NCBI GenBank assembly: GCA_964554645.1 | Contig: CAZKPK010000001.1 | Coordinates: forward strand, 3,697 to 67,696 | Direction: 5' to 3' | DNA: 64,000 bases | From: an uncultured Candidatus Saccharibacteria bacterium | GTDB taxonomy: Bacteria; Patescibacteriota; Minisyncoccia; Phycocordibacterales; UBA9973 | Part shown: one piece after another, positions 1-64,000 of the stretch | How the letters are laid out: each line of letters starts with the position of its first letter | How positions within the stretch are numbered: the first letter of the stretch is position 1 | Program-made: the position numbers and the translations under genes | The notes under the pieces: generated by a model | Told to the model about the DNA's origin: nothing | Databases searched by the model: none | The model's input: only the letters and a program-made list of their open reading frames with translations

Positions 1-40
1 AATGCAGTGATGAGTGATGCGATGATTAATGTTTCCATAA

Positions 41-649
41 TTATTTTAGTGCTTCTATTTCTTTGATTAATTTTTCATTTGCCAAAGCCATATTCGGGTC
101 ATCCATTGTAAACCTGATTATTCCTTCTTTATCAATGACAAAATAAGTGTGGCCAGGCAAAGAGCCGCGATGCATAGATGAATTAAGATTGAGCGTATCA
201 TACGCTATAGACACGGAGCGCGCGGTGTCAAAAATAATTTTTGACTTTACTAAGTTGGTCGATTTACTTACGATATCAAGCCACTGACTTTTGGGGTCTG
301 TTACGATTGAGAAGGCTATTATACTTTCAGTGTCAAATCTAGAATCGTTGCCAAGTTCCGCTATCTGATTCCAGCAGGCCGGATAACACATTGACCCTTC
401 GTTAAAGAAAAGAACGACATTTTTACCGAGATAATCGCTTAATTTAACCGTTTCTCCGGTGATTGATTCAAGCTCAAAATCAGGCGCTTTTTGGCCCACT
501 GCTTCTTTGAAGTAAATTTTTTCTTTTATTTCCGGATTAACTGCGCTTTTTGTTTCGGAAGGTTCTTTGCTGCCGGTGAATAAAATTAATCCGCCGACAA
601 TAACTATCACCACTCCGCCGATAAGTATTTTATTGTTTAGTGTTTTCAT
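41..649 (-). CDS. membrane-anchored thioredoxin-fold protein (redoxin/AhpC-TSA superfamily; SCO-like CxxxC..H signature)
   Basis: 202-aa ORF; N-terminal TM helix ILIGGVVIVIVGGLILF; core VVLFFNEGSMCYPACWNQ (CxxxC); distal GHTYFVIDKEG; last gene of minus-strand copA cluster. Confidence 0.75.
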   Translation of the reverse strand: MKTLNNKILIGGVVIVIVGGLILFTGSKEPSETKSAVNPEIKEKIYFKEAVGQKAPDFELESITGETVKLSDYLGKNVVLFFNEGSMCYPACWNQIAELGNDSRFDTESIIAFSIVTDPKSQWLDIVSKSTNLVKSKIIFDTARSVSIAYDTLNLNSSMHRGSLPGHTYFVIDKEGIIRFTMDDPNMALANEKLIKEIEALK

Positions 650-735
650 AATGATTGGTTTAAATTAAAATAGTAAAAAATCTCTTGAGGGGATTTTAAA
701 AGGCACAACCAAAAATTTTACGACAAAATTAAAAG

Positions 736-1140
736 CTATGCCTTGTATGAAAGAGACGGACTATTTATGAAAAGTGAAAGCCGTTTGATTATTTCTGTCG
801 GCAGAGTATATAATTTTTTGTTGTCCAGATAATATTTCCATTTATAAAAATACTGTTTTTGGTTCAAAAAGTTTTGTTTGCCGAAAAAATACAAGGCTAT
901 GCCTAAAAACAAGAATGAAAAGATAAAGAATGAAGAAAAAGTTGCATTAGAAAACTGCTGCCAGTTATTTATATGTTCAAGAGTGTTTTCGCACACAGAA
1001 AAGCCATTTTCCGAGTAGGGGCAATTTACCATCGGTGTTTCGGACATGTGGTTGAATTTAAACAAGCCAAAAACCCCAATGCTTATGTAAGCAAGTAAAA
1101 TAGAAAACCCTAAGAATAATTTTGCATTTCGTAAATTCAT
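736..1140 (-). CDS. hypothetical membrane protein
   Basis: 134-aa ORF with two hydrophobic helices (LFLGFSILLAYISIGVFGLF; FSSFFIFSFLFLGIALYFF); no recognisable motif. Confidence 0.55.
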   Translation of the reverse strand: MNLRNAKLFLGFSILLAYISIGVFGLFKFNHMSETPMVNCPYSENGFSVCENTLEHINNWQQFSNATFSSFFIFSFLFLGIALYFFGKQNFLNQKQYFYKWKYYLDNKKLYTLPTEIIKRLSLFINSPSLSYKA

Positions 1141-1153
1141 GTTTTTAAAAATT

Positions 1154-1540
1154 TCATTTTATTTTAAACCATTCTTTAAGAGATTTAGGCCACCCGATTA
1201 TTAGAAGCAATGCTAAAGGAGCTCCCCAATTAGCCCACCTTTCAACGAAATCCCAAATCGGCATCCCGACAATAGGTCTCAAGAGCGCGGTCCAAAATCC
1301 CCAGAATACCATCCAGAGAAGCGCAAGGCGGATTGGTTTAATCAGAACAAGGATAGCCAATATAATATCTATGATCCCTAAAATAAATAACAATTGAGTT
1401 GCTGTTTCTGCATCAAAAACGCCAAATTGAGTAAACCAACCAATCCAGTCTTTCTTGCCTTGCAAAGCAAACACACCATGACCAATAAATTCACCAGCAA
1501 CCGAGACTCGCAAGACCCATTCAACAAGTTTCGTATTCAT
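1154..1540 (-). CDS. DoxX-like integral membrane protein
   Basis: 128-aa ORF, 4 predicted TM helices, N-terminal VAGEFIGHGVFAL resembles DoxX-like family; weak assignment. Confidence 0.5.
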   Translation of the reverse strand: MNTKLVEWVLRVSVAGEFIGHGVFALQGKKDWIGWFTQFGVFDAETATQLLFILGIIDIILAILVLIKPIRLALLWMVFWGFWTALLRPIVGMPIWDFVERWANWGAPLALLLIIGWPKSLKEWFKIK

Positions 1541-1556
1541 GATTTTATTAAATCAC

Positions 1557-1682
1557 TTACTTATTAATTTGTTTGTAAAGCCAGATGCCGAGCAGAATCA
1601 GGTCTATCACTACGATTGTCATAATGATGATACCCAACCCTCCGCCCATTATCCCGCTATACCCGTATCCATATCCCATCAT
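1557..1682 (-). CDS. possible small Gly/Tyr-rich membrane peptide (41 aa)
   Basis: My translation of the minus strand: MMGYGYGYSGIMGGGLGIIIMTIVVIDLILLGIWLYKQINK; lies between copA and the DoxX-like gene; below the ORF-track cutoff. Confidence 0.3.
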   Translation of the reverse strand: MMGYGYGYSGIMGGGLGIIIMTIVVIDLILLGIWLYKQINK

Positions 1683-1847
1683 ATTGCCATTATATACTAT
1701 TATTTTAAATAAAGCGACCTTTTAAAGTTTCTTTTATTATCATTGTTTTTCTTAATCATACACAATTTTAAATATACGCCATGGCTGATATTGAGACAGT
1801 TTAGATTTTTGTTAATTTGATAAAAGTTTTTAATTAGCTGACAATGT

Positions 1848-4400
1848 TCAATTGTTTTTTAACCGTAATGAATTCAAAACCACGCTGATACTGCTAAAGG
1901 CCATGGCGACAGCGGCAAAAATCGGGTTGAGCAAAATTTTGAAAAATGGATATAGAATTCCGGCGGCGACAGGAATAAAGGCAATATTGTAAAAAAATGC
2001 CCAGAAAAGATTTTGTTTTATTATTCTCATTGTCCGTCTGGAAATTTTTATAACTTCCCAAATAAGCATCAGGTCGCCTCTCATTAAAGTGATATTAGCC
2101 GACTCCATCGCGATATCCGTGCCCTCTCCCATAGCGATGCCGATATTGGCTTGAGTAAGCGCTGGAGCGTCGTTGATACCATCGCCGATCATGGCCACAA
2201 TTTTTCCTTGATTTTGAAGCTCGCGAACTTTTTCTGACTTTTTATCGGGCAGAACTTCGCTCATTACATTGTTTATACCCACTTCCGCCGCAATCGCTCT
2301 GGCAGTGCGGTTGTTATCTCCGGTAATCATCCAGACGTCTATCTTGTTTTTTTGAAGAGCCTGAACCGCTTCTCTGGATTCCTTCTTTAACACATCGGCG
2401 ACAGCTAGTGCGCCCTTTATTTTTTTATCAACGGCAAGAATCATCACCGTTTTCCCTTCATTTTCAAGCTTGGCAATATCGATCTCATAGGGAGAAATGT
2501 CAAGATTAATATCTAAAATCAGGGTCCGGTTTCCCAAATACGCCTCAACTTTTTGAGATTCAATTTGCAAAATTCCCCGTAACCCTTTTCCAGAGATGGC
2601 CTTAAAATTTTCCAATTTATACAATCCAATTTTTTCTTTTATTACTTCATCCAAGATCGCTTGATCAAGAGGGTGGGAAGATTTTTGATCTAAACTTGCG
2701 GCATATTGCAATATGGCTTGCGCTAAAGGATGTTCCGATCGCTGTTCGAGCGAAGCGGCTAAATTAAGGATCTCCGTCCGATGGCCATTATTGAAAGCGA
2801 TAATATCAGTCAACTGTGGTTTCCCTTGAGTCAAAGTTCCAGTTTTATCCAAGATAATTGTATCTATCTTGCCTCCGATTTCGAGCGAAGTGGCGTCTTT
2901 AATCAAAATTCCTCTGGTAGCGGCGTTGCCAGAGGAAACCATAATAGCCATCGGAGTGGCAAGCCCGAGCGCGCAAGGGCAGGCAATTATCAGAACTGCC
3001 ACAAAATTAACAAGCGCAAAAGTGAAAGCGGGATTCGGTCCAAAGAAAAACCAAATAAGGAAAGTTAGAACAGCGACGATAAATACCGCCGGAACGAAAT
3101 AAGAAGAAACCAGATCGGCTAATCGCTGAATCGGCGCTTTAGAGCCTTGAGCCTCTTCCACCATTTTGATGATTTGCGAAAGCATCGTGTTTTTGCCAAT
3201 CTTGGTCGCGCGGAAGGTAAAGGCTCCGAATTTATTTATAGTGCTGCCGATGACCAAACCGCCAACTTTCTTGTGAACCGGCATGGATTCTCCGGTAATC
3301 ATTGATTCATCAATTTCTGATTCTCCTTCGGTTATTTTGCCGTCAACTGGAATTTTTTCTCCGGGTCGAACAACTATCAAATCCCCAACCTGCACTTCGG
3401 ATATCGGTATTTCAACTTCTTTGCCATCCCGCAGAATTTTTGCGGTTTTGGGCTGTAAGCCAATAAGTTTTTTAATAGCTTCGGAAGCCCTTCCTTTCAT
3501 CAAAATCTCAAAATATTTTCCCAAGAGAATTAAAACAATAATGATTGCCGAAGTGTCAAAATAGGTTGCCGGTGTTATTCCGCCCTTGGTGAAAAAAACG
3601 GGAAAGACTGTGACCGCTAGGCTGTAAAAATATGCCGCCAGCGTTCCGATGGCAATCAGGGTATTCATATCAGCCGTGCGGTATTTTATAAGAAGCTTCA
3701 GCCCGCTATAAAACTGAAAACCTACCCAAAACTGCACCGGCGTTGTCAGTAAAAGAAGCGTCCAATTGTTGTTCATAATTTTGGGCACAAAAGAAAACCA
3801 CTCCGGAAAACTGCCCAAAAATATAAAAAGCGAAAGAATGCCACCGATAATAAGTTTGCGTTTCATAATTTTTACCTGTCTTTCTCGCTCGATTTTTTCT
3901 TTATCCAAAATTTCTTCTGCCTCGCCTTCTTCTTTAATTGGCTTGTAGCCGGCGTCAGAAATAACCTTGAAAATTTGATCGATATTTACTAGAGAATAAT
4001 TAAAAATCACTTTGGCCCGCTGGTTTGAAAAATCTACATCAATATTTTTTATGCCCGATAATTTTTTGATAGCTCCCTGCACGACCATGGCGCAATGCGG
4101 AGAATCCATGCCTAAAACTTTTATTGAAATTGTTTTATTATCACCGCTAACAACGAGTTCGTCTTTTTTAGTAGAGCCAACATTAACATTTTTAGAAACT
4201 AAATGATATCCTGCTCCACTTACCGCCTTTTCAAGGCTTGATTCGGAAATAATATTTTCATCAAATTCAATTAAGGCTGATTCCGAAGCAAAATTGACCG
4301 AAGCTGAATGCACTCCGGCTGTCTTAGAAAGCACGCGCTCAATTGTCGCCACGCAACTCGCGCAATGCATTCCTTGAATTTTATATGTTTCCTTTTTCAT
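1848..4400 (-). CDS. copA: copper-translocating P1B-type ATPase
   Basis: 850 aa; two HMA domains (GMHCASC; [10 protein letters not shown]), CPC motif [20 protein letters not shown] phosphorylation site, GDGINDAP hinge. Confidence 0.97.
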
Positions 4401-4441
4401 TTTATGAGTTTTTGTTTATTTGTATGCATAGTTACAGTTCA

Positions 4442-4469
4442 AGTATATACCCCCTAGGGGTATTGTCAA
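4442..4469 (-). promoter_or_regulatory. copA promoter with CsoR-type inverted-repeat operator in the spacer
   Basis: Minus strand reads TTGACA (4469-4464), 16-nt spacer, TATACT (4447-4442). The spacer is filled by ATACCCC-N3-GGGGTAT (4447-4463). Confidence 0.6.
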
Positions 4470-4601
4470 CAATACCTGTTGAAAACTAAGAATTAACTCG
4501 AGGTAATATGGTATAATAACTTGGTCGGTCATTATAAACTTTTTAATCAAATCTATCCATGATTAAAGGAGATCATTAAGAAATAGTTTACTTGTTCTAA
4601 A

Positions 4602-4632
4602 AAGAGGCAGCATCAGCTGTCTCTTTTGTGTT
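4602..4632 (+). terminator. terminator-like hairpin + U-tract immediately upstream of the ATP-grasp ORF
   Basis: 10-bp stem AAGAGGCAGC/GCTGTCTCTT (one G.U), loop ATCA, followed by TTGTGTT; ends 4 nt before ATG 4636. Confidence 0.4.
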
Positions 4633-4635
4633 ATC

Positions 4636-5853
4636 ATGCTACAAATGAATGAACCATCTGTGAAAAAAAGTTCTTGCTCTTATTGTGGGGATGCTTCCAT
4701 CAATCATACTCTTTCTTTTTTAGAGAGCGTGATTTCAATTACTCTTGATAATCAGGCAAAGAAATTTATAAAATACGTTCCCTTTTTCATAAAAAATTTT
4801 GCTGACTTGGTTCCTGAATTTTTATTTAGAACTCTTGCCTTTTTGAAACTCGCCGAATTCTCGGGAGATATAAATAAAGCGAATACTTTTCGTTCCAGAA
4901 TTATCTGGGAAGAAGCAAAAAGAAGGGGAATAATAATGGAACAGGTGATATTTCTCGATAGGCCCTTAGATTATTATCGCGCAATAATAAAAATTAAAAA
5001 TAAGAAAAAAAATATTTATTTTGAGAGTCTTCCTGTAAAGCCAGAATTTTTAGATCTGAGTAAAAATTGGGATGATAAAGTTATACTCAAGCAGGAATTC
5101 AAGAAGCAGAATATCCCAGTTCCAGCTTATTTTGAGCTCTCTCCTTTTTCACTTTTTGGTTTCAAAAATAAAAATATAGAAAAAATATTTTCCAAATTAC
5201 CTAAGCCCATAGTGGTCAAACCGCGAGTAGGATCTCGTGGCAGGCATACTATCACCAATATTAATACCATCCAACAATTAGAAGAAGGTATTAATGTCGC
5301 CGGGCAAATATGCTCCTATCTTGTTGCTGAAGAGCATTTACAAGGTAGTGTTTGCCGGGCAACTTTTGTGAATGGAGTGCTTGCGGGATTTTATAAAGGC
5401 CACGCTCCAACTCTCTTGGGTGATGGGAAAAGGACGATTCAAGAACTTATTAAGGAAAAAGATAGTAGACGTCATAATCGAGTCGAGCCCATACGTGTTT
5501 CAAAAGAGTTACACGATCATATTTTACGATCAGGATTTACCATTCTTGATATTTTGCCCATTGGAGTTTCTTTATCTCTAACGCATCGCATCGGCCGATT
5601 ATTTGGAGGGAGAACTATAGAAATGATTGATGATCTTCACCCGAGCTTTATCTCTATTTTAGAAGAGGCTGCAAAAATTGTAGGCTTATCTGTGGTAGGA
5701 TTTGATTGCATTATACCTGACACAACCAAAGATGCTCATTCACAGAAGTGGGGGATTATTGAATGTAATTCTTTACCCTTTATAGATTTGCATTATTATG
5801 CCTTAGAGGGCAAACCTAGAAATATTGCCGGCATGATCTGGGACTTGTGGTGA
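4636..5853 (+). CDS. ATP-grasp domain protein (RimK/cyanophycin-synthetase-like)
   Basis: 405 aa; VVKPRVGSRGRHT glycine-rich ATP-grasp loop, AEEHLQG, ECNSLPFIDLH; N-terminal CSYCG; exact start uncertain. Confidence 0.6.
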   Translation: MLQMNEPSVKKSSCSYCGDASINHTLSFLESVISITLDNQAKKFIKYVPFFIKNFADLVPEFLFRTLAFLKLAEFSGDINKANTFRSRIIWEEAKRRGIIMEQVIFLDRPLDYYRAIIKIKNKKKNIYFESLPVKPEFLDLSKNWDDKVILKQEFKKQNIPVPAYFELSPFSLFGFKNKNIEKIFSKLPKPIVVKPRVGSRGRHTITNINTIQQLEEGINVAGQICSYLVAEEHLQGSVCRATFVNGVLAGFYKGHAPTLLGDGKRTIQELIKEKDSRRHNRVEPIRVSKELHDHILRSGFTILDILPIGVSLSLTHRIGRLFGGRTIEMIDDLHPSFISILEEAAKIVGLSVVGFDCIIPDTTKDAHSQKWGIIECNSLPFIDLHYYALEGKPRNIAGMIWDLW

Positions 5854-5901
5854 GTTTGTCGAACCATATGTGGCAATAAATTTTACTAGTGAAATTTTTT
5901 T

Positions 5902-6471
5902 TTAAAAATAATTTTCGCCCTTTTTTGCGCTTTTCATATATTTTCGGATGAATGCAAACAATAGGATAGCTAATATAATCACGCTTACTATGGCTGCATA
6001 ATAATTCAAATATTTCTCTATGACCAGATACATGTTTCCGAAAAATATTCCAATAACGAACCAAACTGCATACTGGACAAGAGAAACCAGCCCGCAGGTT
6101 TTGAAATATCGCCCAAAAGGAATATGCAACGCGCCGGCGGCAACGAGTCCCGTGAATCCAATGCCATACACGAGCTTGGATACGACGATCGCCTGGCTGT
6201 GATTTTCACTGAAATATGCTTTTGCCTTTTCTAATTTTTCTTCGGTGATTTTGAAATAAGGCAGGAATCTTTTTCCGCAGTATCCGATATAGTATTGCGC
6301 AAAATCTCCGACAATGTCTCCTAAAACTATTATCACATAAACTAATAAGGGATTTAAAATGCCAAGCATGATCAAGGGTCCGGAGATTATCATCAAAATC
6401 GGACCCTCGATCAGGGAAAAAGGTATCAAGATCAGGTATTTATATGTCAGTAAAAGTTCAATTAAAGACAT
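5902..6471 (-). CDS. DedA/SNARE-associated (VTT domain) membrane protein
   Basis: 189 aa, multi-TM, LIPFSLIEGPILMIISG and GYCGKRFLPYF typical of DedA family. Confidence 0.7.
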   Translation of the reverse strand: MSLIELLLTYKYLILIPFSLIEGPILMIISGPLIMLGILNPLLVYVIIVLGDIVGDFAQYYIGYCGKRFLPYFKITEEKLEKAKAYFSENHSQAIVVSKLVYGIGFTGLVAAGALHIPFGRYFKTCGLVSLVQYAVWFVIGIFFGNMYLVIEKYLNYYAAIVSVIILAILLFAFIRKYMKSAKKGENYF

Positions 6472-6477
6472 TAACCA

Positions 6478-6486
6478 ATACTATCA
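6478..6486 (-). promoter_or_regulatory. extended -10 (TGaTAGTAT) 6 nt upstream of dedA ATG
   Basis: Minus strand reads TGATAGTAT-tggtta-ATG. Confidence 0.4.
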
Positions 6487-6490
6487 TATT

Positions 6491-7150
6491 CTAATGCGCC
6501 ACGGTGAAAGCGATGATTTTTTTCACGCCAGATTGCTTTAAAATTTTTCGCGCTTCGCTCAAGGTCGCGCCGGTGGTGGTAATGTCGTCTATCAGAATTA
6601 TATTTTTATTCTTCAACAGCTCTCCGTTTTTTATAGCGAAAGAGCCGATGATGTTTTTCAGGCGTTCTGCGCGGTTCTCAATGCGCGCTTGATGTTTTGT
6701 TTCCTGCGGTTTGATTAAAATATTGTTTTCTAATTGCATAGCTATCTTTTCGCGCAAACTATTTATTCTTATCAATTCTCGGCAGATTAATTCCGCTTGA
6801 TTATAGCTGCGCTCTCGCCGTCTTTTCTTAGACAAGGGAATGGGAATTAGGATTGGTTCGCGGAAATTTTCCATTACGCTTAATTCTGAAAGCTCCTCCA
6901 AGATTTTTTCGTAAATAACTTTTGCAAATATGCTTGCCAATCTTTTTTTTCTCTTATACTTGAAGAGCAAGAGCGCTTTTTTAATGGGCGGGTGGCGATA
7001 ATCATATATGGGGAAAATCCATTTTGCGCTTTCGCGCTCCGCCGCCGGTGATTCGGAAAGACATTTAATGCACAAATCCGAACCAGCCTGACCGCACGAG
7101 ATGCATTTTACAGGAAAAACAAGGTCCAAGATGGTGTTTAAAAATCGCAT
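6491..7150 (-). CDS. comFC: ComF family competence protein (phosphoribosyltransferase domain)
   Basis: 219 aa; N-terminal 4-Cys CISCG..CIKC; C-terminal PRT motif IILIDDITTTGATL. Confidence 0.88.
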   Translation of the reverse strand: MRFLNTILDLVFPVKCISCGQAGSDLCIKCLSESPAAERESAKWIFPIYDYRHPPIKKALLLFKYKRKKRLASIFAKVIYEKILEELSELSVMENFREPILIPIPLSKKRRRERSYNQAELICRELIRINSLREKIAMQLENNILIKPQETKHQARIENRAERLKNIIGSFAIKNGELLKNKNIILIDDITTTGATLSEARKILKQSGVKKIIAFTVAH

Positions 7151-7243
7151 CCCATTAGAAATTTTAATAATAATGTTTTATTGTTTATCTTATTCATATT
7201 GGATTTCTAATCGGGACATATTTATGATACAATATTAGCATAA

Positions 7244-8383
7244 ATGGATAATCCGTTTAAAAAAATATTTTCCAGTATAAGAAATCTCACAAAAAGTGGA
7301 GAAGATAGCGCTGTTGGCATTGATATTGGTTCTTCCGCAATCAAGGTGGTTGAGATAAAAAGGAAAAGAGGCAAAGTGGTGCTTGAAACCTATGGAGCAA
7401 TAGCTCTTGGTTCCTATGACGCCCTTGATGTGGGGCGTGTCACCAATCTCTCGGTTGAAAAGATGGCGGAAGCTCTCAAGGAGGTCTTGAAGCAGTCCGG
7501 GATTACCACTACTTCAGGGGCTTTTTCTATTCCCATCCAATCAAGTTTAATTTTTGCCGTTGAACTTCCGGTTCAGGCTAAAGAAAGCGAGATAGCGACA
7601 ATTATTCCCACTGAAGCTCGCAAGTATATTCCGGTGCCAATTACGGAAGTTTCTCTTGATTATTTTATCTTGCCTCAAAAAGAACCTTCTTTTGAAGAGA
7701 TGAATGCAGTTGTTGATAATCCCGACATTCCGCAAAAGCCGACAGATAAAACAAGCGTGCTTGTGGTGGCGACGCAAAATGACGCAATTTCCAAATATCG
7801 TTCCATCGTTTCTCAATGCTCTCTCTCCGCCTCTTTTTTTGAAATTGAAATATTTTCTTCAATCAGGGCGAATTTTGAACACGAACTTTCTCCAGTGCTG
7901 TTGATGGATTTCGGCGCCTCCCGCACGAAACTCTCTTTGGTTGAGTTTGGAATGGTCAAAAGTTACCATACGATAGATAAAGGGGGAGCCGATATAACCG
8001 ACTCTATTTCCAAATCTTTAAGTATTCCTTTCAGTGAGGCGGAAAAAATGAAAAAAGAATTTGGTCTCTTTGAAAATCCGGTGGAAAAAAGTTTGTCGGA
8101 TATCATCAGAATCCATATTGATTATATTTTTTCTGAAGCCAATAATGTGCTGTTGGAGCATGAGAAAAGATACAATAAAACTATAAGCAAAGTGATATTT
8201 ACAGGCGGCGGATCTCTTTTGAAGGGGCTGAAAGAAGTGGCGGCAAATAATTTTCGAGCGGAAATAGAAATCGGCCATCCTTTCAGCAAGGTCAATGCTC
8301 CAGCCTTTTTGGAAAAAGTTTTGGAAACGATGGGTCCCGAATTCGCCGTCGCCTTGGGACTGGCGTTGCGAAAGTTGCAGTAA
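7244..8383 (+). CDS. pilM: type IV pilus assembly protein PilM (actin-like ATPase)
   Basis: 379 aa; GIDIGSSAIKVVEI N-terminal actin-fold motif, FTGGGSLLKGL. Confidence 0.9.
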   Translation: MDNPFKKIFSSIRNLTKSGEDSAVGIDIGSSAIKVVEIKRKRGKVVLETYGAIALGSYDALDVGRVTNLSVEKMAEALKEVLKQSGITTTSGAFSIPIQSSLIFAVELPVQAKESEIATIIPTEARKYIPVPITEVSLDYFILPQKEPSFEEMNAVVDNPDIPQKPTDKTSVLVVATQNDAISKYRSIVSQCSLSASFFEIEIFSSIRANFEHELSPVLLMDFGASRTKLSLVEFGMVKSYHTIDKGGADITDSISKSLSIPFSEAEKMKKEFGLFENPVEKSLSDIIRIHIDYIFSEANNVLLEHEKRYNKTISKVIFTGGGSLLKGLKEVAANNFRAEIEIGHPFSKVNAPAFLEKVLETMGPEFAVALGLALRKLQ

Positions 8384-8389
8384 AAAATT

Positions 8390-8437
8390 ATCCACCCCGT
8401 CCTTTGATTACAAAGTCCACCCCTCAAGAGGGGAATC
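8390..8437 (+). repeat. family A hairpin repeat (unit)
   Basis: ATCCACCCCG-[CCTTTGATTACAAAG]-TCCACCCCTCAAGAGGGGAATC; 47 nt identical to 16013-16059; starts 7 nt after pilM stop. Confidence 0.9.
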
Positions 8438-8444
8438 AGAAAAA

Positions 8445-8945
8445 ATGAAAGAAACTACCCCAAAAAAAGAAAAGTTTAAAGAAGTAATTGTTTCAGATGA
8501 AATTAGAAAATATCTTTCAGAAGCTACATGGCTGAAAGAGGGGGAAGATGTTAGACTCCCGGATTATATAAGACTCAAAACTGAAATAAGAGATATTTTA
8601 GTCCGAGTTGGAATTTGGTCGGATGAATTTTCTAAATGGCTAGATATGAATCTTGACGGTGTAAGTTTGCTGGGCAAACAAATTGAGGCAGTAGGCCAAT
8701 GGATGGAACGCAAAGATAATAAATATAGAAAAGAAAACTTAGAACATTACCGTGCTGGTGCAAAAACAAGCCTAGAATATTTGGAAGGCTGGTCTCCAGC
8801 ATTTGAAAAGTGGCTTCTTGATGGTTTGCCAGGAGATCTGCAAAAAGTTGGTGAAAACATGGATTATATAGGGAGAGTGTCTAGCACTATCGGAGCTATT
8901 AATATGGCAAAAAGATTGCTTAAGAAAAAAAAAGATCAAAAGTAA
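8445..8945 (+). CDS. hypothetical protein (accessory insertion in pil operon)
   Basis: 166 aa from ATG 8445 (MKETTPKKEKF...). The track ORF 8295 start reads through repeat A1 and overlaps pilM, so it is trimmed. Confidence 0.6.
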   Translation: MKETTPKKEKFKEVIVSDEIRKYLSEATWLKEGEDVRLPDYIRLKTEIRDILVRVGIWSDEFSKWLDMNLDGVSLLGKQIEAVGQWMERKDNKYRKENLEHYRAGAKTSLEYLEGWSPAFEKWLLDGLPGDLQKVGENMDYIGRVSSTIGAINMAKRLLKKKKDQK

Positions 8946-9026
8946 ACTATATTTCAACATGAGGAAGCGATATAAACAGAAAAGTAATAATCTAGATTAA
9001 AATAACTATATGCGCAATAGGCAACC

Positions 9027-9112
9027 ATCCACCCCGTCTCGACTAAAGTCGAGTCACCCCTCAAGAGGGGAACGTCCACCCCGACGCAAGCGTCACCCCT
9101 CAAGAGGGGAAT
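9027..9112 (+). repeat. family A repeat, tandem pair
   Basis: Two units: ATCCACCCCG-TCTCGACTAAAGTCGAGT-CACCCCTCAAGAGGGGAA and TCCACCCCG-ACGCAAGCGT-CACCCCTCAAGAGGGGAAT. Confidence 0.9.
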
Positions 9113-9162
9113 GGAATCCAAAATCTCTATATCCATATTGGGAAATTCCTAAAAACAAAATT

Positions 9163-9522
9163 TTGACTGATAGGGCAAAAGATTTAAGAAAGGCGGGTAA
9201 TTTATCTGAAGTTATTTTTTGGCAAACTTTTAAAGATAAAAATAAATTAGGTTTTGATATTGATAGACAAGTTATAATCGGCAATTATATTGTAGATTTT
9301 TTTATTCCCGAACTAGGTTTAGTTTTTGAGATAGACGGTTCAAGTCATGACGATAAGCTTGAATATGATGCTGAACGAGATGCTTTTATGAGAGATTTAA
9401 ATTTAAAAGTGGTTAGAATTCTTGATATTGATGTGAAGAAGAATCTAGGAAGTGTCTATCAATTTGTATTAGAAACAATACATAAAAGAAAAAAGGATGC
9501 ATTTGAATTATTCCCCTCTTGA
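9163..9522 (+). CDS. DUF559 (Vsr-like/PD-(D/E)XK) endonuclease-domain protein
   Basis: LRKAGNLSEVIFWQ..GFDIDRQVIIGNYIVDFFIPELGLVFEIDGSSH matches the DUF559 core. TTG 9163 is my start guess; ORF upstream to 9010 is repeat-encoded. The TGA stop lies inside the right-hand repeat. Confidence 0.75.
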   Translation: MTDRAKDLRKAGNLSEVIFWQTFKDKNKLGFDIDRQVIIGNYIVDFFIPELGLVFEIDGSSHDDKLEYDAERDAFMRDLNLKVVRILDIDVKKNLGSVYQFVLETIHKRKKDAFELFPS

Positions 9523-9596
9523 GGGGTACTCCGACTTCAGTCGGAGTGGGGTGGATGTATGAGGGGTGACCCGATGACCATCGGGTCGGGGTGGAT
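9510..9596 (-). repeat. family A repeat, tandem pair in inverted orientation
   Basis: ATTCCCCTCTTGAGGGGTA-CTCCGACTTCAGTCGGAG-TGGGGTGGAT + GTATGAGGGGTG-ACCCGATGACCATCGGGT-CGGGGTGGAT; reverse complement of family A consensus. Confidence 0.9.
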
Positions 9597-9665
9597 AGCT
9601 GTAGAACCAGAGTTATGCACATTATATTTCACTTAAGTTTGTTTTTGTAATATAATTAAGATACG

Positions 9666-10271
9666 ATGGAGCAGAGTTTCCAAACATCATTTATACCTAA
9701 AAAACCGATAGTGAAAGAACGCGCCATTCCGGCGCGACCTATTGGTATTTTTATCATCATTACTATTTTTGTTTTATTCACCGTGCTTTTGGCAACCGTC
9801 GCTCTTTATTTCTATAAAGGGATTTTGGCAAAGAACATTACGCAAATGGAGAATGACTTAAATCTGGCTAAAAATCGTTTTGAACCTTCTAAAATAACGG
9901 AGCTCCAGCTATTAGACAAGCGTCTGCGCGCATCAAGTGAAGTTCTGTCTCATCATATAGCTATCACGCCTGTCTTTCAAGCATTGCAAGCCATTACTAT
10001 GAAAACTGTCCGTTATACTAAGTTCAGTTATGATTTTGGGAATACGAAAGATGCGAAAGATACGAAAGTGATTATCAAATTAAGCGGCCAGGCAGTCGGT
10101 TATCGCTCGGTTGCTCTGCAATCTGATCTTTTTGCTAAAAATAAAAATTTAATTGATCCAGTTTTTTCCAACCTGGCGCTTGATGACAAAGGCAATGTCC
10201 TTTTTGATCTGGAATTTTCGGTCGATCCGTCTTTGGTTGATTATAAGCAAATGCTCTTAACCCAAAGTTAA
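9666..10271 (+). CDS. PilN-like pilus assembly membrane protein
   Basis: 201 aa; single TM (IGIFIIITIFVLFTVLLATVALYF); position in pilM-N-O series; call is position/topology based. Confidence 0.55.
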   Translation: MEQSFQTSFIPKKPIVKERAIPARPIGIFIIITIFVLFTVLLATVALYFYKGILAKNITQMENDLNLAKNRFEPSKITELQLLDKRLRASSEVLSHHIAITPVFQALQAITMKTVRYTKFSYDFGNTKDAKDTKVIIKLSGQAVGYRSVALQSDLFAKNKNLIDPVFSNLALDDKGNVLFDLEFSVDPSLVDYKQMLLTQS

Positions 10272-10276
10272 TTTTT

Positions 10277-10897
10277 ATGATGCGATTTATTCTGCCAATT
10301 ATTTTGTTAGGAATCAGCGTGGCTGTTTTTATCATGTTCTCTAATCCTATTTACAATGATATTGGGGGATTGCGCGCGCAGACAGCGTCCTTCAATGAAG
10401 CGCTAAATAATTCCAAAATGCTTGAAAATGAACGAGATAAATTAACTTCCAAATATAATTCTATTGATATAGATAATTTAGCAAAACTCCAAAAGCTTTT
10501 GCCGGAAAATATTGACAATATACGCTTGATTCTTGAGATAGAACAGATAGCCTTGCCTTACGGCATGGCCTTGAAGGATGTAAAATACAATGCGACAGCT
10601 GACAAAGATAAAGCAAGCTCTGCGTCTCCTGTAGCCGGGGTTGCGCAAGGTGGCGAAACGGTCCAATCTTCTTCCAAAGATTATGGAGTTTGGGATTTGG
10701 AGTTTTCCACAACCGGTGCTTACAGCAATTTTCTTAATTTTACAAGAGATCTGGAAAGCAATCTTCGAATTGTCGATATATCATCAATTGCTTTTTCATC
10801 TGATACGAGTAGTGATTCCAGTTCGGCCCCCAAGTCTCCGTCTACCGAATCTTATAAATATAATTTTAAAATTAAGACTTACTGGCTAAAAAATTGA
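10277..10897 (+). CDS. PilO-like pilus assembly membrane protein
   Basis: 206 aa; N-terminal TM then coiled coil (LRAQTASFNEALNNSKMLENERDKL); position based. Confidence 0.55.
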   Translation: MMRFILPIILLGISVAVFIMFSNPIYNDIGGLRAQTASFNEALNNSKMLENERDKLTSKYNSIDIDNLAKLQKLLPENIDNIRLILEIEQIALPYGMALKDVKYNATADKDKASSASPVAGVAQGGETVQSSSKDYGVWDLEFSTTGAYSNFLNFTRDLESNLRIVDISSIAFSSDTSSDSSSAPKSPSTESYKYNFKIKTYWLKN

Positions 10898-10973
10898 AAT
10901 AATTTCGCCCGAGCCGGAAAGGCTTTAGGGCTAAAAAATTAAAATTCCAATAGAGCGAACATAAAATAAAAAA

Positions 10974-11399
10974 ATGCCAAAAATAAGAAACATCATAATA
11001 TTTATAGCCATCGGAGCAGCCTTCGTTTTAATTTATGTTTTTTTTATAAAAAATCCTCCCGGTGATGATATAGCTCCCCTGATTTCCTCTTCGCAGACTT
11101 CGGCGATCTCGAATACAAATACAACAACGGGGAACGTAAATGGGATTGCCGCTCAAGATTTTCTAAGTTTGCTCTTGAGTGTTAAAAATATAAAATTAAA
11201 TGACACTATCTTTTCTGATGATGCATTTACCAGTTTGCGTGATTCTAGCATTACACTTACCCCGGATGGAAATGAAGGCAGACCAAATCCATTCGCTCCA
11301 ATCGGCGCTGATATTTTGCCGCCGGCGAATGCCAACACCCCAACGGGACAGACCGGAAGCGGAGGCGCTGGAACCGGAGTTCCCGCCTTGCCTCAATAA
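10974..11399 (+). CDS. hypothetical membrane-anchored protein of pilus cluster
   Basis: 141 aa; N-terminal TM IIIFIAIGAAFVLIYVFF, low-complexity Pro/Gly/Thr C-terminus. Confidence 0.55.
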   Translation: MPKIRNIIIFIAIGAAFVLIYVFFIKNPPGDDIAPLISSSQTSAISNTNTTTGNVNGIAAQDFLSLLLSVKNIKLNDTIFSDDAFTSLRDSSITLTPDGNEGRPNPFAPIGADILPPANANTPTGQTGSGGAGTGVPALPQ

Positions 11400-11402
11400 A
11401 TT

Positions 11403-13151
11403 ATGAGTTTTTTAGAAGAACTAGCTAAAGAAGAGGTAATTAAAAAAAGCCAAATAGGCGAGATTAAAAACCGCGCGCAAGAGAAATTTGGAGGAGACAT
11501 AGATGAAGCCTTAATTGAATCCGGGATAACGGAGGAAAAAATTCTTGAAGTCAAAGGAAAATATCTGCAAATGCCGGTAAAGAAAGTGGCCAAGGATAAA
11601 TTGACTTTTGATGCTCTAAAATATATCTCGGAAGATTCAGCGACACACTATCATTTTGCTCCGATCGAGTTGCGAGAAGGAGTGCTAGAAGTGGGCGTTA
11701 CAAATCCGGAAAATATGCAAGCGATGAATGCGTTGCAATTTATCTCTGCCAAACTAGGCATTCCGTTCAAAGTGTATTTGATTTCTAAAAGTGATTACGA
11801 AAGCGTCATGGAGACTTATAAAGGCATAGGGAGCCAGGTGGAAGAAGCGCTCAGTGAGTTGGATCAAGAAGAGATAGCTAAAGCTGGAGGTCTGAGTGAA
11901 GAAAATTTAAGTAAAGAAATTAAGAATATAAAGCCGGGTGAAGAAACAAAAATAGTGGAAGATGCGCCAGTCATAAAAATCGTGGCGGTTATATTGCGTA
12001 ATGCCATAGAAGGCAATGCCTCCGATATCCATATTGAATACACTGGAGAAAAAGTGAAAGTGCGTTTTCGCGTGGATGGAAGTTTGCATACCACCATAGT
12101 GTTGCCTCCGAACATTTACGGCGGAATAATAGCACGTATAAAAATTTTGGCCAAGCTTCGACTGGACGAAAAAAGAAAACCTCAAGATGGATCGTTTAGC
12201 GCCAATATTGACGGACGCAAGGTTGATTTTCGCGTTTCTACCATGCCGGCGTATTATGGCGAGAAAGTTGCGATGCGTATTCTAGATTCCGAAAAAGGGG
12301 TCAAGCCTTTGGATCAATTGGGTTTATCAGAAACCAATCTCAAGATGATCCGAGAAGCGCTAAAATTGCCATACGGACTTATTTTAATCACTGGCCCAAC
12401 GGGATCAGGAAAATCTACGACCTTATATTCAATGATGAATGAACTCGATCGGGAAAAAAGCAATATTGTGTCTCTAGAAGATCCAGTGGAATATCATATG
12501 TCTGATATTAACCAATCGCAGATGATGCCGGAGATCGGATATACTTTCGCTTCCGGACTTCGTTCTATTCTCCGCCAGGACCCGGATATAATAATGGTTG
12601 GAGAAATTCGCGACAAAGAAACAGCCCAGCTGGCTATTCAAGCGGCTTTAACCGGGCACCTGGTTCTTTCTACGCTTCACACGAACAATGCTATTGGGGC
12701 AGTGCCTCGCCTGGTTGATATGGGGGTTGATCCGTATTTGATTGCGCCCACTCTTATTCTTTCCATTGCTCAACGTCTGGCCAGACTGACTTGCCCAAGT
12801 TCTCGAAAACTTATTCCGATGGACGAAAGCATTAAAATGCAGATCGAAGAGCAATTAAAAGATTTACCGAATGAATTTAAAAAAGAAATTGGAGTAAAGG
12901 GACAGATGTATGACACGGTTCCCTCGAACGAATGTCCTTCTGGCACCAGAGGGCGGATTGCTATTTTTGAAATGTTTAAAATAGACAAAGAAATGCAGAA
13001 TGTGATATTGAAAAGCCCGACGAATGGAGAAATCTACAGAGTCGCCCGCAAAAAAGGAATGCTAATGATGAAAGAAGATGCCATGCTTAAGTCCGTCAAA
13101 GGCATTATTCCTTTTACGGAAGTTTATAACTTTAGCAATGAGAATGAATAG
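11403..13151 (+). CDS. pilB: type IV pilus assembly ATPase PilB (GspE family)
   Basis: 582 aa; Walker A GPTGSGKSTTLY, LRQDPDIIMVGEIRD, tetracysteine-like region. Confidence 0.95.
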   Translation: MSFLEELAKEEVIKKSQIGEIKNRAQEKFGGDIDEALIESGITEEKILEVKGKYLQMPVKKVAKDKLTFDALKYISEDSATHYHFAPIELREGVLEVGVTNPENMQAMNALQFISAKLGIPFKVYLISKSDYESVMETYKGIGSQVEEALSELDQEEIAKAGGLSEENLSKEIKNIKPGEETKIVEDAPVIKIVAVILRNAIEGNASDIHIEYTGEKVKVRFRVDGSLHTTIVLPPNIYGGIIARIKILAKLRLDEKRKPQDGSFSANIDGRKVDFRVSTMPAYYGEKVAMRILDSEKGVKPLDQLGLSETNLKMIREALKLPYGLILITGPTGSGKSTTLYSMMNELDREKSNIVSLEDPVEYHMSDINQSQMMPEIGYTFASGLRSILRQDPDIIMVGEIRDKETAQLAIQAALTGHLVLSTLHTNNAIGAVPRLVDMGVDPYLIAPTLILSIAQRLARLTCPSSRKLIPMDESIKMQIEEQLKDLPNEFKKEIGVKGQMYDTVPSNECPSGTRGRIAIFEMFKIDKEMQNVILKSPTNGEIYRVARKKGMLMMKEDAMLKSVKGIIPFTEVYNFSNENE

Positions 13152-13227
13152 ACGGAGTTGTTCACCAAGTGTTATTTGAAAGTAATTTGTAGTATAATTG
13201 ATTATTAGTTAATAGAGGTAAAAATAT

Positions 13228-13620
13228 ATGGAAAAAGAAAAAAGAAAAATTTTTATAGTTGATGACGATAGTTTTCTTCTAGATATGTATGCGCTTAAAT
13301 TTAGCCAAAATAATTTTGAAGTTTATACAGCAGTGAGCGGTGCGCAAGTAATAGAAAAGCTTCAGGGCGGACTCCGTCCGGATGTTATGCTGATAGATAT
13401 AATTATGCCGGAGATGGACGGTTTTGAGATGTTGGAAAAAATAAATGCCGACAAATTATCTCCGAATTCTGTCAAAATTATTTTGTCCAACAAAAGCCAA
13501 CAATCGGATATTGATCGAGGCAATAATTTGGGAGTAGCGGGCTATATTATAAAGGCTAATTCTACCCCAGTAGAAGTGATTAGTCAGATAACAAGCATTT
13601 TAGAGAAAAAAGCCAAGTAA
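13228..13620 (+). CDS. stand-alone response regulator receiver protein
   Basis: 130 aa; FIVDDDS, DVMLIDIIMPEMDG (phospho-Asp), GYIIKA. Confidence 0.9.
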   Translation: MEKEKRKIFIVDDDSFLLDMYALKFSQNNFEVYTAVSGAQVIEKLQGGLRPDVMLIDIIMPEMDGFEMLEKINADKLSPNSVKIILSNKSQQSDIDRGNNLGVAGYIIKANSTPVEVISQITSILEKKAK

Positions 13621-13625
13621 GCCAT

Positions 13626-14684
13626 ATGGATTATAAGAAAAAACTTGAAGAACTTATTTTGACCGTTATTCGCGAAAACGGATCGGACTTGCATTTAGGC
13701 ACTGGAAGAGTGCCAGTTATTCGCGTGTCGGGAGAATTGATATTTCTTGCCAAGCAACCAGTTTTTACAAAAGAAGATATGATTGGAATTTTGAGTGAAG
13801 TGTTGGAGAAAGCGAAAGTCCAGAAATTTATGGAAAGTCAGGAAGCCGATTTCTCTTATGATTTCCGCGGGGAAGCGCGGTTGCGCGGCAATGCTTTTTT
13901 TCAGAAAGGTCTAATCTGCGTGGTTTTTCGATTGGTGCCGAAAGTAAAGACTATCGCCGAATTGCATTTACCTGCCATTGTTGCAGATCTTGCCCGTAAA
14001 AAGCAAGGTTTTTTTCTAGTAGTTGGTCCCGTTGGGCAGGGCAAGTCGACCACTCTGGCCGCGATGGTGGATCTAATCAACAATGAAAAGGCGCGCAATA
14101 TCATAACAATTGAAGACCCGATTGAACATGTCTATGTGCCCAATAAATCCATCATCAGCCAGCGCGAAGTCGGTATTGACACCGCCGACTTTCATCTGGC
14201 GCTTAAATCGGCTTTCCGAGAGGATGTAAATGTAATAATGATAGGCGAAATGCGCACGCCAGAAACGATAGCGACTGCCGTAACTGCCGCCGAAACCGGA
14301 CACCTGGTGCTTTCCACTTTGCACACCAATAACGCTTCTCAGACCATAGACAGGATTATCGACTCTTTTCCGGGCAGTCAACAAGATCAAATTCGCTCCC
14401 AGCTTGCCGCCTCGCTGCTGGGTATTTTTTCTCAAAGGCTGATCCCTCGAATTACCGGCGGACTTATTCCCGCCTTTGAGCTTCTTTTAAATAATAGCGC
14501 CGTGTCAAATTTAATTCGGGAGAAACGCACGCATGAAATAGACGTGGTCATAGAAACAGGGATGGAATCCGGCATGATTGACTTGAACCATTCCTTGATG
14601 GAGCTGGTGCGCGCCGGAGAAATTACGATTGAGAACGCTTACCAGTATTCTCTCAATCCTAAGGGTTTGGAACGGATGATTTAA
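13626..14684 (+). CDS. pilT: twitching motility ATPase PilT
   Basis: 352 aa; GPVGQGKSTTLA, FREDVNVIMIGEMR, GHLVLSTLHTN. Confidence 0.95.
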   Translation: MDYKKKLEELILTVIRENGSDLHLGTGRVPVIRVSGELIFLAKQPVFTKEDMIGILSEVLEKAKVQKFMESQEADFSYDFRGEARLRGNAFFQKGLICVVFRLVPKVKTIAELHLPAIVADLARKKQGFFLVVGPVGQGKSTTLAAMVDLINNEKARNIITIEDPIEHVYVPNKSIISQREVGIDTADFHLALKSAFREDVNVIMIGEMRTPETIATAVTAAETGHLVLSTLHTNNASQTIDRIIDSFPGSQQDQIRSQLAASLLGIFSQRLIPRITGGLIPAFELLLNNSAVSNLIREKRTHEIDVVIETGMESGMIDLNHSLMELVRAGEITIENAYQYSLNPKGLERMI

Positions 14685-14689
14685 AAAGA

Positions 14690-14732
14690 CCACAGGTCAG
14701 ACCTGTGGGATTCCCATAGGTCTGACCTATGG
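14690..14732. repeat. family B palindromes, tandem pair (REP-like)
   Basis: CCACAGGTCAGACCTGTGG (14690-14708) and CCCATAGGTCTGACCTATGG (14713-14732) between pilT stop and pilC start. Confidence 0.9.
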
Positions 14733-14744
14733 AACAATAAAGAT

Positions 14745-15953
14745 ATGTTATTCAAATACAAAGCGGTAGATCCTGAGGGTTTAAATAAAGAAGGAGAGAT
14801 TGACGCAACCAATCGCGATCTGGCGATAAGCGGTTTGCAGAGAAGAGGGTTGGTGATTATTTCCATCCAAGATGAAACAGAGCGCAAGTCTATTTTTTCA
14901 GTTTCTTTTTTTGAAAAAGTTTCCAATAAAGATGTAGTTATTCTTTCCCGCCAGATCGCGACTTTATTTGAAGCGCAAGTTTCGGCGCTGAAAGCCTTTA
15001 CGATGCTGGCGGCCAACGCGGAAAATAAGCTTCTGGGCCGCAAGCTGACCGTTATTGGCGATGATCTTCAAGCGGGGGTTTCCATTTCCGGCGCATTGGC
15101 GAAGCATCCGGATGTATTTTCCAGTTTTTATGTGAATATGGTCAAAGTGGGCGAGGAAACCGGAAAACTTGATCAGACCTTTCTATACTTGGCGGAGTAT
15201 TTAGATCGCCAATATTCCCTTACTTCCAAGACCAGAAATGCGCTTATTTATCCGGTTTTTGTGATTATTACGTTTTTTGTGGTTATGACTCTGATGTTTG
15301 TTGTGGTGATTCCAAAACTCTCTTCAATTATCCTGGATTCAGGGCAAGCAATACCGGTTTATACAAAAATAGTCATCGCAATTTCCAATCTTTTTGTTCA
15401 CTATGGTTTCTTTGTTTTGATTTTTTTGGTCTTGCTGGGCATCTGGGTTTGGAGATTATCTTCTACGGAAAAAGGGAAAGCGTATCTTGATTCATTAAAA
15501 CTCTCTACGCCGGCTGTAGGTAATTTATACAGGAAGCTTTTTCTTTCCAGAATGACGGACAGTTTAAATACCATGATTTCTTCCGGTATTCCAATAGTTC
15601 GGGCGATAGATATTACGGCCGAAGTTGTCGGCAGTCGCGTCTACAGAGGACTTCTAGGAGAGGTAGCGGATGAAGTAAAATCCGGTCTGGCGCTCTCTGT
15701 GGCGCTGGCCAGACATAAAGAAGAAATACCCAGTATTTTGGTGCAGATGGTGCAGGTGGGGGAGGAAACTGGTTCATTGGGGGCTATTTTAAAAACCTTG
15801 ACCAATTTCTATAAGCGCGAAGTGGATGATGCGATTGATACGTTAGTGGGCCTGATAGAACCGGTAATGATCGTGGTTTTGGGTCTCGGAGTGGGCATAC
15901 TCCTAGTTTCCGTATTAGGGCCAATTTACAATATGGCTGGAGGAATCAGTTAG
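14745..15953 (+). CDS. pilC: type IV pilus platform protein PilC (GspF family)
   Basis: 402 aa; duplicated GspF domains (MVKVGEETGKLD / MVQVGEETGSLG), 3 TM. Confidence 0.95.
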   Translation: MLFKYKAVDPEGLNKEGEIDATNRDLAISGLQRRGLVIISIQDETERKSIFSVSFFEKVSNKDVVILSRQIATLFEAQVSALKAFTMLAANAENKLLGRKLTVIGDDLQAGVSISGALAKHPDVFSSFYVNMVKVGEETGKLDQTFLYLAEYLDRQYSLTSKTRNALIYPVFVIITFFVVMTLMFVVVIPKLSSIILDSGQAIPVYTKIVIAISNLFVHYGFFVLIFLVLLGIWVWRLSSTEKGKAYLDSLKLSTPAVGNLYRKLFLSRMTDSLNTMISSGIPIVRAIDITAEVVGSRVYRGLLGEVADEVKSGLALSVALARHKEEIPSILVQMVQVGEETGSLGAILKTLTNFYKREVDDAIDTLVGLIEPVMIVVLGLGVGILLVSVLGPIYNMAGGIS

Positions 15954-15957
15954 GATT

Positions 15958-16059
15958 GATTCTCCTCTTGAGGAGTACTCCGACTCAGGTCGGAGGGAGG
16001 TGGATGAGTTTTTCCACCCCGTCCTTTGATTACAAAGTCCACCCCTCAAGAGGGGAATC
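15958..16059. repeat. family A inverted doublet (REPIN-like)
   Basis: Reverse unit GATTCTCCTCTTGAGGAG..GGGAGGTGGAT (15958-16005) faces forward unit TCCACCCC..CCCCTCAAGAGGGGAATC (16013-16059); 18-nt terminal inverted repeats, 2 mismatches. Confidence 0.9.
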
Positions 16060-16134
16060 GCTACCCCTGTGGATAACTTTCTTGCATGTTTTTTTGCCTC
16101 TATATGATATAATTACTCCATTAGAAAAATATTT

Positions 16135-16162
16135 CAGCCATAGGCTGATCCGCCTTAGGCGG
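16135..16162 (-). repeat. family D double-hairpin repeat
   Basis: CAGCCATAGGCTGATCCGCCTTAGGCGG = reverse complement of CCGCC-TAA-GGCGG-AT-CAGCC-TAT-GGCTG. Confidence 0.8.
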
Positions 16163-16203
16163 AAAAAATAAGTCGAAAATATATTATTATTAGTTAATTA
16201 TTA

Positions 16204-16233
16204 TTGACTTGCCCCGCTGGGGCGGGGTAGATA
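16204..16233 (+). promoter_or_regulatory. promoter-like element with GC hairpin just upstream of major pilin gene
   Basis: TTGACT (16204-16209), hairpin CCCCGC-TGGG-GCGGGG (16212-16227), TAGATA (16228-16233), ATG at 16242. Confidence 0.35.
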
Positions 16234-16241
16234 AATAAATT

Positions 16242-16706
16242 ATGAAGAATTTTAAAAAAGGTTTTACATTAATTGAACTCTTGGTCGTAGTAGCCATCAT
16301 CGGCATTTTGGCGTCGGTTGTCTTGGCGTCGTTGAATACAGCAAGGACAAAAGGTAAGGACGGAGCTGCACAAACATCCATAGCTAGTGTTAAAGCTCAA
16401 GCTGAAATTTTCTTTACTACTAATTATGGGACTGCGGGTACTATAACTGACGCATCTTCAGCTGGAACTACAAGTGCTTGTGATCAGGCCCAAGTTATAA
16501 ATATTCTTAAGTCTGTAAAAGGAAATACTGGTAGTACCGCAACTTGTGCAGTTGGTCTAGATGGTGCAACATGGGTAGCATGGAGTCAACTAGCTTCACA
16601 GACCTCACCAGCAAACTTCTGTGCGGATAGTACAGGTTTTAGTGGTTCTCGTACAGTTGCTCCTACGTCAGCAGTTACTGCTGCTGTGAGTTGTGCATCT
16701 AGTTAG
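16242..16706 (+). CDS. type IV major pilin (prepilin N-terminal methylation domain)
   Basis: 154 aa; MKNFKKG|FTLIELLVVVAIIGILASVVL class III signal; paired C-terminal Cys. Confidence 0.93.
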   Translation: MKNFKKGFTLIELLVVVAIIGILASVVLASLNTARTKGKDGAAQTSIASVKAQAEIFFTTNYGTAGTITDASSAGTTSACDQAQVINILKSVKGNTGSTATCAVGLDGATWVAWSQLASQTSPANFCADSTGFSGSRTVAPTSAVTAAVSCASS

Positions 16707-16749
16707 TAGTGCAAGTGCAAGCAAGGATAATCCTTGATATTTAGAAAAA

Positions 16750-16772
16750 CCACCCCAAAAGGGTGGTTTTTT
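16750..16772 (+). terminator. rho-independent terminator after pilin gene
   Basis: CCACCC-CAAAA-GGGTGG followed by TTTTTT. Confidence 0.8.
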
Positions 16773-16877
16773 GTTTGCGTGTTATATTTGGGTTATGGTA
16801 TGATTAAGAGTAAGAATCAAATATGTTTAACTCGCTTACTAGAAAATATTAATAATTAATTTGTGGATACAAATTTT

Positions 16878-16967
16878 ATGATAAATGCATATATATTAGG
16901 AGCTTTAGTACTTATAGCCCTTATTCTTTTGGTTATTCTTGCAAAGAAAAACAATCAAGAAAAGTAG
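16878..16967 (+). CDS. possible 29-aa hydrophobic peptide
   Basis: My translation: MINAYILGALVLIALILLVILAKKNNQEK; bracketed by two near-identical terminators. Confidence 0.25.
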   Translation: MINAYILGALVLIALILLVILAKKNNQEK

Positions 16968-17023
16968 TTTGTTCTAGCTACGGACTAGCTACGGACGTTG
17001 GACGTCCGACGAAGATCAGAAAG

Positions 17024-17050
17024 ACCACTCCCAAAAGGTGGTTTTTTTGT
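17024..17050 (+). terminator. terminator-like hairpin (paralog of 16750)
   Basis: ACCAC-TCCCAAAAG-GTGGT + TTTTTTT; sequence resembles the 16750 terminator. Confidence 0.5.
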
Positions 17051-17062
17051 TTTCTTTGCTTG

Positions 17063-17071
17063 TGGTATAAT
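17063..17071 (+). promoter_or_regulatory. extended -10 (TGgTATAAT) 6 nt upstream of MNT ATG
   Basis: TGGTATAAT-caaaaa-ATG(17078). Confidence 0.45.
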
Positions 17072-17077
17072 CAAAAA

Positions 17078-17470
17078 ATGAATATAAATGAGTTGCAATC
17101 AAAAATGATACCTTTGGCGGAAAAATACAATTTAAAATTAGTTGTTCTTTTTGGTTCGCAGGCTAGTGGACGGACACACAAAAGAAGCGACATAGATATA
17201 GCTGTTATTGGAAAAGTTGCTTTTGATATGACCAGACTCACAATTGATTTTTACAATCTTTTTAATAGAGAAGATGTAGAAATCGTTGATATCAGTAGCG
17301 CTTCGCCCACGACGATGTATGTAGTTGTCCGAGACGGAAAATTGTTATATGAAAGCGAATCCGGGGCTTTTTTGAAATGGAAACTTTATGCAATGTGGGT
17401 TTGGCGAGATACTGCATGGCTAAGAAGATTGCGCGATAAAAAATTGGTAGAGTGGGCCAAAACGGCATAA
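17078..17470 (+). CDS. nucleotidyltransferase-domain antitoxin (MNT/MntA-like)
   Basis: 130 aa from ATG 17078; LFGSQASGRTHKRSDIDIAV (GS..DxD NTase motif). Confidence 0.85.
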   Translation: MNINELQSKMIPLAEKYNLKLVVLFGSQASGRTHKRSDIDIAVIGKVAFDMTRLTIDFYNLFNREDVEIVDISSASPTTMYVVVRDGKLLYESESGAFLKWKLYAMWVWRDTAWLRRLRDKKLVEWAKTA

Positions 17471-17483
17471 TTCAATAATTCAT

Positions 17484-17912
17484 ATGATACAAAAAGACAC
17501 CATAAAAAAAATAGCTGTTATTCAAGATTATTTGAATGCTCTAGCTCTTTACTTGAAAATTCCTACGGAGGAATTATTGGAAAACAATGAAAAGCGAGCT
17601 GCCATGGAACGTTATTTTATTCTCATGGCAGATGAGGCTTTTGACATCAATAGTGCTTTGGCTTATCAACTCGGTAACAGGATTCCCGAATCAAATAAGT
17701 CAACGTTTTATGAAATAGCGAATTTGGATATAATCAGCAGAGAATTTGCGGATGAGATTTCATTATCCGCGAAGACGAGAAATAATCTCGTTCACGACTA
17801 TGAGAAGGTTCAAGAAAGCGTTCTCATTGAAGAAATGAAGAAATATGCGGAGTTATATAAAAAATATGTAAAGATTCTGATTGAAAAATTTGTGGCAGAT
17901 ATAGGGAAGTAG
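17484..17912 (+). CDS. HEPN/DUF86 toxin (HepT-like)
   Basis: 142 aa; RNNLVHDY = Rx4HxY HEPN motif; directly follows MNT gene. Confidence 0.85.
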   Translation: MIQKDTIKKIAVIQDYLNALALYLKIPTEELLENNEKRAAMERYFILMADEAFDINSALAYQLGNRIPESNKSTFYEIANLDIISREFADEISLSAKTRNNLVHDYEKVQESVLIEEMKKYAELYKKYVKILIEKFVADIGK

Positions 17913-17955
17913 TCTGATTTTGGTATTTTGTGGTTTAAAGTGATACAATATAACT

Positions 17956-18783
17956 ATGCTTTTTTTGCTTTTGGTTATTTTTTTCATCCTCGGTCTCATC
18001 ATCGGCAGCTTTTTGAATGTGATAATTTATCGGCTGAATACAGCCAGATCGTTCGGAGGCAGGAGCGCTTGTATGTCTTGTCAGAACAGGCTTTGCTGGT
18101 ATGAACTTATCCCACTCTTTAGTTTTTTGGGTCTTGGGGGGAGATGCCGAAGCTGTAAAACTAAAATTTCTATCCAATATCCGTTGGTGGAACTTGCGAC
18201 TGGCTTGATTTTCGCCTTGTTATTTTTTAAACTGCAAGATGTTTTTTATACTAATTCTCTGGTTTTTTTCATCACTTATGATTACTTTGCTTTATTGTTT
18301 TCACTTCTTCTAGTCATTGCCACTTATGATCTCAAACATAAAATAATTCCGGATATTTTGTCTTTTGCTTTTGGCGCGCTTGCTTTTATTGGCCTATTTT
18401 TCTTCTCCGCCCAAGGCGGATCCGCCTTTGGCGGAAATAATATTTTTTACCCCCATTTTCCCACAGTTTTAGAATTTTTGTCGGGTGGATTAATAGCGTT
18501 ACCTTTTGCTTTTTTTTGGCTTGTATCTTCCGGTCGGTGGATGGGGTTAGGGGATGCCAAGCTTGCGCTCGGCATTGGGTGGTTTTTAGGCATATCTTCT
18601 GCGCTCTCGGCTTTAGTGGTTGCTTTCTGGTCTGGAGCCATCGTCGGAATAATTCTCGTTATTTTTTCCAGAAATAGAAAAATTGGCAGGCTGGGGATGA
18701 AAAGCGAAATTCCTTTTGCCCCTTTCCTAGTTTTTGGCGCGTTTCTAGCTTTTATTTTTGGATTGAATCTTTTTGGAATTTAA
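17956..18783 (+). CDS. pilD: prepilin peptidase (A24 family)
   Basis: 275 aa; CMSCQNRL..CRSCKTKI zinc motif, YPLVE, GLGDAKL active-site Asp. Confidence 0.93.
   Translation: MLFLLLVIFFILGLIIGSFLNVIIYRLNTARSFGGRSACMSCQNRLCWYELIPLFSFLGLGGRCRSCKTKISIQYPLVELATGLIFALLFFKLQDVFYTNSLVFFITYDYFALLFSLLLVIATYDLKHKIIPDILSFAFGALAFIGLFFFSAQGGSAFGGNNIFYPHFPTVLEFLSGGLIALPFAFFWLVSSGRWMGLGDAKLALGIGWFLGISSALSALVVAFWSGAIVGIILVIFSRNRKIGRLGMKSEIPFAPFLVFGAFLAFIFGLNLFGI
18407..18434 (+). repeat. family D-like double hairpin inside pilD ORF
   Basis: CCGCC-CAA-GGCGG-AT-CCGCC-TTT-GGCGG, translated SAQGGSAFGG. Confidence 0.75.
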
Positions 18784-18792
18784 AAGAATTTT

Positions 18793-19383
18793 ATGTTTAA
18801 GTTGAGTAAAAAAATAAAAAATAACAAAGGAATGACTTATATAGAACTTATTGTTGTTCTCTCTATTTTTGCCATTATGTCTTCCATTATTCTTTATAAT
18901 TATGGAGAATTTCAGGCAAAAGTGGATATCAAAAATTTAGCCAGCGATATCGCTTTGAAAATTGTTGAGGCGCAGAAGTCAGCGCTTTCTGGAAAATGGA
19001 CTTCTGGCGCGGTGGATGGTTGGAAACCATCTTATGGTATATATTTTAATACTTCCAGTGCTGATGAAAAAAAGAAGTTTACTTATTTTGCAGATTTTAA
19101 TAACGATAAAATATATAACGATACTCCGCTAGATACAATAAGTATTACAAAAGGCAATTATATAGAAAAAATAGAAAGTTGCGCAGGTTCTCCCACTATT
19201 TGCGCTTTGGTCACAAACTCCTTTTTGTCAATCATTTTTACAAGACCAAATTCTGGCGCAGTTTTTAGTTCCTTGAGTGGCATACTAACTGGTTTTGATT
19301 ATATTCAAATCACTATTTCCTCACCCCAAGGTAAAACAGCCTTAATAAAAATCTATCCTTCGGGGAGGATACAAGTAAATTAG
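18793..19383 (+). CDS. minor (pseudo)pilin, prepilin-type N-terminal domain
   Basis: 196 aa; NKG|MTYIELIVVLSIFAIM. Confidence 0.85.
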   Translation: MFKLSKKIKNNKGMTYIELIVVLSIFAIMSSIILYNYGEFQAKVDIKNLASDIALKIVEAQKSALSGKWTSGAVDGWKPSYGIYFNTSSADEKKKFTYFADFNNDKIYNDTPLDTISITKGNYIEKIESCAGSPTICALVTNSFLSIIFTRPNSGAVFSSLSGILTGFDYIQITISSPQGKTALIKIYPSGRIQVN

Positions 19384-19414
19384 GTTTTAGGTTCTAGCTA
19401 CTAGGTTCTAGTAA
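19380..19414 (+). repeat. 7-nt-phased YTAG array (5 heptads) starting at stop codon
   Basis: TTAGGTT TTAGGTT CTAGCTA CTAGGTT CTAGTAA; first TAG is the stop codon of 18793..19383. Confidence 0.9.
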
Positions 19415-19423
19415 TACAAAAAA

Positions 19424-20044
19424 ATGCAAGATAAAAATAACAAACAAAAGAGGTTCACCCACCAAAATTTTCTAAAGAAAATTTCAGGCGGGTTCACTAT
19501 AATCGAAACAATGATTGCTATCTCTCTTTTTTTGGTTGTTGTCATGTCAGGCATGAACGCTCTTTTGAATGCTAATTTGCTTCATCAAAAATCGGGAGAC
19601 ATGCGTTCTATTTTGGATAATTTAAGTTTTATTATGGAAGATATGTCTAGAAATTTAAGGACGGGGTATGATTATTATTGTATCCTAGCTGGAGAAACAA
19701 TTCCCAGTGGGACAGTTAATCCTCGAAGTTGTACTGACGGAGTAGGAATTTCCTTCAAATCTGCTACTAGTGGTCAGTGGGTATATTATGTAGGTAATAA
19801 TCCTAATAGCGTGTATGGTATTTTTAGAAAAATTGGAGCAGAAACCGTTCAATTGACTCCCAATGAAGTTGTTATTACGTCAACTTCTCTTGTTTCAGTT
19901 TTAGGCGCAGAACCGCCACCGGGCAACAGCCAACAACCCTTTGTTACTATTAGATTAGTCGGAAAAATAATCTTAAAAAATAATGTTGAAACGCCATTTT
20001 CTTTGCAAACCTCGGTGTCCCAAAGGTTAATAGATGTTATATGA
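19424..20044 (+). CDS. minor pilin, prepilin-type N-terminal domain
   Basis: 206 aa; SGG|FTIIETMIAISLFLVVV. Confidence 0.85.
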   Translation: MQDKNNKQKRFTHQNFLKKISGGFTIIETMIAISLFLVVVMSGMNALLNANLLHQKSGDMRSILDNLSFIMEDMSRNLRTGYDYYCILAGETIPSGTVNPRSCTDGVGISFKSATSGQWVYYVGNNPNSVYGIFRKIGAETVQLTPNEVVITSTSLVSVLGAEPPPGNSQQPFVTIRLVGKIILKNNVETPFSLQTSVSQRLIDVI

Positions 20045-20586
20045 GTAAATTTTTTAAACAAAAAAATACGGCTTTTACTTTAGTAGAAACGCTTGTGGCT
20101 ATTTCGATTTTTACCGTATCCTTGCTTGGAATAATGTCTGTTTTGGCTTCTGGTATTGCCAATACGAATTATGCCAAACAAAAAATGGTTGCCACCTATC
20201 TAGCGCAAGAGGGCATTGAATATATCAGGAATATGCGGGATACTAAGGTCTTGTATGGGTCGGGGGATAGTAATGCCAAATGGAATCAATTTAAATCTGA
20301 TCTTAGCCCATGCAATAATGATAGCGATCATGCATGTGGTTTTAATACAGTCTTTCCTTATGATGTTTCTACATGTCCTTCTCTTAATGATTGTAAATTA
20401 TATGTGAACAATGGGGGTTATAACACTAATTCAAGTGGTACGGACTCTGGTTTTGTTCGCAAAATTTGGATGGACACGGCCGGTCTAGGTTCAGACGAAG
20501 TAAAAATTTTTTCAAAAGTTGAATGGACTACAGGTTCTGGAGTTAAAAGTGTAACTTTTTCCGAAAATTTATTTAATTGGTGGTAG
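20041..20586 (+). CDS. minor pilin, prepilin-type N-terminal domain
   Basis: 181 aa; NTA|FTLVETLVAISIFTV; ATGA overlap with upstream gene. Confidence 0.85.
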   Translation: MSKFFKQKNTAFTLVETLVAISIFTVSLLGIMSVLASGIANTNYAKQKMVATYLAQEGIEYIRNMRDTKVLYGSGDSNAKWNQFKSDLSPCNNDSDHACGFNTVFPYDVSTCPSLNDCKLYVNNGGYNTNSSGTDSGFVRKIWMDTAGLGSDEVKIFSKVEWTTGSGVKSVTFSENLFNWW

Positions 20587-20593
20587 AATAATC

Positions 20594-23222
<2,629 letters not shown>

Positions 23223-23240
23223 TTTCAATACAGGGAACCG

Positions 23241-23285
23241 TCGCATAGCGGTCAAGTGCCGAAGGGAATACAGACTTGGAAAGCG
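23241..23285 (+). pseudogene. tRNA-Ser 5'-half-like fragment
   Basis: TCGCATAGCGGTCAAGTGC and CTTGGAAAGCG match the D-arm and anticodon loop of the adjacent tRNA-Ser; no T arm or acceptor 3' strand. Confidence 0.3.
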
Positions 23286-23325
23286 CTTTTTTGTTTGTTA
23301 ATAAATATTCGAGTGAAATATCAGA

Positions 23326-23410
23326 GGAGGGTTCGCATAGCGGTCTAGTGCGCACGCTTGGAAAGCGTGTGTGGAGCAATCCACCAGGAGTCCGAATCTC
23401 CTACCCTCCG
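23326..23410 (+). tRNA. tRNA-Ser (anticodon GGA)
   Basis: Manual fold. Acceptor GGAGGGT/ACCCTCC. D arm GCAT-AGCGGTCTA-GTGC. Anticodon stem CACGC/GCGTG with loop TTGGAAA. Long variable arm TGTGGAGCAATCCACC. T arm AGGAG-TCCGAAT-CTCCT. Discriminator G; CCA not encoded. Confidence 0.85.
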
Positions 23411-23421
23411 CACGAATAAAG

Positions 23422-23430
23422 TGTTATAAT
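23422..23430 (+). promoter_or_regulatory. extended -10 (TGtTATAAT) upstream of sufS-like gene
   Basis: TGTTATAAT 15 nt upstream of ATG 23446. Confidence 0.4.
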
Positions 23431-23445
23431 TATTCAACAAAATTT

Positions 23446-24654
23446 ATGTTAGATACGGATAAAATAAGAGCTGATTTCAGTATTTTAAAAAAGAAAAACG
23501 GCGCAACCCCGATCTATTTTGATAGCGCTTGTATGAGTTTAAAGCCCGATAAAGTTGTTGAAACGATGAACGATTATTACTTTAATTATCCGGCTTGCGC
23601 TGGTCGCAGTTCTCATAAAATGGGAGATAAGGTTACGAAGAAAATAAAAGAGACGAGGCAACTTATTGCAAAATTCATAAACGCCAATAGTGAAAATGAA
23701 ATAATTTTCACGCGCAACACAACTGAAGGCATAAACTTGCTTGCAAATTCTTTCGGTTTTAAAAAAGGGGAGGTGGTTTTAATTTCGAACAAAGAGCATA
23801 ATTCAAATTTAGTTCCTTGGTTGCTATTGAGAGACAAAATAGGCATTATCGTAAAAATAATTCCTACGAACGAAGATGGCACTTTTAATTTAAACAGCTT
23901 ACCCTCGTTAATTAAAGGCGCCAAACTTCTTTCAATAGTCCATACTTCCAATTTGGATGGGGTTACTAATCCCGCCAAAGAAATAATAAAAATTGCCCAC
24001 CAAAACAATGTCTTGGTTTTCTTGGATGCCGCGCAGAGCATTCCCCACCAAAAAATCAATGTTCAAGATTTAGAGGTTGATTTTTTGGCTTTTTCCGGAC
24101 ACAAAATGCTGGGTCCGACCGGCACCGGAGTTTTTTATGGCAAGTATCAATTATTAGAAAAGTTAGAACCGTTTATGGTTGGCGGAGATACGGTTTTGTC
24201 TTCCACTTATGAAAATTATAAATTTTTGCCTGCGCCGGAAAAATTTGAAGCTGGATTGCAAAATTACGCCGGAATTATCGGGCTGGGAGAAGCTGTCCGA
24301 TATTTGAGCCAGTTTGATTTTAATGACATAAGAGAACAGGAGCTTAAATTAAATTCTTATATCACGGCGGAATTGCAAAAAATTCCGCAAATAAAAATTA
24401 TCGGCCCCCAAGACGCCCAAGACAGATCCGGGATTATTGATTTTTATATTGATGATACAGATATGAATAAATTTGCGATTATGCTTGATGAAATGGCAAA
24501 TATCTCCATTCGTTCTGGACAACACTGCGTCCATTCTTGGTTTAATGGTAAAAAGATTTTTAATTCCGCCCGCGTTTCTTTATATTTTTACAACACGATG
24601 GAAGAGGCCGAAACATTTATCGCCAATTTAAAAAAGATTATAAAAATATTGTAA
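23446..24654 (+). CDS. sufS: cysteine desulfurase (class V aminotransferase, SufS/CsdA-like)
   Basis: 402 aa from ATG 23446 (the longer track ORF overlaps the tRNA); PLP-Lys FSGHKMLGPTGTG; active-site RSGQHCVH. Confidence 0.88.
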   Translation: MLDTDKIRADFSILKKKNGATPIYFDSACMSLKPDKVVETMNDYYFNYPACAGRSSHKMGDKVTKKIKETRQLIAKFINANSENEIIFTRNTTEGINLLANSFGFKKGEVVLISNKEHNSNLVPWLLLRDKIGIIVKIIPTNEDGTFNLNSLPSLIKGAKLLSIVHTSNLDGVTNPAKEIIKIAHQNNVLVFLDAAQSIPHQKINVQDLEVDFLAFSGHKMLGPTGTGVFYGKYQLLEKLEPFMVGGDTVLSSTYENYKFLPAPEKFEAGLQNYAGIIGLGEAVRYLSQFDFNDIREQELKLNSYITAELQKIPQIKIIGPQDAQDRSGIIDFYIDDTDMNKFAIMLDEMANISIRSGQHCVHSWFNGKKIFNSARVSLYFYNTMEEAETFIANLKKIIKIL

Positions 24655-24658
24655 ATTC

Positions 24659-25597
24659 ATGCCCTGCCTATTAGCTTTAATTATATTTTCAATCTTGGGC
24701 ATATTCAGCGCTTCTCATAGAGCTTTCGCGAAAGAGGCTTTTGATTGCGTGTTCAGAAGAATAACTTTTCGTCCTTGCAACGCTAGTTTTCAAGAAAAAA
24801 TAAAAGGAAAAATTTTATCAAAATTGATTGTTCGTTCAATTTTTCTCGCTAAAATGGTCAATAAACATTATGAAATATTATCTTGGATATTTTTTATCTT
24901 AATGGTAGGCAGTACCCTTTGGGTTTTACGGGGCGGGTATAATTTCTATGTTTATGGCAGTTGCAATGGACTTAACCAAAGCGGATTCTGCGCTTTTGAT
25001 CCAAGCGGGGAAAATAATAAGGTAACAACAATCGGAGACAGTTCTGCTTGCGGTCTTACGCAAAATTCAGAAGAAAATTTGACATTAGAGAATGTTAATC
25101 TCTCTATTTTCCCGACTCAAAATACTGGGTCAAAAGACACCGTGGTTTTTGTTGGTTGTTATGCTTGCGATTATTCCAGAAAGGCTTATCCGGATATTCA
25201 AAAATTAGTAAAAAATAAACAAGCCAACTATGTTTTTGCTCATTATCCAGCCAAAGGTGATACTACTTTTTTAGCCGAGATAGGATATTGTGTGTCTAAA
25301 GATTACAAAAATGAATATTGGGATTTAAATAATTATCTGTTCACCGCCGATAAGGATTTTATTTTGAACAAACTAAATGCTAATAAAATACTGGAGAGCT
25401 TCAATTTTGATGTAAAAAAAGTGAACGAATGCGCGAATAACATTGAAACAAAAAACATTGTGCAAGATCAAGTTATCGAACTCAAGAAGACCAATCTTTA
25501 TGGCACGCCTACTATTTTTATAAATGGCAAGGCATTTGTAGGACCCAAGCCGTATAGAGTCTACCGAAACGCTCTAAATAAATTTATTTTCTTCTAA
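24659..25597 (+). CDS. membrane-anchored DsbA-family thioredoxin-domain protein
   Basis: 312 aa; two N-terminal TM helices, CYAC active site (FVGCYACDYS), cis-Pro loop LYGTPTIFINGK. Confidence 0.8.
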   Translation: MPCLLALIIFSILGIFSASHRAFAKEAFDCVFRRITFRPCNASFQEKIKGKILSKLIVRSIFLAKMVNKHYEILSWIFFILMVGSTLWVLRGGYNFYVYGSCNGLNQSGFCAFDPSGENNKVTTIGDSSACGLTQNSEENLTLENVNLSIFPTQNTGSKDTVVFVGCYACDYSRKAYPDIQKLVKNKQANYVFAHYPAKGDTTFLAEIGYCVSKDYKNEYWDLNNYLFTADKDFILNKLNANKILESFNFDVKKVNECANNIETKNIVQDQVIELKKTNLYGTPTIFINGKAFVGPKPYRVYRNALNKFIFF

Positions 25598-25645
25598 AAA
25601 TAGAGTAGAACGAACAAATGATATTCTCGGCAATAGTTTTAAAAT

Positions 25646-28639
25646 ATGAAAAAATTTGAAGGAGAATACAGCAGTGAATATAAAAAACTCAATCCGGCTC
25701 AAAAAAAAGCGGTAGATACTATTGATGGACCGGTCATGGTGGTGGCCGGTCCGGGAACGGGCAAGACGCAGATTTTGGCCTACCGTATAGCTGAAATTCT
25801 AAAAAGGACGGATACCAAACCGGAGAACATTCTCGCGCTTACATTTACTAACGCGGGAGTTATATCAATACGCGAGAGACTTCTCGAAATGATGGGAGAC
25901 ACGGCTTACAGAATAAATATTTTCACATTCCATGCATTTTGTGAGCACATTATTAAAGAATTTCCTTTTTATTTTAAAGAATTAGAAAGTGCGCGAGTGA
26001 TTAGCGATTTGGAGCGAGTCCAGCTTGTAGAAAAAATAATTAAAGACAATAAATTTAAAGATCTTGTATCTTTTCATGATGAATTCTTTTTCTTAAACAA
26101 AATAGTAAGTGGGATTTTGTCTATCAAGAAAGAAGGATTTTCGCCAAAAGAATTTATTGACAAATTACCTGAATGGAAAAAGAATCTTCTTTCTGGTGAC
26201 GATTTGTATTACAAGAAAGATTTTGGTAAGTACAAAAAGGGGGAGCTCAAGCCGACTGAAGCAGAAAAAGTAAATCAAAAAATTCACAAGGCAGAGGAGC
26301 TGGGTGAAATATTTGCTTTGTATCAGGCAGAGCTCAAGAAGTTTGGCTTCTATGATTTCTCCGACATGGTGCTATATGTCTTGGAAGAGTTATCCAAAAA
26401 CAGAGACCTAAAAGCTGACATCCAAGAGAAATATCAATATATTTTAGTGGATGAGCACCAAGATACAAATGAAGGACAGAATGCTCTGCTCGAATTTCTC
26501 ACTGATGCTCCACATTTAGAAGGCAAGCCGAACATTTTTGTAGTGGGAGACGAAAAGCAATCCATTTACAGATTTCAGGGTGCGAGTGCAGAGACTTTTT
26601 CTAGATTTCAAAAAATGTATAAAGATATTTATATGGTGGTTCTGTCCGAGAATTATCGCTCTACACAAAATATTTTAGACGGAGCCCACAGCACAATTGT
26701 AAAAGGAAAGAAAATGCGGGATAGTAGTGAACTTCTTGCAAATACAAAAGAGAATGAAAAGATTACTGTGCGTGAATTTTCTAATTATAAATTCGAGCTT
26801 CTTTTTCTGGCGGAAGAAATAAAGAGGAAAATCGACGATGGAGTTTCCCCTTCAGAAATAGCAGTCTTGTATCGCGCAAACAAAAATGTCTCAGACATAA
26901 AGGCCGCCTTCGACTTTTACAAGGTAGATTACACCATATTTAGTAGAGACAAGATTTTAGATGATCCCAATATTCGAAATTTAATACATATATTGAAAGT
27001 AATCTACAATTTGAACGACGATCACAACCTTAGTAAAGCATTTTTCGCCAAATTTCTAGGCTTCGATGCTTATGACATCGTCCGAATATTGGATAAATTT
27101 AAGTCCTTACGCAAAATGGAGAAGAAGCATGTTTTTTCCATCATAGAGGACAAAGCAACATTAAAAGAAATCGGGGTTAAGAACATTGAAATGTTTATAA
27201 ATTTTGCGAAAGTATTAAAGGAGATTCAGTTAGAATCTAAGAATCAATTTTTTTCAGATTTCTTCAAAATATTTCTAGCGAAGATTGGATATATAAAATA
27301 TATGCTCTCGTCTTTGGACAGCCGGCTTCAAATTGTAAAACTCGATAAAATTTTAGATGAAATAAAAAAACAAAATAGTGCAAAGAGAGATTATGGACTT
27401 CATGACTTTGTGTATTTCGTAGATGCCTTTGCTAAATATAACTTGGATATTAATAGTGCCGACCCAGAGATCATCGAAGGTGTGTCGCTGATGACAGCGC
27501 ATGGCTCCAAGGGTCGCGAGTTCGAATATGTCTACATTATAAACGCTATTCGTAGAAGTTGGGAGGCAAGTCGAGGTGGTGGTGGAGCGATTGCATTACC
27601 TATTTATCAATACGATGGCGATATCGAAGACGAAAGACGCCTTTTCTATGTGGCGATGACGCGCGCAAAGAAGGTTTTGAATATTTCATATGCTCGCATC
27701 GACAACGATGGTAGAGAGCATGAAGCATCAGAGTTTGTAAAAGAAATTAATGCTAAATATAAAAAAGAGCAGAAGATGGATAAATTTGAGGAAAAAAATG
27801 TAGAAAAATTAAGTGCATTTTTGAATGTAAGTGACAAGTCTGCTTCACTCTTCGAACCGAAATATTTGAAGCTACTTTTCTTTGAAAGGGGATTGAATGT
27901 CTCTGCGCTCAACAACTATCTAGAATGTCCAAAGAAATATCTTTTCAAAAATCTTATACGAATTCCAGATGTTTATTCACCAACTTTAAAATTTGGAGAC
28001 CTTATACACAAATCACTCGAATTATTTTTTACTGAGTCTGCACGGGCGGAGAAGATTCTACCAAAAAAGTTTCTTTTGCAGATTTTCAAAAAAGAATTAC
28101 TGAAGACCTACTTCTCGGAGAAAGATGAAGAAAAATTTAGAGAGCGTGGAGAGAAGACATTGTCCGAGTATTATGACGACTATTGGAAGACCTGGACTTA
28201 TAAAGTGAAGACGGAGTTTAATCCAAAAAGAAATTTCGAACTCGACAATAAAGAAATTTTAAAAATTACTGGTTTTATTGACAAAATAGAGCAAGACGAA
28301 GATGACGGCATAATAAACATCGTAGACTATAAGACCGGGAGGACTTTTTCAGAGAAAGATAAAGAAGAAAAAGCAGAATATGAAAGGCAAATTGTCTTCT
28401 ATCATCTTTTACTCGAGGAATATGATGAAGGAAATCTCACAGTGAACAAAAGCATGCTCGATTTCGTCGAAAAAAATAAAAAAGGAAAATTTGAACAATA
28501 CTCCTTTACAGTTACCAAAGAGCACCTAAAAAGATTAAAGGAGGAAATAAATCTTTGCGCTACGGAAGTTATTTCTCTAGAATTTCTTAAAAAAGGCTGT
28601 AATAAAAAAGACTGCGAATGGTGCCATATATTGAATTAA
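25646..28639 (+). CDS. UvrD/PcrA-family helicase fused to C-terminal PD-(D/E)XK (Cas4/AddB-like, Cys4) nuclease
   Basis: 997 aa; GPGTGKT, VDEHQDTN, MTAHGSKGREFEYVY, RLFYVAMTRAKK. C-terminus has CPKKY, IDKIE..IVDYKTG, QIVFYHLL, CNKKDCEWC. Confidence 0.9.
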   Translation: MKKFEGEYSSEYKKLNPAQKKAVDTIDGPVMVVAGPGTGKTQILAYRIAEILKRTDTKPENILALTFTNAGVISIRERLLEMMGDTAYRINIFTFHAFCEHIIKEFPFYFKELESARVISDLERVQLVEKIIKDNKFKDLVSFHDEFFFLNKIVSGILSIKKEGFSPKEFIDKLPEWKKNLLSGDDLYYKKDFGKYKKGELKPTEAEKVNQKIHKAEELGEIFALYQAELKKFGFYDFSDMVLYVLEELSKNRDLKADIQEKYQYILVDEHQDTNEGQNALLEFLTDAPHLEGKPNIFVVGDEKQSIYRFQGASAETFSRFQKMYKDIYMVVLSENYRSTQNILDGAHSTIVKGKKMRDSSELLANTKENEKITVREFSNYKFELLFLAEEIKRKIDDGVSPSEIAVLYRANKNVSDIKAAFDFYKVDYTIFSRDKILDDPNIRNLIHILKVIYNLNDDHNLSKAFFAKFLGFDAYDIVRILDKFKSLRKMEKKHVFSIIEDKATLKEIGVKNIEMFINFAKVLKEIQLESKNQFFSDFFKIFLAKIGYIKYMLSSLDSRLQIVKLDKILDEIKKQNSAKRDYGLHDFVYFVDAFAKYNLDINSADPEIIEGVSLMTAHGSKGREFEYVYIINAIRRSWEASRGGGGAIALPIYQYDGDIEDERRLFYVAMTRAKKVLNISYARIDNDGREHEASEFVKEINAKYKKEQKMDKFEEKNVEKLSAFLNVSDKSASLFEPKYLKLLFFERGLNVSALNNYLECPKKYLFKNLIRIPDVYSPTLKFGDLIHKSLELFFTESARAEKILPKKFLLQIFKKELLKTYFSEKDEEKFRERGEKTLSEYYDDYWKTWTYKVKTEFNPKRNFELDNKEILKITGFIDKIEQDEDDGIINIVDYKTGRTFSEKDKEEKAEYERQIVFYHLLLEEYDEGNLTVNKSMLDFVEKNKKGKFEQYSFTVTKEHLKRLKEEINLCATEVISLEFLKKGCNKKDCEWCHILN

Positions 28640-28678
28640 AATCTTGTAATTTTGTCTGTTTTTCGTTAAGATAGCTAT

Positions 28679-29437
28679 ATGAATGAGGGAAATAAAAAAG
28701 GAACCATACATCCGTTGTCTCTTTTGGCCAATCAAGCTTATGAAGCTTTTACCGAGATGGGTTTTGAAATTGTGACCGGACCGGAGCTTGAAAGCGACTG
28801 GTATAACTTTTACGTTTTAAATTTTCCTAAAGATCATCCGGCGCTTGATATGCAGGACACATTCTGGCTAAAACCTCCACGAGGTGAAGGTTCGCCCGAT
28901 CATTTTTCAAATGATTTAGGGACAAAAGAAAATAAACATGTTCTGCGCACCCATACCACGACCGTCACAGCTCGCGCGATTGAGGAAGCAGGGAAAGCTA
29001 GCCGAATACCTTGCGCCTTCATTTCCATCGGAAAGGTTTTTAGAAATGAAGCGACGGATATGACTCACGAGATGCAATTTTTTCAGATAGATGGGGCAAT
29101 GGTCGGAAAAAATATTTCCATCGCTGATTTAAAAGGAGTGCTTACTCATTTTTATAAAAAAATGCTGGGAAAAGAAGTAGAGATAGAATTCCGACCGAGT
29201 TTTTTTCCTTTTACCGAACCTTCCATTGAAGTATTTGCTAAATTCAATGGCAAATGGCTGGAAATGATGGGGGCGGGAATGCTCCACCCAAATGTTTTGC
29301 GCAATCTCGGCCTTGATCCTGCCAAAATGCAAGGCTTTGCTTTCGGTGGCGGGCTGGATCGCATTGCAATGATTAAATGGAATATTTCCGATGTGCGACT
29401 TTTTTATCAGGGAGATTTGCGTTTGAATCAGTTTTAA
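28679..29437 (+). CDS. pheS: phenylalanine--tRNA ligase alpha subunit (short form)
   Basis: 252 aa; FRNEATDMTHEMQFFQIDG, FPFTEPSIEV, GAGMLHPNVL. Confidence 0.95.
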   Translation: MNEGNKKGTIHPLSLLANQAYEAFTEMGFEIVTGPELESDWYNFYVLNFPKDHPALDMQDTFWLKPPRGEGSPDHFSNDLGTKENKHVLRTHTTTVTARAIEEAGKASRIPCAFISIGKVFRNEATDMTHEMQFFQIDGAMVGKNISIADLKGVLTHFYKKMLGKEVEIEFRPSFFPFTEPSIEVFAKFNGKWLEMMGAGMLHPNVLRNLGLDPAKMQGFAFGGGLDRIAMIKWNISDVRLFYQGDLRLNQF

Positions 29438-29438
29438 T

Positions 29439-31367
29439 ATGAAAATTTCTTATAATTGGCTCAAATGGTATATACCGGAAGCGCCTCCCGCAAACAAACT
29501 TGCGGATATTTTTAATTACCATATTTGCGAAGTGGAGAGTGTCCAACACCGAGTGTTGGACAAAGATAAAGATTGGATTTTTGATTTAAAAGTTTTGCCG
29601 AACCGCGCGCATGATTTACTTTCACATCAGGGAGTCGCTCGCGAGCTTGCTTCACTTTTAGATATCAAATATGTAGATCCCACGCCGAAATATAAAATTC
29701 CCGCCTCCGCCAAGGCTGCCCCCTTCGCTGAAGTGGCTACGAAGGCCAAGTCGGCGGGCAAGCCGGAATTAAAAATTGATGTTCAAACGCCTTTATGCAG
29801 GCGATATATGGGCAGAATTATAAGGGGAATAAAAATCGGTCCCAGTCCGGAGTGGATGGTGAAGCATTTAGAATCAATAGGACAGAGAAGTATAAATAAT
29901 ATTGTAGATGCCGCCAATATTGTAATGTTTGATTGCGGACAGCCGACTCATGCTTTTGATCTGGATAAAATGAATAGCAAGATAATAGTGCGCGAGGCAG
30001 AAAATGACGAAGACATAACCACTTTAGATAATCAGGGAATAAAATTAAAAAGTTCAAATATGGTGATTGTAGATTCTAAAAATATTTTAGCGATTGCCGG
30101 AATAAAAGGCGGGAAGATTGCGGAAGTGGACAATAATACAAAAAATATAATTCTTGAGGTTGCTAATTTTGATCCGGTTTCGGTGCGGAAAACAGCTCAA
30201 GCCTTTAATCTATTTACCGACGCGCGAAAGAGGTTTGAAAATGACCTGTCGCCAGAATTGGCACCATATGCCATGCGCGAACTCTCGGCTCTCATTTTTG
30301 AAATGTGTCCGGACGCTATTTTTGAAGATGTTGTGGATGTTTACCCCCACACCAATGATATTGGTGTGGGGGTTTATCCTGAAAAACAAAAGGAGAAAAA
30401 ACTTTCTTTTTCGGCTGAAAGAATTTCAAAAATTTTAGGACTCAAAGTTTCAGTTAAAGAAATAGAAAATATTTTGCAGAGATATAATTTTAGGTATAAA
30501 GAAAATAAAGGGAAATTTGAGGTTGTTGTGCCACCGATGCGTCTTGATTTAGCAATAGAAGAAGATATGGCGGAAGAGATAGGTAGAATTCTGGGATATG
30601 ATAAAGTAAAACCACAAATTCCCCACATGTCTGACATGTGGGAACCACAGGTTAATGAGATTTATGCAAAAATTTCCTGGGTCAGAAATAAATTATTGGC
30701 TGATGGATATTCCGAAGTGATGACTTATACTTTTCGAGAAAAGGGAGAAATAGAAGTGCAAAATAGCGCTTCCGATAAAAAGTTTTTGCGAACGAATTTA
30801 ACTGATGGATTGAAAGAAAGCGTTAAATTAAATCACGCCAATGCCCCGCTGTTAGGAATTGACGAAATTAAAGTTTTTGAAATTGGAACTGTTTTCAAAA
30901 AAGATAAAGAGCAGATAAATATTTGTTTTAGTGACAAAAAAAATATCACAGAAGTTTCTTTAAATGATTTTTGTAAAGATATGCTTTCTAGTGATTCTCC
31001 TCTTGAGGAGTACCCTTTAGGGGGAGGTGGAAAATTTATCCACCCCGTCGCAAGCGCCACCCCTCAAGAGGGGAATAGATTCAAGATGTGGTCTTTGTTT
31101 CCTTTCATTGCGCGCGATATCGCTGTCTTTGTGCCGGAAAAAATTAAGAGTTTGGAAATAGAAAAAATAATAAAAAAGAATATGGGAAATATGGTGATTC
31201 GAGGTCCGGAACTTTTTGATGAATTCAAAAAAGGCAATCAGATTTCTTATGCCTTCAGATTGGTTTTTCAATCTTACGATCGGACACTGACAGACGCAGA
31301 AGTGAATGAAATTATGGATAAAATAACTGACAAAATTAAGAAGAATAAAGGTTGGCAAGTAAGGTAA
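29439..31367 (+). CDS. pheT: phenylalanine--tRNA ligase beta subunit (reduced architecture, several repeat-derived inserts)
   Basis: 642 aa; MKISYNWLKWYI, LPNRAHDLLSHQGVAREL, B3_4 IVDAANIVMFDCGQPTHAFDLDK, C-terminal FPFIARDIAVFV. Confidence 0.93.
   Translation: MKISYNWLKWYIPEAPPANKLADIFNYHICEVESVQHRVLDKDKDWIFDLKVLPNRAHDLLSHQGVARELASLLDIKYVDPTPKYKIPASAKAAPFAEVATKAKSAGKPELKIDVQTPLCRRYMGRIIRGIKIGPSPEWMVKHLESIGQRSINNIVDAANIVMFDCGQPTHAFDLDKMNSKIIVREAENDEDITTLDNQGIKLKSSNMVIVDSKNILAIAGIKGGKIAEVDNNTKNIILEVANFDPVSVRKTAQAFNLFTDARKRFENDLSPELAPYAMRELSALIFEMCPDAIFEDVVDVYPHTNDIGVGVYPEKQKEKKLSFSAERISKILGLKVSVKEIENILQRYNFRYKENKGKFEVVVPPMRLDLAIEEDMAEEIGRILGYDKVKPQIPHMSDMWEPQVNEIYAKISWVRNKLLADGYSEVMTYTFREKGEIEVQNSASDKKFLRTNLTDGLKESVKLNHANAPLLGIDEIKVFEIGTVFKKDKEQINICFSDKKNITEVSLNDFCKDMLSSDSPLEEYPLGGGGKFIHPVASATPQEGNRFKMWSLFPFIARDIAVFVPEKIKSLEIEKIIKKNMGNMVIRGPELFDEFKKGNQISYAFRLVFQSYDRTLTDAEVNEIMDKITDKIKKNKGWQVR
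29700..29758. repeat. GC-rich imperfect long hairpin inside pheT
   Basis: CCCGCC..CCTTCG / CGAAGG..GGCGGG arms; translated PASAKAAPFAEVATKAKSAG; strong local GC excess. Confidence 0.55.
30343..30373. repeat. 31-nt perfect palindrome inside pheT
   Basis: ACCCCCACACCAAT-GAT-ATTGGTGTGGGGGT; flanked by GTTTAC/GTTTAT; translated YPHTNDIGVGV. Confidence 0.85.
30622..30642. repeat. family B variant palindrome inside pheT
   Basis: CCCACATGTCTGACATGTGGG (21 nt), translated PHMSDMW (compare HRSDLW from canonical copies). Confidence 0.8.
30993..31076. repeat. family A inverted doublet inserted in frame in pheT
   Basis: GATTCTCCTCTTGAGGAG..GGGAGGTGGA + ATCCACCCCGTCGCAAGCGCCACCCCTCAAGAGGGGAAT; 84 nt = 28 codons (DSPLEEYPLGGGGKFIHPVASATPQEGN). 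Confidence 0.9.
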
Positions 31368-31379
31368 AACCTGCTATAA

Positions 31380-33488
<2,109 letters not shown>

Positions 33489-33507
33489 ATTTATTATATT
33501 GCGCTTT

Positions 33508-34095
33508 ATGAAAAAATTAATCTTAGCTTCAAGTTCAAGCACAAGGAAAAATTTGCTTACAGAAGCCGGCTTGAATTTTGAAATTGATCCAAGTAGTTAC
33601 GAAGAAGATATAACATTATTAATGTCTCCAAAAGAATTAGTGGCTCATTTATCTTACGGTAAAGCAAAAGATGTAGCATCGAGGCACCAAGAAGCCATAG
33701 TTCTAGGAGCTGATACAATTATTGTCTATCAAGATAAAATTCTCGGTAAACCTCATACATCGGAAAGAGCTAAAGAAATGTTAAAAATGTTAAGTGGTAG
33801 GGCACACTTAGTTGTTACTGGTTTTACAATAATTGATACGAAAAATAATCATAGCATCTCCAAAGTTGTAGAAACAGAAGTGTTTTTCAAAAATCTCACA
33901 GATAGAGAAATAGATAATTATGTAGCTACCGGTGAACCACTGAATAAAGCAGGGGCTTATGCAATTTTAGAGAATGGTGGCAAATTTGTTAAAAAGATCG
34001 AAGGAAGTAGAACAAATGTGTCAGGTTTACCCATGGAGGAGTTAATGAATGTTCTAAAAAATTCCCATAGGTCAGACCTATGGGATGTGTTATAA
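33508..34095 (+). CDS. maf: Maf-like nucleoside triphosphate pyrophosphatase
   Basis: 195 aa from ATG 33508; KLILASSSSTRKNLL, GADTIIVYQDKILGKP, AGAYAI; last residues (HRSDLWDVL) encoded by a family B palindrome. Confidence 0.88.
   Translation: MKKLILASSSSTRKNLLTEAGLNFEIDPSSYEEDITLLMSPKELVAHLSYGKAKDVASRHQEAIVLGADTIIVYQDKILGKPHTSERAKEMLKMLSGRAHLVVTGFTIIDTKNNHSISKVVETEVFFKNLTDREIDNYVATGEPLNKAGAYAILENGGKFVKKIEGSRTNVSGLPMEELMNVLKNSHRSDLWDVL
34064..34084. repeat. family B palindrome (left flank of RAYT gene)
   Basis: CCCATAGGTCAGACCTATGGG. Confidence 0.9.
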
Positions 34096-34102
34096 TAGCA
34101 GT

Positions 34103-34780
34103 ATGAGTCTCAGAGATTCGAATTTAGTGGAAAAAGAGTATTATCATATTTACAATCGCGGTAATGGAAAAAATAAAATTTTTAATTCCATAGAAGATTA
34201 CGATCGTTTTTGTAAACTTCTTTTTATTTGTAATTCTGAAAGAAGTTTTACATTCAGAGATTCAGTCGTAGATCAAAAAATTGATGCCTGGGATTTTGAA
34301 AGGGGAGAACCGCTTGTGGAAATATGTGCATGGGTTTTAATGCCTAATCATTTCCATATAATTTTAATTTCCCATAGGTCGGACCTATGGGATGAGAAGT
34401 ATAATCCAATAACGGAATTTATGAGAAAACTTTCTACGGCTTACGCTATGTATTTTAATAAGAAATATAACCGCACTGGATCTCTTTTTGAAGGAAAGTT
34501 TAAGTCTAAACATATTAGCAAAGATAATTATTTCCATTATTTATTTTCTTACATTCATCTTAATCCAATTAAATTAATCCAACCAGATTGGAAAGAAAAT
34601 GGTATCAAGAATAAAAAAGAAGCGATTGCTTATCTTATGAATTTTAAATATTCAAGTTTTCAAGATTTTTATGGTGTCTCTAGAAAAGAAGGAAAGATAA
34701 TAAATAAGAATTCGTTACCAGAAGATTTTAAATACAATCATGTTGAGGAACTTTTTGAATGGATAACTGATTCCCCATAG
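34103..34780 (+). CDS. IS200-like Y1 HUH transposase, REP-associated (RAYT-like)
   Basis: YHIYNRGN, HUH motif LMPNHFHIIL, catalytic Tyr motif YIHLNP; flanked by palindromes at 34064 and 34773. Confidence 0.85.
   Translation: MSLRDSNLVEKEYYHIYNRGNGKNKIFNSIEDYDRFCKLLFICNSERSFTFRDSVVDQKIDAWDFERGEPLVEICAWVLMPNHFHIILISHRSDLWDEKYNPITEFMRKLSTAYAMYFNKKYNRTGSLFEGKFKSKHISKDNYFHYLFSYIHLNPIKLIQPDWKENGIKNKKEAIAYLMNFKYSSFQDFYGVSRKEGKIINKNSLPEDFKYNHVEELFEWITDSP
34371..34391. repeat. family B palindrome inserted inside the RAYT ORF
   Basis: CCCATAGGTCGGACCTATGGG, 21 nt = 7 codons (SHRSDLW), 2 residues after the HUH motif. Confidence 0.9.
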
Positions 34781-34795
34781 GTCAGACCTATGGGG
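34773..34795. repeat. family B palindrome (right flank; provides RAYT stop codon)
   Basis: CCCCATAGGTCAGACCTATGGGG; the TAG at 34778-34780 is the stop. Confidence 0.9.
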
Positions 34796-34834
34796 AATCA
34801 CTTCTTGAAATTCTCAAAAAAGAAAGGAAATAAA

Positions 34835-35521
34835 TTATTTCTTGTTTATAGTTTCTAACTTTTCTCCTTTCCAGAATTCATATAGCGGTGAAATAAACAT
34901 TCCTGTCACAAAGAACCAGACCAAATCTTCAACTGGAATATTTAAAAGCATTATGCCAGAAATATTTTTATGTATCCAAAAATTTATCGCTGTCGGGTCG
35001 AAAGAGAAAATTATATAATAAATAGGTATAGAAATTAAGGTAATGATCACTCCACTCGTTAAAGACAGGATGATTAAATCTTTTCTGTAAAAATAAATTA
35101 CTAGCGTTGGAATTAACATTGTAAATAATGATGAATAGAAAGAGTGTATATTTATATAGAAAAATGTAAAATTTCCAATGAATGTTGACAACAATATCAC
35201 AATTATAAAATGTTTTAGATGAGTATTCTTTTTTCCACGAATTTTAACTAATTTATCCTTAAAGATTTCTTCATATATTGAAACTATTATTCCTCCGACA
35301 AAGAAACCAAAAAGAATATCTTCTATACCCACAATTGTTCCTGTTATGGTGGTAGGTTTCCACCAATCCTTTGTCCAGATAAAAGCTTCCATAAAAGTAG
35401 CCACTATGGCAACTAGACTACCCATCAATAATATTTCTTTTCTAAGATCTTTACGATATATATACAGAATCAACCAAACCGGAAAATACATTAAAACTCC
35501 AATTAAATATGTTGAATTCAT
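34835..35521 (-). CDS. polytopic membrane protein with internal duplication (lycopene-cyclase-domain-like)
   Basis: 228 aa; two homologous halves (YIYRKDLRKE..GIEDILFGFF / FYRKDLIIL..PVEDLVWFFV); family call tentative. Confidence 0.5.
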   Translation of the reverse strand: MNSTYLIGVLMYFPVWLILYIYRKDLRKEILLMGSLVAIVATFMEAFIWTKDWWKPTTITGTIVGIEDILFGFFVGGIIVSIYEEIFKDKLVKIRGKKNTHLKHFIIVILLSTFIGNFTFFYINIHSFYSSLFTMLIPTLVIYFYRKDLIILSLTSGVIITLISIPIYYIIFSFDPTAINFWIHKNISGIMLLNIPVEDLVWFFVTGMFISPLYEFWKGEKLETINKK

Positions 35522-37284
35522 TATTTTTTATCCTTCATTTCTTCCAAAAGTTTTTTAATTAGTTCTTCTTTTGATATTTGTCCGAGGTTACCGGTGCCCG
35601 CCTTGGTGGGTAAATCGCGGGATTCAAGGGTCACTTTTTTGGCTTCAATTTCTTTGTCACCGAGGACAATCCAATACGGGATTTTGTTTGTTTTTGCATC
35701 GCGGACTTTCTTGCCAAGATTTTCATCTCCGTCATCCAGCTCTGCGCGAATATTATTTTCTTTTAATAATTTAAAAATTTCTTTGGCGTATTCGTTATGA
35801 TTTTCTCGCACTGGAATTATCTTTACTTGTGTTGGTGACAACCAAAGAGGGAAAGCACCAGCGGTGTGCTCGATTAAAATAGAAAGAAATCTTTCAATTG
35901 ATCCCATAATCGCTGCGTGAATCATTACGATGCGTTCTTGTTGTCCTTTTTCGTTGATACAATATAAATCGAATCTTTCAGGCATATTCATATCGATCTG
36001 AATAGTAGCTACTTGATGTTCTCTGCCAATAGCGTCTTTGGCCATGAAATCTATCTTTGGTCCATAAAAAGCTGCTTCTCCTATAGCTTCAATCGCTTTT
36101 TCACCATTCTTTTCAATTATTTTTCTTAAAGCATTTTCTGAATTTACCCATATTTCAGAAGTGCCTAAGTATGCCTTCATATTTTTCGGATCGTGGAGGG
36201 AAAGACGGGGTTTTAGAATAAAACCAAAAGAACCATAGAAAGTTTTTATAATATTATAAATTTTACCCATTTCATCGCCCGCTTGATCTAATCGACAGAA
36301 TACGTGCGCGTCATCTTGAGTAATGGAACGTACTCTAGAAAGCCCAGATAGTTCTCCTGTTTGCTCATCGCGATAAACTTTCGTAGTCGAGGCATATCTT
36401 TGAGGGAGTTCTTTATAGCTCCACTGACGTCTGTTGTAAATCTGAGTATGATGCGGACAATTCATCGGCTTTATTGTAAATGTGTGTTTTTCTCGGGTAG
36501 TTATTCTAAACAAATCATCCCTGAATTTATCCCAGTGCCCAGACTTCTCGTAAAGCTCCTTCTTGGTTATGTGTGGAATATCCACTCTTTCATAACCGGC
36601 GATTTCACGCAGTTCCCAGACAAAACCGTCCAGCAAGTCTCTTAGCATTGTGCCTTTTGGGGTGAAGAGGGGAAGTCCTGCGCCTACTAGTTCTGAGAAA
36701 GTAAATAAATCAAGTTCTTGGCCGATCTTTTTATGGTCTCTTTTTTCTGCTTCTTCTCGCTGTTTTATATATACATCGAGTTCTTCCTTTGTTTCAAAAG
36801 CGAGTCCATAAATACGCGTGAGCATTTTGTTTTTCTCATCTCCACGCCAATAAGCTCCGGCTACACGGTCTAGCCTGAAAGCATCTACTGGCAGTTCTTT
36901 ATTTGGATGTTCCAAGTGCCCGCCTTTACACAGGTCCACCAAAGTTCCAGATGTATAGAAAGTTAATTTTTTTCCATCTTTAGCAAATTCCTCAAGTAGT
37001 TCGGTTTTGTATTCATTCCAGGCAAATTCTTTTCTAGCTTCTTCTAGTGTTACTTCGCGGCCGGTAAACGTATTCCAAGTCTTTATAATTTCCCGCATTT
37101 TCTTTTCTATTTTAGGGAAATCTTCAACAGAAACTGCTTTTGGTAAATCAAAATCTTGGTAAAAACCATCATCAATAGCTGGACCGATAGCATTTTTGGC
37201 TCCTGGATATAGTTCTTTTATGGCTGTTACCAAAAGGTGTGCTAAGGTGTGTCTGATCTTGTATGCGTTGTCCACTTTTTCCAT
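35521..37284 (-). CDS. thrS: threonine--tRNA ligase (no N-terminal TGS domain)
   Basis: 587 aa; starts at the editing-domain HTLAHLL; RVRSITQDDAHVFC; class II core and anticodon-binding domain. Confidence 0.96.
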   Translation of the reverse strand: MEKVDNAYKIRHTLAHLLVTAIKELYPGAKNAIGPAIDDGFYQDFDLPKAVSVEDFPKIEKKMREIIKTWNTFTGREVTLEEARKEFAWNEYKTELLEEFAKDGKKLTFYTSGTLVDLCKGGHLEHPNKELPVDAFRLDRVAGAYWRGDEKNKMLTRIYGLAFETKEELDVYIKQREEAEKRDHKKIGQELDLFTFSELVGAGLPLFTPKGTMLRDLLDGFVWELREIAGYERVDIPHITKKELYEKSGHWDKFRDDLFRITTREKHTFTIKPMNCPHHTQIYNRRQWSYKELPQRYASTTKVYRDEQTGELSGLSRVRSITQDDAHVFCRLDQAGDEMGKIYNIIKTFYGSFGFILKPRLSLHDPKNMKAYLGTSEIWVNSENALRKIIEKNGEKAIEAIGEAAFYGPKIDFMAKDAIGREHQVATIQIDMNMPERFDLYCINEKGQQERIVMIHAAIMGSIERFLSILIEHTAGAFPLWLSPTQVKIIPVRENHNEYAKEIFKLLKENNIRAELDDGDENLGKKVRDAKTNKIPYWIVLGDKEIEAKKVTLESRDLPTKAGTGNLGQISKEELIKKLLEEMKDKK

Positions 37285-37291
37285 AGTTCGT

Positions 37292-37300
37292 ATGATAACA
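37292..37300 (-). promoter_or_regulatory. extended -10 (TGtTATCAT) 7 nt upstream of thrS ATG
   Basis: Minus strand reads TGTTATCAT-acgaact-ATG. Confidence 0.4.
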
Positions 37301-37357
37301 CACTTTAAATTTTTTCAAAATTGCTTTTCATCCATAATATGCTAGAGTGTATTCATT

Positions 37358-37582
37358 ATGGTAGTCCGAATGAGAAGCACAAAATCGCATACGAAAAATA
37401 GACGTTCGCATCATGCGTTGGCTAAGGCTAATTTTTCAAAGTGCGAGCATTGCAAAGCCTTGAAAAAACGCCATACAGTATGTTCTGCTTGCGGGTTTTA
37501 TCGAGGAAAAAAAGTTTTGGATCTAGTTAAGAAAACAGAAAAGAAACAGAAGAAAGAAAAAGCGGCTCAAGCAAAGAATTAG
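37358..37582 (+). CDS. rpmF: 50S ribosomal protein L32
   Basis: 74 aa; KSHTKNRRSHHAL, Cys4 (CEHC..CSAC). Confidence 0.9.
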   Translation: MVVRMRSTKSHTKNRRSHHALAKANFSKCEHCKALKKRHTVCSACGFYRGKKVLDLVKKTEKKQKKEKAAQAKN

Positions 37583-37620
37583 TTACTAGGGGCTAGTGGC
37601 TAGGGACTAGAACCTAGAAG
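37579..37620 (+). repeat. 7-nt-phased CTAG array (6 heptads) starting at rpmF stop codon
   Basis: TTAGTTA CTAGGGG CTAGTGG CTAGGGA CTAGAAC CTAGAAG; CTAG at 37586, 37593, 37600, 37607, 37614. Confidence 0.92.
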
Positions 37621-37636
37621 CTATAACCTAATTTTT

Positions 37637-38593
37637 ATGGCCAATAGGCACCTTTCCAGATCAATAGTGCTCCAAACGCTTTTTGAGTGGGATTTTATGT
37701 CCGCTGGGAAAGAGAGTATCAGTTCTATTAATGGCGAGATTAAGAAAGTATTGGACAGAAATTTAAAAGAATTTGCTCCCGGACTCGAAGATGACAGTTT
37801 TGTTTTTTCGCTTTTAAATGAAGTGTTAAAAAATTGTGTTCGGGTTGATCAAATTATAGAAACATCAGCGCCGGATTGGCCGATAAATAAAATTTCTGTC
37901 GTTGATAGAAATATTCTCCGAATCGGATTAACGGAACTTCTTTTCAGCGACCGATCGCAAGTGCCCCCAAAAGTGGCGATTAACGAAGCGATTGAATTGG
38001 CAAAAACTTTTGGCGGAGAGAATTCCAGTAAATTTATAAACGGCGTACTCGGAGCAGTTTATAAAGAAATGGGTGAACCTGGCAAGGAGCAAACGAGCAA
38101 AAAGAAAAATCGCAATCAATCCAAAGAACAGGGAAAAACGTTGGACCTCACCAAACTGCCGGTTGAAAACTTGGGCGGCGCGTTAGTTTATGCAACAAAA
38201 GATGGGAATATTTTATTTGCGCTTGTGCATGATGTTTTTGGCTACTGGACTCTTTCTAAAGGCAAAGTCGAAAAAAAGGAAAGTGTTCAGGAAGGGACAG
38301 TAAGAGCAATCAAGAAGGAAATCGGGCTTGATGTTGTGCTAGAAGAAAAACTTGGGGAAAATGAATATGTTGCAACCCACCCAGAAAAAGGAAAAAGCCT
38401 GAAGAAAGTTATATATTTTTTGGCGTATAGCGAATACAAGGAGCTTATTTTGGAAAAATCCGGCGGACTCGATGGGGCCAGATGGTTTGAAATGATGGAG
38501 GTGCCGGAACTTCGCATTTATAATGACATTATTCCGCTTATTGAAAAGGCGGTCGAAATATTGAGCAGTAAAAAACAAAAGAACAGTCAATAA
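37637..38593 (+). CDS. nusB: NusB antitermination factor fused to a C-terminal NUDIX hydrolase domain
   Basis: 318 aa; NusB core (ILRIGLTELLF, VAINEAIELAKTFGG, KFINGVLG); Lys-rich linker; NUDIX box GKVEKKESVQEGTVRAIKKEIGL. Confidence 0.85.
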   Translation: MANRHLSRSIVLQTLFEWDFMSAGKESISSINGEIKKVLDRNLKEFAPGLEDDSFVFSLLNEVLKNCVRVDQIIETSAPDWPINKISVVDRNILRIGLTELLFSDRSQVPPKVAINEAIELAKTFGGENSSKFINGVLGAVYKEMGEPGKEQTSKKKNRNQSKEQGKTLDLTKLPVENLGGALVYATKDGNILFALVHDVFGYWTLSKGKVEKKESVQEGTVRAIKKEIGLDVVLEEKLGENEYVATHPEKGKSLKKVIYFLAYSEYKELILEKSGGLDGARWFEMMEVPELRIYNDIIPLIEKAVEILSSKKQKNSQ

Positions 38594-38617
38594 GTTTATA
38601 AGATAAAAAATAAAATT

Positions 38618-39313
38618 ATGATTCAACTTTCAAATTTTGAGAAAAAAACAAAAATAATTTTTAGGGATAAGAATTTGCTCAAACAAGCTTTTATTCATCG
38701 TTCTTACATAAATGAAAATCCGTCGACCACTCTTTCGCACAATGAACGCTTAGAATTTCTGGGAGATGCCGTGCTGGAACTTATTGTCACAGATTTTCTT
38801 TATAAAAAATACCCGAATTATACGGAAGGGGAACTGACTGCTCTGCGTTCAGCTTTAGTTAATGCTGTCATTATTTCTGAAGTTGCCGCCAAAATCGGCA
38901 TGAATGATTATTTGCTTTTATCTAAAGGAGAAGCCAAAGATGGCGGCAAAGCCAGACAGTATATTTTGGCAAACACATACGAAGCCTATATTGGAGCCAT
39001 ATATTTGGATCAAGGAATAAATATCGCGGATAAATTTGTCAGGAAAACCCTTTTGCTCAAAACGGATGAAATAGTAAATAAAAAACTTTGGCGGGATGCG
39101 AAATCTCTAGTGCAAGAAAAAGCGCAGGAGTTAGTGAATGTTACGCCTGCCTATAAAGTGCTAAAAGAATCCGGTCCCGATCACGATAAAAATTTTACAG
39201 TTGGTATTTATTTTGGCGGGAGTTTGATAGCCGAAGGCAAAGGTCAATCCAAGCAAGAAGCAGAACAATCTGCCGCCCTGAATGCGTTAAAGGTAAAAAA
39301 TTGGCTGGATTGA
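38618..39313 (+). CDS. rnc: ribonuclease III
   Basis: 231 aa; ERLEFLGDAVLELIV signature, C-terminal dsRBD. Confidence 0.95.
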   Translation: MIQLSNFEKKTKIIFRDKNLLKQAFIHRSYINENPSTTLSHNERLEFLGDAVLELIVTDFLYKKYPNYTEGELTALRSALVNAVIISEVAAKIGMNDYLLLSKGEAKDGGKARQYILANTYEAYIGAIYLDQGINIADKFVRKTLLLKTDEIVNKKLWRDAKSLVQEKAQELVNVTPAYKVLKESGPDHDKNFTVGIYFGGSLIAEGKGQSKQEAEQSAALNALKVKNWLD

Positions 39314-39376
39314 AAGGTGTTGAACTGGCTCAAAGTTGAGTTGCCTTCTCAAGCCCTTTTTGTTATTATATACATT

Positions 39377-39595
39377 ATGAATACTATTACTGTGTCTAAA
39401 AACAAAATAGAAAAAGAGGGTGGAGTAGTACTTCTTTCCCTTAGGGAGTATCGAAAAATTCAAATGTCTTCGATGCCTATTTATTACTTGCAAAGCAAAG
39501 AAGCAAGGAATTTGGATAAATTGGTAAAAAACGGGCTCAAGAGTTATAAAGATGGTAAAACTAAAGTTCTGAAATCTTTTGCGGATTTTGATTAA
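39377..39595 (+). CDS. putative type II antitoxin
   Basis: 72 aa from ATG 39377; immediately precedes the RelE-like toxin (5-nt gap); no strong family motif. Confidence 0.55.
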   Translation: MNTITVSKNKIEKEGGVVLLSLREYRKIQMSSMPIYYLQSKEARNLDKLVKNGLKSYKDGKTKVLKSFADFD

Positions 39596-39599
39596 TTTT

Positions 39600-39866
39600 A
39601 TGAAGATACGAGAGGTGCGGATTAATGCCAGATTTGAAAAGAATTATAAAAAACTTCCCTATAAAATAAAGGGCAAAGCGAAAGTCAAAGAAAGAATTTT
39701 TAGAGAAAATGTTTTTCATTCGATTCTTCGCACTCATAAATTGCACGGTGAGGAAAAAGAAGCTTGGGCCTTTTGGATTGATTACACTTATCGCATTAAG
39801 TTTATTTTTCTTAGTGAAGGAGTTGTGCTTTTTCTAGATGTTGGCACTCATGATATTTATAATTAA
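39600..39866 (+). CDS. RelE/StbE-family mRNA interferase toxin
   Basis: 88 aa; FEKNYKKLP, THKLHGE..WAFWIDYTYRIKF, VGTHDIY. Confidence 0.8.
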   Translation: MKIREVRINARFEKNYKKLPYKIKGKAKVKERIFRENVFHSILRTHKLHGEEKEAWAFWIDYTYRIKFIFLSEGVVLFLDVGTHDIYN

Positions 39867-39933
39867 TTATTCATTCCAATGTTCTATAGAATGTTGGAGT
39901 TAAAAAGTTTTGAAGCTTTTGTGACAAAATAAA

Positions 39934-39942
39934 TGCTATAAT
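39934..39942 (+). promoter_or_regulatory. extended -10 (TGcTATAAT) 6 nt upstream of smc ATG
   Basis: TGCTATAAT-caccca-ATG(39949). Confidence 0.45.
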
Positions 39943-39948
39943 CACCCA

Positions 39949-42117
39949 ATGCGACTCAAAACTCTTGAACTGAATGGCTTTAAATCTTTTTCTCAAAAAA
40001 CAGTTTTGGAGTTTGATAACAGTATTGTCTGCATTGTCGGTCCGAACGGTTCAGGAAAATCAAATGTAGTAGAAGCCATCCGTTTTGTCTTGGGCGAGCA
40101 ATCAATGAAATCAATGCGTGGCAAGACGGGCGTTGATCTCATTTTCAAAGGATCCAAAAATTTGCCTAGGAAAACGCGGGCGGCCGTTACAATATATTTC
40201 AATAACTCTGACAAAATTTTTAGGCTTGAGGATGGTGTAGGAGAAAACATGAATTTGAATTATGACACTATCAGCATAACGCGCCAGGTTTTCCCTGACG
40301 GACTCAATAAATATATTTTAAATGGGACAGAAGTGCGCCTGAAAGATATTCACCACCTTCTGGCCTCGGTTAACATAGGTTCTTCCGGGCATCATATTAT
40401 TTCCCAGGGCGAGGCTGATAGGATTCTGAATGCCAGCCCAAAAGATAGGAAGGAAATGGTGGAAGATGCGTTGGGGCTCAAAATTTACCAGTATAAAATA
40501 AAAGAATCTGAGAGAAAACTGGAAAGAACAGAGAACAATATGAAAGAAGTGACCATGTTGCGCAGAGAAAATGCTCCGCACCTTAATTTCTTAAAGAAAC
40601 AAGTAGAAAAATTTGAAAGGGCGAAAGAAATGCAGGCAGAGTTAGCAATTCTCTACCAAGAATATTTAAAAAAAGAAAACGTTTATTTAAATAAAGAGAA
40701 GGAAAATTTTCTCGCAGAAAGAAATAAAATAGCCAAAGAACTGGAAAGTGTTGTTAGTAAAATTTCTCTGACTGAAGACAGTGGTTCAGCTAAGGGAAAT
40801 CAAAAAATAGAGGAGCTAAGAACTATTGAGCAAAAATTAAATGAAATCCGCAGCGCCAAGGGAGAAATGAACAGAAAACTGGGAAGAATTGAAGGGATGA
40901 TAGAGGCCAAACAGAATAGAGTTAAAATTTCTGGCCGGTGTCCCATGTGTGGCAGAGAGTGGGGGGAAATGAGCAAAGAACAACTCGAAAACAGAGAAAA
41001 CAATCAGCAAGAATTAGCAGAATTGAAAAATTCTCAAGCTGGTATTCTAACGCAGGTGCAGGAAATGGAAAATAAAGAGAAAGAGCTTGTCGATCAGATA
41101 GAAGAATTGAAGCAGGAAATAAATAAACAGATGGAAACCTTGCGCGATTTGGAGCGGGAGAAGTTCAGCTTTAAGGTTAGGCATCAGGAATTGTCTTCAG
41201 CTTTGGAACTGGTGCGCATCAAAGAAACGAATTTAAAAGGCAGGCTTGAAGCCTTTGAAAGTGAGATCAAAGAAGGTGTAGCGCTTATAGGTCAAGAGAT
41301 TTTGTCCTATCCGCCCGAGGCGGACCAGCCTTGGGCTGGTAAAGAAATAGATGAAACAAGGCAAGCTGAGTTAAAGAAAAAAATTGAGCGTTTGAAAATA
41401 AAATTGGAAGATGCCGGTCTTGGCGGCGGAGCGGAAGTTTTGAAAGAATTCAAAGAAGTTTCGGAGAGGGATAATTTTTTAGCGAAAGAAATGGAAGATT
41501 TATCTAAAAGCATGGTGGCGTTGCAAAAGCTCATAGAAGATTTAAAGGAAAAGATAGACACAGAATTCAAGGAGGGTATCAAAAAAATAAACAAAGAATT
41601 TCAAGAATTTTTCTCCTTAATGTTTGGCGGGGGGACGGGATCTCTTGCGATAGTGGTGGAGAATAAAAAGAGACGAAGTATGAGCGAAGAAGAGGCTAAA
41701 TTCAGCGAAGCTGAATCGCCCGACGCTTCTGAAGAAGCGTTTAGGGAAGAGATTGTTTTTGAACAGGGCATAGAAATAAATGTTTCACTTCCTCATAAAA
41801 AGGTCAAAGAGCTTCAGGCGCTCTCGGGCGGGGAGCGATCACTCACTTCTATTGCTCTTCTCTTTGCGATGTCGCAAGTGAATCCTCCGCCATTTTTGGT
41901 GCTTGATGAAACCGATGCTGCGCTGGACGAAGCCAACTCGCGCAAATATGGAGATATGTTGGAAAAACTTTCCAAACATTCTCAGCTTATTGTTGTTACC
42001 CACAACCGCGAGACGATGTCCCGCGCCGGCGTGCTCTATGGCGTAACGATAGGCGGAAATGACACCTCCAAGCTTCTTTCTGTTAAATTCGAAGAAGCCA
42101 CCCAAATTGCGAAATAA
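39949..42117 (+). CDS. smc: SMC-family chromosome segregation ATPase, short form with central CxxC instead of a hinge
   Basis: 722 aa; N-head LNGFKSF..GPNGSGKSNVVEAIRFVLGEQS; C-head LSGGERSLTSIALLFA..LVLDETDAALD; CPMCGREW at residues 331-338; no hinge-like segment seen. Confidence 0.9.
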   Translation: MRLKTLELNGFKSFSQKTVLEFDNSIVCIVGPNGSGKSNVVEAIRFVLGEQSMKSMRGKTGVDLIFKGSKNLPRKTRAAVTIYFNNSDKIFRLEDGVGENMNLNYDTISITRQVFPDGLNKYILNGTEVRLKDIHHLLASVNIGSSGHHIISQGEADRILNASPKDRKEMVEDALGLKIYQYKIKESERKLERTENNMKEVTMLRRENAPHLNFLKKQVEKFERAKEMQAELAILYQEYLKKENVYLNKEKENFLAERNKIAKELESVVSKISLTEDSGSAKGNQKIEELRTIEQKLNEIRSAKGEMNRKLGRIEGMIEAKQNRVKISGRCPMCGREWGEMSKEQLENRENNQQELAELKNSQAGILTQVQEMENKEKELVDQIEELKQEINKQMETLRDLEREKFSFKVRHQELSSALELVRIKETNLKGRLEAFESEIKEGVALIGQEILSYPPEADQPWAGKEIDETRQAELKKKIERLKIKLEDAGLGGGAEVLKEFKEVSERDNFLAKEMEDLSKSMVALQKLIEDLKEKIDTEFKEGIKKINKEFQEFFSLMFGGGTGSLAIVVENKKRRSMSEEEAKFSEAESPDASEEAFREEIVFEQGIEINVSLPHKKVKELQALSGGERSLTSIALLFAMSQVNPPPFLVLDETDAALDEANSRKYGDMLEKLSKHSQLIVVTHNRETMSRAGVLYGVTIGGNDTSKLLSVKFEEATQIAK
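41311..41339 (+). repeat. family D double hairpin inside smc
   Basis: CCGCC-CGA-GGCGG-AC-CAGCC-TTG-GGCTG; translated PPEADQPWAG. Confidence 0.8.
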
Positions 42118-42193
42118 AATATTAGTTATAAAAATTAAATTGTGCTAAGTGACGCTATAACGTAACTGTAAACAATTTTTATATTTTATACTT

Positions 42194-44149
42194 TTATAGG
42201 AGTAAATAGTCTATCGTCTTTTTCTCCAAATCCACTCCTTGCACTTTTATTTTAATTTTGTCGCCGAGGCGGTATGTTCTGTGTTTTTTTTGTCCAACTA
42301 GTTCCAGTTTCTTTTTATTGAAAATATAAAAGTCGTCTTTCATATCTCGCACTCGCACCAAGCCTTCGCATTTCGTTTCCATTTCCTCAACATATATGCC
42401 CCACTCAGTGATTCCGCTTATAATTCCTTCAAAATTTTTTCCGAGCCGTTTGCTCATATATTCAACCTGCTTATATTTAATGGAAGATCTTTCAGCATCC
42501 GAGGCGCGCTTTTCTTGTTCGGATGAAATAATGGCAGTTCTTTCATATTCTCGCAAATACTCTTTGCCTATTTTTTTGTGAGCTAGATAATTTGCCAAAA
42601 GCCTATGCACCATAATATCCGGATATCTTCTGATTGGTGAGGTGAAGTGGGTATAATATTCAAATGCGAGTCCATAATGCCCGATATTTTTAGTGGAATA
42701 AATTGCTTTGGCCATAGATCGAATTACTGCCCGATGCACGGTATCCGCTTCGTTTTTTCCTTCTAGTTGTTTCAAAAGATTATTTATTTCATTATTGGGA
42801 ATGATTCCATCTCGGAGCGTTATTTTATATCCCAAACTTCGCAAGAAAAATGCCAGGTCAGCCATTTTTTCCTGGCTCGGAAAATCATGAATGCGATAGA
42901 TGGATACACTGTCATCTTTTTTACCCTCGGTTGTCTTTGGGGAAAGTGTCTCGGCCACCTTTTTATTGGCTAAAAGCATAAATTCTTCAACTAGTCTATT
43001 TGAATCACCGCGTTCTTTGGTGATTACTTTTATCGGCGTGCCGTTTTTATCCAGCACAAACTTTACTTCTTCCTGATCGAGCGAGATGGCGCCCTTTCTA
43101 AATCGTTCGGTTGTGAGGAGCTTTGCTAAATTATTTAGAATGAACAATTCTTTGTGAAATGGCGCGTCTGTTTTTTTGATCGATTCTTCTGCTTCTTCGT
43201 AGGTAAATCTTTTTTGAGAATGTATAACTGTGCGGCCAAACCATTCGCTTTTTACTTTGGCATTTTTGTCTATAACAAAAATCGCGCTCATCGTAAGTCT
43301 GTTCTTATTCGGCACTAAACTGCATAAGTCATTTGAAAGTTCTTCCGGGAGCATGGGGATTGTCCTATCTACCAGATAAACCGAAGTGCCGCGCTGTTTT
43401 GCCTCCATATCGATAACACTACCCGCTTTTACATAATGCGAAACGTCTGCGATGTGAACACCTATTTCGTATTTTTCCCTATTTAACTCTTTAAACGAAA
43501 TTGCATCGTCAAAATCTTTCGCATCCGATGGATCAATAGTGAAAGTCAAAGTCTTTCTGAAATCCCTGCGTCCTTCATAATCACTTGCTCTGATATCGTT
43601 TTTCTTTATTGTTTTTGCTTCGTCTTCTACTTTTTTAGGGAACTCCGAATCAAAACCTTTTTCCATTGCGATGGCCTGCATTTCAGTATTATTGTCTCCC
43701 GGTTGCCCTAGAATTTTGATTACTTTTCCCTCCGGCGCTTTACGCGCGTCTTTCCAGGAAACTATTTCTACAAAAACCTTCTGTCCCGCTTTAGCCCCAT
43801 TTAATGATCCCTCGGGTATTAAAATGTCTGTGTACATTTTCGGATCGTCTGGTTTCAAAAAGAATATATTGTTTCTTGACCCGAGCGTAGTCGAGGGTTC
43901 TTTTTCTAAAACCCCAGCAAAGCGCATTTTAGCCCGCGATATTATTTTTAACACTTCGGCTGTTTGGCGCCCCTTACTCTTAGGGTGGAGAAGTATTTCC
44001 ACCGTATCTCCATGCATAGCCGTATTCAAATGCCTTGCGTCAATTTCCGGGTCCTGCGCATCTTTTTTATCTCCAACCGCGACATATCCAGTGCCTTTGG
44101 AAGTAATGGATATAATGCCTTGTAGTCTGTTTATCTGTCTATTTGACAT
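42194..44149 (-). CDS. rnr: ribonuclease R (RNB family, C-terminal S1)
   Basis: 651 aa; DAKDFDDAISF, HFTSPIRRYPD, C-terminal S1 domain GIISGITEWGIYVE. Confidence 0.95.
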   Translation of the reverse strand: MSNRQINRLQGIISITSKGTGYVAVGDKKDAQDPEIDARHLNTAMHGDTVEILLHPKSKGRQTAEVLKIISRAKMRFAGVLEKEPSTTLGSRNNIFFLKPDDPKMYTDILIPEGSLNGAKAGQKVFVEIVSWKDARKAPEGKVIKILGQPGDNNTEMQAIAMEKGFDSEFPKKVEDEAKTIKKNDIRASDYEGRRDFRKTLTFTIDPSDAKDFDDAISFKELNREKYEIGVHIADVSHYVKAGSVIDMEAKQRGTSVYLVDRTIPMLPEELSNDLCSLVPNKNRLTMSAIFVIDKNAKVKSEWFGRTVIHSQKRFTYEEAEESIKKTDAPFHKELFILNNLAKLLTTERFRKGAISLDQEEVKFVLDKNGTPIKVITKERGDSNRLVEEFMLLANKKVAETLSPKTTEGKKDDSVSIYRIHDFPSQEKMADLAFFLRSLGYKITLRDGIIPNNEINNLLKQLEGKNEADTVHRAVIRSMAKAIYSTKNIGHYGLAFEYYTHFTSPIRRYPDIMVHRLLANYLAHKKIGKEYLREYERTAIISSEQEKRASDAERSSIKYKQVEYMSKRLGKNFEGIISGITEWGIYVEEMETKCEGLVRVRDMKDDFYIFNKKKLELVGQKKHRTYRLGDKIKIKVQGVDLEKKTIDYLLL

Positions 44150-44154
44150 ATAAT

Positions 44155-44433
44155 TTATTCTAATAACTTTGGATGCGAGCCTATGTCTACCAAAAGCAAC
44201 ACTAATTCTTTTTCTAAAATTTTATATATTAACAAAACATTCGGATATATATGACATTCGCGCGCGCCTTCCAATTTGCCTTTTAATTTATGGTCTCTAT
44301 ATGCTGGGTCTAGGGGAATTTGTTTCTGAATTAATAATATTATTTTTTCAAGTTTAAAAATAGAAAAACTCTCATGCCTTAAGTATATTTTCAAAGACTT
44401 TTGATATTTCTTTGATTTAATTACCGAGAGCAT
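44155..44433 (-). CDS. yafQ: YafQ-family type II toxin (RelE superfamily)
   Basis: 92 aa; DHKLKGKLEGARECHIYPNVLLIYK..DIGSH. Confidence 0.85.
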   Translation of the reverse strand: MLSVIKSKKYQKSLKIYLRHESFSIFKLEKIILLIQKQIPLDPAYRDHKLKGKLEGARECHIYPNVLLIYKILEKELVLLLVDIGSHPKLLE

Positions 44434-44721
44434 TTATTTCTTGTTTAAAATAGTAGAATGCAATTCTCTAATGCTTTTATAAGATTTTATTTTTTTATTT
44501 TTAAGATCATTCACGGTATTTTCTATTTCTTTGGCAAGCTCGGACTCATATTCATCAGTATATCCATTTATAGTTTTTAGTTCAAAGGGAATGCGCTGTT
44601 GTTCCACACTTTGGTGCAAAAAGAGCTTCACTGCACTCGATATATCGAGTCCCATGCGCGCAAAAGTCTTACGGGCGTCTTCTTTTATCTTTTCGTCAAT
44701 TCGTATATTTAATGTAGTCAT
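44434..44721 (-). CDS. dinJ: RelB/DinJ-family antitoxin
   Basis: 95 aa from ATG 44721 (MTTLNIRIDEKIKEDARKTFARMGLDISSAVKLFL); the longer track ORF reads through the promoter. Confidence 0.85.
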   Translation of the reverse strand: MTTLNIRIDEKIKEDARKTFARMGLDISSAVKLFLHQSVEQQRIPFELKTINGYTDEYESELAKEIENTVNDLKNKKIKSYKSIRELHSTILNKK

Positions 44722-44728
44722 AGAATTT

Positions 44729-44764
44729 AGTATATACATTGTGCGCACAAAGTCAAGTCTTGAC
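44729..44764 (-). promoter_or_regulatory. dinJ-yafQ promoter with two palindromic operators
   Basis: Minus strand: TTGACT (44756-44751), 16 nt, TATACT (44734-44729). TTGTGCGCACAA (44739-44750) fills the spacer. GTCAAGTCTTGAC (44752-44764) overlaps the -35. Confidence 0.6.
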
Positions 44765-44966
44765 AATAGGGTCAAGATATGCGATACTATCAGAGATATG
44801 TTTTTACCTTTGTTGATAGTTATAGCTATCATCATGCTATGCGTGACGATGGCGTGGTTGAAGGACGAGGATAGGTAATTCTCGTCCAAGTTCAAAAAGC
44901 TGGCACGTCCAAGGTCGTGCTAGCTTTTTTGTTTGCAATTTTTCATTTTTATGTTAGACTTACTAA

Positions 44967-45287
44967 ATGTTGAAAATAAGATTACAGAGAATAGGTAGAA
45001 AGAACGATCCGGCGTTTCGGGTAGTTTTAACCGATTCCAAAAACAGCACCAAGAGCGGTAAATTTTTGGAAATACTCGGCACTTATAATCCAAAGGCGAC
45101 AGACAAGAAGTTGAGAGCAAATTTTACCAATGACAGGACAAAATATTGGCTATCCAAAGGGGTAAAACTTTCGGACACAATGCATAACTTTTTAGTTAAC
45201 GACAAAATCATAGAAGGTAAGAAGATAAATGTATTGCCAAAGAAAATGCCAACAGTTAAAAGAAAGGAGTTGAAAATGAAGAAGTAA
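44967..45287 (+). CDS. rpsP: 30S ribosomal protein S16
   Basis: 106 aa; MLKIRLQRIGRKNDPAFRVV. Confidence 0.95.
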   Translation: MLKIRLQRIGRKNDPAFRVVLTDSKNSTKSGKFLEILGTYNPKATDKKLRANFTNDRTKYWLSKGVKLSDTMHNFLVNDKIIEGKKINVLPKKMPTVKRKELKMKK

Positions 45288-45403
45288 TTATATACAATAC
45301 AGATATGGAGCAGTGCATCCGGTCGTAAAACTGCTAAACATTTCCACCTGAGGTGGATTCGCCTTTGGAGGAAAAAATTAAAAGTAATTTACTGAAATAA
45401 CAT

Positions 45404-45745
45404 ATGCAAGACGCTGATAAGATATTTTTGGAATATGTGGTGAAAGCTCTTGTTGACAATCCGAACGATGTGAAGATTGAAAGGACTGTTGATGAGATGG
45501 GCGTGCTTATCTCGCTGACTGTGAATCCGGCCGATATGGGCAAAATTATCGGAAGAATGGGGAACACCGCTAAAGCTATTCGTACTTTGTTGCGAATTAT
45601 CGGTATGAAAAATAACGCCCGGGTGAACTTGAAAATCAACGAACCAGAAGGAAGCACCAGAGGACAAGGGTCCATAACCTCTCCGAGTGTTCCAAGTTCG
45701 CTGAAGACAGTAGATCAGGCAATGGAAGACCTGAAAGGAATTTAA
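45404..45745 (+). CDS. KH-domain RNA-binding protein (YlqC/UPF0109-like)
   Basis: 113 aa; GKIIGRMGNTAKAIRTLL (GxxG loop); conserved position after rpsP. Confidence 0.85.
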   Translation: MQDADKIFLEYVVKALVDNPNDVKIERTVDEMGVLISLTVNPADMGKIIGRMGNTAKAIRTLLRIIGMKNNARVNLKINEPEGSTRGQGSITSPSVPSSLKTVDQAMEDLKGI

Positions 45746-45773
45746 TTAGGTTCTAGTGACTAGGTTCTAGGAA
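45746..45773 (+). repeat. 7-nt-phased YTAG array (4 heptads) directly after stop codon
   Basis: TTAGGTT CTAGTGA CTAGGTT CTAGGAA; near-identical to 19387-19411. Confidence 0.9.
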
Positions 45774-45776
45774 AAG

Positions 45777-45800
45777 GCTCAGAGTAATCTGGGCTTTTTT
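45777..45800 (+). terminator. rho-independent terminator
   Basis: GCTCAGA-GTAA-TCTGGGC (one G.U) + TTTTTT. Confidence 0.7.
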
Positions 45801-45833
45801 GTTTGCTTTTTTCAGCCAGAAGCTATAATCTAG

Positions 45834-45860
45834 CAAGATAGTGCTTAAAGCACTATCTTG
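45834..45860. promoter_or_regulatory. 27-nt perfect palindrome between a TATAAT (45824-45829) and trmD ATG
   Basis: CAAGATAGTGCTT-A-AAGCACTATCTTG. Confidence 0.5.
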
Positions 45861-45874
45861 AAGAACTTAATTTT

Positions 45875-46573
45875 ATGCGTTTCCATATAATCACAATTTT
45901 CCCCGAGATATTTGATTCTTATCTTAAAGAGTCGATTATTGGGCGGGCGATCAGAAACAAAATTATTTCAGTAAAGTTTTATAATCCCAGAGATTATGTA
46001 AAAGGAAATAAAAGTAATTACAAACCCGTAGATGGCAAACCTTACGGCGGGGGTGCAGGTATGGTGCTTCAAGCGGAACCGATTTTGCAAGCATTTTTAG
46101 AGGCTGAAAAAAAGGTAAAGAGCAAAAAGAAAAAAGTTGTCATATTTTCAGCCAAGGGGAAATTTTTCAATCAAAAAATTGCATATGATTGGGCGCAAAA
46201 GTATGAAGAAATCATTTTTATTACCGGCCGTTATGAGGGGATTGACGAACGAGTTAAACAGGCGCTCAAAGCGGAAGAAATTTCTGTTGGTCCATATGTG
46301 TTGACTGATGGTGATGTTGCCGCGATGGCCGTTTCTTCTGCCGTAATTCGACTGATACCCGGAGTAATTCGCCTGGAATCTTTAAAGGAAGAGTCCTATT
46401 GGAATTTGCTGTTAAAAAAAGAAAAAGACGGAAAAGTAGGGGAGGATGGTCTAGAATATCCGCACTATACTCGTCCAGAAGTTTTAAAATACAAAGGCAA
46501 AAATTACAAAGTTCCCAAAGTTTTATTGTCCGGGAATCATAAGAAGATAGAGGAATGGAAACAGAGGAAATAA
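45875..46573 (+). CDS. trmD: tRNA (guanine37-N1)-methyltransferase
   Basis: 232 aa; GRYEGIDERV, VLLSGNH. Confidence 0.95.
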   Translation: MRFHIITIFPEIFDSYLKESIIGRAIRNKIISVKFYNPRDYVKGNKSNYKPVDGKPYGGGAGMVLQAEPILQAFLEAEKKVKSKKKKVVIFSAKGKFFNQKIAYDWAQKYEEIIFITGRYEGIDERVKQALKAEEISVGPYVLTDGDVAAMAVSSAVIRLIPGVIRLESLKEESYWNLLLKKEKDGKVGEDGLEYPHYTRPEVLKYKGKNYKVPKVLLSGNHKKIEEWKQRK

Positions 46574-46895
46574 TTCTCAGTATCTGAGCAAGGGGAGTCC
46601 TTACTAAACTTTGTCTACCATCTTGAACATATGTAAAAGATAGTGGATAAATTGGCAAACTACTTTTTCCACATTCCGCATTTGACAAAAAAAGTAAAAT
46701 AGAGTAGGCTGTTTTGGATTCATTGATTGAGTATCGGATGCAATCTTGGTGTTATATTACTAGGGTTTTAACTTAATCATCTAAATAAATTTTAAGAATC
46801 TGCCTGCGCCAGACAGGGCTAAAGAAAAACATTTTTGCCTTGTTTCTCTTGTGTTTTTCTTTCGCTTTTTCTTGTCTTATTTGGATTAAATAGAT

Positions 46896-49800
46896 ATGCA
46901 TCTAGAAACAAAATTTCCGAAAAAATATTTTTCAAGATATAAAAAACCTCTGGTAGAATTTCCAAATTTAATTGAAGCGCAACTTAAATCTTTTAAATGG
47001 CTAATAGAAAGCGGCATTGGCGAAGTGTTCAAAGAATTTTCTCCTATCAGCGATTACTTCGCAAAAAAATTCCAGCTCGAATTTGCATCTTTTTCTCTCG
47101 GCGAGTCAAAAACTGACGAAAATAATTCAAAAATAAATAAACTTTCCTACCAGGGATTGCTTAAGGCTCGGGTAAAACTGACTAATAAAATTTTAGGCAC
47201 TGTGAAAGAGCAGGAAATTTTTTTATCGGAGTTTCCTTTGATGACCTCTCATGGAACTTTCATTATAAACGGCGTGGAGCGTGTGATTGTGCCGCAGCTT
47301 GCTAGAAGCTTCGGAGTTTTTTTTACAGAGTCTGAAAATAAAGGCAATCGATATTTCGGCGCTAAAATTATACCGGCTCGCGGAGTTTGGATCGAAATAG
47401 AATCTGAGTCAGATGGCGGTATTTATGTGAGAATAGACAAAAAGAGAAAATTTTCTGCGACCGCGCTTCTGCGAGTGATGGGTTATGAAACTAGTGAAGC
47501 GATATTGAAAGGTTTTTCTGCCCAAAGCGTTGCGTCCAAAGATGGACAAGGATCAGTTTCAAATTTGGAAACAACAATCAAAGCTTGTTTGGCGAAAGAT
47601 GGAATTAAGAATTTAAATGACTCATATATTGAAATCTACAAGCGTCTAAGAGATGGCGATATGGCAACGGCTGAAAACGCCAAAGAGTTTATTAATTCTT
47701 TATTTACTACTGAAAGATATGACCTTTCTCCGGTTGGTCGTTTTAGGTTTAATCAACGTTTCAACAAACCTATGGATGAAGCGGCGCTGGCCAGGAGAAC
47801 TATTTCTAAAGAAGATCTGGTAACGGTGATTATGAACATTATTGCTCTGAACAATGACCCCGATGCCAAATCTGACGATATAGATCATTTAGGCCAAAGG
47901 CGGGTGAGGTTTGTCGGTGAAATTTTTCAACAGAAAATACGTACCGGCATGATGCAAATCAAGAGGAATATTCAAGATCGAATGTCTATCGTTGATGTTG
48001 ATACCGCGATGCCCATCGCTATTATCAATCAACGCCCGCTTCAGGCTCGAATAAAAGAATTTTTCACCACCAATCAGCTTTCCCAATTTATGGCGCAAGA
48101 AAATGTGCTTTATGAAATAGAACACTTGCGCACTCTCTCGGCTTTGGGACCCGGAGGTCTTACCCGCGAGCGCGCGGGTTTGGAAGTTCGCGATGTGCAT
48201 CCTTCCCATTACGGAAGAGTTTGTCCGATTCACACTCCGGAAGGTCCGAACATCGGTCTTATTTTACACCTTTCCACTTACGCCAAGATAAATGAGTTTG
48301 GCATTATTGAAACTCCATACATAAAAGTCAAAAATGGCAAACTGACCAAAGAGATAGTTTATTTAAATGCGCTGGAGGAAGAAAAATATAATATTGCGCA
48401 TGCCGGAATTTCTTATGATGAAAATGGGAAAATAACGGAAGAAAAAGTAGAGGCTCGGATTAAGACGGAACCGGGCGCAATTTCCCGCGAGGAAGTTGAT
48501 TTTATCGATGTTTCTCCCAATCAGGCTTTTTCCATAGCAACCTCAATGATTCCGTTTTTGGAACACAATAATGCCAATCGGGCATTGATGGGATCTAACA
48601 TGCAGAAGCAGGCTGTGCCTTGCGTGTTGCCCGAGGCGCCTATGGTGGCGACAGGTATTGAAGAATTGGCGGCGCGGGATTCAGGCAGATTAGTTATAGC
48701 GCTGGAGGATGGTGTGGTTTCTTATTTAGACGCAAGAAAAATAATTGTTAAAGGAAAAAATGAACAGACCTATCCTCTCGTTAATTTTATGAGAAATAAT
48801 AACTTTGCTGTATTTCACCAGCGCCCGTTGGTTAATGTCGGAGATAAAGTAAAAAAAGGCGATATCTTGGCGGATACCAGCAGTACCGTCGGCGGACAAA
48901 TTTCTTTGGGACAGAACATCTTTGTAGCCTTTTTGTCTTGGTCTGGATCAACCTATGAGGATGCAATAGTAATTTCAGAGCGTTTAGTTAAAAAAAGTAA
49001 ATTTACAAGCGTTTATGTTGAAGAATTCACTTGCGTAGTTCGCGATACAAAACTTGGACCTGAAATTACCACTCGCGATATACCGAATGTCGGAGAACTC
49101 AAACTCAAAGATCTGGATGAAGATGGTATTGTCCGCATTGGAGCGGAGGTCAGAGAAAATGATATTTTAGTCGGTAAAATTACTCCGAAAGGCGAGACGG
49201 AACTTACTCCGGAAGAACGGCTTTTGCGCTCAATTTTTGCCGAAAAAGCGCGGGATGTGAAAGACACCTCCTTGCGAGTAGAACACGGCAAGCGCGGTCG
49301 CATTATTGGCGTAAAAATTTTTTCCCGCGACTTAGGACATACGCTGGAAGCGGGAATTATCAAAAAAATTGTGATTGAAGTTGCCCAGATCAGAAATATT
49401 TCAGTTGGGGATAAGCTTTCTGGACGGCATGGAAACAAAGGAGTTATTTCAACAATTCTGCCGGAAGAAGATATGCCTTACATGGCGGACGGCACGCCAA
49501 TTGATATCATACTTTCGCCACTCGGTGTTCCTTCTCGTATGAACTTGGGACAAATTTTTGAAATGCATCTCGGGATGGCGGCCAATAGTCTTGGTTACCA
49601 GGCAATTGTTCCGCCATTTTTGGGAGCCAAACACGAAGAAATTAGAGAAGAATTAAAAAAGGCCGGACTGCCAGAGAATGGCAAATTGAAACTTTTTGAT
49701 GGACGCACCGGAGAGGCTTTTGAACAAGATGTTGCCGTTGGTTATATGTATATGTTGAAACTTCACCATATGGTGGAAGACAAGATTCATATGCGTTCAA

Positions 49801-50102
49801 TCGGACCTTACTCCCTCATCACTCAACAGCCTCTTGGTGGAAAAGCTCAAGGCGGAGGGCAGAGATTCGGAGAAATGGAAGTCTGGGCGTTGGAAGGCTA
49901 CGGCGCGGCTTATACTTTGCGCGAGATGCTGACTATTAAGTCTGACGATATTCTCGGCCGATCGGCCACCTTTGATTCTATTATAAAAAATGAAAAAATT
50001 AGACCGCCAAATTCCCCGGCCTCATTTAATGTGCTCTTAAACTATCTGCGAGGGTTGGCGCTGGATGTGAATTTAAGGAAAGACACAAGTAAAGAAGCTT
50101 AA
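46896..50102 (+). CDS. rpoB: DNA-directed RNA polymerase subunit beta
   Basis: 1068 aa; GDKLSGRHGNKGVIS, NMQKQAVP, GGQRFGEMEVWALE. Confidence 0.98.
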   Translation: MHLETKFPKKYFSRYKKPLVEFPNLIEAQLKSFKWLIESGIGEVFKEFSPISDYFAKKFQLEFASFSLGESKTDENNSKINKLSYQGLLKARVKLTNKILGTVKEQEIFLSEFPLMTSHGTFIINGVERVIVPQLARSFGVFFTESENKGNRYFGAKIIPARGVWIEIESESDGGIYVRIDKKRKFSATALLRVMGYETSEAILKGFSAQSVASKDGQGSVSNLETTIKACLAKDGIKNLNDSYIEIYKRLRDGDMATAENAKEFINSLFTTERYDLSPVGRFRFNQRFNKPMDEAALARRTISKEDLVTVIMNIIALNNDPDAKSDDIDHLGQRRVRFVGEIFQQKIRTGMMQIKRNIQDRMSIVDVDTAMPIAIINQRPLQARIKEFFTTNQLSQFMAQENVLYEIEHLRTLSALGPGGLTRERAGLEVRDVHPSHYGRVCPIHTPEGPNIGLILHLSTYAKINEFGIIETPYIKVKNGKLTKEIVYLNALEEEKYNIAHAGISYDENGKITEEKVEARIKTEPGAISREEVDFIDVSPNQAFSIATSMIPFLEHNNANRALMGSNMQKQAVPCVLPEAPMVATGIEELAARDSGRLVIALEDGVVSYLDARKIIVKGKNEQTYPLVNFMRNNNFAVFHQRPLVNVGDKVKKGDILADTSSTVGGQISLGQNIFVAFLSWSGSTYEDAIVISERLVKKSKFTSVYVEEFTCVVRDTKLGPEITTRDIPNVGELKLKDLDEDGIVRIGAEVRENDILVGKITPKGETELTPEERLLRSIFAEKARDVKDTSLRVEHGKRGRIIGVKIFSRDLGHTLEAGIIKKIVIEVAQIRNISVGDKLSGRHGNKGVISTILPEEDMPYMADGTPIDIILSPLGVPSRMNLGQIFEMHLGMAANSLGYQAIVPPFLGAKHEEIREELKKAGLPENGKLKLFDGRTGEAFEQDVAVGYMYMLKLHHMVEDKIHMRSIGPYSLITQQPLGGKAQGGGQRFGEMEVWALEGYGAAYTLREMLTIKSDDILGRSATFDSIIKNEKIRPPNSPASFNVLLNYLRGLALDVNLRKDTSKEA

Positions 50103-50119
50103 TTTTATAAAAAACACAT

Positions 50120-53100
50120 ATGAAAACTTTAAACACAACTGAATTTAATTCGATCGCCCTACGGCTTGCGTCTCCGGAACAAATCAAGGAGTGGTCATTC
50201 GGGGAAGTGACGAAGCCCGAGACGATAAATTATCGCACTGGCCGATCCGAACGTGGAGGTCTCTTTGATGAAAAAATATTTGGACCGGAAAAAGATTACG
50301 AATGTTATTGCGGAAAATACCGCCGGATTCGTTATAAAGACATCATTTGCGAGAAATGCGGAGTGGAAGTTACCCGTTCGATAGTGCGCCGAGAGCGAAT
50401 GGGACACATCGAGCTTGGAACTCCCGTCTCGCATATTTGGTTTCTGCGCGGGGTGCCTTCTCGGATGAGCATTCTGCTTAATATATCCGTGACGGATCTG
50501 GAAAAGGTAATATATTTTGCCGGATATATAATTACTAAAGTTCACGAGGATGAGAAAGAAGCTGTTATTGCCAATTTAGATAAGGAATACAAATCTAAAT
50601 TAAAAAATGCGACCGATGATGATACTCGAGAAAAATTGAAAAATCTGCTTTCTATTACCAAGAAAGAAATTGGGGAAATTTATGAAGGGAAAGTTCTGAA
50701 TGAAATTTCTTTTCATCACTATTCTTTGAAATACGGAACTTGTTTTGAGGCCAATATAGGCGCTGAAGCTATTTATTCCATTTTTAAAAATTTAGATTTA
50801 GATAAATTAAAGACCCATACCGAAAAGATGATCGAAAAAGCCAGCGTGGCTGAAAAAGAGAAATTACAGAAAAGGCTTTCTCTTATTCGCGCTATGACCT
50901 ATGCCGGAATTCGTCCGGAATGGATGTTTTTGACCGTTTTTCCAGTTATTCCTCCTGTCTTGCGCCCGATGGTCGCTTTAGATGGAGGTCGGCACGCGAC
51001 TTCCGACTTGAATGATCTTTATCGTCGAGTTATTAATCGAAACAATCGCTTGAAGAAGTTGAAAGAAATCAATGCGCCGGATGTAATTTTGCGAAATGAA
51101 AAAAGAATTATTCAAGAAGCGGTTGATGCGCTGATCGATAATTCAATTGCCAAACAGAATGATTCTGCCGCCATGAGTCAGTCTCAAAAGCGTCCCCTAA
51201 AATCGCTGTCAGACAATTTAAAATCAAAACAAGGTCTTTTCCGCCAAAATTTGCTTGGAAAAAGAGTAGATTATTCAGGACGTTCAGTGATTGTCGTTGG
51301 TCCCGAGCTTAAGCTTAATCAATGCGGATTGCCAAAACACATGGCGCTGGAACTTTTTAGGCCATTTGTAATTTCCAAAATCTTGCAAGCGGAATTGGCG
51401 TTTAATATTCGCGGGGCAAACAAGCTGATAGAAGAACGAGGGGGGGAAGTCTGGGCAATGCTGGAAGAGGTTATTGCCGGAAAATACGTTCTCTTGAACC
51501 GCGCGCCGACCCTCCATCGTTTAGGTATCCAAGCTTTTAATCCGATTTTAATCGAGGGAAATGCTATTCAAGTTCACCCTCTTGTCTGCCAAGCTTTCAA
51601 CGCTGACTTTGATGGAGACCAAATGGCAGTCTATGTTCCTTTGCTTGAAGAAGCGCAATGGGAGGCAAAAGAGTTCATGGCTTCGAACAAGAATTTACTA
51701 AAACCCCAAAATGGCGATCCGATCGTGCATCCGCGCATGGATATGGTGCTTGGAAGTTTTTGGATGACGAAATCAATAGAAGGAGAAGTGGGTGAAGGCA
51801 AGTATTTTTCTAGGCCCAACACCGCCGTCACGGCCTATGATTATGGGATTATTTCTATGCGGGCCAAAATAAAAGTTCTTCCAATGGATAAACCCAAGTA
51901 TAAGAAATTTAATGGAGAAATTTTTGAAACGACCGTCGGCAGAATCATATTCAATAGTATTTTGCCGGATGATTTTCACTATGTAAATGATGAAATGACT
52001 CAAGATAGGTTGTCTTCTCTCTTGGATGAATTGATTATGCACTCGGGAGTTGAAAATATTCCCCATATTTTGGATACAATTAAAGCTTTTGGTTTTAAAT
52101 ATTCTACTATCTCCGGCACCACTTGGGGGTTGGATAATGTTTCTGTGTCTTCCGAGAAACCGAAAATTATAGCCGAAGGCAAGAAACTTGAAAAAGAAAT
52201 AATCTCCCAGTGGCAGGAAGGTCTTTTATCTGAGGAAGAAAAATATCAAAAAGTTATTGAAGTTTGGACGCATATGAAGAAAAATTTGGAAAAAGTTTTA
52301 CCCAAGACGGTTGACAAACACAGTTCCACTTACGATATATTTACTTCTAAAGCCAGAGGCACGATGAGTTCTTTGATGCAGATGACTGGAATGATCGGGC
52401 TGATTCAAAATAACCAAGGCAAAACCCTGGAATTTCCGATTATCCCTTGCTATCAAGAAGGGCTTTCCCCAATTGAATATTTCGTTATTACTCATGGCGC
52501 TCGCAAAGGCGCTTCCGATACCGCGTTAAATACCGCCAAAGCTGGATATCTAACTCGCAGATTGGTTGATGTGGCGCAGGATGTGGTTATCACTGAAGTA
52601 GATTGCGGAACCAAAGAGGGCAGGATAGTTACCAAAGAAAATATTTCTGGAATTGAAATTCCGCTTTCAAAAAATATCCGCGGGCGGGTATTGGCGGGAG
52701 ATCTTAAAAACAAAAATGGCAAGGTAGTTTATAAAAAAGGGTTTTTAGTCACGAAAGAGGAGGCCTACAATATTGAAGGAGCAGGTTTTACGGAAGTATT
52801 TGTCCGTTCTCCTTTAACCTGCCGCACTGTTCATGGTCTGTGTGTCATGTGTTATGGACTTGACTTAGGACGAAATCGTTTAGTGGAGCTTGGCGAAGCG
52901 GTCGGCATTATCGCGGCTCAGGCCATCGGAGAACCGGGAACTCAGCTTACGCTTCGCACCTTTCACGCTGGGGGCGTTGCCGGCACTGATATTACCACCG
53001 GTCTTCCGCGTGTCGAAGAAATATTTGAAAGGAGAATTCCTAAAAATCCGGCCATTATTTCTGAAACCGATGGTGAAGTGATCGAAATAAAAATAAAAGA

Positions 53101-53791
53101 TCCCGCCTCTGGCGGGACAGGTGTAAAATCTGCTCACTCCCGCGATATTTCAGGATCCGGCGGGGAAAAAATAATCAAAGTGCTTTCAGATCTGGAAGAT
53201 AGTAAGGCGGGGGCTAAAAACGAAATAGAATATCTTGTTCCGTTTCACAGAATGCCTACCGTTAAAGCAGGTGATCACATAAAGAAAGGGGATCTCCTAA
53301 CTGACGGGTCAGCGGATATTGCTGAAATGTTTAAATTTGGCAACAAGGAATTAGTCGAAAATTATATAATTCGGGAAATAAACAAAGTTTATGAATTGCA
53401 AAGCGCTTCAATTTCCAGAAAGCATACGGAAATAATTATCCGCCAAATGTTTTCGCGCCGAAAAATAAAAGACGCGGGCGACACTAATTTTTCCATCGGC
53501 GATATTGTTGAGAATACCGCATTTATAGAAGAAAATCAGAGAGTTGCGCGCTTGGCGGTTAAACCGCCAAGCGCGCTTGGCGGTTTAACCGCCAAAGCAG
53601 AAACAGTGGTGCTTGGTATCACGGAAGTGTCGCTTCGCACTAAAAGTTGGCTCTCGGCGGCTTCGTTCCAAAACACCAATCGCGTTCTTATTGAAAACGC
53701 GGTCAAGGGCGGGGTAGATTCTTTGAGAGGGTTAAAAGAGAATGTTATAATCGGTAGGTTAATTCCGGCTGGAACTGGATTTAAAAAATAA
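50120..53791 (+). CDS. rpoC: DNA-directed RNA polymerase subunit beta'
   Basis: 1223 aa; Zn CYCGKY..CEKCGV, NADFDGDQMAV, GEAVGIIAAQAIGEPGTQLTLRTFH. Confidence 0.98.
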   Translation: MKTLNTTEFNSIALRLASPEQIKEWSFGEVTKPETINYRTGRSERGGLFDEKIFGPEKDYECYCGKYRRIRYKDIICEKCGVEVTRSIVRRERMGHIELGTPVSHIWFLRGVPSRMSILLNISVTDLEKVIYFAGYIITKVHEDEKEAVIANLDKEYKSKLKNATDDDTREKLKNLLSITKKEIGEIYEGKVLNEISFHHYSLKYGTCFEANIGAEAIYSIFKNLDLDKLKTHTEKMIEKASVAEKEKLQKRLSLIRAMTYAGIRPEWMFLTVFPVIPPVLRPMVALDGGRHATSDLNDLYRRVINRNNRLKKLKEINAPDVILRNEKRIIQEAVDALIDNSIAKQNDSAAMSQSQKRPLKSLSDNLKSKQGLFRQNLLGKRVDYSGRSVIVVGPELKLNQCGLPKHMALELFRPFVISKILQAELAFNIRGANKLIEERGGEVWAMLEEVIAGKYVLLNRAPTLHRLGIQAFNPILIEGNAIQVHPLVCQAFNADFDGDQMAVYVPLLEEAQWEAKEFMASNKNLLKPQNGDPIVHPRMDMVLGSFWMTKSIEGEVGEGKYFSRPNTAVTAYDYGIISMRAKIKVLPMDKPKYKKFNGEIFETTVGRIIFNSILPDDFHYVNDEMTQDRLSSLLDELIMHSGVENIPHILDTIKAFGFKYSTISGTTWGLDNVSVSSEKPKIIAEGKKLEKEIISQWQEGLLSEEEKYQKVIEVWTHMKKNLEKVLPKTVDKHSSTYDIFTSKARGTMSSLMQMTGMIGLIQNNQGKTLEFPIIPCYQEGLSPIEYFVITHGARKGASDTALNTAKAGYLTRRLVDVAQDVVITEVDCGTKEGRIVTKENISGIEIPLSKNIRGRVLAGDLKNKNGKVVYKKGFLVTKEEAYNIEGAGFTEVFVRSPLTCRTVHGLCVMCYGLDLGRNRLVELGEAVGIIAAQAIGEPGTQLTLRTFHAGGVAGTDITTGLPRVEEIFERRIPKNPAIISETDGEVIEIKIKDPASGGTGVKSAHSRDISGSGGEKIIKVLSDLEDSKAGAKNEIEYLVPFHRMPTVKAGDHIKKGDLLTDGSADIAEMFKFGNKELVENYIIREINKVYELQSASISRKHTEIIIRQMFSRRKIKDAGDTNFSIGDIVENTAFIEENQRVARLAVKPPSALGGLTAKAETVVLGITEVSLRTKSWLSAASFQNTNRVLIENAVKGGVDSLRGLKENVIIGRLIPAGTGFKK
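53102..53116. repeat. GC hairpin within a GC-rich segment of rpoC
   Basis: CCCGCC-TCT-GGCGGG; surrounding 53095-53170 encodes DPASGGTGVKSAHSRDISGSGGE. Confidence 0.55.
53546..53597. repeat. family C palindrome doublet inside rpoC
   Basis: GCGCGCTTGGCGGTT-A-AACCGCCAAGCGCGC (31-nt perfect palindrome) + CTTGGCGGTTTAACCGCCAAAG; translated LAVKPPSALGGLTAK. Confidence 0.92.
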
Positions 53792-53838
53792 GGTATTGTA
53801 TAATTATGGCGTTAGTATTTTTTTAGACTAATTAAATT

Positions 53839-55080
53839 ATGATGAAGATCAATAATTCTCTCGTTTTCTTTATTGTTTTAATCGCAGTTCTCATCAGTGG
53901 CGCGCTTTTGTTGAACAATGGCGCCAAAGAATTATCGGATGGTTTTTCGCCAAACTATAATCTCGCCAAACCGCCTAGTTCCTCTGAAAAAGAAGTGAAA
54001 GTGTCGGCTGAACACGACAGCGACAAAGGGCTCAATATCACTCGTTTGGACGACAACGTGAAATTTACCGATTACGCTTCGTGTCTGCATCCAGATTATC
54101 TAAAAACTTATACTACATACCCCGGCATTCTTTCTAAAAACAATGCGTGTGTTAATAAAAGAATGCAACACGATATTTTACTCCAAAAACTGACAACTGC
54201 AGAAGGAAGCGCTCGGTTGGCAAAAGATAAAGCCGATATGGTGCAAGAAACCCTGGATTATATCAACGCTCATGAAAATGATGATCAAGTTACCTCATTG
54301 ATGTTTTTTAAAGGAATTGAAGATACCGCTTATTACGAGAAAGCCAGTTTTTCACCGCAATGTTTGGTTCAAGGAGGAGAAAAAGATGGTCCAAAGTTCG
54401 CGGGAATGTTAAAGCCAAAAGGGGATTCGTCCAGCGCGTTTGTTGATTCTACTCCTGCCACCCAAGCAAGCAAGAAATCGCTTCTTCTTAATCTTGAAGC
54501 TTTTCAAAATGGGACGATGGGATTTCTGAAAAAGGCGGCATTTGGACTTGAATTTATTGGTGGTAATTTATTCGACCTTTATATTTTTGTGGAGCCTGAA
54601 GTGGCGAAAAAACATGTCTTAATGCCAGCAGGTCTGAAGACATATGCAAATTTTATAGAAGCAGGTGTGACATTTTCCTCATCGTTAAAATGTAAAAAAG
54701 CAGGCGAAGTTCTAGCTGTGACAACGCTTATTTGGTTTGACCCTGATTTTTCCATGAGTGTTGCCAAATCTTTTAAAGAAGAAAACTGTGTCAACAAGGC
54801 AGATAAGATAAAAAAAGCGAAAGATGATGCAATCTCAAAGCTGAAATATTTGCGAGATATTCAGGCAAAATACGAAAAACAAGCGGTTGCGTATGCTTTA
54901 TCTATGAAAAAGCTGGAAGGAAGCGATCTTGAATGTTTCAATTTGCCGTCCAGCGGAGAAATCGCGAATGATGATGAAGAAACCACACCGCCAGCCACAC
55001 CGCCAACCGCGCCAGCAAAACCATCTTCTTTTCCTTCTTATCAAAATCCTATCCAGTCCGACTATCCAGTTCTGTATTAA
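53839..55080 (+). CDS. hypothetical signal-anchored extracytoplasmic protein
   Basis: 413 aa; N-terminal TM LVFFIVLIAVLISGALLL, several Cys, Pro/Thr-rich C-terminus (TTPPATPPTAPAKP). Confidence 0.6.
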   Translation: MMKINNSLVFFIVLIAVLISGALLLNNGAKELSDGFSPNYNLAKPPSSSEKEVKVSAEHDSDKGLNITRLDDNVKFTDYASCLHPDYLKTYTTYPGILSKNNACVNKRMQHDILLQKLTTAEGSARLAKDKADMVQETLDYINAHENDDQVTSLMFFKGIEDTAYYEKASFSPQCLVQGGEKDGPKFAGMLKPKGDSSSAFVDSTPATQASKKSLLLNLEAFQNGTMGFLKKAAFGLEFIGGNLFDLYIFVEPEVAKKHVLMPAGLKTYANFIEAGVTFSSSLKCKKAGEVLAVTTLIWFDPDFSMSVAKSFKEENCVNKADKIKKAKDDAISKLKYLRDIQAKYEKQAVAYALSMKKLEGSDLECFNLPSSGEIANDDEETTPPATPPTAPAKPSSFPSYQNPIQSDYPVLY

Positions 55081-55152
55081 ATTAACCATTTTACGAGATA
55101 TTAATATTTTACCTGATGAGTTTTGTAAATTACGGTGCTTTTCCTTAAACCA

Positions 55153-55180
55153 TTGACATTGTCAATCAAAAGTATATACT
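55153..55180 (+). promoter_or_regulatory. TA promoter with palindromic operator
   Basis: TTGACA (55153-55158) within palindrome TTGACATTGTCAA (55153-55165), 16-nt spacer, TATACT (55175-55180). Confidence 0.55.
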
Positions 55181-55213
55181 TTAGATATTATTATTATAAT
55201 AATAAAAAACGCC

Positions 55214-55486
55214 ATGCAAACAATGTTAAGTGTAAAAATTGATAAGAGGTTGAAGGAAAAAGCCCATGAGGTGGCTCATGCTCTTGGGGTGTCTTTGAAC
55301 GCGGTTATCAATCAGAATATCAAGGAGTTTATAGATGTGCGACAAGTGACTTTTACTGACCATCCCATGCCAAACAAAAAAACTCAGAGACTTCTAGATC
55401 GTCTTCTGGCGGATTCGAAAGCAAATAGAAATTTTGTAGGGCCATTTAATACGGCCGAAGAAATGATTAAAAGTCTTAATTCCTAA
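55214..55486 (+). CDS. RelB/DinJ-like antitoxin
   Basis: 90 aa; LSVKIDKRLKEKAHEVAHALGVSLNAVINQNIKEFI. Confidence 0.75.
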   Translation: MQTMLSVKIDKRLKEKAHEVAHALGVSLNAVINQNIKEFIDVRQVTFTDHPMPNKKTQRLLDRLLADSKANRNFVGPFNTAEEMIKSLNS

Positions 55487-55495
55487 TATTATTAT

Positions 55496-55753
55496 ATGCA
55501 AGTTGATTTTCATAACCATTTTAGAAAACAGTACAAAAAATTGTCTATGAAAATAAAAGAAAAATTTAATGAGAGGTTAATTGTTTTCAAAAATAATCCA
55601 TTCACATCAGAATTGAACAACCATACTCTTCATGGGAAATATTCAGGATGTAGAAGTATAAATGTGACGGGAGACATTCGAGCGATATATGAAGTTAGAG
55701 AAAAAGGAGTTAGGTTTCTGGATATCGATACGCATAGCAATTTATATAAATAA
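55496..55753 (+). CDS. RelE/YafQ-family mRNA interferase toxin
   Basis: 85 aa; FRKQYKKL, NNHTLHGKYSGCRSINVTGDIRAIY, DTHSNLY. Confidence 0.8.
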   Translation: MQVDFHNHFRKQYKKLSMKIKEKFNERLIVFKNNPFTSELNNHTLHGKYSGCRSINVTGDIRAIYEVREKGVRFLDIDTHSNLYK

Positions 55754-55761
55754 AACATATT

Positions 55762-57579
55762 ATGTCCTCATCAGTTGACCAAATTAAATCACGAATAGAC
55801 ATCCTCTCGCTTGTAAGCTCTTATATCAAGCTAGATAAGGCAGGAGCGAGTTGGAAAGCCAAATGTCCGTTTCATAATGAAAAAACACCCTCATTTTTTG
55901 TCTCGCCGGAACGGGGGAGTTATTATTGTTTTGGTTGCGAGGCTTCGGGAGACATTTTCACTTTTGTGGAAGAATTTGAAGGGTTGGATTTTAAGGGCGC
56001 TCTGAAACTTTTAGCAGATCGCGCAGGAGTGGTGCTTGAAGTTTACAGTCAGGAAAAGAAAGAAGTAGGTGAATTGATTTTTTTGGAGAAAGAAAAATTA
56101 TATCGAGTGATGGAAGAAACCACGAAGTTTTTTGAAAATAATTTTCCGCCCAAGGCGGATCAGCCTCGAGCTGAAAAGGAAATAAAAGAAGCATTAGAGT
56201 ATCTGAAATCGCGTGGTTTAACCGATAAAACTATCAAAGATTTTAGAATAGGTTATGCCATTCTTGATTGGCGAACACTTTATGATTACCTAAAGTCTAA
56301 GAATTTTTCTGATGAAGAAATAGAGCTTGCCGGATTGGCCAAGAAACCGGAAGACAAGACAAAAGCAATGTATGACCGCTTTCGCGGACGCATAATGTTC
56401 CCAATTTCCGATTCCAGTGGCCGGATTATTGCTTTTTCGGGAAGAATTCTGATTGATGATGGAAAATCGGCGAAGTATTTAAATAGTCCGGAAACCCCGA
56501 TATTTAATAAATCTTCCGTGCTTTTTGGCATAGATAAAGCAAAAGATTCCATCCGCAAAAATAACTTTTCCATTTTAGTTGAAGGGCAGATGGATTTAGT
56601 TTTATCGCATCAGGTCGGTTTTAAAAATACTGTTGCATCTTCTGGCACGGCGATGAATGATTCGATAATATCTAAAGAGAACATTATAAATAATTTAGGG
56701 CTTGTTTGCAGATTATCTAAAAATATCGTTCTGGCTTACGATGCTGACAAAGCGGGAGTGAATGCTTCCAATCGTTTTGCAAAAATCGCATTATCTTTAG
56801 GGATGGATGTGAAAGTGGCCAGTATGAGAGAGGGTGTCGATCCAGCCGATATTATCTCCAAAGAGGGTAAAGATGCGTGGCATCAAGCAATCCGAGATTC
56901 AAAACATTTTATTCCATTTATGCTAGAGCGAATCTTGAAAGATGCATCTGGTGATGGAAGAAAAGTGGGCAGAGGAATTCAAGAACGTCTTTTGCCTTTT
57001 CTGAAGGATTTAGACAGCGCGATGGAAAAATCCCATTTTATCAAACTTATTAGCGATAAATCCGGCATAGCTGAAAAAGCTCTAATGGAGGATTTGCAGA
57101 AAGTAGAGTCAGAATTGAAATATGAAACAGAAGAAATCAAAATCGCGAAAGAAAATGTGGACAAAAAATTGAGAAAAGATCCGATTGAACGCAGACTGCT
57201 GGGAATAGCTTTTTGGCAGGAAAGTGTTAAAAGTAAGATCGTAGATCCAGAAATCATTTTTGCGAAACTAGGTAAAGTGAAGGAATATTATAAAGACAAA
57301 AAAGAAGATTTAATTTTCGAAGCGGAAGCTTTTTATTCCAATAGCGAAAACTTACAAAAAGATGTGCGAGAGATGCTACTTTCGATTGAAGAAGAATATC
57401 TTAATGAGGAGCTTGTTAAGAAAATGATAGAACTTAAAAATCTGAAAGATGAAAAGGCTAAATCCAATGTAATTGGATCGCCCGACACTTCAGCAAAAGT
57501 GTTTAGGGACGAAGCAGAAATTTTAAAAAGAATAAATGAAATAAATAAGAGGAAAGAAGAAATTAAAAATAGTCGCTAA
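55762..57579 (+). CDS. dnaG: DNA primase
   Basis: 605 aa; Zn ribbon [45 protein letters not shown]. Confidence 0.96.
56146..56173 (+). repeat. family D double hairpin inside dnaG
   Basis: CCGCC-CAA-GGCGG-AT-CAGCC-TCG-AGCTG; translated [10 protein letters not shown]. Confidence 0.8.
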
Positions 57580-57583
57580 AAAA

Positions 57584-58762
57584 ATGAAAAAAAAGAAAAT
57601 AAAAAAAGTAAATAAGAAGAAAACTATCAAGAAAATAAAAAAGTCCCGACCGAAAGCGTCGGGAAAAAAAGTTGCGAAATTATCTTCTCTAGAAAAAAAA
57701 GCGGAAAATTTGACTCGTATTTCAGATGAGCTTATAGAAAAAGGGCGCAAAAGGGGATTTATTACTTATGATGAAATATTAAAAACTTTTCCTGATGTTG
57801 AAAATAATATTTTATTTCTCGACGAGCTTTATGAGAAATTTGCGATTGCCGGCATTGATGTGTTGGAGGGGGGGAATTTACTCAATCTTAATGTGGATTT
57901 AGCCGATAAAGATTTGGGAAAGTCTGGTATGTATGATTCGATCCAAATGTATCTGAAGGAAATAGGCCAATATCCGCTGATTCACGCGAGTGACGAAAAA
58001 GAACTTGCCAAACGCATTGAACATGGCGATGAAGAAGCAAAAAATCTGCTGGCTCGCGCAAACTTGCGTCTGGTGGTTTCCATTGCCAAAAAATATGTCG
58101 GAAGATCTGCCAATTTAACTCTTCTTGATCTGATTCAGGAAGGCAATTTAGGCCTATTCAAGGCAGTGGAAAAATTTGATTGGACTAAAGGATACAAATT
58201 TTCCACTTACGCGACTTGGTGGATTCGCCAGTCTATTACTCGCGCGTTGGCGGATCAATCCCGCACCATCCGCATACCGGTTCATATGGTGGAAACAATT
58301 TCCAAATATAAGCAAACGCACCGTCGGCTTTCTCAGGATTTGGGCCGGGAACCATTAGCCGAAGAAATTGCCACCGAAATGGGTATTCCAGTGGAAAAAA
58401 TTCACATAATTGAAAATATTAGCCAAGAAACTGTCTCTTTAGAACAGCCAGTCGGGGATGATGACGACAAATCAACTCTCGAAAATTTTATTCCGGATGA
58501 TAAAATCTTGCGCCCAGATCAAGAATCTTCACGCCGGATTCTTTCCGACCAAATTCGCGAAGTTTTAAGTGAACTCAATCCCAAAGAGCGTAAAATACTT
58601 GAAATGCGTTACGGACTTCTTGACGGCATCCAACACACTCTTGAACGGGTAGGAGAAGAATTTGGCGTGACGCGCGAGCGTATCCGCCAAATTGAAGCGA
58701 AAGTTCACGAAAAACTTCGCCAGCATGACAAAATTGCGAGGTTGAAAAACTATTTTGACTAG
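57584..58762 (+). CDS. rpoD: RNA polymerase primary sigma factor (sigma-70)
   Basis: 392 aa; Lys-rich N-terminus; region 2 [13 protein letters not shown]; region 4 [11 protein letters not shown]. Confidence 0.96.
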
Positions 58763-58788
58763 TTAAACTAGATAACAAAATCATTCAA

Positions 58789-59316
58789 ATGATAAAACTT
58801 ATTTTAATAGTTGGATTAATTGTAAATTATGTACCTAAATTTAGACTTAGTGTTTTTAAACAATTAAAATCTTTAAGAAAGATTTCGTTGATACTTTTTG
58901 AAATCATAATACCTTTGGTAGCCATAATTCAATTATATTTATTAAATCCAAAAAATAATTTCATTACATATATGGGAATTATAATTTTTTCTATTGGAAT
59001 TGTATTAGGAACAATCGCTCGTTTACAGCTACGAGAAAATTATCTACCCATCTTAGCCACAAGTCCTTCAAGCAGAATTATTACTAACGGTATTTATGCA
59101 TATATCAGACATCCGATTTACTTTGGTACGATATTAACTATCATGGGTTTTGAATTAGTTCTCTTTCCTTTTCTGTCTTTAATGATTTTAATCATAATTC
59201 CAATACTTGTTTGGCAAATTAACAAAGAAGAAAAGCTTCTTTTTAAACATCTCAAAAAAGAATGGGAAATATATATTTTAAGAACTCCTTTTAAATTAAT
59301 ACCTTTTGTATATTAA
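58789..59316 (+). CDS. isoprenylcysteine carboxyl methyltransferase (ICMT)-family membrane protein
   Basis: 175 aa; GIYAYIRHPIYFGTIL, multi-TM. Confidence 0.75.
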   Translation: MIKLILIVGLIVNYVPKFRLSVFKQLKSLRKISLILFEIIIPLVAIIQLYLLNPKNNFITYMGIIIFSIGIVLGTIARLQLRENYLPILATSPSSRIITNGIYAYIRHPIYFGTILTIMGFELVLFPFLSLMILIIIPILVWQINKEEKLLFKHLKKEWEIYILRTPFKLIPFVY

Positions 59317-59551
59317 CAACCAAAACAACAGCTAGATTTTACTTAGCCAAAAGGTTAAATTTTTTTACAGCTTAAAATAAATTTTTAAGACCCTTTTTTA
59401 CTTTACTTAAATTTTTAGCATCCAATTTTTTTTATGTCTATTTGTTTATGCTTGATATCTTTAACCGAATAAATTTCCGGTTCATCAGCTAAAAAATCAA
59501 AACTCTTTGAATATGCGTTTATATTCGTTATTAATGAAAAGACGCGTTAAA

Positions 59552-59596
59552 ATTCCCCTCTTGAGGGGTGGCTCGGTAATCCGAGACGGGGTGGAT
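59552..59596 (-). repeat. family A repeat unit directly after dsbA-like stop
   Basis: ATTCCCCTCTTGAGGGGTGG-CTCGGTAATCCGAG-ACGGGGTGGAT. Confidence 0.9.
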
Positions 59597-59601
59597 GTAT
59601 T

Positions 59602-60330
59602 TTATTTCAACGCATTATCAATTTTTGGTTTTACCATTGTCCAAGATTCAGCGCCGTCGATGGTGGCGACAATTTTGCCGTTTTTCAAAATAAATCCTTT
59701 CGGGGTGCCTGTGACCCCCGCAGTCGTTCCTTCTTTTTTAGAATCAGCCACGGCTTGCGCGTATTTACTTTGATCTAAACACTGGTCAAACTGAACAACA
59801 TTTAATCCCAAATTTTTGGCAAAATATTTTAAATTCGGATCAGAAAAATTTCCCTTGTTTTCTCCATTTTGGTGAGTATAGAGATAATCATGATATTCCC
59901 AGAATTTACCCTGATCTCCAGCGCATCTCGCAGCCTCGGCTGATCTTACGGATTCCGGTCCCAAAAACGCGAAGTCTCGATACACAAATTGCACATTCCC
60001 GTTTTTTACATAATCATTAATACCAATCATAAACGGAGTCCAGCTTGGATCGATTTGTTTTAAGTATTTAATAACATCTGTATCAGACACTAAACCGGAA
60101 ACTGCTCCACAGAAAGGGCATTGAAAATCTTCATATAAAATAAGCGCAACCTTCGCATTTGAATTTCCAAGCACTCGATCTTCTTTTTCAACTGGGGCTA
60201 AAGATGTTATAGAAACCCCATTATCTACCGGATTCTGCGCCCCGCTGTCTTTTAGCAGAATCGCTCCGGCTATAATGATTCCGGCTACAATTATTGCTCC
60301 GGCTATTTGTTTTTGGTTGTCATTTTGCAT
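59602..60330 (-). CDS. DsbA-family thiol:disulfide oxidoreductase, membrane anchored
   Basis: 242 aa; N-terminal TM, YEDFQCPFCG active site, GVTGTPKGFIL cis-Pro loop. Confidence 0.88.
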   Translation of the reverse strand: MQNDNQKQIAGAIIVAGIIIAGAILLKDSGAQNPVDNGVSITSLAPVEKEDRVLGNSNAKVALILYEDFQCPFCGAVSGLVSDTDVIKYLKQIDPSWTPFMIGINDYVKNGNVQFVYRDFAFLGPESVRSAEAARCAGDQGKFWEYHDYLYTHQNGENKGNFSDPNLKYFAKNLGLNVVQFDQCLDQSKYAQAVADSKKEGTTAGVTGTPKGFILKNGKIVATIDGAESWTMVKPKIDNALK

Positions 60331-60336
60331 TTGCGC

Positions 60337-60345
60337 ATTATAGCA
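60337..60345 (-). promoter_or_regulatory. extended -10 (TGcTATAAT) 6 nt upstream of dsbA-like ATG
   Basis: Minus strand reads TGCTATAAT-gcgcaa-ATG. Confidence 0.45.
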
Positions 60346-60434
60346 TTGTTTTTAAAAATGTGCTATATTAAGGACATTAAAATTATTGTCTGATAGTCGT
60401 TCGGACAAATTATTTATTATTAATTTTAAAATGT

Positions 60435-60728
60435 ATGTGTAATTCAATAAATGGTTGTTGCAAGGGTGGCTGCACTTCATCTTTGATTGGTAAAATCTTG
60501 CTAATCGTTGGAGGCGTCAACTGGGGTCTGGTTGGTGTTGGAATGTTGCTAGGTAGCAATTGGAATGTCATTAACCTGATTTTAGGATCCATTCCAACTC
60601 TTGAGGCTGTAGTTTACTTATTGGTAGGTATCGCAGCTGTCATGAATATTTTTGGCTGCAAATGCAAGAAATGCGTGGAGGCATGCGCTTCATGTGGCTC
60701 TGGCAATAAATCAGAAGGAGCTATGTAG
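60435..60728 (+). CDS. DUF378 membrane protein with Cys-rich termini
   Basis: 97 aa; GGVNWGLVG DUF378 signature; N-term CNSINGCCKGGC, C-term GCKCKKCVEACASCG. Confidence 0.7.
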   Translation: MCNSINGCCKGGCTSSLIGKILLIVGGVNWGLVGVGMLLGSNWNVINLILGSIPTLEAVVYLLVGIAAVMNIFGCKCKKCVEACASCGSGNKSEGAM

Positions 60729-60761
60729 TTCATTTTTTCTATTGAATTTTTTTTCAAAAAA

Positions 60762-60785
60762 GTCCCTATTTTAGGGGCTTTTTCG
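60762..60785 (+). terminator. rho-independent terminator
   Basis: GTCCCTA-TTT-TAGGGGC + TTTTT. Confidence 0.7.
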
Positions 60786-60825
60786 TTGCCTAAGGGCTTA
60801 TTTTAATGTATATTTAAATTCTCGC

Positions 60826-62364
60826 ATGAATTTTAAAAATAGCATATATTATCAAGTGGGCAGGGCAAGCGATCTTGCTGACGCAGACCGTTTTATATAT
60901 AGAATTTTAGAAATAATTCCTGGTTTTTTAGCATGGTTTACCATCATCGGTGTTTTTCTGTTATCTTTTTACGCGCCATTTTATTCCGCTATTTTTATTA
61001 TTGTTTTTGATATTTATTGGATTCTAAAAACAATTTACCTTTCTATCTTTCTAAGGCAAAATTGGAAAAAAACAAAATATAATTTGTCTATAAATTGGAA
61101 ACAAAAACTTTCTAATTTGAAATATAATAGGGTGTATCATTTAATCTTGTTGCCTTTTTATAATGAATCATATGAAATCATCCAAAAAAGTATCACTTCG
61201 CTTGTTTTGTCCGAATACGATAAGAAAAAATTCATTGTCATTATTGCGGGTGAGGAAAGGAATAGGGCACATTACGAAAATACAAAACAAAAAATAGAAA
61301 AAGAATTTCCTAATATTTTTGGTAATATACTGTTTACCATGCATCCGAGCAATGTTCCGGGTGAAATGCCAGGCAAGGGATCCAATATTTCATATGCGAT
61401 AGATATGGCTCGAGTGAAGATTCTAGATACACTGAAAATAAAATATGAGGATGTGCTGGTTTCCGCTTTTGATATTGATACTGTCATATATCCGCAATAT
61501 TTTGAATGCTTGACTTGGTATTTTTTGACCACAGAGGATCCATTAAAATCTTCTTTCCAACCTATTCCAGTTTTTAATAATAATATATGGGAATCTCCAG
61601 CTTTTTCCCGAGTAGTGGCTTTTTCTGCTACATTTTGGCAGATGATTCAACAAGAAAGACCGAAAAGATTGACCACCTTTTCTTCTCACTCAGTATGTTT
61701 TAAAACATTATATGATGCTGGTTATTGGCAAAAAAATGTGGTTTCGGAGGATTCTAGAATATTTTGGAATTTACTTTTGGCGCATGATGGAGATCACAAA
61801 GTAGTTCCTCTGTGTTATCCAATATCTATGGATGCAAATTTAGCCCATAACTTTTGGCATACTACTAAAAATGTTTACAAACAACAAAGGAGATGGGCTT
61901 GGGGCGTGGAAAATGGTCCGTATGTTTGGTTTGGTTTTTTAAAGAATAGAAATATTTCAATAATTAAAAAGATTAGATTCACTTTTATTTTATTAGAAGG
62001 CTATTGGTCTTTGTCAACTAATCCCTTGATACTTTTTTTTCTTGGATGGCTTCCAGTTATTTTAGGCGGAAGAGTTTTTAATAGCACTATTCTTTCATAT
62101 AATCTGCCTTTATTTACCAAAGTTCTTATGACTATATCAATGAGTGGTTTATTTTTATGTGTCCTGATTTCTATGAGTTTTCTTCCAAAACCTCCCCAAG
62201 GGTATGGTAGACTTAATAAATTATCAATGATTGTCCAATGGATTATGATACCTGTTACGATTATATTATTTGGCGCACTGCCCGGATTGGATGCTCAAAC
62301 AAGGCTTTTGCTGGGTAAGTATATGGGTTTTTGGGTTACGCCGAAATATAGAAAGATAAAATGA
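60826..62364 (+). CDS. family 2 glycosyltransferase, membrane-integrated (processive-type QxxRW)
   Basis: 512 aa; LLPFYNES, FDIDT (DxD), QQRRWAWG, multiple TM helices. Confidence 0.8.
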   Translation: MNFKNSIYYQVGRASDLADADRFIYRILEIIPGFLAWFTIIGVFLLSFYAPFYSAIFIIVFDIYWILKTIYLSIFLRQNWKKTKYNLSINWKQKLSNLKYNRVYHLILLPFYNESYEIIQKSITSLVLSEYDKKKFIVIIAGEERNRAHYENTKQKIEKEFPNIFGNILFTMHPSNVPGEMPGKGSNISYAIDMARVKILDTLKIKYEDVLVSAFDIDTVIYPQYFECLTWYFLTTEDPLKSSFQPIPVFNNNIWESPAFSRVVAFSATFWQMIQQERPKRLTTFSSHSVCFKTLYDAGYWQKNVVSEDSRIFWNLLLAHDGDHKVVPLCYPISMDANLAHNFWHTTKNVYKQQRRWAWGVENGPYVWFGFLKNRNISIIKKIRFTFILLEGYWSLSTNPLILFFLGWLPVILGGRVFNSTILSYNLPLFTKVLMTISMSGLFLCVLISMSFLPKPPQGYGRLNKLSMIVQWIMIPVTIILFGALPGLDAQTRLLLGKYMGFWVTPKYRKIK

Positions 62365-63257
62365 TTATGATTAAAAAATACACCAAATTAGCTATATTTT
62401 GTCTCGCTTTTATTGTCATTTCTCCGATTATTGTTTTATATGCCAAAGGAGATATTTTTACCAGTGGTTGGAATATATTAAAAACCGGAGGAATATATAT
62501 AACTAGTGCTCCTATTGGGTCTGAAATTTTTATCAATTCCCAACTAAAAGGTTTAACCAGTTTTTTCTCTAGGAATGTTCTGATTAAAAGCTTGAGACCG
62601 AATACTTATGAGGTGTTGGTAAAAAAGGAAGGCTATAACGCTTGGACCAATAAAATAAAAGTTTCTGATAATTTTGTTTCTGATGCTAATGTTTTTATGT
62701 TGCCGACCGAGATTAAGTTAGAGGAAATAAAAAAATTTGATCTTACTCAAAAAGATAGTGAAAAAATAACTATACCCGCGTCAGTTAAAAATAAAGAGTA
62801 TGAAGATGTCAATCTGGTTTTTTCCAGTCCATCAGTTTTGACACAAAAAACTTCAGCAAACACTACTCCTAAAATTGATTTTAAGGGCAATTTAGGAACA
62901 AAAAATTCGCCGATTATGGATGGCAAACTGGGTGTGTGGCGAGAGGGTGGTGAAGTGTTTGTGGCTTGGTTTGGCAGAAACGATACGGCGCCGAAATATC
63001 TCTGCCGAGAGTCCGATTGCATGCAGACGATAAGCGTATTTAATTTCGGAAAGCCAGTGCGTAACATTAATTTTTTTCCGGAATATGATGGTGTTATAAT
63101 TGTTGCTCTAGAAAATAAAATAGAAGCTTTTCAGGCAGATCCGCATATTACGAAATTATTCCAAAAAATATATGTTGGCCAAAGTCCTGATTTCAGGATT
63201 ATTGATGAAGTTTTGTATATAAAAGATAGAGATTTTATCGCGAAGGTGACTTTATAA
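62361..63257 (+). CDS. PEGA-domain protein, membrane anchored
   Basis: 298 aa; N-terminal TM; ITSAPIGSEIFINSQLKG..TYEVLVKKEGYNAW; ATGA overlap with the GT2 gene. Confidence 0.7.
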   Translation: MIMIKKYTKLAIFCLAFIVISPIIVLYAKGDIFTSGWNILKTGGIYITSAPIGSEIFINSQLKGLTSFFSRNVLIKSLRPNTYEVLVKKEGYNAWTNKIKVSDNFVSDANVFMLPTEIKLEEIKKFDLTQKDSEKITIPASVKNKEYEDVNLVFSSPSVLTQKTSANTTPKIDFKGNLGTKNSPIMDGKLGVWREGGEVFVAWFGRNDTAPKYLCRESDCMQTISVFNFGKPVRNINFFPEYDGVIIVALENKIEAFQADPHITKLFQKIYVGQSPDFRIIDEVLYIKDRDFIAKVTL

Positions 63258-63273
63258 ATTATGAATAATTAAA

Positions 63274-64000
63274 ATGTTGTCGAATCGAAAATTGAAGCAA
63301 AAAGAATTATTTGTCTTTGATCTGGATGGTACAATTATCGAGACAAAGTCGCCGATGGAGCCGGAGATGTCCAAGCTCATAACTCGGTTGATTAAGACAA
63401 AGAAAGTGGCCATTATAGGCGGAGGCAAATACTCCGTTTTTCAAGAACTGTTTGTGTGCAAACTTAAATGCAAGCAAGAGCTTTTTAAAAATCTTTTCCT
63501 GTTTCCCGCCACTTCCACTATCTTTTATAAATATCACCATGGATGGAAAAAAATCTATGCCCTACATCTTTCCTCTGGTGAAATAAAAAAAATTAAACAA
63601 GCATTCCAGGATGTATTTAAGGAAATTGGGTATAAGCACCCCAAAAAAACTTATGGAAAAATCATTGAAGATCGAGGTACCCAGGTATCTTTTTCGATAT
63701 ACGGGCAAGATTTGGTCAAAGTGCTGGGGAGAAAGGGGGTGCGGATGAAAAAAGAATGGCTGAAAAAAAACCTGAAATTAAAAATGAAAATTGCCAGATT
63801 GGTGGGGAAGAAGCTTCCCGGCCTAGAAGTTCGGGCAGCGGGGTTTACGACGATAGATGTGACTAGGCGTGGAATCGACAAGGCTTATGGTATACATCAA
63901 ATTGAGAAACATTTGAGAATTCCGATTAGAAAAATGTTTTTCATTGGAGATGGGATTTTTCCCGGGGGAAATGATTATGCCATTGTTAAAACTGGGATAG
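63274..64000 (+). CDS. HAD-IIB family hydrolase (phosphomannomutase-like), 3'-truncated by window end
   Basis: My translation: MLSNRKLKQKELFVFDLDGTIIE.. (DxDGT), GIDKAYGI, FIGDGIFPGGNDY; open to position 64000; not in the ORF track because no stop lies in the window. Confidence 0.8.
   Translation, partial: MLSNRKLKQKELFVFDLDGTIIETKSPMEPEMSKLITRLIKTKKVAIIGGGKYSVFQELFVCKLKCKQELFKNLFLFPATSTIFYKYHHGWKKIYALHLSSGEIKKIKQAFQDVFKEIGYKHPKKTYGKIIEDRGTQVSFSIYGQDLVKVLGRKGVRMKKEWLKKNLKLKMKIARLVGKKLPGLEVRAAGFTTIDVTRRGIDKAYGIHQIEKHLRIPIRKMFFIGDGIFPGGNDYAIVKTGI

What the first reader, a model, noticed from the sequence alone, without database searches (positions are those of the whole stretch)
8384..9665. 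A 1.2-kb repeat-bounded accessory insertion splits pilM from pilN/pilO
pilM (ends 8383) and the PilN-like gene (starts 9666) are normally adjacent. Here they are separated by repeat A1, a hypothetical 166-aa gene, a double A repeat, the DUF559 gene and an inverted double A repeat. The segment begins and ends with family A units in opposite orientation (8390 forward, 9596 reverse), so it has the outline of a composite insertion.
Basis: partly seen in the sequence, partly recalled or inferred. Interest (0 to 1): 0.5.

Follow-up and report, generated by a model that had tools for sequence, protein, structure and literature searches.

The report
Nuclease-and-repeat selfish module inside pilus operon
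The 1.3 kb between pilM and pilN is added accessory DNA made of a small DUF559 nuclease gene wedged between inverted two-hairpin repeats plus an orphan gene cassette, and the same nuclease-in-repeats design recurs in dozens of related genomes, which hints at what this widespread uncharacterised nuclease family does.

Summary
The window is a Candidatus Nomurabacteria (CPR) contig. In 70 of 78 species-level relatives, pilM and pilN lie 22-234 nt apart; here they are 1,282 nt apart.

It is not one composite transposon. The core is a DUF559 (Vsr-like) endonuclease gene between inverted 47-nt "A" units. Its ORF starts before the left units and stops at a TGA inside the right unit. This module stands alone in the nearest relatives (PilM 94% identical). 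It recurs in more than 50 contigs, at three or more recurrent intergenic sites. It is under strong purifying selection, and its phylogeny disagrees with that of the flanking genes.

ORF166 is a separate orphan cassette between direct A units. It is patchily distributed and less diverged at synonymous sites than pilM and pilN.

A units have a variable hairpin with compensatory changes and a fixed CCCCT-CAAG-AGGGG hairpin. They are essentially absent from relatives without DUF559.

All insertions sit upstream of a conserved pilN promoter-like element, so pilN-pilO expression is probably spared.

My best mechanism is inferred, not shown: a homing-type nuclease acts on REP-like repeats, and recombination between repeats shuffles cassettes. 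E. coli ycjD shows a similar layout.

The parts
7244..8383 (+). pilM, the upstream flank of the insertion
   Evidence: Pfam PilM_2, E 2.1e-39. 6006 homologues, the closest from Candidatus Nomurabacteria.
8390..8436 (+). A1: forward 47-nt A unit (ATCCACCCCG, variable hairpin, CACCCCTCAAGAGGGGAAT)
   Evidence: The same hairpin variant occurs at 16012-16058 and in L006 and L039. Two independent assemblies break inside this first unit.
8445..8945 (+). ORF166: orphan accessory gene, predicted all-helical, function unknown
   Evidence: No match in Pfam, NCBIfam or PADLOC, and only a non-significant PHROGs hit at E 0.09. Only 5 proteins found in the 5.8-billion-sequence search. dN/dS about 0.3. AlphaFold2 pLDDT 84.7, with no specific fold match.
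8959..9000 (+). 13-codon remnant of a small basic ORF that is intact (45 aa) in L105
   Evidence: The first 25 nt or so match the ORF at L105 3773-3910.
9010..9522 (+). DUF559 (Vsr-like PD-(D/E)XK) endonuclease ORF, 170 aa. It reads through A2 and A3 and stops at TGA 9520-9522 inside A4.
   Evidence: Pfam PF04480, E 1.5e-21. dN/dS 0.02-0.18. Invariant D62/E73/D75/H79/D86 in alignment A3. PDB 3HRL at 1.9e-28 and 3R3P at 0.0044.
9027..9072 (+). A2: forward A unit, lying inside the DUF559 ORF
   Evidence: (pair I1).
9074..9112 (+). A3: forward A unit with a short hairpin (ACGCAAGCGT), lying inside the DUF559 ORF
9510..9556 (-). A4: reverse A unit. It contains the DUF559 stop codon.
   Evidence: pair I1 (47 nt, 81% complementary to 9026-9072); 34 of 50 homologues stop at this same TGA.
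9560..9596 (-). A5: reverse A unit lacking the terminal ATTCCCCTCT
   Evidence: families D2, I2, I10. A degenerate counterpart is present in L083.
9611..9656 (+). Conserved pilN-proximal promoter-like element (AGTTATGCACA...TTTTGTAATATAAT)
   Evidence: Present just upstream of pilN in all relatives with the long type of junction, and downstream of every large insertion. TTCACT-17-TATAAT at 9628-9656.
9666..10271 (+). PilN-like gene, the downstream flank (assigned by position only)
   Evidence: Follows pilM and precedes pilO in all 78 relatives. No Pfam or NCBIfam hit.
10277..10897 (+). pilO
   Evidence: Pfam PilO, E 2.3e-07.
15959..16058 (.). Dispersed doublet: a reverse B-variant unit plus a forward A unit, between pilC and the pilin gene
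30994..31076 (.). Dispersed doublet: a reverse B-variant unit plus a forward A unit
59552..59596 (-). Solo reverse A unit. It sits at the position where 12 other contigs carry the right-hand unit of a DUF559 module.

Best explanation
The pilM-pilN spacer, between the pilM stop codon and a conserved pilN promoter, is a permissive landing zone. In this lineage it holds two nested accessory modules, both built on a REP-like 47-nt two-hairpin repeat (the A unit).

Module 1 is a DUF559 (Vsr-like) endonuclease gene embedded between inverted A units. Its start codon lies before the left units and its TGA stop lies inside the right unit.

Module 2 is an orphan gene cassette (ORF166) lying between direct A units.

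Shown here:
- The DNA is non-ancestral.
- The DUF559-in-repeats module is a conserved, self-contained unit that recurs at several sites.
- Its phylogeny disagrees with that of its flanks.
- The repeat family co-occurs with DUF559.
- The variable hairpin is maintained by compensatory change.

Inferred:
- DUF559 is a selfish, homing-type nuclease that nicks or cuts the palindromic A units, or their extruded hairpins.
- Repair by recombination between A units copies the nuclease gene into other A-marked sites.
- The same recombination adds, swaps or deletes neighbouring cassettes such as ORF166.
- pilN and pilO keep their own promoter, so the pilus machinery still works.

My confidence is about 0.9 that this is accreted accessory DNA of this modular design. 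It is about 0.45-0.5 that DUF559 itself acts on the repeats.
For: Insertion:
- 70 of 78 relatives have a 22-234 nt gap.
- All 8 large gaps lie upstream of the conserved promoter-like element.

The module:
- Of 47 evaluable copies at 65% identity or more, 38 have an in-frame ATG before the left unit. Of 50, 34 stop at the TGA in CCCCTCTTGAGGGG.
- A G/C-armed hairpin is present in both flanks in 40 of 45 copies (65% identity or more) and in 18 of 24 (50-64%). Background is 0.045 per flank.
- The motif and its orientation change with the protein clade.

Co-occurrence:
- 849,393 bp from 78 pil loci without DUF559 hold 1 A unit.
- 52,369 bp from 5 loci with DUF559 hold 16.

Mobility:
- Three recurrent sites are occupied.
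- Window against L083: pilM and pilN dS are 0.49 and 0.48, but DUF559 dS is 0.93 and its protein identity is 77%. Copies at other sites or in more distant hosts are 89-91% identical.
- ORF166 dS is 0.44-0.56, against pilM dS of 1.2-1.4.
- ORF166 is absent from the nearest relatives but present in L105 and L167.

The enzyme is functional:
- dN/dS is 0.02-0.18.
- Catalytic-type residues are invariant from CPR to E. coli YcjD.

Precedent:
- After 3HRL, the next PDB relative is the EDxHD homing endonuclease I-Bth0305I (3R3P, E 0.0044). That enzyme cuts a pseudopalindromic target (PMC3239194).

Repeat structure:
- 100 of 104 distinct hairpin-1 sequences fold.
- 90.8% of cells are paired against 73.4% in shuffles, and 116 against 45 cells have changes on both sides.

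Independent hints:
- DUF559 CDSs are enriched (odds ratio 14) among genes overlapped by inverted repeats (PMC9881135).
- E. coli ycjD stops inside a G/C hairpin and lies next to a dispersed repeat with a median of 19 places per genome.
Against: - There is no biochemical evidence that any DUF559 protein binds or cuts these repeats. The link rests on association and co-variation.
- Whole genomes could not be surveyed, so copy numbers of units and of DUF559 per genome are unknown.
- In a single-gene NJ tree of PilM, the window, L083-85, L093, L006 and L167 form one clade in which every member has DUF559 at this junction. Part of the sharing may therefore be vertical, with later gene conversion or faster evolution in the L083 lineage.
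- The empty pilB-response-regulator site in the window has no A unit at all. Insertion there is not simply homing into a pre-existing repeat.
- The protein is a bare 130-aa catalytic domain with no recognisable DNA-binding module.
- Some distant homologues have a unit on one side only (L135, L148, L161).
Confidence: 0.6

Rival explanations
1. The A units are REP- or MITE-like elements mobilised in trans by some other enzyme, for example a RAYT-like Y1 transposase. DUF559 is merely a passenger gene, or a gene that uses the hairpins as its own expression or termination signals.
For: - RAYT-like Y1 transposase genes, flanked by their own palindromes, sit in the same pilM-pilN spacer in L025, L039 and L069 and next to an ORF166 homologue in L166.
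- A units also bound many unrelated small cassettes.
- The stop codon lying inside a hairpin is conserved as far as E. coli ycjD. This could reflect mRNA 3'-end stabilisation.
Against: - The RAYT-like genes carry a different palindrome family, not A units.
- Units are practically absent from 849 kb of relatives that lack DUF559.
- The repeat motif co-varies with the DUF559 clade down to about 40% identity. That is hard to explain for a passenger gene.
Confidence: 0.2
2. One reading: the whole 8390-9596 segment is one composite mobile element bounded by inverted A units, and it inserted in a single event.
For: - The outer units are in inverted orientation (pair I10).
- L167 and L105 share the order pilM, A, ORF166, A, DUF559.
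Against: - The nearest relatives have DUF559 with its own inverted units but no ORF166.
- L006 has a different small ORF in the ORF166 position.
- ORF166 and DUF559 show different divergence from the same partner genomes.
- An ORF166 homologue occurs without DUF559 in L166.
- There is no transposase gene and no target-site duplication.
Confidence: 0.05
3. The inverted units that overlap both ends of the DUF559 ORF are the arms of a programmed inversion switch. The switch would turn the nuclease gene on and off.
For: - DUF559 and 'endonuclease domain-containing' CDSs are enriched among predicted programmed-inversion targets (odds ratios 14.3 and 9.6; PMC9881135).
- The arms are 47 nt long and 81% complementary.
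Against: - In all 33 or so contigs with recognisable flanks, DUF559 has the same orientation relative to the same flanking genes. No inverted allele was seen.
- No invertase gene lies nearby.
- The units are dispersed elsewhere without any gene between them.
Confidence: 0.05
4. ORF166 and DUF559 are ancestral members of the pilus operon and were lost in most relatives.
For: A clade of six contigs shares DUF559 at this junction.
Against: - 70 of 78 species lack them, including deep and shallow branches.
- The same DUF559 module occupies other sites in other genomes.
- Other lineages hold entirely different cargo at the same spot.
- Divergence of the cargo is discordant with that of the flanks.
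- Neither gene has any pilus-related domain.
Confidence: 0.03

Closest known systems
REP/REPIN elements with their RAYT (TnpA-REP) gene, as in E. coli and Pseudomonas
   Same: - Short structured palindromic repeats are dispersed in intergenic DNA, often as inverted doublets.
- A small nuclease-type gene is bracketed by inverted repeat copies.
- The repeat sequence co-varies with the protein clade.
- There are no target-site duplications.
   Different: - The associated gene is a Vsr-like PD-(D/E)XK DUF559 protein, not an HUH Y1 (IS200/IS605-type) transposase.
- The unit has two hairpins, one hypervariable and one fixed, and has no GTAG or CGTC head.
- The ORF itself runs through the repeats.
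EDxHD homing endonucleases (I-Bth0305I; PDB 3R3P; PMC3239194)
   Same: - The catalytic core is Vsr-like. A profile of 16 DUF559 proteins hits 3R3P at E 0.0044.
- It is a selfish gene with a pseudopalindromic target.
- Its phylogeny disagrees with that of the host genes.
   Different: - I-Bth0305I carries an N-terminal NUMOD/HTH DNA-binding region and lives in a group I intron or in inteins.
- The gene here is a free-standing single domain of about 130-170 aa in intergenic DNA, flanked by dispersed repeats.
YcjD of E. coli and NGO0050-like 3HRL (DUF559, PF04480)
   Same: - Same domain family (Pfam E 1.5e-21; 3HRL E 4e-09 with the single sequence and 1.9e-28 with the profile).
- ycjD also ends at a TGA inside a G/C hairpin and lies next to a dispersed G/C-rich palindromic repeat.
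   Different: - Only 26% identity to YcjD.
- The function of YcjD is unknown, and I found no published link to repeats.
- That the E. coli repeat is 'boxC' is my recollection. I did not test it.
Integron gene cassettes with attC sites
   Same: - Small, mostly promoter-less ORFs in one orientation are separated by structured sites.
- The stems of those sites are conserved in structure but variable in sequence.
   Different: - No integrase is associated.
- The units are 47 nt with strongly conserved ends, occur in both orientations, and are dispersed singly around the genome.
Canonical type IV pilus pilMNOPQ operon
   Same: pilM, pilN-like and pilO occur in this order, followed by the pilB, pilT and pilC genes.
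   Different: 1.28 kb of unrelated accessory DNA separates pilM from pilN. pilN appears to have its own promoter.

Membership tests
DUF559 (PF04480), Vsr-like PD-(D/E)XK nucleases | Significant match to the Pfam model above its gathering score | tested here: met
   76.8 bits against a cut-off of 20.6, E 1.5e-21, covering model positions 3-108 of 109.
DUF559 (PF04480), Vsr-like PD-(D/E)XK nucleases | Conserved acidic and histidine catalytic-type residues | tested here: met
   D62, E73, D75, H79 and D86 are invariant in 16 sequences, including E. coli YcjD.
REP/REPIN-RAYT system | Short palindromic repeat dispersed in intergenic DNA, often as inverted doublets | tested here: met
   10 units at 5 sites in 64 kb, with doublets at 15959-16058 and 30994-31076. 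161 units in 348 kb of related loci.
REP/REPIN-RAYT system | The associated gene is an IS200/IS605-like HUH Y1 transposase (RAYT) | tested here: not met
   The bracketed gene matches only DUF559. Y1_Tnp-like genes in relatives carry a different palindrome.
REP/REPIN-RAYT system | GTAG or CGTC tetranucleotide head on the palindrome | tested here: not met
   The unit ends are ATCCACCCC and GAGGGGAAT (alignment A2).
EDxHD homing endonucleases | Vsr-like catalytic domain related to I-Bth0305I | tested here: inconclusive
   The profile hit to 3R3P has E 0.0044. The single sequence gives no hit.
EDxHD homing endonucleases | N-terminal NUMOD/HTH DNA-binding region | tested here: not met
   There is no domain other than DUF559. 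The N-terminus is encoded by the repeats themselves.
EDxHD homing endonucleases | Site-specific cleavage of an empty target, followed by copying of the gene into it | not testable with these tools
   The only evidence is indirect: recurrent sites, discordant phylogeny, and a solo unit at a site that is occupied elsewhere.
Insertion sequence or composite transposon | Transposase gene | tested here: not met
   Neither ORF matches any transposase family in Pfam, NCBIfam or PHROGs.
Insertion sequence or composite transposon | Target-site duplication flanking the terminal inverted repeats | tested here: not met
   By inspection of the flanks in the window, L083, L042 and L089, no direct duplication is present.
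Integron cassette array | Tyrosine-recombinase integrase (IntI) with an attI site adjacent to the array | not tested
   None of the genes called within 10 kb has an integrase domain. The rest of the genome was not available.
Type IV pilus pilMNO | PilM, PilN and PilO domains in consecutive genes | tested here: inconclusive
   PilM and PilO match Pfam. The 201-aa middle gene has no PilN hit and is assigned by conserved position only.

The most novel reading that the evidence does not exclude
DUF559 proteins are the dedicated partner nucleases of a class of G/C-armed palindromic dispersed repeats. These include the A units of CPR bacteria and similar repeats next to ycjD in E. coli. Together they would form a REP/RAYT-like gene-plus-repeat symbiosis that runs on a Vsr-like, homing-type nuclease rather than an HUH transposase. 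This would give a function both to a very large 'domain of unknown function' family and to orphan repeat families, and would explain the repeat-bounded cassette hot spots seen in streamlined CPR genomes.
Probability: 0.35. Interest if true: 0.8.

Novelty: new variant of a known kind. Interest (0 to 1): 0.6.

Why it matters
DUF559 is a very widespread bacterial protein family with no known role. Several dispersed palindromic repeat families likewise have no known partner enzyme.

Across some 70 independent contigs, the DUF559 gene is physically built into such repeats. The repeat family is nearly absent where the gene is absent. The repeat changes with the protein clade. Together this gives a concrete, testable hypothesis: DUF559 acts on these hairpins and drives their spread and local gene shuffling.

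It also shows that tiny CPR genomes keep defined safe spots, between a stop codon and the next promoter, where accessory cassettes come and go without breaking an essential operon.

For the pilus genes themselves the insertion is probably harmless.

Tried and rejected
- **Rfam.** A search of 8300-9750 at E up to 1 gave no known RNA family.
- **A decayed DUF559 relic** next to the solo unit at 59552-59596. Six-frame translation, tblastn and sensitive blastn gave only short AT-rich chance matches, so I rejected it.
- **Target-site duplications** around the DUF559 module. None was seen.
- **REP annotation around E. coli ycjD.** The RefSeq table lists none, so the sequence was read directly.
- **Literature.** I found no paper linking DUF559 or YcjD to dispersed repeats.
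- **Single-sequence search of PDB** finds only 3HRL. A profile was needed to reach 3R3P.
- **Integron-like and inversion-switch readings.** Both were considered and given low weight, for the reasons set out under the rival explanations.
Full report
**Source and observation**

The window is part of contig JACPLP010000008.1 of the MAG GCA_016186455.1, a Candidatus Nomurabacteria (Patescibacteria/CPR) genome.
- pilM, 7244-8383.
- Forward repeat unit A1, 8390-8436.
- A 166-aa ORF, 8445-8945.
- Two forward units, A2 (9027-9072) and A3 (9074-9112).
- A DUF559 ORF, 9010-9522.
- Two reverse units, A4 (9510-9556) and the truncated A5 (9560-9596).
- A PilN-like gene, 9666-10271, and pilO, 10277-10897.

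The repeat is not chance. The 18-mer core occurs 9 times against 0.02 expected, and the 5' box occurs 14 times against 1.7 expected. Further copies lie at 15959-16058, 30994-31076 and 59552-59596.

**Is it an insertion?**

I fetched the pilM region of 80 species-level relatives and measured the pilM-pilN distance.
- In 70 of the 78 loci with both genes the gap is 22-234 nt.
- Eight loci have 543-2245 nt.

There are two junction types:
- A compact type of 22-58 nt.
- A longer type that ends in a conserved element, AGTTATACACA...TTTTGTAATATAAT, just before pilN.

Every large insertion, including this one, sits between the pilM stop codon and that element. In the window the element is 9611-9656. 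It contains the only strong promoter-like match next to pilN, TTCACT-17-TATAAT at 9628-9656. pilN-pilO therefore probably keep their own promoter. This is inferred, not shown.

The cargo differs between lineages:
- RAYT-like Y1 transposases with their own palindromes (L025, L039, L069).
- A HicAB-like pair (L071).
- Other ORFs (L027, L045).
- DUF559 with A units (L006, L016).

The spacer is thus a hot spot.

**It is not one composite element**

The two closest relatives (PilM 94% and PilN 93.5% identical; L083, L085) have pilM, one forward A unit, DUF559, one reverse A unit plus a degenerate one, the promoter element, then pilN. They have no ORF166.

L006 has a different small membrane ORF where ORF166 would be. 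L167 and L105 have the order pilM, A, ORF166, A(A), DUF559.

In the window the best inverted pair is the inner one around DUF559: 47 nt, 81% complementary (pair I1). A1 is a direct repeat of A2.

ORF166 is an orphan gene.
- The search of 5.8 billion protein sequences found only five proteins.
- One of them (56% identity) sits beside a RAYT-like gene, between a different palindrome family.
- It is a real gene, with dN/dS about 0.3 and many invariant residues.
- It is predicted to be a helical bundle with no informative fold match.

**The DUF559 module**

A metagenome scan with the DUF559 core returned 80 loci at 37-91% identity.

Among copies at 65% identity or more:
- 38 of 47 have an in-frame ATG upstream of the left unit with no intervening stop. 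The unit is then translated as ...STPS-x-HPSRGE-W(N/D)PKSLYPYWEIPKNK.
- 34 of 50 stop at the TGA inside CCCCTCTTGAGGGG of the right, inverted unit.

The flanks were then scanned for a generic G/C-armed hairpin:

| DUF559 identity to window | Hairpin in both flanks |
|---|---|
| 65% or more | 40 of 45 |
| 50-64% | 18 of 24 |
| below 50% | 2 of 5 |

Background is 0.045 hairpins per flank.

In the 53-63% clade the units keep the same sequence but face the other way. Further clades carry variants such as CCCCTCCAGAGGGG, CCCCTCTGATAGAGGGG with AACACCCC, and TCCCCCCTTTATAGGGGGGA.

The protein is under strong purifying selection (dN/dS 0.02-0.18). It keeps invariant D, E, D, H and D residues from CPR to E. 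coli YcjD.

**Co-occurrence and dispersal**

In 849,393 bp from 78 pil loci without DUF559 there is a single A unit. In 52,369 bp from the five loci with DUF559 there are 16.

In 57 loci with a close DUF559, 127 units lie within 250 nt of the gene and 34 lie further away. Many of the distant ones bound other small cassettes: a P-loop kinase-like ORF, an alpha/beta-hydrolase-like ORF, membrane ORFs and orphans.

**Mobility**

By synteny with the window, DUF559 modules occupy three recurrent sites:
- pilM-pilN.
- pilB-response regulator.
- The site matching window 58762/59600, where the window has only a solo reverse unit. That unit sits exactly where other contigs have the right-hand unit of the module.

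The window's pilB-response-regulator site is empty and has no unit. In L042 it holds A, ORF91, A, DUF559 and a reverse A unit, again upstream of a conserved TTGTAGTATAAT.

The phylogenies disagree.
- Against L083, pilM and pilN have dS of 0.49 and 0.48, but DUF559 has dS 0.93 and 77% protein identity.
- Copies at other sites or in more distant hosts are 89-91% identical to the window's.
- ORF166 has dS 0.44-0.56 against L105 and L167, where pilM has 1.2-1.4.

A single-gene NJ tree of PilM places the window, L083-85, L093, L006 and L167 in one clade in which every member has DUF559 at the junction. Occupancy of this site is therefore old, and its content has been replaced or exchanged since. 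In all 33 or so contigs with recognisable flanks, the gene has the same orientation relative to the same neighbours. This argues against an inversion switch.

**The repeat unit**

The unit has four parts:
- A 5' box, (A/T)TCCACCCCG.
- Hairpin 1, with a 4-8 bp stem and usually a 4-nt loop.
- CA, followed by hairpin 2, CCCCT-CAAG-AGGGG.
- AAT.

Across 192 units there are 104 distinct hairpin-1 sequences, and 100 of them fold.

On a gap-free alignment of 46 distinct 47-nt units:
- 90.8% of cells pair, against 73.4% in shuffles.
- 116 cells have changes on both sides, against 45 in shuffles.
- All eight hairpin-1 pairs show double changes.
- Shifted registers score far lower.

A B variant (CCACCTCC ... 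ACTCCTCAAGAGGAG) changes the 5' box and both arms of hairpin 2 together. There are almost no G-U pairs, so nothing marks one strand as the functional one. That fits a DNA-level palindrome. No Rfam family matches.

**Comparison with what is known**

The overall design is that of REP/REPIN elements with their RAYT gene. However, the gene is not an HUH transposase and the palindrome lacks the GTAG/CGTC head, so it is not a member of that system.

The best-characterised structural relative after the unannotated 3HRL is I-Bth0305I, the founder of the EDxHD homing endonucleases (3R3P, profile E 0.0044). That enzyme is a Vsr-like dimer that cuts a pseudopalindromic site (PMC3239194). DUF559 here lacks its NUMOD/HTH region.

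A survey of inverted repeats overlapping genes found DUF559 CDSs enriched 14-fold (PMC9881135). This fits the layout seen here.

I found no paper connecting DUF559 or YcjD with dispersed repeats.

**E. coli ycjD, in passing**

- ycjD ends at a TGA inside CCCTCTCCCTGAAAGAGCGAGGGGG.
- It is followed by a partial duplicate of its own 3' end.
- Next comes a G/C-rich palindromic repeat present at a median of 19 places per E. coli genome.
- My own rough estimate is that about 20 copies in 4.6 Mb would lie within 200 nt of a given gene by chance about 0.2% of the time.

**Mechanism**

Shown:
- The segment is accreted, modular accessory DNA.
- The repeat and the gene are coupled.
- The hairpin is structurally constrained.
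- Module and cargo have been exchanged between genomes or sites.

Inferred:
- DUF559 nicks or cuts the units or their extruded hairpins.
- Recombination between units then copies the gene to other unit-marked sites.
- Direct units, such as A1 and A2 around ORF166, allow cassettes to be gained and lost. Deleting between A1 and A2 would give exactly the L083 arrangement.

I put about 0.9 on the structural reading and about 0.45-0.5 on DUF559 being the enzyme that acts on the repeats.

**Verdict**

The insertion reading is supported, and the composite-transposon reading is not. As a pilus-operon feature it is ordinary. The interest lies in the nuclease-in-repeats module.

Noticed in passing
L169 (E. 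coli K-12 NC_000913.3, 1351039-1351760; locus 4040-4761, minus strand): ycjD is the named E. coli DUF559 gene. It ends at a TGA inside the G/C hairpin CCCTCTCCCTGAAAGAGCGAGGGGG. It is followed by a partial duplicate of its own 3' end and then by a G/C-rich palindromic repeat found at a median of 19 places per E. coli genome. This is the same layout as in the CPR window.
   Followed up: partly
window 59552-59596: A solo reverse A unit abuts the 3' end of the convergent gene 59605-60351. It lies exactly where 12 metagenome contigs carry the right-hand unit of a DUF559 module. No DUF559 relic was detectable in 59300-59552.
   Followed up: yes
window 15959-16058 and 30994-31076: These are inverted doublets made of a B-variant unit (CCACCTCC / CTCCTCAAGAGGAG) and an A unit. 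The first starts 3 nt after a TAG stop codon and the second overlaps a TGA stop codon. In the B variant, the 5' box and both arms of hairpin 2 change together.
   Followed up: partly
L025 7137-8290, L039 7125-7964, L069 1632-2854: RAYT-like Y1 (HUH) transposase genes, flanked by their own palindromes such as CACTAGCTAGAAC...GTTCTAGCTAGTG, are inserted in the same pilM-pilN spacer in three other species.
   Followed up: partly
L004, L008, L019, L042, L045 (5' end of pilN): A palindromic insert of about 60-100 nt (ATGGATCCCGT.AGAAAT...ATTTCT.ACGGG) sits at the pilN start and duplicates the ATGGA. It looks like a separate MITE-like family that targets the start codon.
   Followed up: no
window 8959-9000: A 13-codon ORF (MRKRYKQKSNNLD) is the truncated remnant of a 45-aa basic ORF that is intact between ORF166 and DUF559 in L105 (3773-3910).
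   Followed up: partly
L002 1791-1828 and L084 2209-2246: Two independent short-read assemblies of close strains break inside the first A unit after pilM. In L084 the unit has a different hairpin (ACGCAAGCGT) from the one in L083. This points to strain-level variation or to repeat-induced assembly collapse.
   Followed up: no
L166 1424-2660: The most distant ORF166 homologue (56% identity) lies directly after a RAYT-like gene and between copies of that gene's palindrome (CCAGATAG.GCCTAAGGCGCTATCTG). The orphan gene is therefore cargo of two different repeat systems.
   Followed up: partly
window 17078-17912: A nucleotidyltransferase/HepT-like (MNT-HEPN) toxin-antitoxin pair sits inside the pilus gene cluster, after the pilin gene. 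It is another accessory insertion in this operon.
   Followed up: no
L071 7137-7680; L045 7128-9373: Other cargo occupies the same spacer. L071 has a HicAB-like pair. L045 has 2.2 kb of cargo containing two extra copies of the pilN promoter-like element.
   Followed up: no
L094, L112, L120, L102, L092 (within 800 nt of DUF559): A units bound a variety of other small cassettes next to DUF559 modules. They include a P-loop kinase-like ORF, an alpha/beta-hydrolase-like ORF, a uracil-DNA-glycosylase-like ORF, membrane ORFs and orphans. These labels come from reading the translations only.
   Followed up: no

Follow-up and report, generated by a model that had tools for sequence, protein, structure and literature searches.

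Hairpin repeats in the window

The window, by which we mean the whole stretch of 64,000 nucleotides that was analysed, contains 30 hairpin elements, 16 of them in frame inside ORFs and 14 in non-coding DNA, which makes up 14% of the sequence. Four families, A to D, are present together with at least five singleton hairpin elements, E to I. The number of matches to families A to D expected by chance is zero, and perfect GC-rich hairpins with a stem of at least 7 bp give 75 records as compared with 4.5 ± 2.2 in block shuffles. The preliminary description had listed at least four recurrent repeat families and all four are found, far above chance, with family A amounting to 10 units at the six loci reported, family C to five units at the three loci reported, family B to six copies, including a variant at 30622, and family D to five copies, one of which (45340) is degenerate. 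The host genes were identified with Pfam and NCBIfam profiles. No Rfam family reached its gathering threshold over the whole window, and Rfam queried with a family A doublet returned chance-level matches only. Fetched loci totalling 1.25 Mb contained family D three times and family B at related RAYT genes but not elsewhere, and family C and elements E to I were absent. The motifs do recur outside the window: related genomes have family D as well as peptides encoded by C, F and G, and family A is present in 118 or more stretches from other genomes.

The family A unit consists of TCCACCCCG, a co-varying hairpin and CACCCCTCAAGAGGGGAAT, in that order. A subtype, A2, also exists, and A2/A1 doublets are computed to fold as a cloverleaf with energies of −44 to −59 kcal/mol on both strands. 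Pairing in the middle hairpin is kept in 90% of cells as compared with 62% in shuffles, and double changes occur in 41 cells as compared with 10, a value reached by none of the 500 shuffles. Neisseria dRS3 has the form ATTCCC-N8-GGGAAT; the family A hairpin, with the one-strand 5′ arm CACCCC rather than ATTCCC, is not dRS3.

Many of the intergenic copies lie directly behind genes. An A1 unit (8390..8436, +) begins 6 nt past the stop codon of pilM, and an A2(−)/A1(+) doublet (A2 at 15959–16005, −; A1 at 16013–16058, +) lies 5 nt past that of pilC, at a site that is empty in two related loci, L140 and L191. A copy of family D between pilC and the pilin gene (16131..16165, +) is present in L191 and missing from L140. 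Two family B palindromes, one variant and one canonical, occupy the interval between pilT and pilC (14689..14733, with starts at 14689 and 14713), a degenerate family D copy lies between rpsP and a KH gene (45340..45374, +), and an A1 unit (59552..59596, −) adjoins the stop of a DsbA-like gene at a distance of 4 nt. A Logan contig with the neighbouring genes, L199, breaks off within that gene, a few hundred bases away from this last copy. The preliminary description had noted that the intergenic copies at pilM, pilT, pilC and the DsbA-like gene lie close to stop codons, and the distances, 4–6 nt, bear this out.

Such positions past stop codons, the co-variation of the hairpins and the T-run that follows the A unit in some Bacillota could all be understood if the hairpins were immobile host signals under selection, acting in RNA or DNA as terminators, mRNA stabilisers or protein-binding sites. 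This is very improbable given that identical units are found inside the ORFs of unrelated genes, that elements are present or absent at orthologous sites, that Rfam matches are absent and that families are coupled to nuclease genes. A terminator reading of family A in particular was rejected, as the intergenic A1 copies show no bias in orientation with respect to the upstream gene (33 antisense, 23 sense).

In-frame copies in essential genes

The copies within ORFs, of which the preliminary description had counted at least 13, leave the frame intact in pilD, ligA (five), pheT (five units at four sites), smc, rpoC and dnaG, at the C-terminus of maf, and in the RAYT and DUF559 genes described below. 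In pilD a family D copy (18403..18437, +) codes for a 12-residue peptide. The first of the five in ligA, a family C palindrome (21353..21375), encodes LGGLTAK, a peptide present in four orthologues, and leaves the net length equal to that of E. coli LigA. Element E (21531..21566, +) codes for a 12-residue peptide and adds 8 aa relative to the E. coli protein, and a family C doublet (21763..21804) codes for a 15-residue peptide and adds 7 aa; residues 167–173 and 245–251, respectively, have a pLDDT below 50. Element F (22752..22811, +) codes for a 21-residue peptide in a gain of about 27 aa, and element G (23112..23144, +), in the BRCT region, for a 12-residue peptide and a gain of 12 aa. In pheT, element H (29696..29770, +) and element I, a palindrome with a 14-bp stem (30343..30373), face gaps of 16 and 11 aa in the orthologue from L018, which is missing both inserts. 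A variant family B palindrome (30622..30642) encodes PHMSDMWE with a net gain of just 2 aa, and an A2(−)/A1(+) doublet (A2 at 30994–31031, −; A1 at 31038–31076, +) is also found in the L018 orthologue, the two copies having different middle hairpins. The remaining essential genes have a family D copy in smc (41307..41341, +; net gain of 4 aa over L097), a family C doublet in rpoC (53546..53595; 8 aa over B. subtilis β′) and a family D copy in dnaG (56142..56176, +; 10 aa over Aquifex DnaG), the last two being measured against homologues of solved structure.

The comparison drew on 120 relatives for LigA and on one or two for each of PheT, SMC, RpoC and DnaG. The LigA orthologues are 68–75% identical and vary in length from 665 to 757 aa, and at the five insert sites they are usually short. 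Where these sites are occupied in other genomes it is often by other repeat-coded peptides in the same five loops; the peptide family of element F is seen at the same or another LigA site, and element G is present in just 2 of the 39 orthologues displayed. All four LigA inserts that give a net gain in length coincide with coil segments of the predicted structure with pLDDT below 50. The LigA inserts occupy permissive loops. Homologous segments are mostly missing from the relatives (LigA, n = 120; PheT, L018; RpoC; DnaG) and the comparison identifies most in-ORF copies as lineage-specific indels. At three pairs of filled and empty sites neither a target-site duplication nor a defined insertion motif was seen. 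The family C copy at 21353, the family B variant at 30622 and the family B palindrome in the RAYT gene show little or no net change in length relative to orthologues, which simple insertion does not explain.

The preliminary description had likened the colonisation of intergenic DNA and essential ORFs to that by Rickettsia palindromic elements (RPEs), and this reading holds because the copies behave as indels in the orthologue comparison, because LigA takes up inserts and alternative repeat peptides in its loops, and because empty sites for the elements exist in related genomes. As summarised in PMC10969869, RPEs are elements of about 100–150 bp that code for a conserved peptide (Ogata et al, 2000, 2002), many copies of which lie in frame in unrelated housekeeping genes of a reduced genome, at positions compatible with the fold. 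The elements studied here similarly form several palindromic families in a reduced genome with in-frame, lineage-specific inserts. They differ in being 21–85 nt in length, in having a host, Candidatus Nomurabacteria, among the Patescibacteria, and in that two families have a linked nuclease gene, none being known for RPEs. It is in their behaviour that they work like RPEs, rather than as members of that group.

Nuclease genes associated with families A and B

A gene for a RAYT-like Y1/HUH transposase is located at 34103..34780 (+). It has the HUH motif (HFH) and the catalytic tyrosine (in YIHLNP) that are features of the RAYT group, and matches the NCBIfam model REP_Tyr_transpos with an E-value of 5.5e-12, which is under the equivalog cut-off, and Pfam Y1_Tnp with 5e-4, under the curated cut-off. 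Some of its 120 homologues are named RayT by JGI; a sequence search against solved RAYT structures gave no match. Three family B palindromes belong to the locus. The one 5′ of the gene (34064..34084) encodes the final residues of Maf, the second (34371..34391) sits inside the reading frame, immediately behind the HUH motif, where it encodes SHRSDLW, and the third (34774..34794), at the 3′ end, gives the residues SP and the stop codon. The internal palindrome had been described as a copy inside the ORF, which is correct, and as an insertion, which is not: its peptide or a compensated form of it is kept in all of the 31 homologues displayed (of the 120), in 29 of which it is SHRSDLW or differs from this by one residue. 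In L202 the double change of His to Pro and Trp to Gly matches the change of CCCATAGG to CCCCTAGG in all three palindromes, and in L204 the palindromes have undergone synonymous compensatory changes. This conservation, and the co-variation with the two flanking palindromes, rule out a colonisation event. Family B is sparse: three further copies are dispersed in the window, and none is seen within the 20-kb flanks of the RAYT genes of two relatives. There are no RAYT homologues among the family A loci.

Family B thus appears to be part of a RAYT unit with three palindromes that co-vary with the gene lineage, RAYT being its probable cognate enzyme. As in REP/RAYT systems, the palindromes bracket a RAYT-like HUH/Y1 gene and co-vary with one another between genomes. 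They differ in that one palindrome forms part of the RAYT coding region and another provides the stop codon, and in that copies are intragenic as well as extragenic. The presence of a palindrome in the reading frame suggests that the gene itself may be a substrate of, or be regulated by, the enzyme that it encodes.

The partner of family A is not a RAYT. An ORF at 9010..9522 (+) codes for a DUF559 (Vsr-like PD-(D/E)XK) endonuclease bracketed by family A, which the preliminary description had missed. It matches Pfam PF04480 with an E-value of 1.5e-21 and 76.8 bits (gathering cut-off 20.6), matches the structure 3hrl with 5.6e-9, retaining VDF, E-x-DG and H of the D / ExDG / H motif, and is 100% identical to P0241, a 'DUF559 domain-containing protein [Candidatus Nomurabacteria bacterium]'. 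At its 5′ end the ORF reads through two tandem A1 units (9027–9073 and 9075–9112, +), and its stop codon is provided by an A1 unit in the opposite orientation (9510–9556, −), which adjoins a truncated one (9557–9596, −). Of 80 metagenomic relatives, 43 with at least 65% identity could be assessed and in 41 of these an A(+) core precedes the gene, as a rule at precisely −34 nt; most also have an A(−) core whose position relative to the end of the ORF is −6 or −12. Inverted A-like units also flank the relatives at 37–63% identity, with compensatory changes in the stems (CCCCTC/GAGGGG, CCCCTCT/AGAGGGG, CCCCTCC/GGAGGGG, CCCCCTT/AAGGGGG), and the same stem variant is found in extra copies nearby. 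From these sequence relationships family A is physically and co-evolutionarily coupled to the DUF559 gene, which would make DUF559 its probable cognate enzyme. No published link between hairpin repeats and DUF559 or Vsr-like nucleases was found in the literature. No GIY-YIG domain was found among the 38 ORFs of the window scanned against Pfam, and hence no such partner for families C and D; families C to I are without a candidate enzyme in the window.

At 110 of the 118 A-bearing loci there is no DUF559 gene within 8 kb. The A-bearing loci, at least 118 in number and carrying the exact pattern, span more than 10 phyla, across which the 24 specified bases are unchanged, and family A is therefore not genome-specific; the preliminary description missed this spread. 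The pattern was absent from viral contigs and the DUF559 unit had no match in plasmid or phage collections, so no vector for the spread between phyla was found. PD-(D/E)XK nucleases are not known to join DNA, and DUF559 alone would then be unable to transpose anything.

That such enzymes cut DNA and do not ligate it would also fit a free-standing, homing-endonuclease-like selfish gene. Its product would cleave A doublets that have no gene, and repair by recombination, with the flanking A units as homology, would copy the gene into them, family A being a landing pad spread by something else. The gene always lies between two inverted A units, in either doublet configuration, and both configurations also occur without it; at least four different junctions are seen in related genomes, one contig has two copies of the gene, and a homing endonuclease from a group I intron (3r3p; PMC3424549) belongs to the Vsr/DUF559 clade. 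We nevertheless consider homing unlikely, as it accounts neither for the dispersal of family A nor for its near-invariance across phyla, and no allele with only the A doublet was found at an orthologous DUF559 site. Co-variation of stem and nuclease fits homing and a cognate enzyme equally well.

The anatomy of the DUF559 locus also resembles that of Ssn/NTS, in which hairpin repeats that are also dispersed in the genome flank the gene of their small nuclease; Ssn are GIY-YIG single-strand nucleases and NTS/SRM inverted hairpins of 20–50 nt, with many co-varying pairs over a broad range of taxa (PMC11893778). Common to both are a single-domain nuclease, inverted dispersed hairpins that flank and co-vary with it, a broad spread among taxa and a possible link to DNA uptake. 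DUF559, known here from its sequence, differs in being PD-(D/E)XK rather than GIY-YIG (cd10448), and family A in having two conserved boxes around a variable hairpin and in overlapping both ends of the ORF. By analogy the enzyme might be specific for hairpins and modulate natural transformation by cutting repeat-bearing single-stranded DNA as this is taken up by the competence pilus, the spread of the repeats being a by-product. Of about 47 close relatives, 18 are in a type IV pilus operon, at three junctions (after pilM; between a pilN-like gene and the ORF that follows it, which is the arrangement in the window; and between pilB and the response regulator/pilT), 8 more directly follow dnaG-rpoD, and the repeat-flanked Ssn/NTS affects transformation (PMC11893778). 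This is doubtful, however, as the DUF559 fold is unlike that of Ssn, and the position in pilus operons may reflect shared ancestry or the few permissive intergenic sites of a compact genome.

At the level of sequence DUF559 shares a fold family and catalytic motif with Vsr and I-Bth0305I (PMC3424549), for neither of which an association with dispersed repeats has been described. The gene has no intron or intein context, unlike I-Bth0305I. Vsr nicks at T/G mismatches and is partnered by a cytosine-5 methyltransferase. No cytosine methyltransferase is found next to DUF559, the neighbours being pilus genes or rpoD. Like REPINs, the inverted doublets of family A fold back. Descriptions of REPINs have them restricted to a lineage and passed on vertically, whereas family A is shared across phyla.

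Origin and significance of the repeats

Taken together, we favour, with a probability of roughly 0.7, an explanation in which hairpin repeats are gained and lost, copies in frame survive, and RAYT and DUF559 are the cognate enzymes of families B and A. The repeats form at least nine families of 21–85 nt GC-rich, REP/MITE-like hairpins that come and go between related genomes. The elements themselves, their polymorphism, the tolerance of in-frame copies and the coupling of repeat to nuclease gene are established by the sequences, and binding, cleavage and the route of dispersal are inferred. Insertions that break genes would be removed by selection, and those that survive lie beside stop codons or are in frame and free of stops in protein loops that tolerate changes in length, the outcome being the same as for RPEs. 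DUF559 may recognise its repeat when this is folded, as single-stranded DNA or as a cruciform, in which it would resemble RAYT with REP and Ssn with NTS, and its cleavage would then either lead to spread of the repeat or act on single-stranded DNA that bears it. More tentatively, and with rather less than even confidence, the DUF559 clade could constitute a third, independent class of repeat-associated nuclease, after RAYT (HUH) and Ssn (GIY-YIG), with each lineage recognising a structured hairpin or cloverleaf repeat of its own and with horizontal movement across more than 10 phyla, which in Patescibacteria has become wired to the competence pilus and has left inserts in essential proteins.

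Palindromes that code for protein in the manner of RPEs have been regarded as a peculiarity of Rickettsia. The same phenomenon is seen here in Patescibacteria, with different families reusing the same protein loops, and this recurrent use can serve as a natural experiment on loop tolerance and loop acquisition in proteins. The inserts are also a caveat for the annotation and phylogenomics of such genomes. As with Ssn, nucleases specific for a sequence or a structure, and useful in practice, could be obtained from DUF559. With it, the few partnerships between enzymes and hairpin repeats extend to a third nuclease superfamily, and its coupling to family A provides a testable function for a family that is very large and classed as a 'domain of unknown function'.

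Hairpin repeats of the window and their gain and loss

The four families of short GC-rich hairpin repeats (A to D) read from the sequence in the preliminary description are all real: each was found again by pattern searches, with zero matches expected from dinucleotide-preserving shuffles, and an independent repeat finder returned the same four. Family A is present as 10 units at 6 loci, family B as 6 copies, family C as 5 units at 3 loci and family D as 5 copies, and there are at least five further single-copy hairpin elements (E to I). Perfect GC-rich hairpins with a stem of at least 7 bp amount to 75 records versus 4.5 ± 2.2 in block shuffles. Coding sequence takes up about 86% of the window, yet 14 of the 30 elements fall between genes; the other 16 are within ORFs and introduce neither a stop nor a frameshift. 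Pfam and NCBIfam confirmed the gene calls made at first reading (pilM/T/C/D, ligA, pheT, smc, rpoC, dnaG and the DsbA-like gene), and the intergenic copies described as close to the stop codons of pilM, pilT, pilC and the DsbA-like gene are 4–6 nt from them.

The otherwise unrelated elements F (22752–22811), G (23112–23144) and H (29696–29770) have an (A)ATTC start and a GAAT(T) end in common, which are also seen at the outer ends of family A units and doublets (A2(−)/A1(+) pairs of the two family A subtypes). These ends may be a shared terminal signature or reflect an insertion-site preference. Nearby are a tRNA-Ser (GGA) at 23326–23411, identified by ARAGORN, and a tRNA-like GC-rich stretch at 23231–23267; Rfam at its gathering threshold gave no matches across the whole window, the tRNA-Ser included.

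Related genomes differ in their repeats through gain and loss. In one of them (L061) the RNase R gene carries an 84-nt A doublet that is not present in the window orthologue, the doublet following the window pilC is missing in L140 and L191, and the same filled and empty pattern is seen in a Thermotogaceae pair (L103 and L052). The inserts are mostly missing in orthologues, with empty sites at the same positions, and at least 118 stretches from other genomes carry the exact 24-base family A pattern; the initial view of these repeats as similar to Rickettsia palindromic elements (RPE), placed between and, in frame, within essential genes, therefore stands.

In-frame inserts in essential proteins

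Essential proteins retain in-frame copies of the repeats in their loops. Relative to E. coli LigA (2owo), the window LigA has insertions at four of its five sites, of 8, 7, about 27 and 12 residues, and the family C copy at 21353 gives a net length change of zero. Among 120 LigA orthologues of 68–75% identity and 665–757 residues, the closest of which are from Nomurabacteria and Paceibacterota, all five sites are short in most. The window peptide GGLTAK is also found in four of these and another, of 12 residues, in similar form in two, while many hold other repeat-coded peptides at the same sites, such as PPLLSGEGRGEV, SPLSGGGEV, FPPDKGGLRGV and PHNLVSLGTPTTK. About ten orthologues have the 21-residue peptide of element F at the same LigA site, and five others have it at a different one; because it occupies two sites, element F is a repeat family in its own right. 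The structural mapping proposed at the outset was carried out for LigA; an AlphaFold model, of moderate quality with a mean pLDDT of 71.7, puts each of the four net inserts in a coil segment with pLDDT below 50.

The PheT orthologue in L018, which is 72% identical, is without elements H and I. An A2/A1 doublet is common to the two proteins, with differing middle hairpins, and the site of the family B variant differs by 2 residues only. Net gains are 4 residues for SMC relative to L097, 8 for RpoC relative to B. subtilis β′ and 10 for DnaG relative to Aquifex DnaG. Repeated occupation of the same loops, together with near-zero net length changes, suggests either a strong filter for permissive sites or replacement of one element by another.

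RpoC has about 27 further residues relative to B. subtilis β′ at residues ~990–1030 (53080–53200), between conserved blocks; this stretch holds a short GC hairpin (53101–53117) and may be a further degenerate element. With 642 residues and its first Pfam domain, B3_4, starting at residue 120, PheT (29439–31367) is short for a bacterial PheT, and nonetheless has five repeat units. SMC (39949–42117) has only 722 residues, with the SMC_N model covering residues 3–706, so its coiled coil must be much shorter than in a typical bacterial SMC of ~1,180 residues. The ORF at 37637–38593 (318 residues) combines NusB (residues 4–144) and a Nudix/MutT-like C-terminal part in one protein.

Family A and the DUF559 gene

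The family A unit is made up of (A/T)TCCACCCCG, a variable hairpin and CACCCCTCAAGAGGGGAAT. Subtype A2 reads TCCACCTCC...TACTCCTCAAGAGGAG, and its transitions relative to A1 leave the 3′ hairpin paired. On either strand the A2(−)/A1(+) doublets are predicted to fold into a cloverleaf or four-way junction (−44 to −59 kcal/mol). The repeats form constrained hairpins. There are 186 distinct middle segments among 320 copies. Among 32 distinct sequences forming a gap-free set, 90% of the middle-hairpin cells are paired, versus 62% in shuffles and 16–27% when the partner is slid, and double changes affect 41 cells versus 10 in shuffles, with none of 500 shuffles as high. Judged by this co-variation, the family A middle hairpin is under structural constraint.

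The exact A pattern is found, among others, in Paceibacteria, Nomurabacteria and Saccharibacteria, in Kapabacteria and Ignavibacteria (chromosome-level assemblies among them), in Bacillota, Thermotogaceae, Simkania, Hyphomicrobiales and Nitrospirota, and in Desulfobulbaceae, Limisphaerales, Cloacimonadota and Brocadia. No copy of family B or C was found in these A-bearing loci. A1 units inside approximate stop-to-stop ORFs number 37 in sense and 5 in antisense orientation, more than the 3:2 that open frames would give. Between genes no preference relative to the upstream gene is seen (33 antisense, 23 sense), which speaks against these copies acting purely as terminators. In genomes other than those of Patescibacteria, the A1 unit is embedded in longer conserved, genome-specific flanks, reading '...gcttttctttCCACCCC...GGGGaatttttt' in the Bacillota genome Th196P3bin37 (L004, L020, L035, L063 and others) and giving a 68-nt insert in Thermotogaceae (L003, L009, L022, L037, L103); the mobile unit is therefore larger there.

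The ORF at 9010–9522 encodes a DUF559 protein (PF04480, 1.5e-21), 100% identical to an NCBI protein of Candidatus Nomurabacteria, in which the VDF, ExDG and H motifs are kept in the alignment with 3hrl. This identity, together with the closest LigA relatives, assigns the window to a Candidatus Nomurabacteria (Patescibacteria). DUF559 is a member of the Vsr/I-Bth0305I clade of PD-(D/E)XK nucleases (PMC3424549). The 5′ end of the ORF runs through two A(+) units and its TGA is supplied by an A(−) unit, from the only closed frame of that unit. Among the A-selected loci listed, 8 of 118 hold a DUF559 ORF, and in 6 of the 8 inverted A units are at or overlap the ORF ends. The converse test was made with 80 metagenomic loci fetched by DUF559 similarity. 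An A(+) core precedes the ORF in 41 of the 43 assessable relatives of at least 65% identity, in most cases at exactly −34 nt, and the majority have an A(−) core 6–12 nt before the ORF end. The usual start is an ATG just 5′ of the A unit, giving M-x-K-K-N-...-STPS-[hairpin]-HPSRGE-WNPKSLYPYWEIPKN, and a few ORFs begin after the unit. At 52–63% identity the configuration is reversed, A(−) preceding the ORF and A(+) following it. In more distant relatives, down to 37% identity, the flanking units are A-like and their stems have undergone compensatory changes (CCCCTCT/AGAGGGG, CCCCTCC/GGAGGGG, CCCCTCTGGAGGGG and CCCCCTT/AAGGGGG, the last with a GGGGGAT box), and the same stem variant is present as extra copies within the same loci; five distant relatives showed no flanking repeat. 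Bracketing and co-variation, the same kind of evidence, define the RAYT/REP (HUH transposase and repeats) and Ssn/NTS (GIY-YIG nuclease and hairpin repeats) pairs. A literature search found Ssn/NTS (PMC11893778) as the sole comparable non-HUH system, and no DUF559–repeat link in publications mentioning DUF559, judged mostly by their titles and abstract openings.

Close DUF559 relatives (L119–L191 among the loci, with L119–L126 from Hainich groundwater wells; 9010–9522 in the window) are located at few junctions. The type IV pilus operon accounts for eighteen, spread over three junctions (downstream of pilM; between the pilN-like gene and the ORF that follows it, the window's site; and pilB/response regulator–pilT), eight are directly 3′ of dnaG–rpoD, and contig Ga0265292_1000082 has two copies, one truncated. 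As several junctions are occupied, the DUF559–repeat unit must have moved more than once or twice. Its bias towards the pilus operon may be functional or historical; in the former case, expression together with DNA uptake would be a parallel to Ssn. Many contigs with DUF559 or RAYT homologues are just 1–3 kb, and one source contig stops a few hundred bases short of a family A copy, compatible with assembly breaks at repeats. The window's pilus cluster also holds a toxin–antitoxin pair, MntA (nucleotidyltransferase) and HepT (RNase), at 17060–17912 between a pilin gene and pilD.

The DUF559 enzyme would probably recognise family A in folded form, as a unit or a doublet, and cleave it. Strand joining is not known for PD-(D/E)XK enzymes, so dispersal of family A would need host repair or replication, unless the DUF559 gene parasitises the A repeats in the manner of a homing endonuclease or its product is an Ssn-like single-strand nuclease.

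Family B and the RAYT gene

The ORF at 34103–34780 encodes a RAYT-like HUH/Y1 protein with an HFH motif and YIHLNP, matching NCBIfam REP_Tyr_transpos at 5.5e-12, under the cut-off, and Pfam Y1_Tnp at 5e-4. Its homologues, some of them labelled RayT, number 120 in Patescibacteria. One family B palindrome lies immediately 5′ of the gene, a second within it, and a third spans the stop codon. In all 31 homologues displayed, each of ~225 residues, the peptide of the internal palindrome or a compensated form is kept, with SHRSDLW or a one-residue variant in 29 of the 31; the SPRSDLG variant combines two changes that compensate each other. Each of the three palindromes of L202 reads CCCCTAGG...CCTAGGGG, and in L204 the compensatory substitutions of the internal copy are synonymous (CAC and CTG). 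The hairpin within the RAYT frame is therefore a conserved, structurally constrained part of the gene family. The preliminary interpretation, otherwise essentially right, had taken this copy as colonisation of the RAYT gene itself, which is rejected. L204 also has a second Y1_Tnp gene (4779–5432, 217 residues) 4.6 kb upstream of its RAYT homologue. TnpA-REP proteins of other bacteria mobilise their repeats via single-stranded hairpin intermediates, and by analogy RAYT would mobilise family B in this way.

Families A and B are each coupled, physically and evolutionarily, to a nuclease gene. The finding is real and is a variant of systems already described: palindromes inserted in frame, as with RPE, and nuclease–repeat pairs like REP/RAYT and Ssn/NTS. 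Its main new point is the partnership of DUF559 with family A which, with the RAYT-embedded palindrome, is most worth follow-up.

What the first reader, a model, noticed from the sequence alone, without database searches (positions are those of the whole stretch)
9027..9596. DUF559 (Vsr-like) endonuclease gene bracketed by inverted family A doublets: a possible REP/RAYT-style repeat-nuclease partnership
The DUF559 ORF is flanked on the left by two forward family A units (9027-9112) and on the right by two reverse units (9510-9596). The innermost arms form a perfect inverted pair that abuts the gene: CCCCTCAAGAGGGGAAT | gene | ATTCCCCTCTTGAGGGG. The ORF's TGA stop lies inside the right repeat, and its upstream reading frame runs through the left repeat. 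This is the same topology as the RAYT gene in this window, and as RAYTs flanked by their REPs in general. Here, however, the enclosed enzyme is a PD-(D/E)XK-type DUF559 protein (YIVDF..FEIDG core retained) rather than an HUH transposase. My inference is that DUF559 could be the mobilising or homing nuclease for family A, or a selfish cassette that uses these hairpins as ends.
Basis: inference. Interest (0 to 1): 0.8.

Follow-up and report, generated by a model that had tools for sequence, protein, structure and literature searches.

The report
DUF559 nuclease partnered with triplex-type repeats
A small nuclease gene of unknown function (DUF559) sits between inverted copies of a structured DNA repeat here and in relatives across at least eight bacterial phyla, which points to a previously undescribed selfish gene-plus-repeat element and to a candidate enzyme for the unexplained "BoxC/triplex" repeats of E. 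coli.

Summary
ORF 9010-9522 (Pfam DUF559, E=1.5e-21) is bracketed by two forward family A units (9027-9072, 9075-9112) and two reverse units (9510-9556; 9560-9596, truncated). The TGA stop lies inside the inner right unit.

The pairing is not local chance. Of 81 loci encoding relatives of this protein, 79 carry the same kind of unit within 260 nt (5.5 per kb near the gene, 0.11 per kb elsewhere). The unit variant co-varies with the protein clade.

There are four signs of mobility:
- The pilM-pilN site is empty in two related genomes.
- 19 close relatives occupy at least 7 gene contexts.
- In 44 of 62 non-CPR loci the cassette lies in frame inside a host ORF of at least 450 aa. The hosts I read are restriction-modification genes, and most Type ISP homologues lack the insert.
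- About 90% of units in a metagenome sample are solo or dimer copies away from any DUF559 gene.

Each unit is a pyrimidine arm, a purine arm, a variable hairpin and a mirror purine block. That is the architecture of E. coli BoxC/PIT/TMECO intrastrand-triplex repeats, for which no mobilising enzyme is known. E. coli ycjD and a Neisseria DUF559 gene also abut such motifs.

Best reading: a REP/RAYT-like partnership that uses a Vsr-like nuclease. Catalysis is untested.

The parts
9010..9522 (+). DUF559 (Vsr-like endonuclease) CDS of 170 aa. It starts at an ATG 17 nt upstream of the first repeat unit, is translated through both left units, and stops at a TGA inside the inner right unit.
   Evidence: ORF list. 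Pfam DUF559 E=1.5e-21. The identical 170-aa product is annotated in GCA_016186455.1. Third-position-dominated variation upstream of the core, and a conserved in-frame ATG upstream of the unit.
9163..9480 (+). DUF559 catalytic core (aa 52-157), with the invariant D...E-x-D-G..H motif (IVDF...EIDGSSH).
   Evidence: Pfam match to profile positions 3-108 of 109. Invariant columns in a 35-sequence alignment. AlphaFold model with pLDDT 84.8; best solved matches are 3HRL (DUF559), the I-Bth0305I homing endonuclease, and Vsr.
9027..9072 (+). Family A unit U1 (forward): ATCCACCCCG, then hairpin TCTCGAC-TAAA-GTCGAG, then TCACCCCTCAAGAGGGGAA.
   Evidence: Folds as two adjacent hairpins.
9075..9112 (+). 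Family A unit U2 (forward, short GACGC-AA-GCGTC hairpin). Its tail abuts the conserved coding sequence.
   Evidence: Perfect 18-nt inverted repeat with 9510-9527.
9510..9556 (-). Family A unit U3 (reverse). It contains the stop codon of the DUF559 CDS.
9560..9596 (-). Family A unit U4 (reverse). It is truncated: the pyrimidine arm of the tail is missing.
8390..8436 (+). Solo family A unit directly after the pilM stop codon. Together with U3/U4 it brackets orf166 plus the DUF559 gene.
15954..16058 (.). Head-to-head dimer of family A units: 15954-16006 is reverse and degenerate, 16013-16058 is forward. It is REPIN/MITE-like and resembles a tails-outward cassette without the gene.
   Evidence: families D4, D17. 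Folds as one long hairpin, -30.1 kcal/mol, z=-6.9.
31038..31076 (+). Solo family A unit inserted in frame in pheT. It is translated as IHPVASATPQEGN, just before the FDX-ACB domain.
59552..59596 (-). Solo family A unit in an intergenic position, next to a DsbA-like gene.

Best explanation
Family A is a dispersed, structured repeat of the BoxC/PIT "intrastrand-triplex motif" type. Read on the G-rich strand, a unit is TT-CCCCTC-tt-GAGGGG-TG-[variable hairpin]-C-GGGGTGG-AT.

The DUF559 protein encoded at 9010-9522 is most likely the cognate sequence- or structure-specific endonuclease of that repeat. Gene plus inverted flanking units form the autonomous copy of a selfish element. Solo units and head-to-head dimers are its non-autonomous derivatives. 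This is functionally analogous to RAYT/REP (REPtrons) or IS/MITE pairs, but it uses a ~115-aa Vsr-like nuclease instead of an HUH or DDE transposase.

Shown:
- The association is conserved and co-varies with the protein clade.
- Insertion is polymorphic.
- The flanking units are translated.
- Insertions are in frame and in the sense orientation.
- Solo copies are in excess.

Inferred:
- The nuclease nicks or cuts at or next to the folded or duplex unit.
- Host repair or replication then copies units, or the whole cassette, into new sites.
- The cassette often has no expression signals of its own and is expressed as part of the host ORF. In the window it has its own ATG.
For: 1. Conserved linkage.
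- 19 of 19 Paceibacterota relatives (72-88% identity) have a forward unit upstream of the core. 18 of 19 have a reverse unit at or after the stop.
- 41 of 62 more distant loci have the units on both sides in the opposite, tails-outward arrangement. These come from Brocadiaceae, Methylotenera, Bacteroidota, Cloacimonadota, Ignavibacteria, Desulfobulbaceae, Gracilibacteria and others.
- 79 of 81 loci have a palindromic tail within 260 nt. Density is 5.47 per kb near the gene and 0.112 per kb elsewhere.

2. Co-variation.
- The tail-arm variant follows the protein clade: 71% identity within a variant, 58% between variants, 0 of 2000 permutations as extreme.
- The third block mirrors the purine arm: GAGGGG with GGGGTG 221/236; GGAGGGG with GGGGTGG 59/65; GAAGGGG with GGGGTAG 40/41; AAGGGG with GGGGTAT 3/3.

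3. The repeat is conserved as nucleic acid, not as peptide.
- Units are read in all three frames.
- 109 distinct middle segments occur among 204 units, and 91% fold better than shuffles.

4. Mobility.
- The pilM-pilN spacer is 22 nt with no unit in L010 and 120 nt with no family A unit in L017, yet both genomes carry the cassette about 4 kb away. The window, L003, L005 and L009 have it between pilM and pilN.
- The 19 close relatives occupy at least 7 gene contexts.
- Most Type ISP enzyme homologues lack the insert.

5. Orientation and frame.
- 44 of 62 non-CPR loci form one ORF of 450-1375 aa with the host gene.
- No cassette was found antisense inside a host gene.

6. Solo excess. Of 148 exact tail matches in metagenomes, 132 are full units and only 14 lie within 400 nt of a DUF559 gene.

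7. Enzyme.
- The fold is Vsr-like. The best solved matches are 3HRL (DUF559) and the homing endonuclease I-Bth0305I.
- The protein is more conserved than three of its neighbours: 83-88% identity, against PilM 78-87%, PilN 61-72% and PilO 55-66% in the same genomes.

8. Generality.
- The E. coli DUF559 gene ycjD has TMECO no. 9 165 nt downstream and a degenerate motif at its stop codon.
- A Neisseria DUF559 gene is flanked by CCTCTCTCC-N-GGAGAGAG-TTA-GAGAGAGGG motifs.
Against: - No biochemical evidence exists. A lone ~115-170-aa nuclease cannot carry out strand transfer, so any transposition-like step needs host functions.
- No target-site duplication was detected around 136 units.
- Several species share the same context, and E. 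coli and Neisseria each show a single fixed locus in the records I read. Long vertical persistence is therefore common, and strong purifying selection could equally reflect a host function.
- In a 60-genome sample, E. coli genomes that lack the ycjD-linked copy (O157:H7 among them) still hold 11-14 TMECO-like copies.
- Whether every genome that carries units also carries a DUF559 gene could not be tested.
- Triplex formation in vivo was not supported for TMECO by Holder et al. 2015 (PMC4666352).
- The co-variation statistics are not corrected for phylogeny.
Confidence: 0.6

Rival explanations
1. DUF559 is not the mobiliser. It is a passenger or caretaker gene. Under this view the units spread by another route (host recombination, replication slippage, or another transposase), and the linked nuclease processes or repairs the hairpin or triplex structures they form, much as Vsr nicks mismatches. 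Linkage would then be selected because it lowers the cost of the repeats.
For: - The protein is highly conserved, more so than three of its neighbours.
- The locus appears single and fixed in the E. coli and Neisseria records I read.
- E. coli genomes lacking the ycjD-linked copy can still hold 11-14 TMECO-like copies.
- No TSD was found.
- TMECO loci are reported as hotspots of instability with no transposase nearby (PMC4666352).
Against: - A caretaker acting in trans need not be flanked by its substrate in 79 of 81 loci, nor be inserted in frame inside unrelated restriction-modification genes.
- The cassette moves as a unit between contexts and phyla.
- In the E. coli sample, genomes with 1-5 TMECO-like copies all lack the ycjD-linked copy.
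Confidence: 0.2
2. The inverted repeats make the DUF559 segment a programmed invertible switch: phase variation that turns the host restriction-modification gene, or the DUF559 gene, on and off.
For: - "DUF559 domain-containing protein" is enriched (odds ratio 14.3) among predicted programmed-inversion targets, alongside restriction-modification genes (PMC9881135).
- The cassette is flanked by inverted repeats and sits inside restriction-modification genes.
Against: - No recombinase gene lies next to the window cassette, which sits among pil genes.
- None of about 60 non-CPR loci shows the cassette in the antisense orientation inside a gene.
- The window cassette is intergenic, so inversion would switch nothing obvious.
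- Inversion does not explain the solo units, the dimers, or the spread across phyla.
- That enrichment was predicted from sequence attributes of inverted-repeat candidates, so this architecture could plausibly produce it on its own.
Confidence: 0.07
3. Family A is mobilised by the RAYT-like transposase in the window (34085-34780). The DUF559 gene merely lies in a spot where REP-like units accumulate.
For: A RAYT-like gene is present in the same window. REP families are classically RAYT-dependent (established knowledge; PMC3733652).
Against: - The RAYT-like gene is flanked by a different palindrome (CCCATAGGTCAGACCTATGGG) and not by family A.
- Family A lacks the GTAG tag.
- The DUF559-unit linkage holds in 79 of 81 loci, in genomes from many phyla.
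Confidence: 0.05
4. The juxtaposition is chance, or the units are generic intergenic signals (terminators, mRNA stabilisers) that happen to sit near a small gene.
For: Several unrelated palindromic repeat families populate the intergenic regions of this genome.
Against: - Density next to DUF559 genes is about 49-fold higher than elsewhere across 81 loci.
- The position relative to the gene is fixed: -72 and -6 in the close clade.
- No terminator-like T-run is present.
- Units occur in frame inside coding sequences.
Confidence: 0.02

Closest known systems
REP / RAYT systems (REPtrons; REPINs)
   Same: A single-copy nuclease gene is flanked by inverted copies of a short structured repeat. The same repeat is dispersed through the genome as singlets and as inverted dimers that fold into long hairpins. 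The hairpin stem is variable and compensated, next to conserved unpaired tags.
   Different: The enzyme is a Vsr-like DUF559 nuclease, not an HUH/Y1 transposase. The repeat has no GTAG tag and carries a pyrimidine/purine/mirror-purine (triplex-type) module. The units are translated, and the cassette is often inserted in frame inside host genes.
BoxC / PIT / TMECO intrastrand-triplex repeats of E. coli and other Proteobacteria (Holder et al. 2015, PMC4666352)
   Same: Both have a C-rich arm, a loop, a G-rich arm, a loop, and a mirror G-rich block with an A-to-T change. Both are intergenic and dispersed, occur as inverted pairs, and are very widely conserved. One of the 23 K-12 copies lies 165 nt downstream of the DUF559 gene ycjD.
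   Different: Family A arms are 6-7 nt rather than 9 nt. The second loop is an 11-20-nt variable hairpin rather than 3 nt. That paper reported no transposases or integrases in TMECO gene contexts and no link to mobile elements. The DUF559 link is proposed here and is untested.
CGTC-tagged REPs, which include Rickettsia RPE-4/-6 and Neisseria dRS3 (Di Nocera et al. 2013, PMC3733652)
   Same: The core is CGTC-stem-loop-stem-CCA: 113 of 204 units start GTC after CCCC, and most end CC or GC before ACCCC. Head-to-head dimers predominate. Some copies sit inside genes. The authors state that these repeats "lack a dedicated transposase".
   Different: Stems are 4-8 bp and do not begin with A/T pairs. 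Family A has the additional CCACCCC and CCCCTCAAGAGGGG modules. dRS3 itself was not found next to the Neisseria DUF559 gene.
Vsr-like (EDxHD) homing endonucleases: I-Bth0305I and the free-standing endonucleases of "fractured genes" (PMC3239194, PMC2677866)
   Same: The nuclease fold is the same: 3R3P is the second-best solved-structure match. The gene is selfish and inserted at defined places in conserved host genes.
   Different: No intron and no intein accompanies the gene. The gene is flanked by inverted structured repeats that also exist as solo copies. The insert stays in the mature ORF.
IS / MITE pairs, and Rickettsia palindromic elements inserted in frame in genes
   Same: An autonomous copy carries a gene between inverted ends. 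Miniature derivatives consist of the ends only. Short palindromic insertions are tolerated in frame in proteins, as in pheT here.
   Different: No DDE, serine or tyrosine transposase is present, and no target-site duplication was detected. The ends occur in either orientation: heads-out in the window clade, tails-out elsewhere.

Membership tests
DUF559 (Pfam PF04480; Vsr-like branch of PD-(D/E)XK) | Match to the family profile above the curated cutoff. | tested here: met
   76.8 bits against a cutoff of 20.6, E=1.5e-21, profile positions 3-108 of 109. The NCBIfam YcjD equivalog PRK09767 scores only 48 bits against a cutoff of 218, so the protein is not a YcjD ortholog.
DUF559 (Pfam PF04480; Vsr-like branch of PD-(D/E)XK) | Vsr-like fold with conserved acidic and histidine active-site residues. 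| tested here: met
   Model pLDDT 84.8. Foldseek matches: 3HRL E=1e-5, 3R3P probability 1.0, 1CW0/1VSR. D45, E56, D58 and H62 are invariant in 35 sequences. Their catalytic role is inferred from the family, not tested.
REP/RAYT (REPtron) | The enzyme is an HUH/Y1 (IS200/IS605-like) tyrosine transposase. | tested here: not met
   The enclosed gene is DUF559 and has no Y1_Tnp match. The window's RAYT-like gene is elsewhere (34085-34780) and has different flanks.
REP/RAYT (REPtron) | The gene is flanked by inverted copies of a repeat that is also dispersed as singlets and inverted dimers. | tested here: met
REP/RAYT (REPtron) | A GTAG tetranucleotide tag lies next to the REP hairpin. | tested here: not met
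   The units carry CCACCCC-G(T/C)C before the hairpin. GTAG appears only as part of GGGGTAG in the CCCCTTC variant.
BoxC / PIT / TMECO intrastrand-triplex motif | Three consecutive blocks: a pyrimidine arm, a complementary purine arm, and a mirror purine block that obeys G*G:C and (A/T)*A:T. | tested here: met
   The third block follows the purine arm in 221/236, 59/65, 40/41 and 3/3 units of the four variants. The blocks are 6-7 nt, against 9 nt in the TMECO consensus (PMC4666352).
BoxC / PIT / TMECO intrastrand-triplex motif | Short loops (3-6 nt and 3 nt) and a match to the consensus CCCTCNCCC-N3-6-GGGNGAGGG-N3-GGGNGAGGG. | tested here: not met
   Loop 2 of family A is an 11-20-nt hairpin and the arms differ in sequence. 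Family A is an architectural relative, not a sequence member.
BoxC / PIT / TMECO intrastrand-triplex motif | The single strand actually forms a triplex. | not testable with these tools
   Only hairpin folding could be computed. CD/NMR of oligonucleotides would be needed.
CGTC-tagged REP (Di Nocera 2013) | CGTC tag, an 8-9-bp stem that begins with A/T pairs, a 4-5-nt loop, a CCA tail, and head-to-head dimers. | tested here: inconclusive
   GTC follows CCCC in 113 of 204 units, a CCA-like tail is present, and head-to-head dimers are seen. Stems are 4-8 bp and do not begin with A/T.
Homing endonuclease gene | Occupies a defined site in a conserved host gene, with empty alleles among homologues. 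| tested here: met
   The position is the same in Type ISP enzymes of several genera. Most homologues lack the insert.
Homing endonuclease gene | Embedded in a self-splicing intron or intein, and cleaves the empty allele. | tested here: not met
   For the host Type ISP homologues the precomputed Pfam domains list only PF18135, plus PF04480 and PF18741 where the insert is present. Rfam gives no ribozyme or intron match on the window cassette. The insert is read through in frame. Cleavage was not testable.
IS/MITE-type transposon | A transposase of a known class, and target-site duplications. | tested here: not met
   The only protein is DUF559. No direct repeat flanks 136 units.
Programmed inversion switch | Both orientations are observed, and a recombinase is nearby. 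| tested here: not met
   None of about 60 loci is antisense inside a host gene. No recombinase lies next to the window cassette. Population-level data were not available.

The most novel reading that the evidence does not exclude
DUF559 nucleases are the long-missing cognate enzymes of the BoxC/PIT/TMECO-type (and perhaps CGTC-type/RPE-like) structured repeats found throughout Bacteria. Together they would form a new class of mobile element. Its ends would be triplex/hairpin-forming units rather than transposase-binding TIRs. It would spread across phyla, insert in frame into host genes (preferentially restriction-modification genes), and be expressed as part of the host protein.
Probability: 0.4. 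Interest if true: 0.9.

Novelty: new variant of a known kind. Interest (0 to 1): 0.85.

Why it matters
- DUF559 is a large, widespread family with no assigned function. It includes E. coli YcjD and a protein with a structural-genomics crystal structure (3HRL).
- BoxC/PIT/TMECO repeats have been known since the 1990s. CGTC-tagged REPs were defined in 2013. In the literature I read, both have no known function, origin or mobilising enzyme.
- A conserved physical and evolutionary link between the two gives each a testable explanation.
- The link adds a third enzyme type, a Vsr-like nuclease, to the repeat-plus-enzyme partnerships known in bacteria.
- It offers an explanation for why DUF559 genes appear among predicted inversion targets.
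- It reveals a cassette that lives in frame inside restriction-modification genes.
- The first experiment is simple and can be done in E. coli: YcjD against TMECO DNA.

Tried and rejected
- Rfam scan of 8300-9700 at permissive threshold: only chance-level miRNA-type hits. The units are not a described RNA family.
- Promoter and terminator scan: the units are not intrinsic terminators, and no promoter-like site lies upstream of ATG 9010.
- TTG 9163 as the true start. I rejected this because the upstream 16 codons evolve as coding sequence and an in-frame ATG lies upstream in 18 of 19 loci.
- Target-site duplication around units: none found.
- Phage carriage: only 1 exact tail match in 2.9 million viral contigs.
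- Neisseria dRS3 (ATTCCC-N8-GGGAAT) next to the Neisseria DUF559 gene: not found. A different, PIT-type motif flanks the gene instead.
- Inverted state of the cassette inside host genes: none found. Antisense frames are closed in 56 of 62 loci.
- Peptide-level conservation of the units. I rejected this because the units are read in all three frames.
- A second DUF559 paralog in the window: none.
- Literature searches for DUF559 with repeats or inverted repeats, ycjD, Vsr-like homing endonucleases, and BoxC/TMECO found no description of this partnership.
Full report
**Source and observation**

The window is part of contig JACPLP010000008.1 of a Candidatus Nomurabacteria MAG, GCA_016186455.1 (CPR/Paceibacterota).

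- Two forward family A units lie at 9027-9072 and 9075-9112.
- Two reverse units lie at 9510-9556 and 9560-9596. The outer right unit has lost the pyrimidine arm of its tail.
- The inner arms are 18/18 complementary. The longer pair is 47 nt and 81% complementary.
- ORF 9010-9522 reads through both left units and ends at a TGA inside the right unit.
- The ORF matches Pfam DUF559 at E=1.5e-21, and the IVDF...EIDG..H motif is intact.
- The unit's 16-mer occurs 7 times in the window against 0.00 expected by chance.

Other copies in the window:
- a solo unit after pilM (8390-8436);
- a head-to-head dimer (15954-16058);
- a solo unit in frame inside pheT (31038-31076, translated as IHPVASATPQEGN);
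- a solo unit at 59552-59596.

**Anatomy of the unit**

The forward consensus is (A-rich)-T-CCACCCC-G(T/C)C-[variable hairpin]-(C)CA-CCCCTCAAGAGGGG-AAT.
- T at position -1 (92%) and T at the third base of the AAT after the tail (93%) are conserved. I found no target-site duplication.
- Each unit folds as two adjacent hairpins. The head-to-head dimer folds as one long hairpin (-30.1 kcal/mol, z=-6.9).
- Across 204 units from 81 sources there are 109 different middle segments, and 91% fold better than shuffled versions. The hairpin is maintained by compensatory change.

**The gene**

The Pfam core begins at TTG 9163. I do not think that is the start.
- The 16 codons upstream of it (WNPKSLYPYWEIPKNK) vary 22/8/60 at codon positions 1/2/3 across 19 relatives.
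- 18 of the 19 have an in-frame ATG upstream of the conserved W codon, in most of them a few codons upstream of the forward unit.

So the CDS is most likely 9010-9522, and the units are translated.

An AlphaFold model (pLDDT 84.8) is most similar to 3HRL (Neisseria DUF559), then to the catalytic domain of the homing endonuclease I-Bth0305I, then to PvuRts1I/AbaSI and Vsr.

The window holds no second DUF559 gene.

**Is the pairing more than local chance?**

A protein search found more than 1200 relatives. The best are 73-90% identical. Their called ORFs carry N-terminal "...STPSxxxxxHPSRGE" and C-terminal "...(L)FPS*" peptides, which are translated family A units.

I fetched 80 genomic loci from one-genome-per-species contigs.
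- All 18 Paceibacterota loci with 72-88% identity, plus the window, have a forward unit upstream at a fixed distance. 18 of these 19 have a reverse unit at the stop codon.
- Loci with 51-68% identity have the same or variant units in the opposite arrangement (reverse unit, gene, forward unit, with tails pointing outward). These come from Brocadiaceae/Kuenenia, Hyphomicrobiales, Ignavibacteria, Methylotenera, Cycloclasticus, Desulfobulbaceae, Bacteroidota, Cloacimonadota, Gracilibacteria, Dojkabacteria and others. Units are on both sides in 41 of 62.
- In all, 79 of 81 loci have a palindromic tail within 260 nt of the core. Density is 5.47 per kb there and 0.112 per kb elsewhere in the same loci.
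- The tail-arm variant (CCCCTC, CCCCTCC or CCCCTTC) follows the protein clade: 71% identity within a variant, 58% between, 0 of 2000 permutations as extreme.
- The units are read in all three frames, so they are conserved as nucleic acid and not as peptide.

**Evidence for insertion and mobility**

1. Empty site. PilM and the PilN-like gene are separated by 22 nt with no unit in L010. In L017 they are separated by 120 nt with no family A unit. Both genomes carry the cassette about 4 kb away. The window, L003, L005 and L009 have the cassette between those two genes. Three of these four also carry an extra ORF there; orf166 of the window has no homologue in L003 or L005.
2. Contexts. The 19 close relatives occupy at least 7 gene contexts.
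3. In-frame insertion. In 44 of 62 non-CPR loci the DUF559 core is part of one uninterrupted ORF of 450-1375 aa with a host gene. The hosts I read are restriction-modification genes: Type ISP, HsdS, HsdR, Mod-like and PglX-like.
4. Polymorphism among homologues. For the Type ISP host, most homologues run straight across the junction (for example P0121, 74% identical, "...LGLTFTNEKEQSENT|FAPIDILDYIY..."). A minority carry the ~170-aa insert.
5. Orientation. No cassette was found antisense inside a host gene. This bias suggests that the element depends on host translation for expression. That step is an inference.
6. Solo excess. A scan of metagenome contigs with the exact tail returned 120 loci holding 148 tails. 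Of these, 132 are full units and only 14 lie within 400 nt of a DUF559 gene. Many are head-to-head dimers, and about 16 solo units lie in frame inside long ORFs.
7. Phage. Only one hit was found in 2.9 million viral contigs.

**What kind of repeat is it?**

Read on the G-rich strand, a unit is TT-CCCCTC-tt-GAGGGG-TG-[hairpin]-C-GGGGTGG-AT. That is a pyrimidine arm, its complementary purine arm, and a third block that mirrors the purine arm with an A-to-T change.

The third block co-varies with the arm:

| Purine arm | Third block | Units that obey |
|---|---|---|
| GAGGGG | GGGGTG | 221/236 |
| GGAGGGG | GGGGTGG | 59/65 |
| GAAGGGG | GGGGTAG | 40/41 |
| AAGGGG | GGGGTAT | 3/3 |

The Fisher test gives p=7e-44, but it is not corrected for phylogeny. 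At least two independent changes are involved.

This is the rule of a purine-motif intrastrand triplex. It is also the architecture of the E. coli BoxC/PIT/TMECO repeats, whose consensus is CCCTCNCCC-N3-6-GGGNGAGGG-N3-GGGNGAGGG. Those repeats form a triplex in vitro. Holder et al. report no known function and say they "never found" transposases nearby (PMC4666352).

The core CGTC-hairpin-CCA and the head-to-head dimers also recall the CGTC-tagged REPs, which "lack a dedicated transposase" (PMC3733652). Family A fails some of their defining features.

**Does the link extend beyond this subfamily?**

E. coli K-12:
- ycjD, a DUF559 gene, lies at 1351407-1351760 on the complementary strand.
- TMECO no. 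9 of Holder's Table 1 (1351204-1351239) lies 165 nt downstream of it, on the same strand.
- A degenerate motif overlaps its stop codon, and a partial duplicate of its 3' end lies between the two.
- With 23 copies in 4.6 Mb, my own estimate of the chance of one copy within 400 nt is about 0.004.

E. coli population:
- The ycjD locus is present in 3377 of 5426 complete genomes.
- I sampled 60 genomes. Those with the ycjD-linked copy have 11-27 TMECO-like places.
- Of the 22 genomes without it, 13 have five or fewer. The rest, which include O157:H7 genomes, have 11-14.
- This uses a proxy for ycjD presence and is confounded by phylogroup.

Neisseria:
- The ortholog of the crystallised NGO0050 sits between carA and carB.
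- It is flanked, in direct orientation, by CCTCTCTCC-cgtg-GGAGAGAG-tta-GAGAGAGGG motifs at L206 1945-1978 and 2536-2568.

**Interpretation**

The best-supported reading is a repeat-nuclease partnership that works like REP/RAYT or IS/MITE.
- The DUF559 gene between inverted units is the autonomous copy.
- Solo units and dimers are derivatives.
- The cassette moves within and between phyla. Protein identity is 66% between Nomurabacteria and anammox Planctomycetes, and both carry units with the same 16-nt tail motif (up to 2 mismatches allowed).

The association, the co-variation, the insertion polymorphism and the translation through the units are shown. The inferred steps are that the nuclease recognises and cuts the unit, and that host repair or replication then copies it.

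It is not a member of the REP/RAYT family, because it has neither an HUH enzyme nor a GTAG tag. It is not a classical homing endonuclease gene either, because it has neither an intron nor an intein.

Rivals:
- A caretaker or passenger nuclease remains possible (0.2).
- A programmed inversion switch would account for the enrichment of DUF559 among predicted inversion targets in PMC9881135. The orientation data give it no support.
- Mobilisation by the window's RAYT-like gene is disfavoured.
- Chance is effectively excluded.

**Novelty**

Full-text searches for DUF559, ycjD, Vsr-like homing endonucleases and BoxC/TMECO found no description of this partnership. The library is incomplete, so absence there is not proof.

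I class the finding as a new variant of a known kind: a selfish repeat plus its cognate enzyme. It is of high interest because it links two long-standing unknowns and can be tested directly in E. coli.

Noticed in passing
window 31038-31076 (inside pheT ORF 29439-31367): A solo family A unit lies in frame inside the phenylalanyl-tRNA synthetase beta-chain gene. It adds IHPVASATPQEGN in the linker before the FDX-ACB domain, in the manner of Rickettsia palindromic elements. About 16 further solo units in metagenome loci also sit inside long ORFs.
   Followed up: partly
window 34064-34794: The RAYT-like ORF 34085-34780 (Y1_Tnp E=5e-4; NCBIfam REP_Tyr_transpos E=5.5e-12, below cutoff) is flanked by the palindrome CCCATAGGTCAGACCTATGGG at 34064 and 34774. 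A third copy lies inside the ORF at 34371. Further copies are at 14689/14713 and 30622. This is a second, separate repeat-enzyme pair in the same window.
   Followed up: partly
window 21354-21809 and 53551-53602: A third palindrome family (CTTGGCGGTTTAACCGCCAAG) lies inside the NAD-dependent DNA ligase ORF (21045-23222), with three copies. It also lies inside the large ORF 50120-53791, with two copies. These are apparently further in-frame intragenic repeats.
   Followed up: no
window 16131, 18403, 41307, 45340, 56142: A fourth family consists of two adjacent hairpins (TTCTCCGCCCAAGGCGGATCCGCCTTTGGCGGAAA) and has five copies. This small genome carries at least four distinct REP-like families.
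   Followed up: no
window 8445-8945 (orf166); L003 and L005 at the same position: Between pilM and the DUF559 cassette there is a 166-aa ORF with no Pfam or NCBIfam match. It is bracketed by family A units. orf166 has no homologue in L003 or L005, which each carry a different ORF at this place. L009 has no ORF there, and L010 has an empty 22-nt spacer. The units may delimit a variable cargo slot.
   Followed up: partly
L204 (E. coli K-12 NC_000913.3 1351150-1351790): ycjD (DUF559) has a degenerate TMECO-like motif at its stop codon and a partial duplicate of its own 3' end downstream. The annotated TMECO no. 9 lies 165 nt downstream. The locus is absent from about 38% of complete E. coli genomes. 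In a 60-genome sample, every genome with five or fewer TMECO-like copies lacked the ycjD-linked copy.
   Followed up: partly
L206 1700-2720 (Neisseria meningitidis, carA-carB intergenic region): The Neisseria DUF559 gene lies inside the long, repeat-rich carA-carB spacer. It is flanked by direct copies of a mirror-repeat (PIT-type) motif and by a longer repeat of about 140 nt that contains CCCTCTCCCCAGCCCTCCCCCACGGGGGAGGGGG.
   Followed up: partly
L067 (HsdR-like ORF) and L048, L057: Besides the cassette, further solo units, or arrays of 2-4 units, are translated in frame within the same host ORFs. Examples are "NSPPQEGQGVV" peptides in the HsdR-like ORF of L067 and the unit arrays in L048 and L057. 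Units can therefore multiply locally inside a gene.
   Followed up: no
L017 5945-6060: The otherwise empty pilM-pilN spacer of this relative holds an unrelated ~100-nt palindrome (cccgttagaaat...atttctaacggg). The same intergenic site therefore attracts different structured inserts in different genomes.
   Followed up: no
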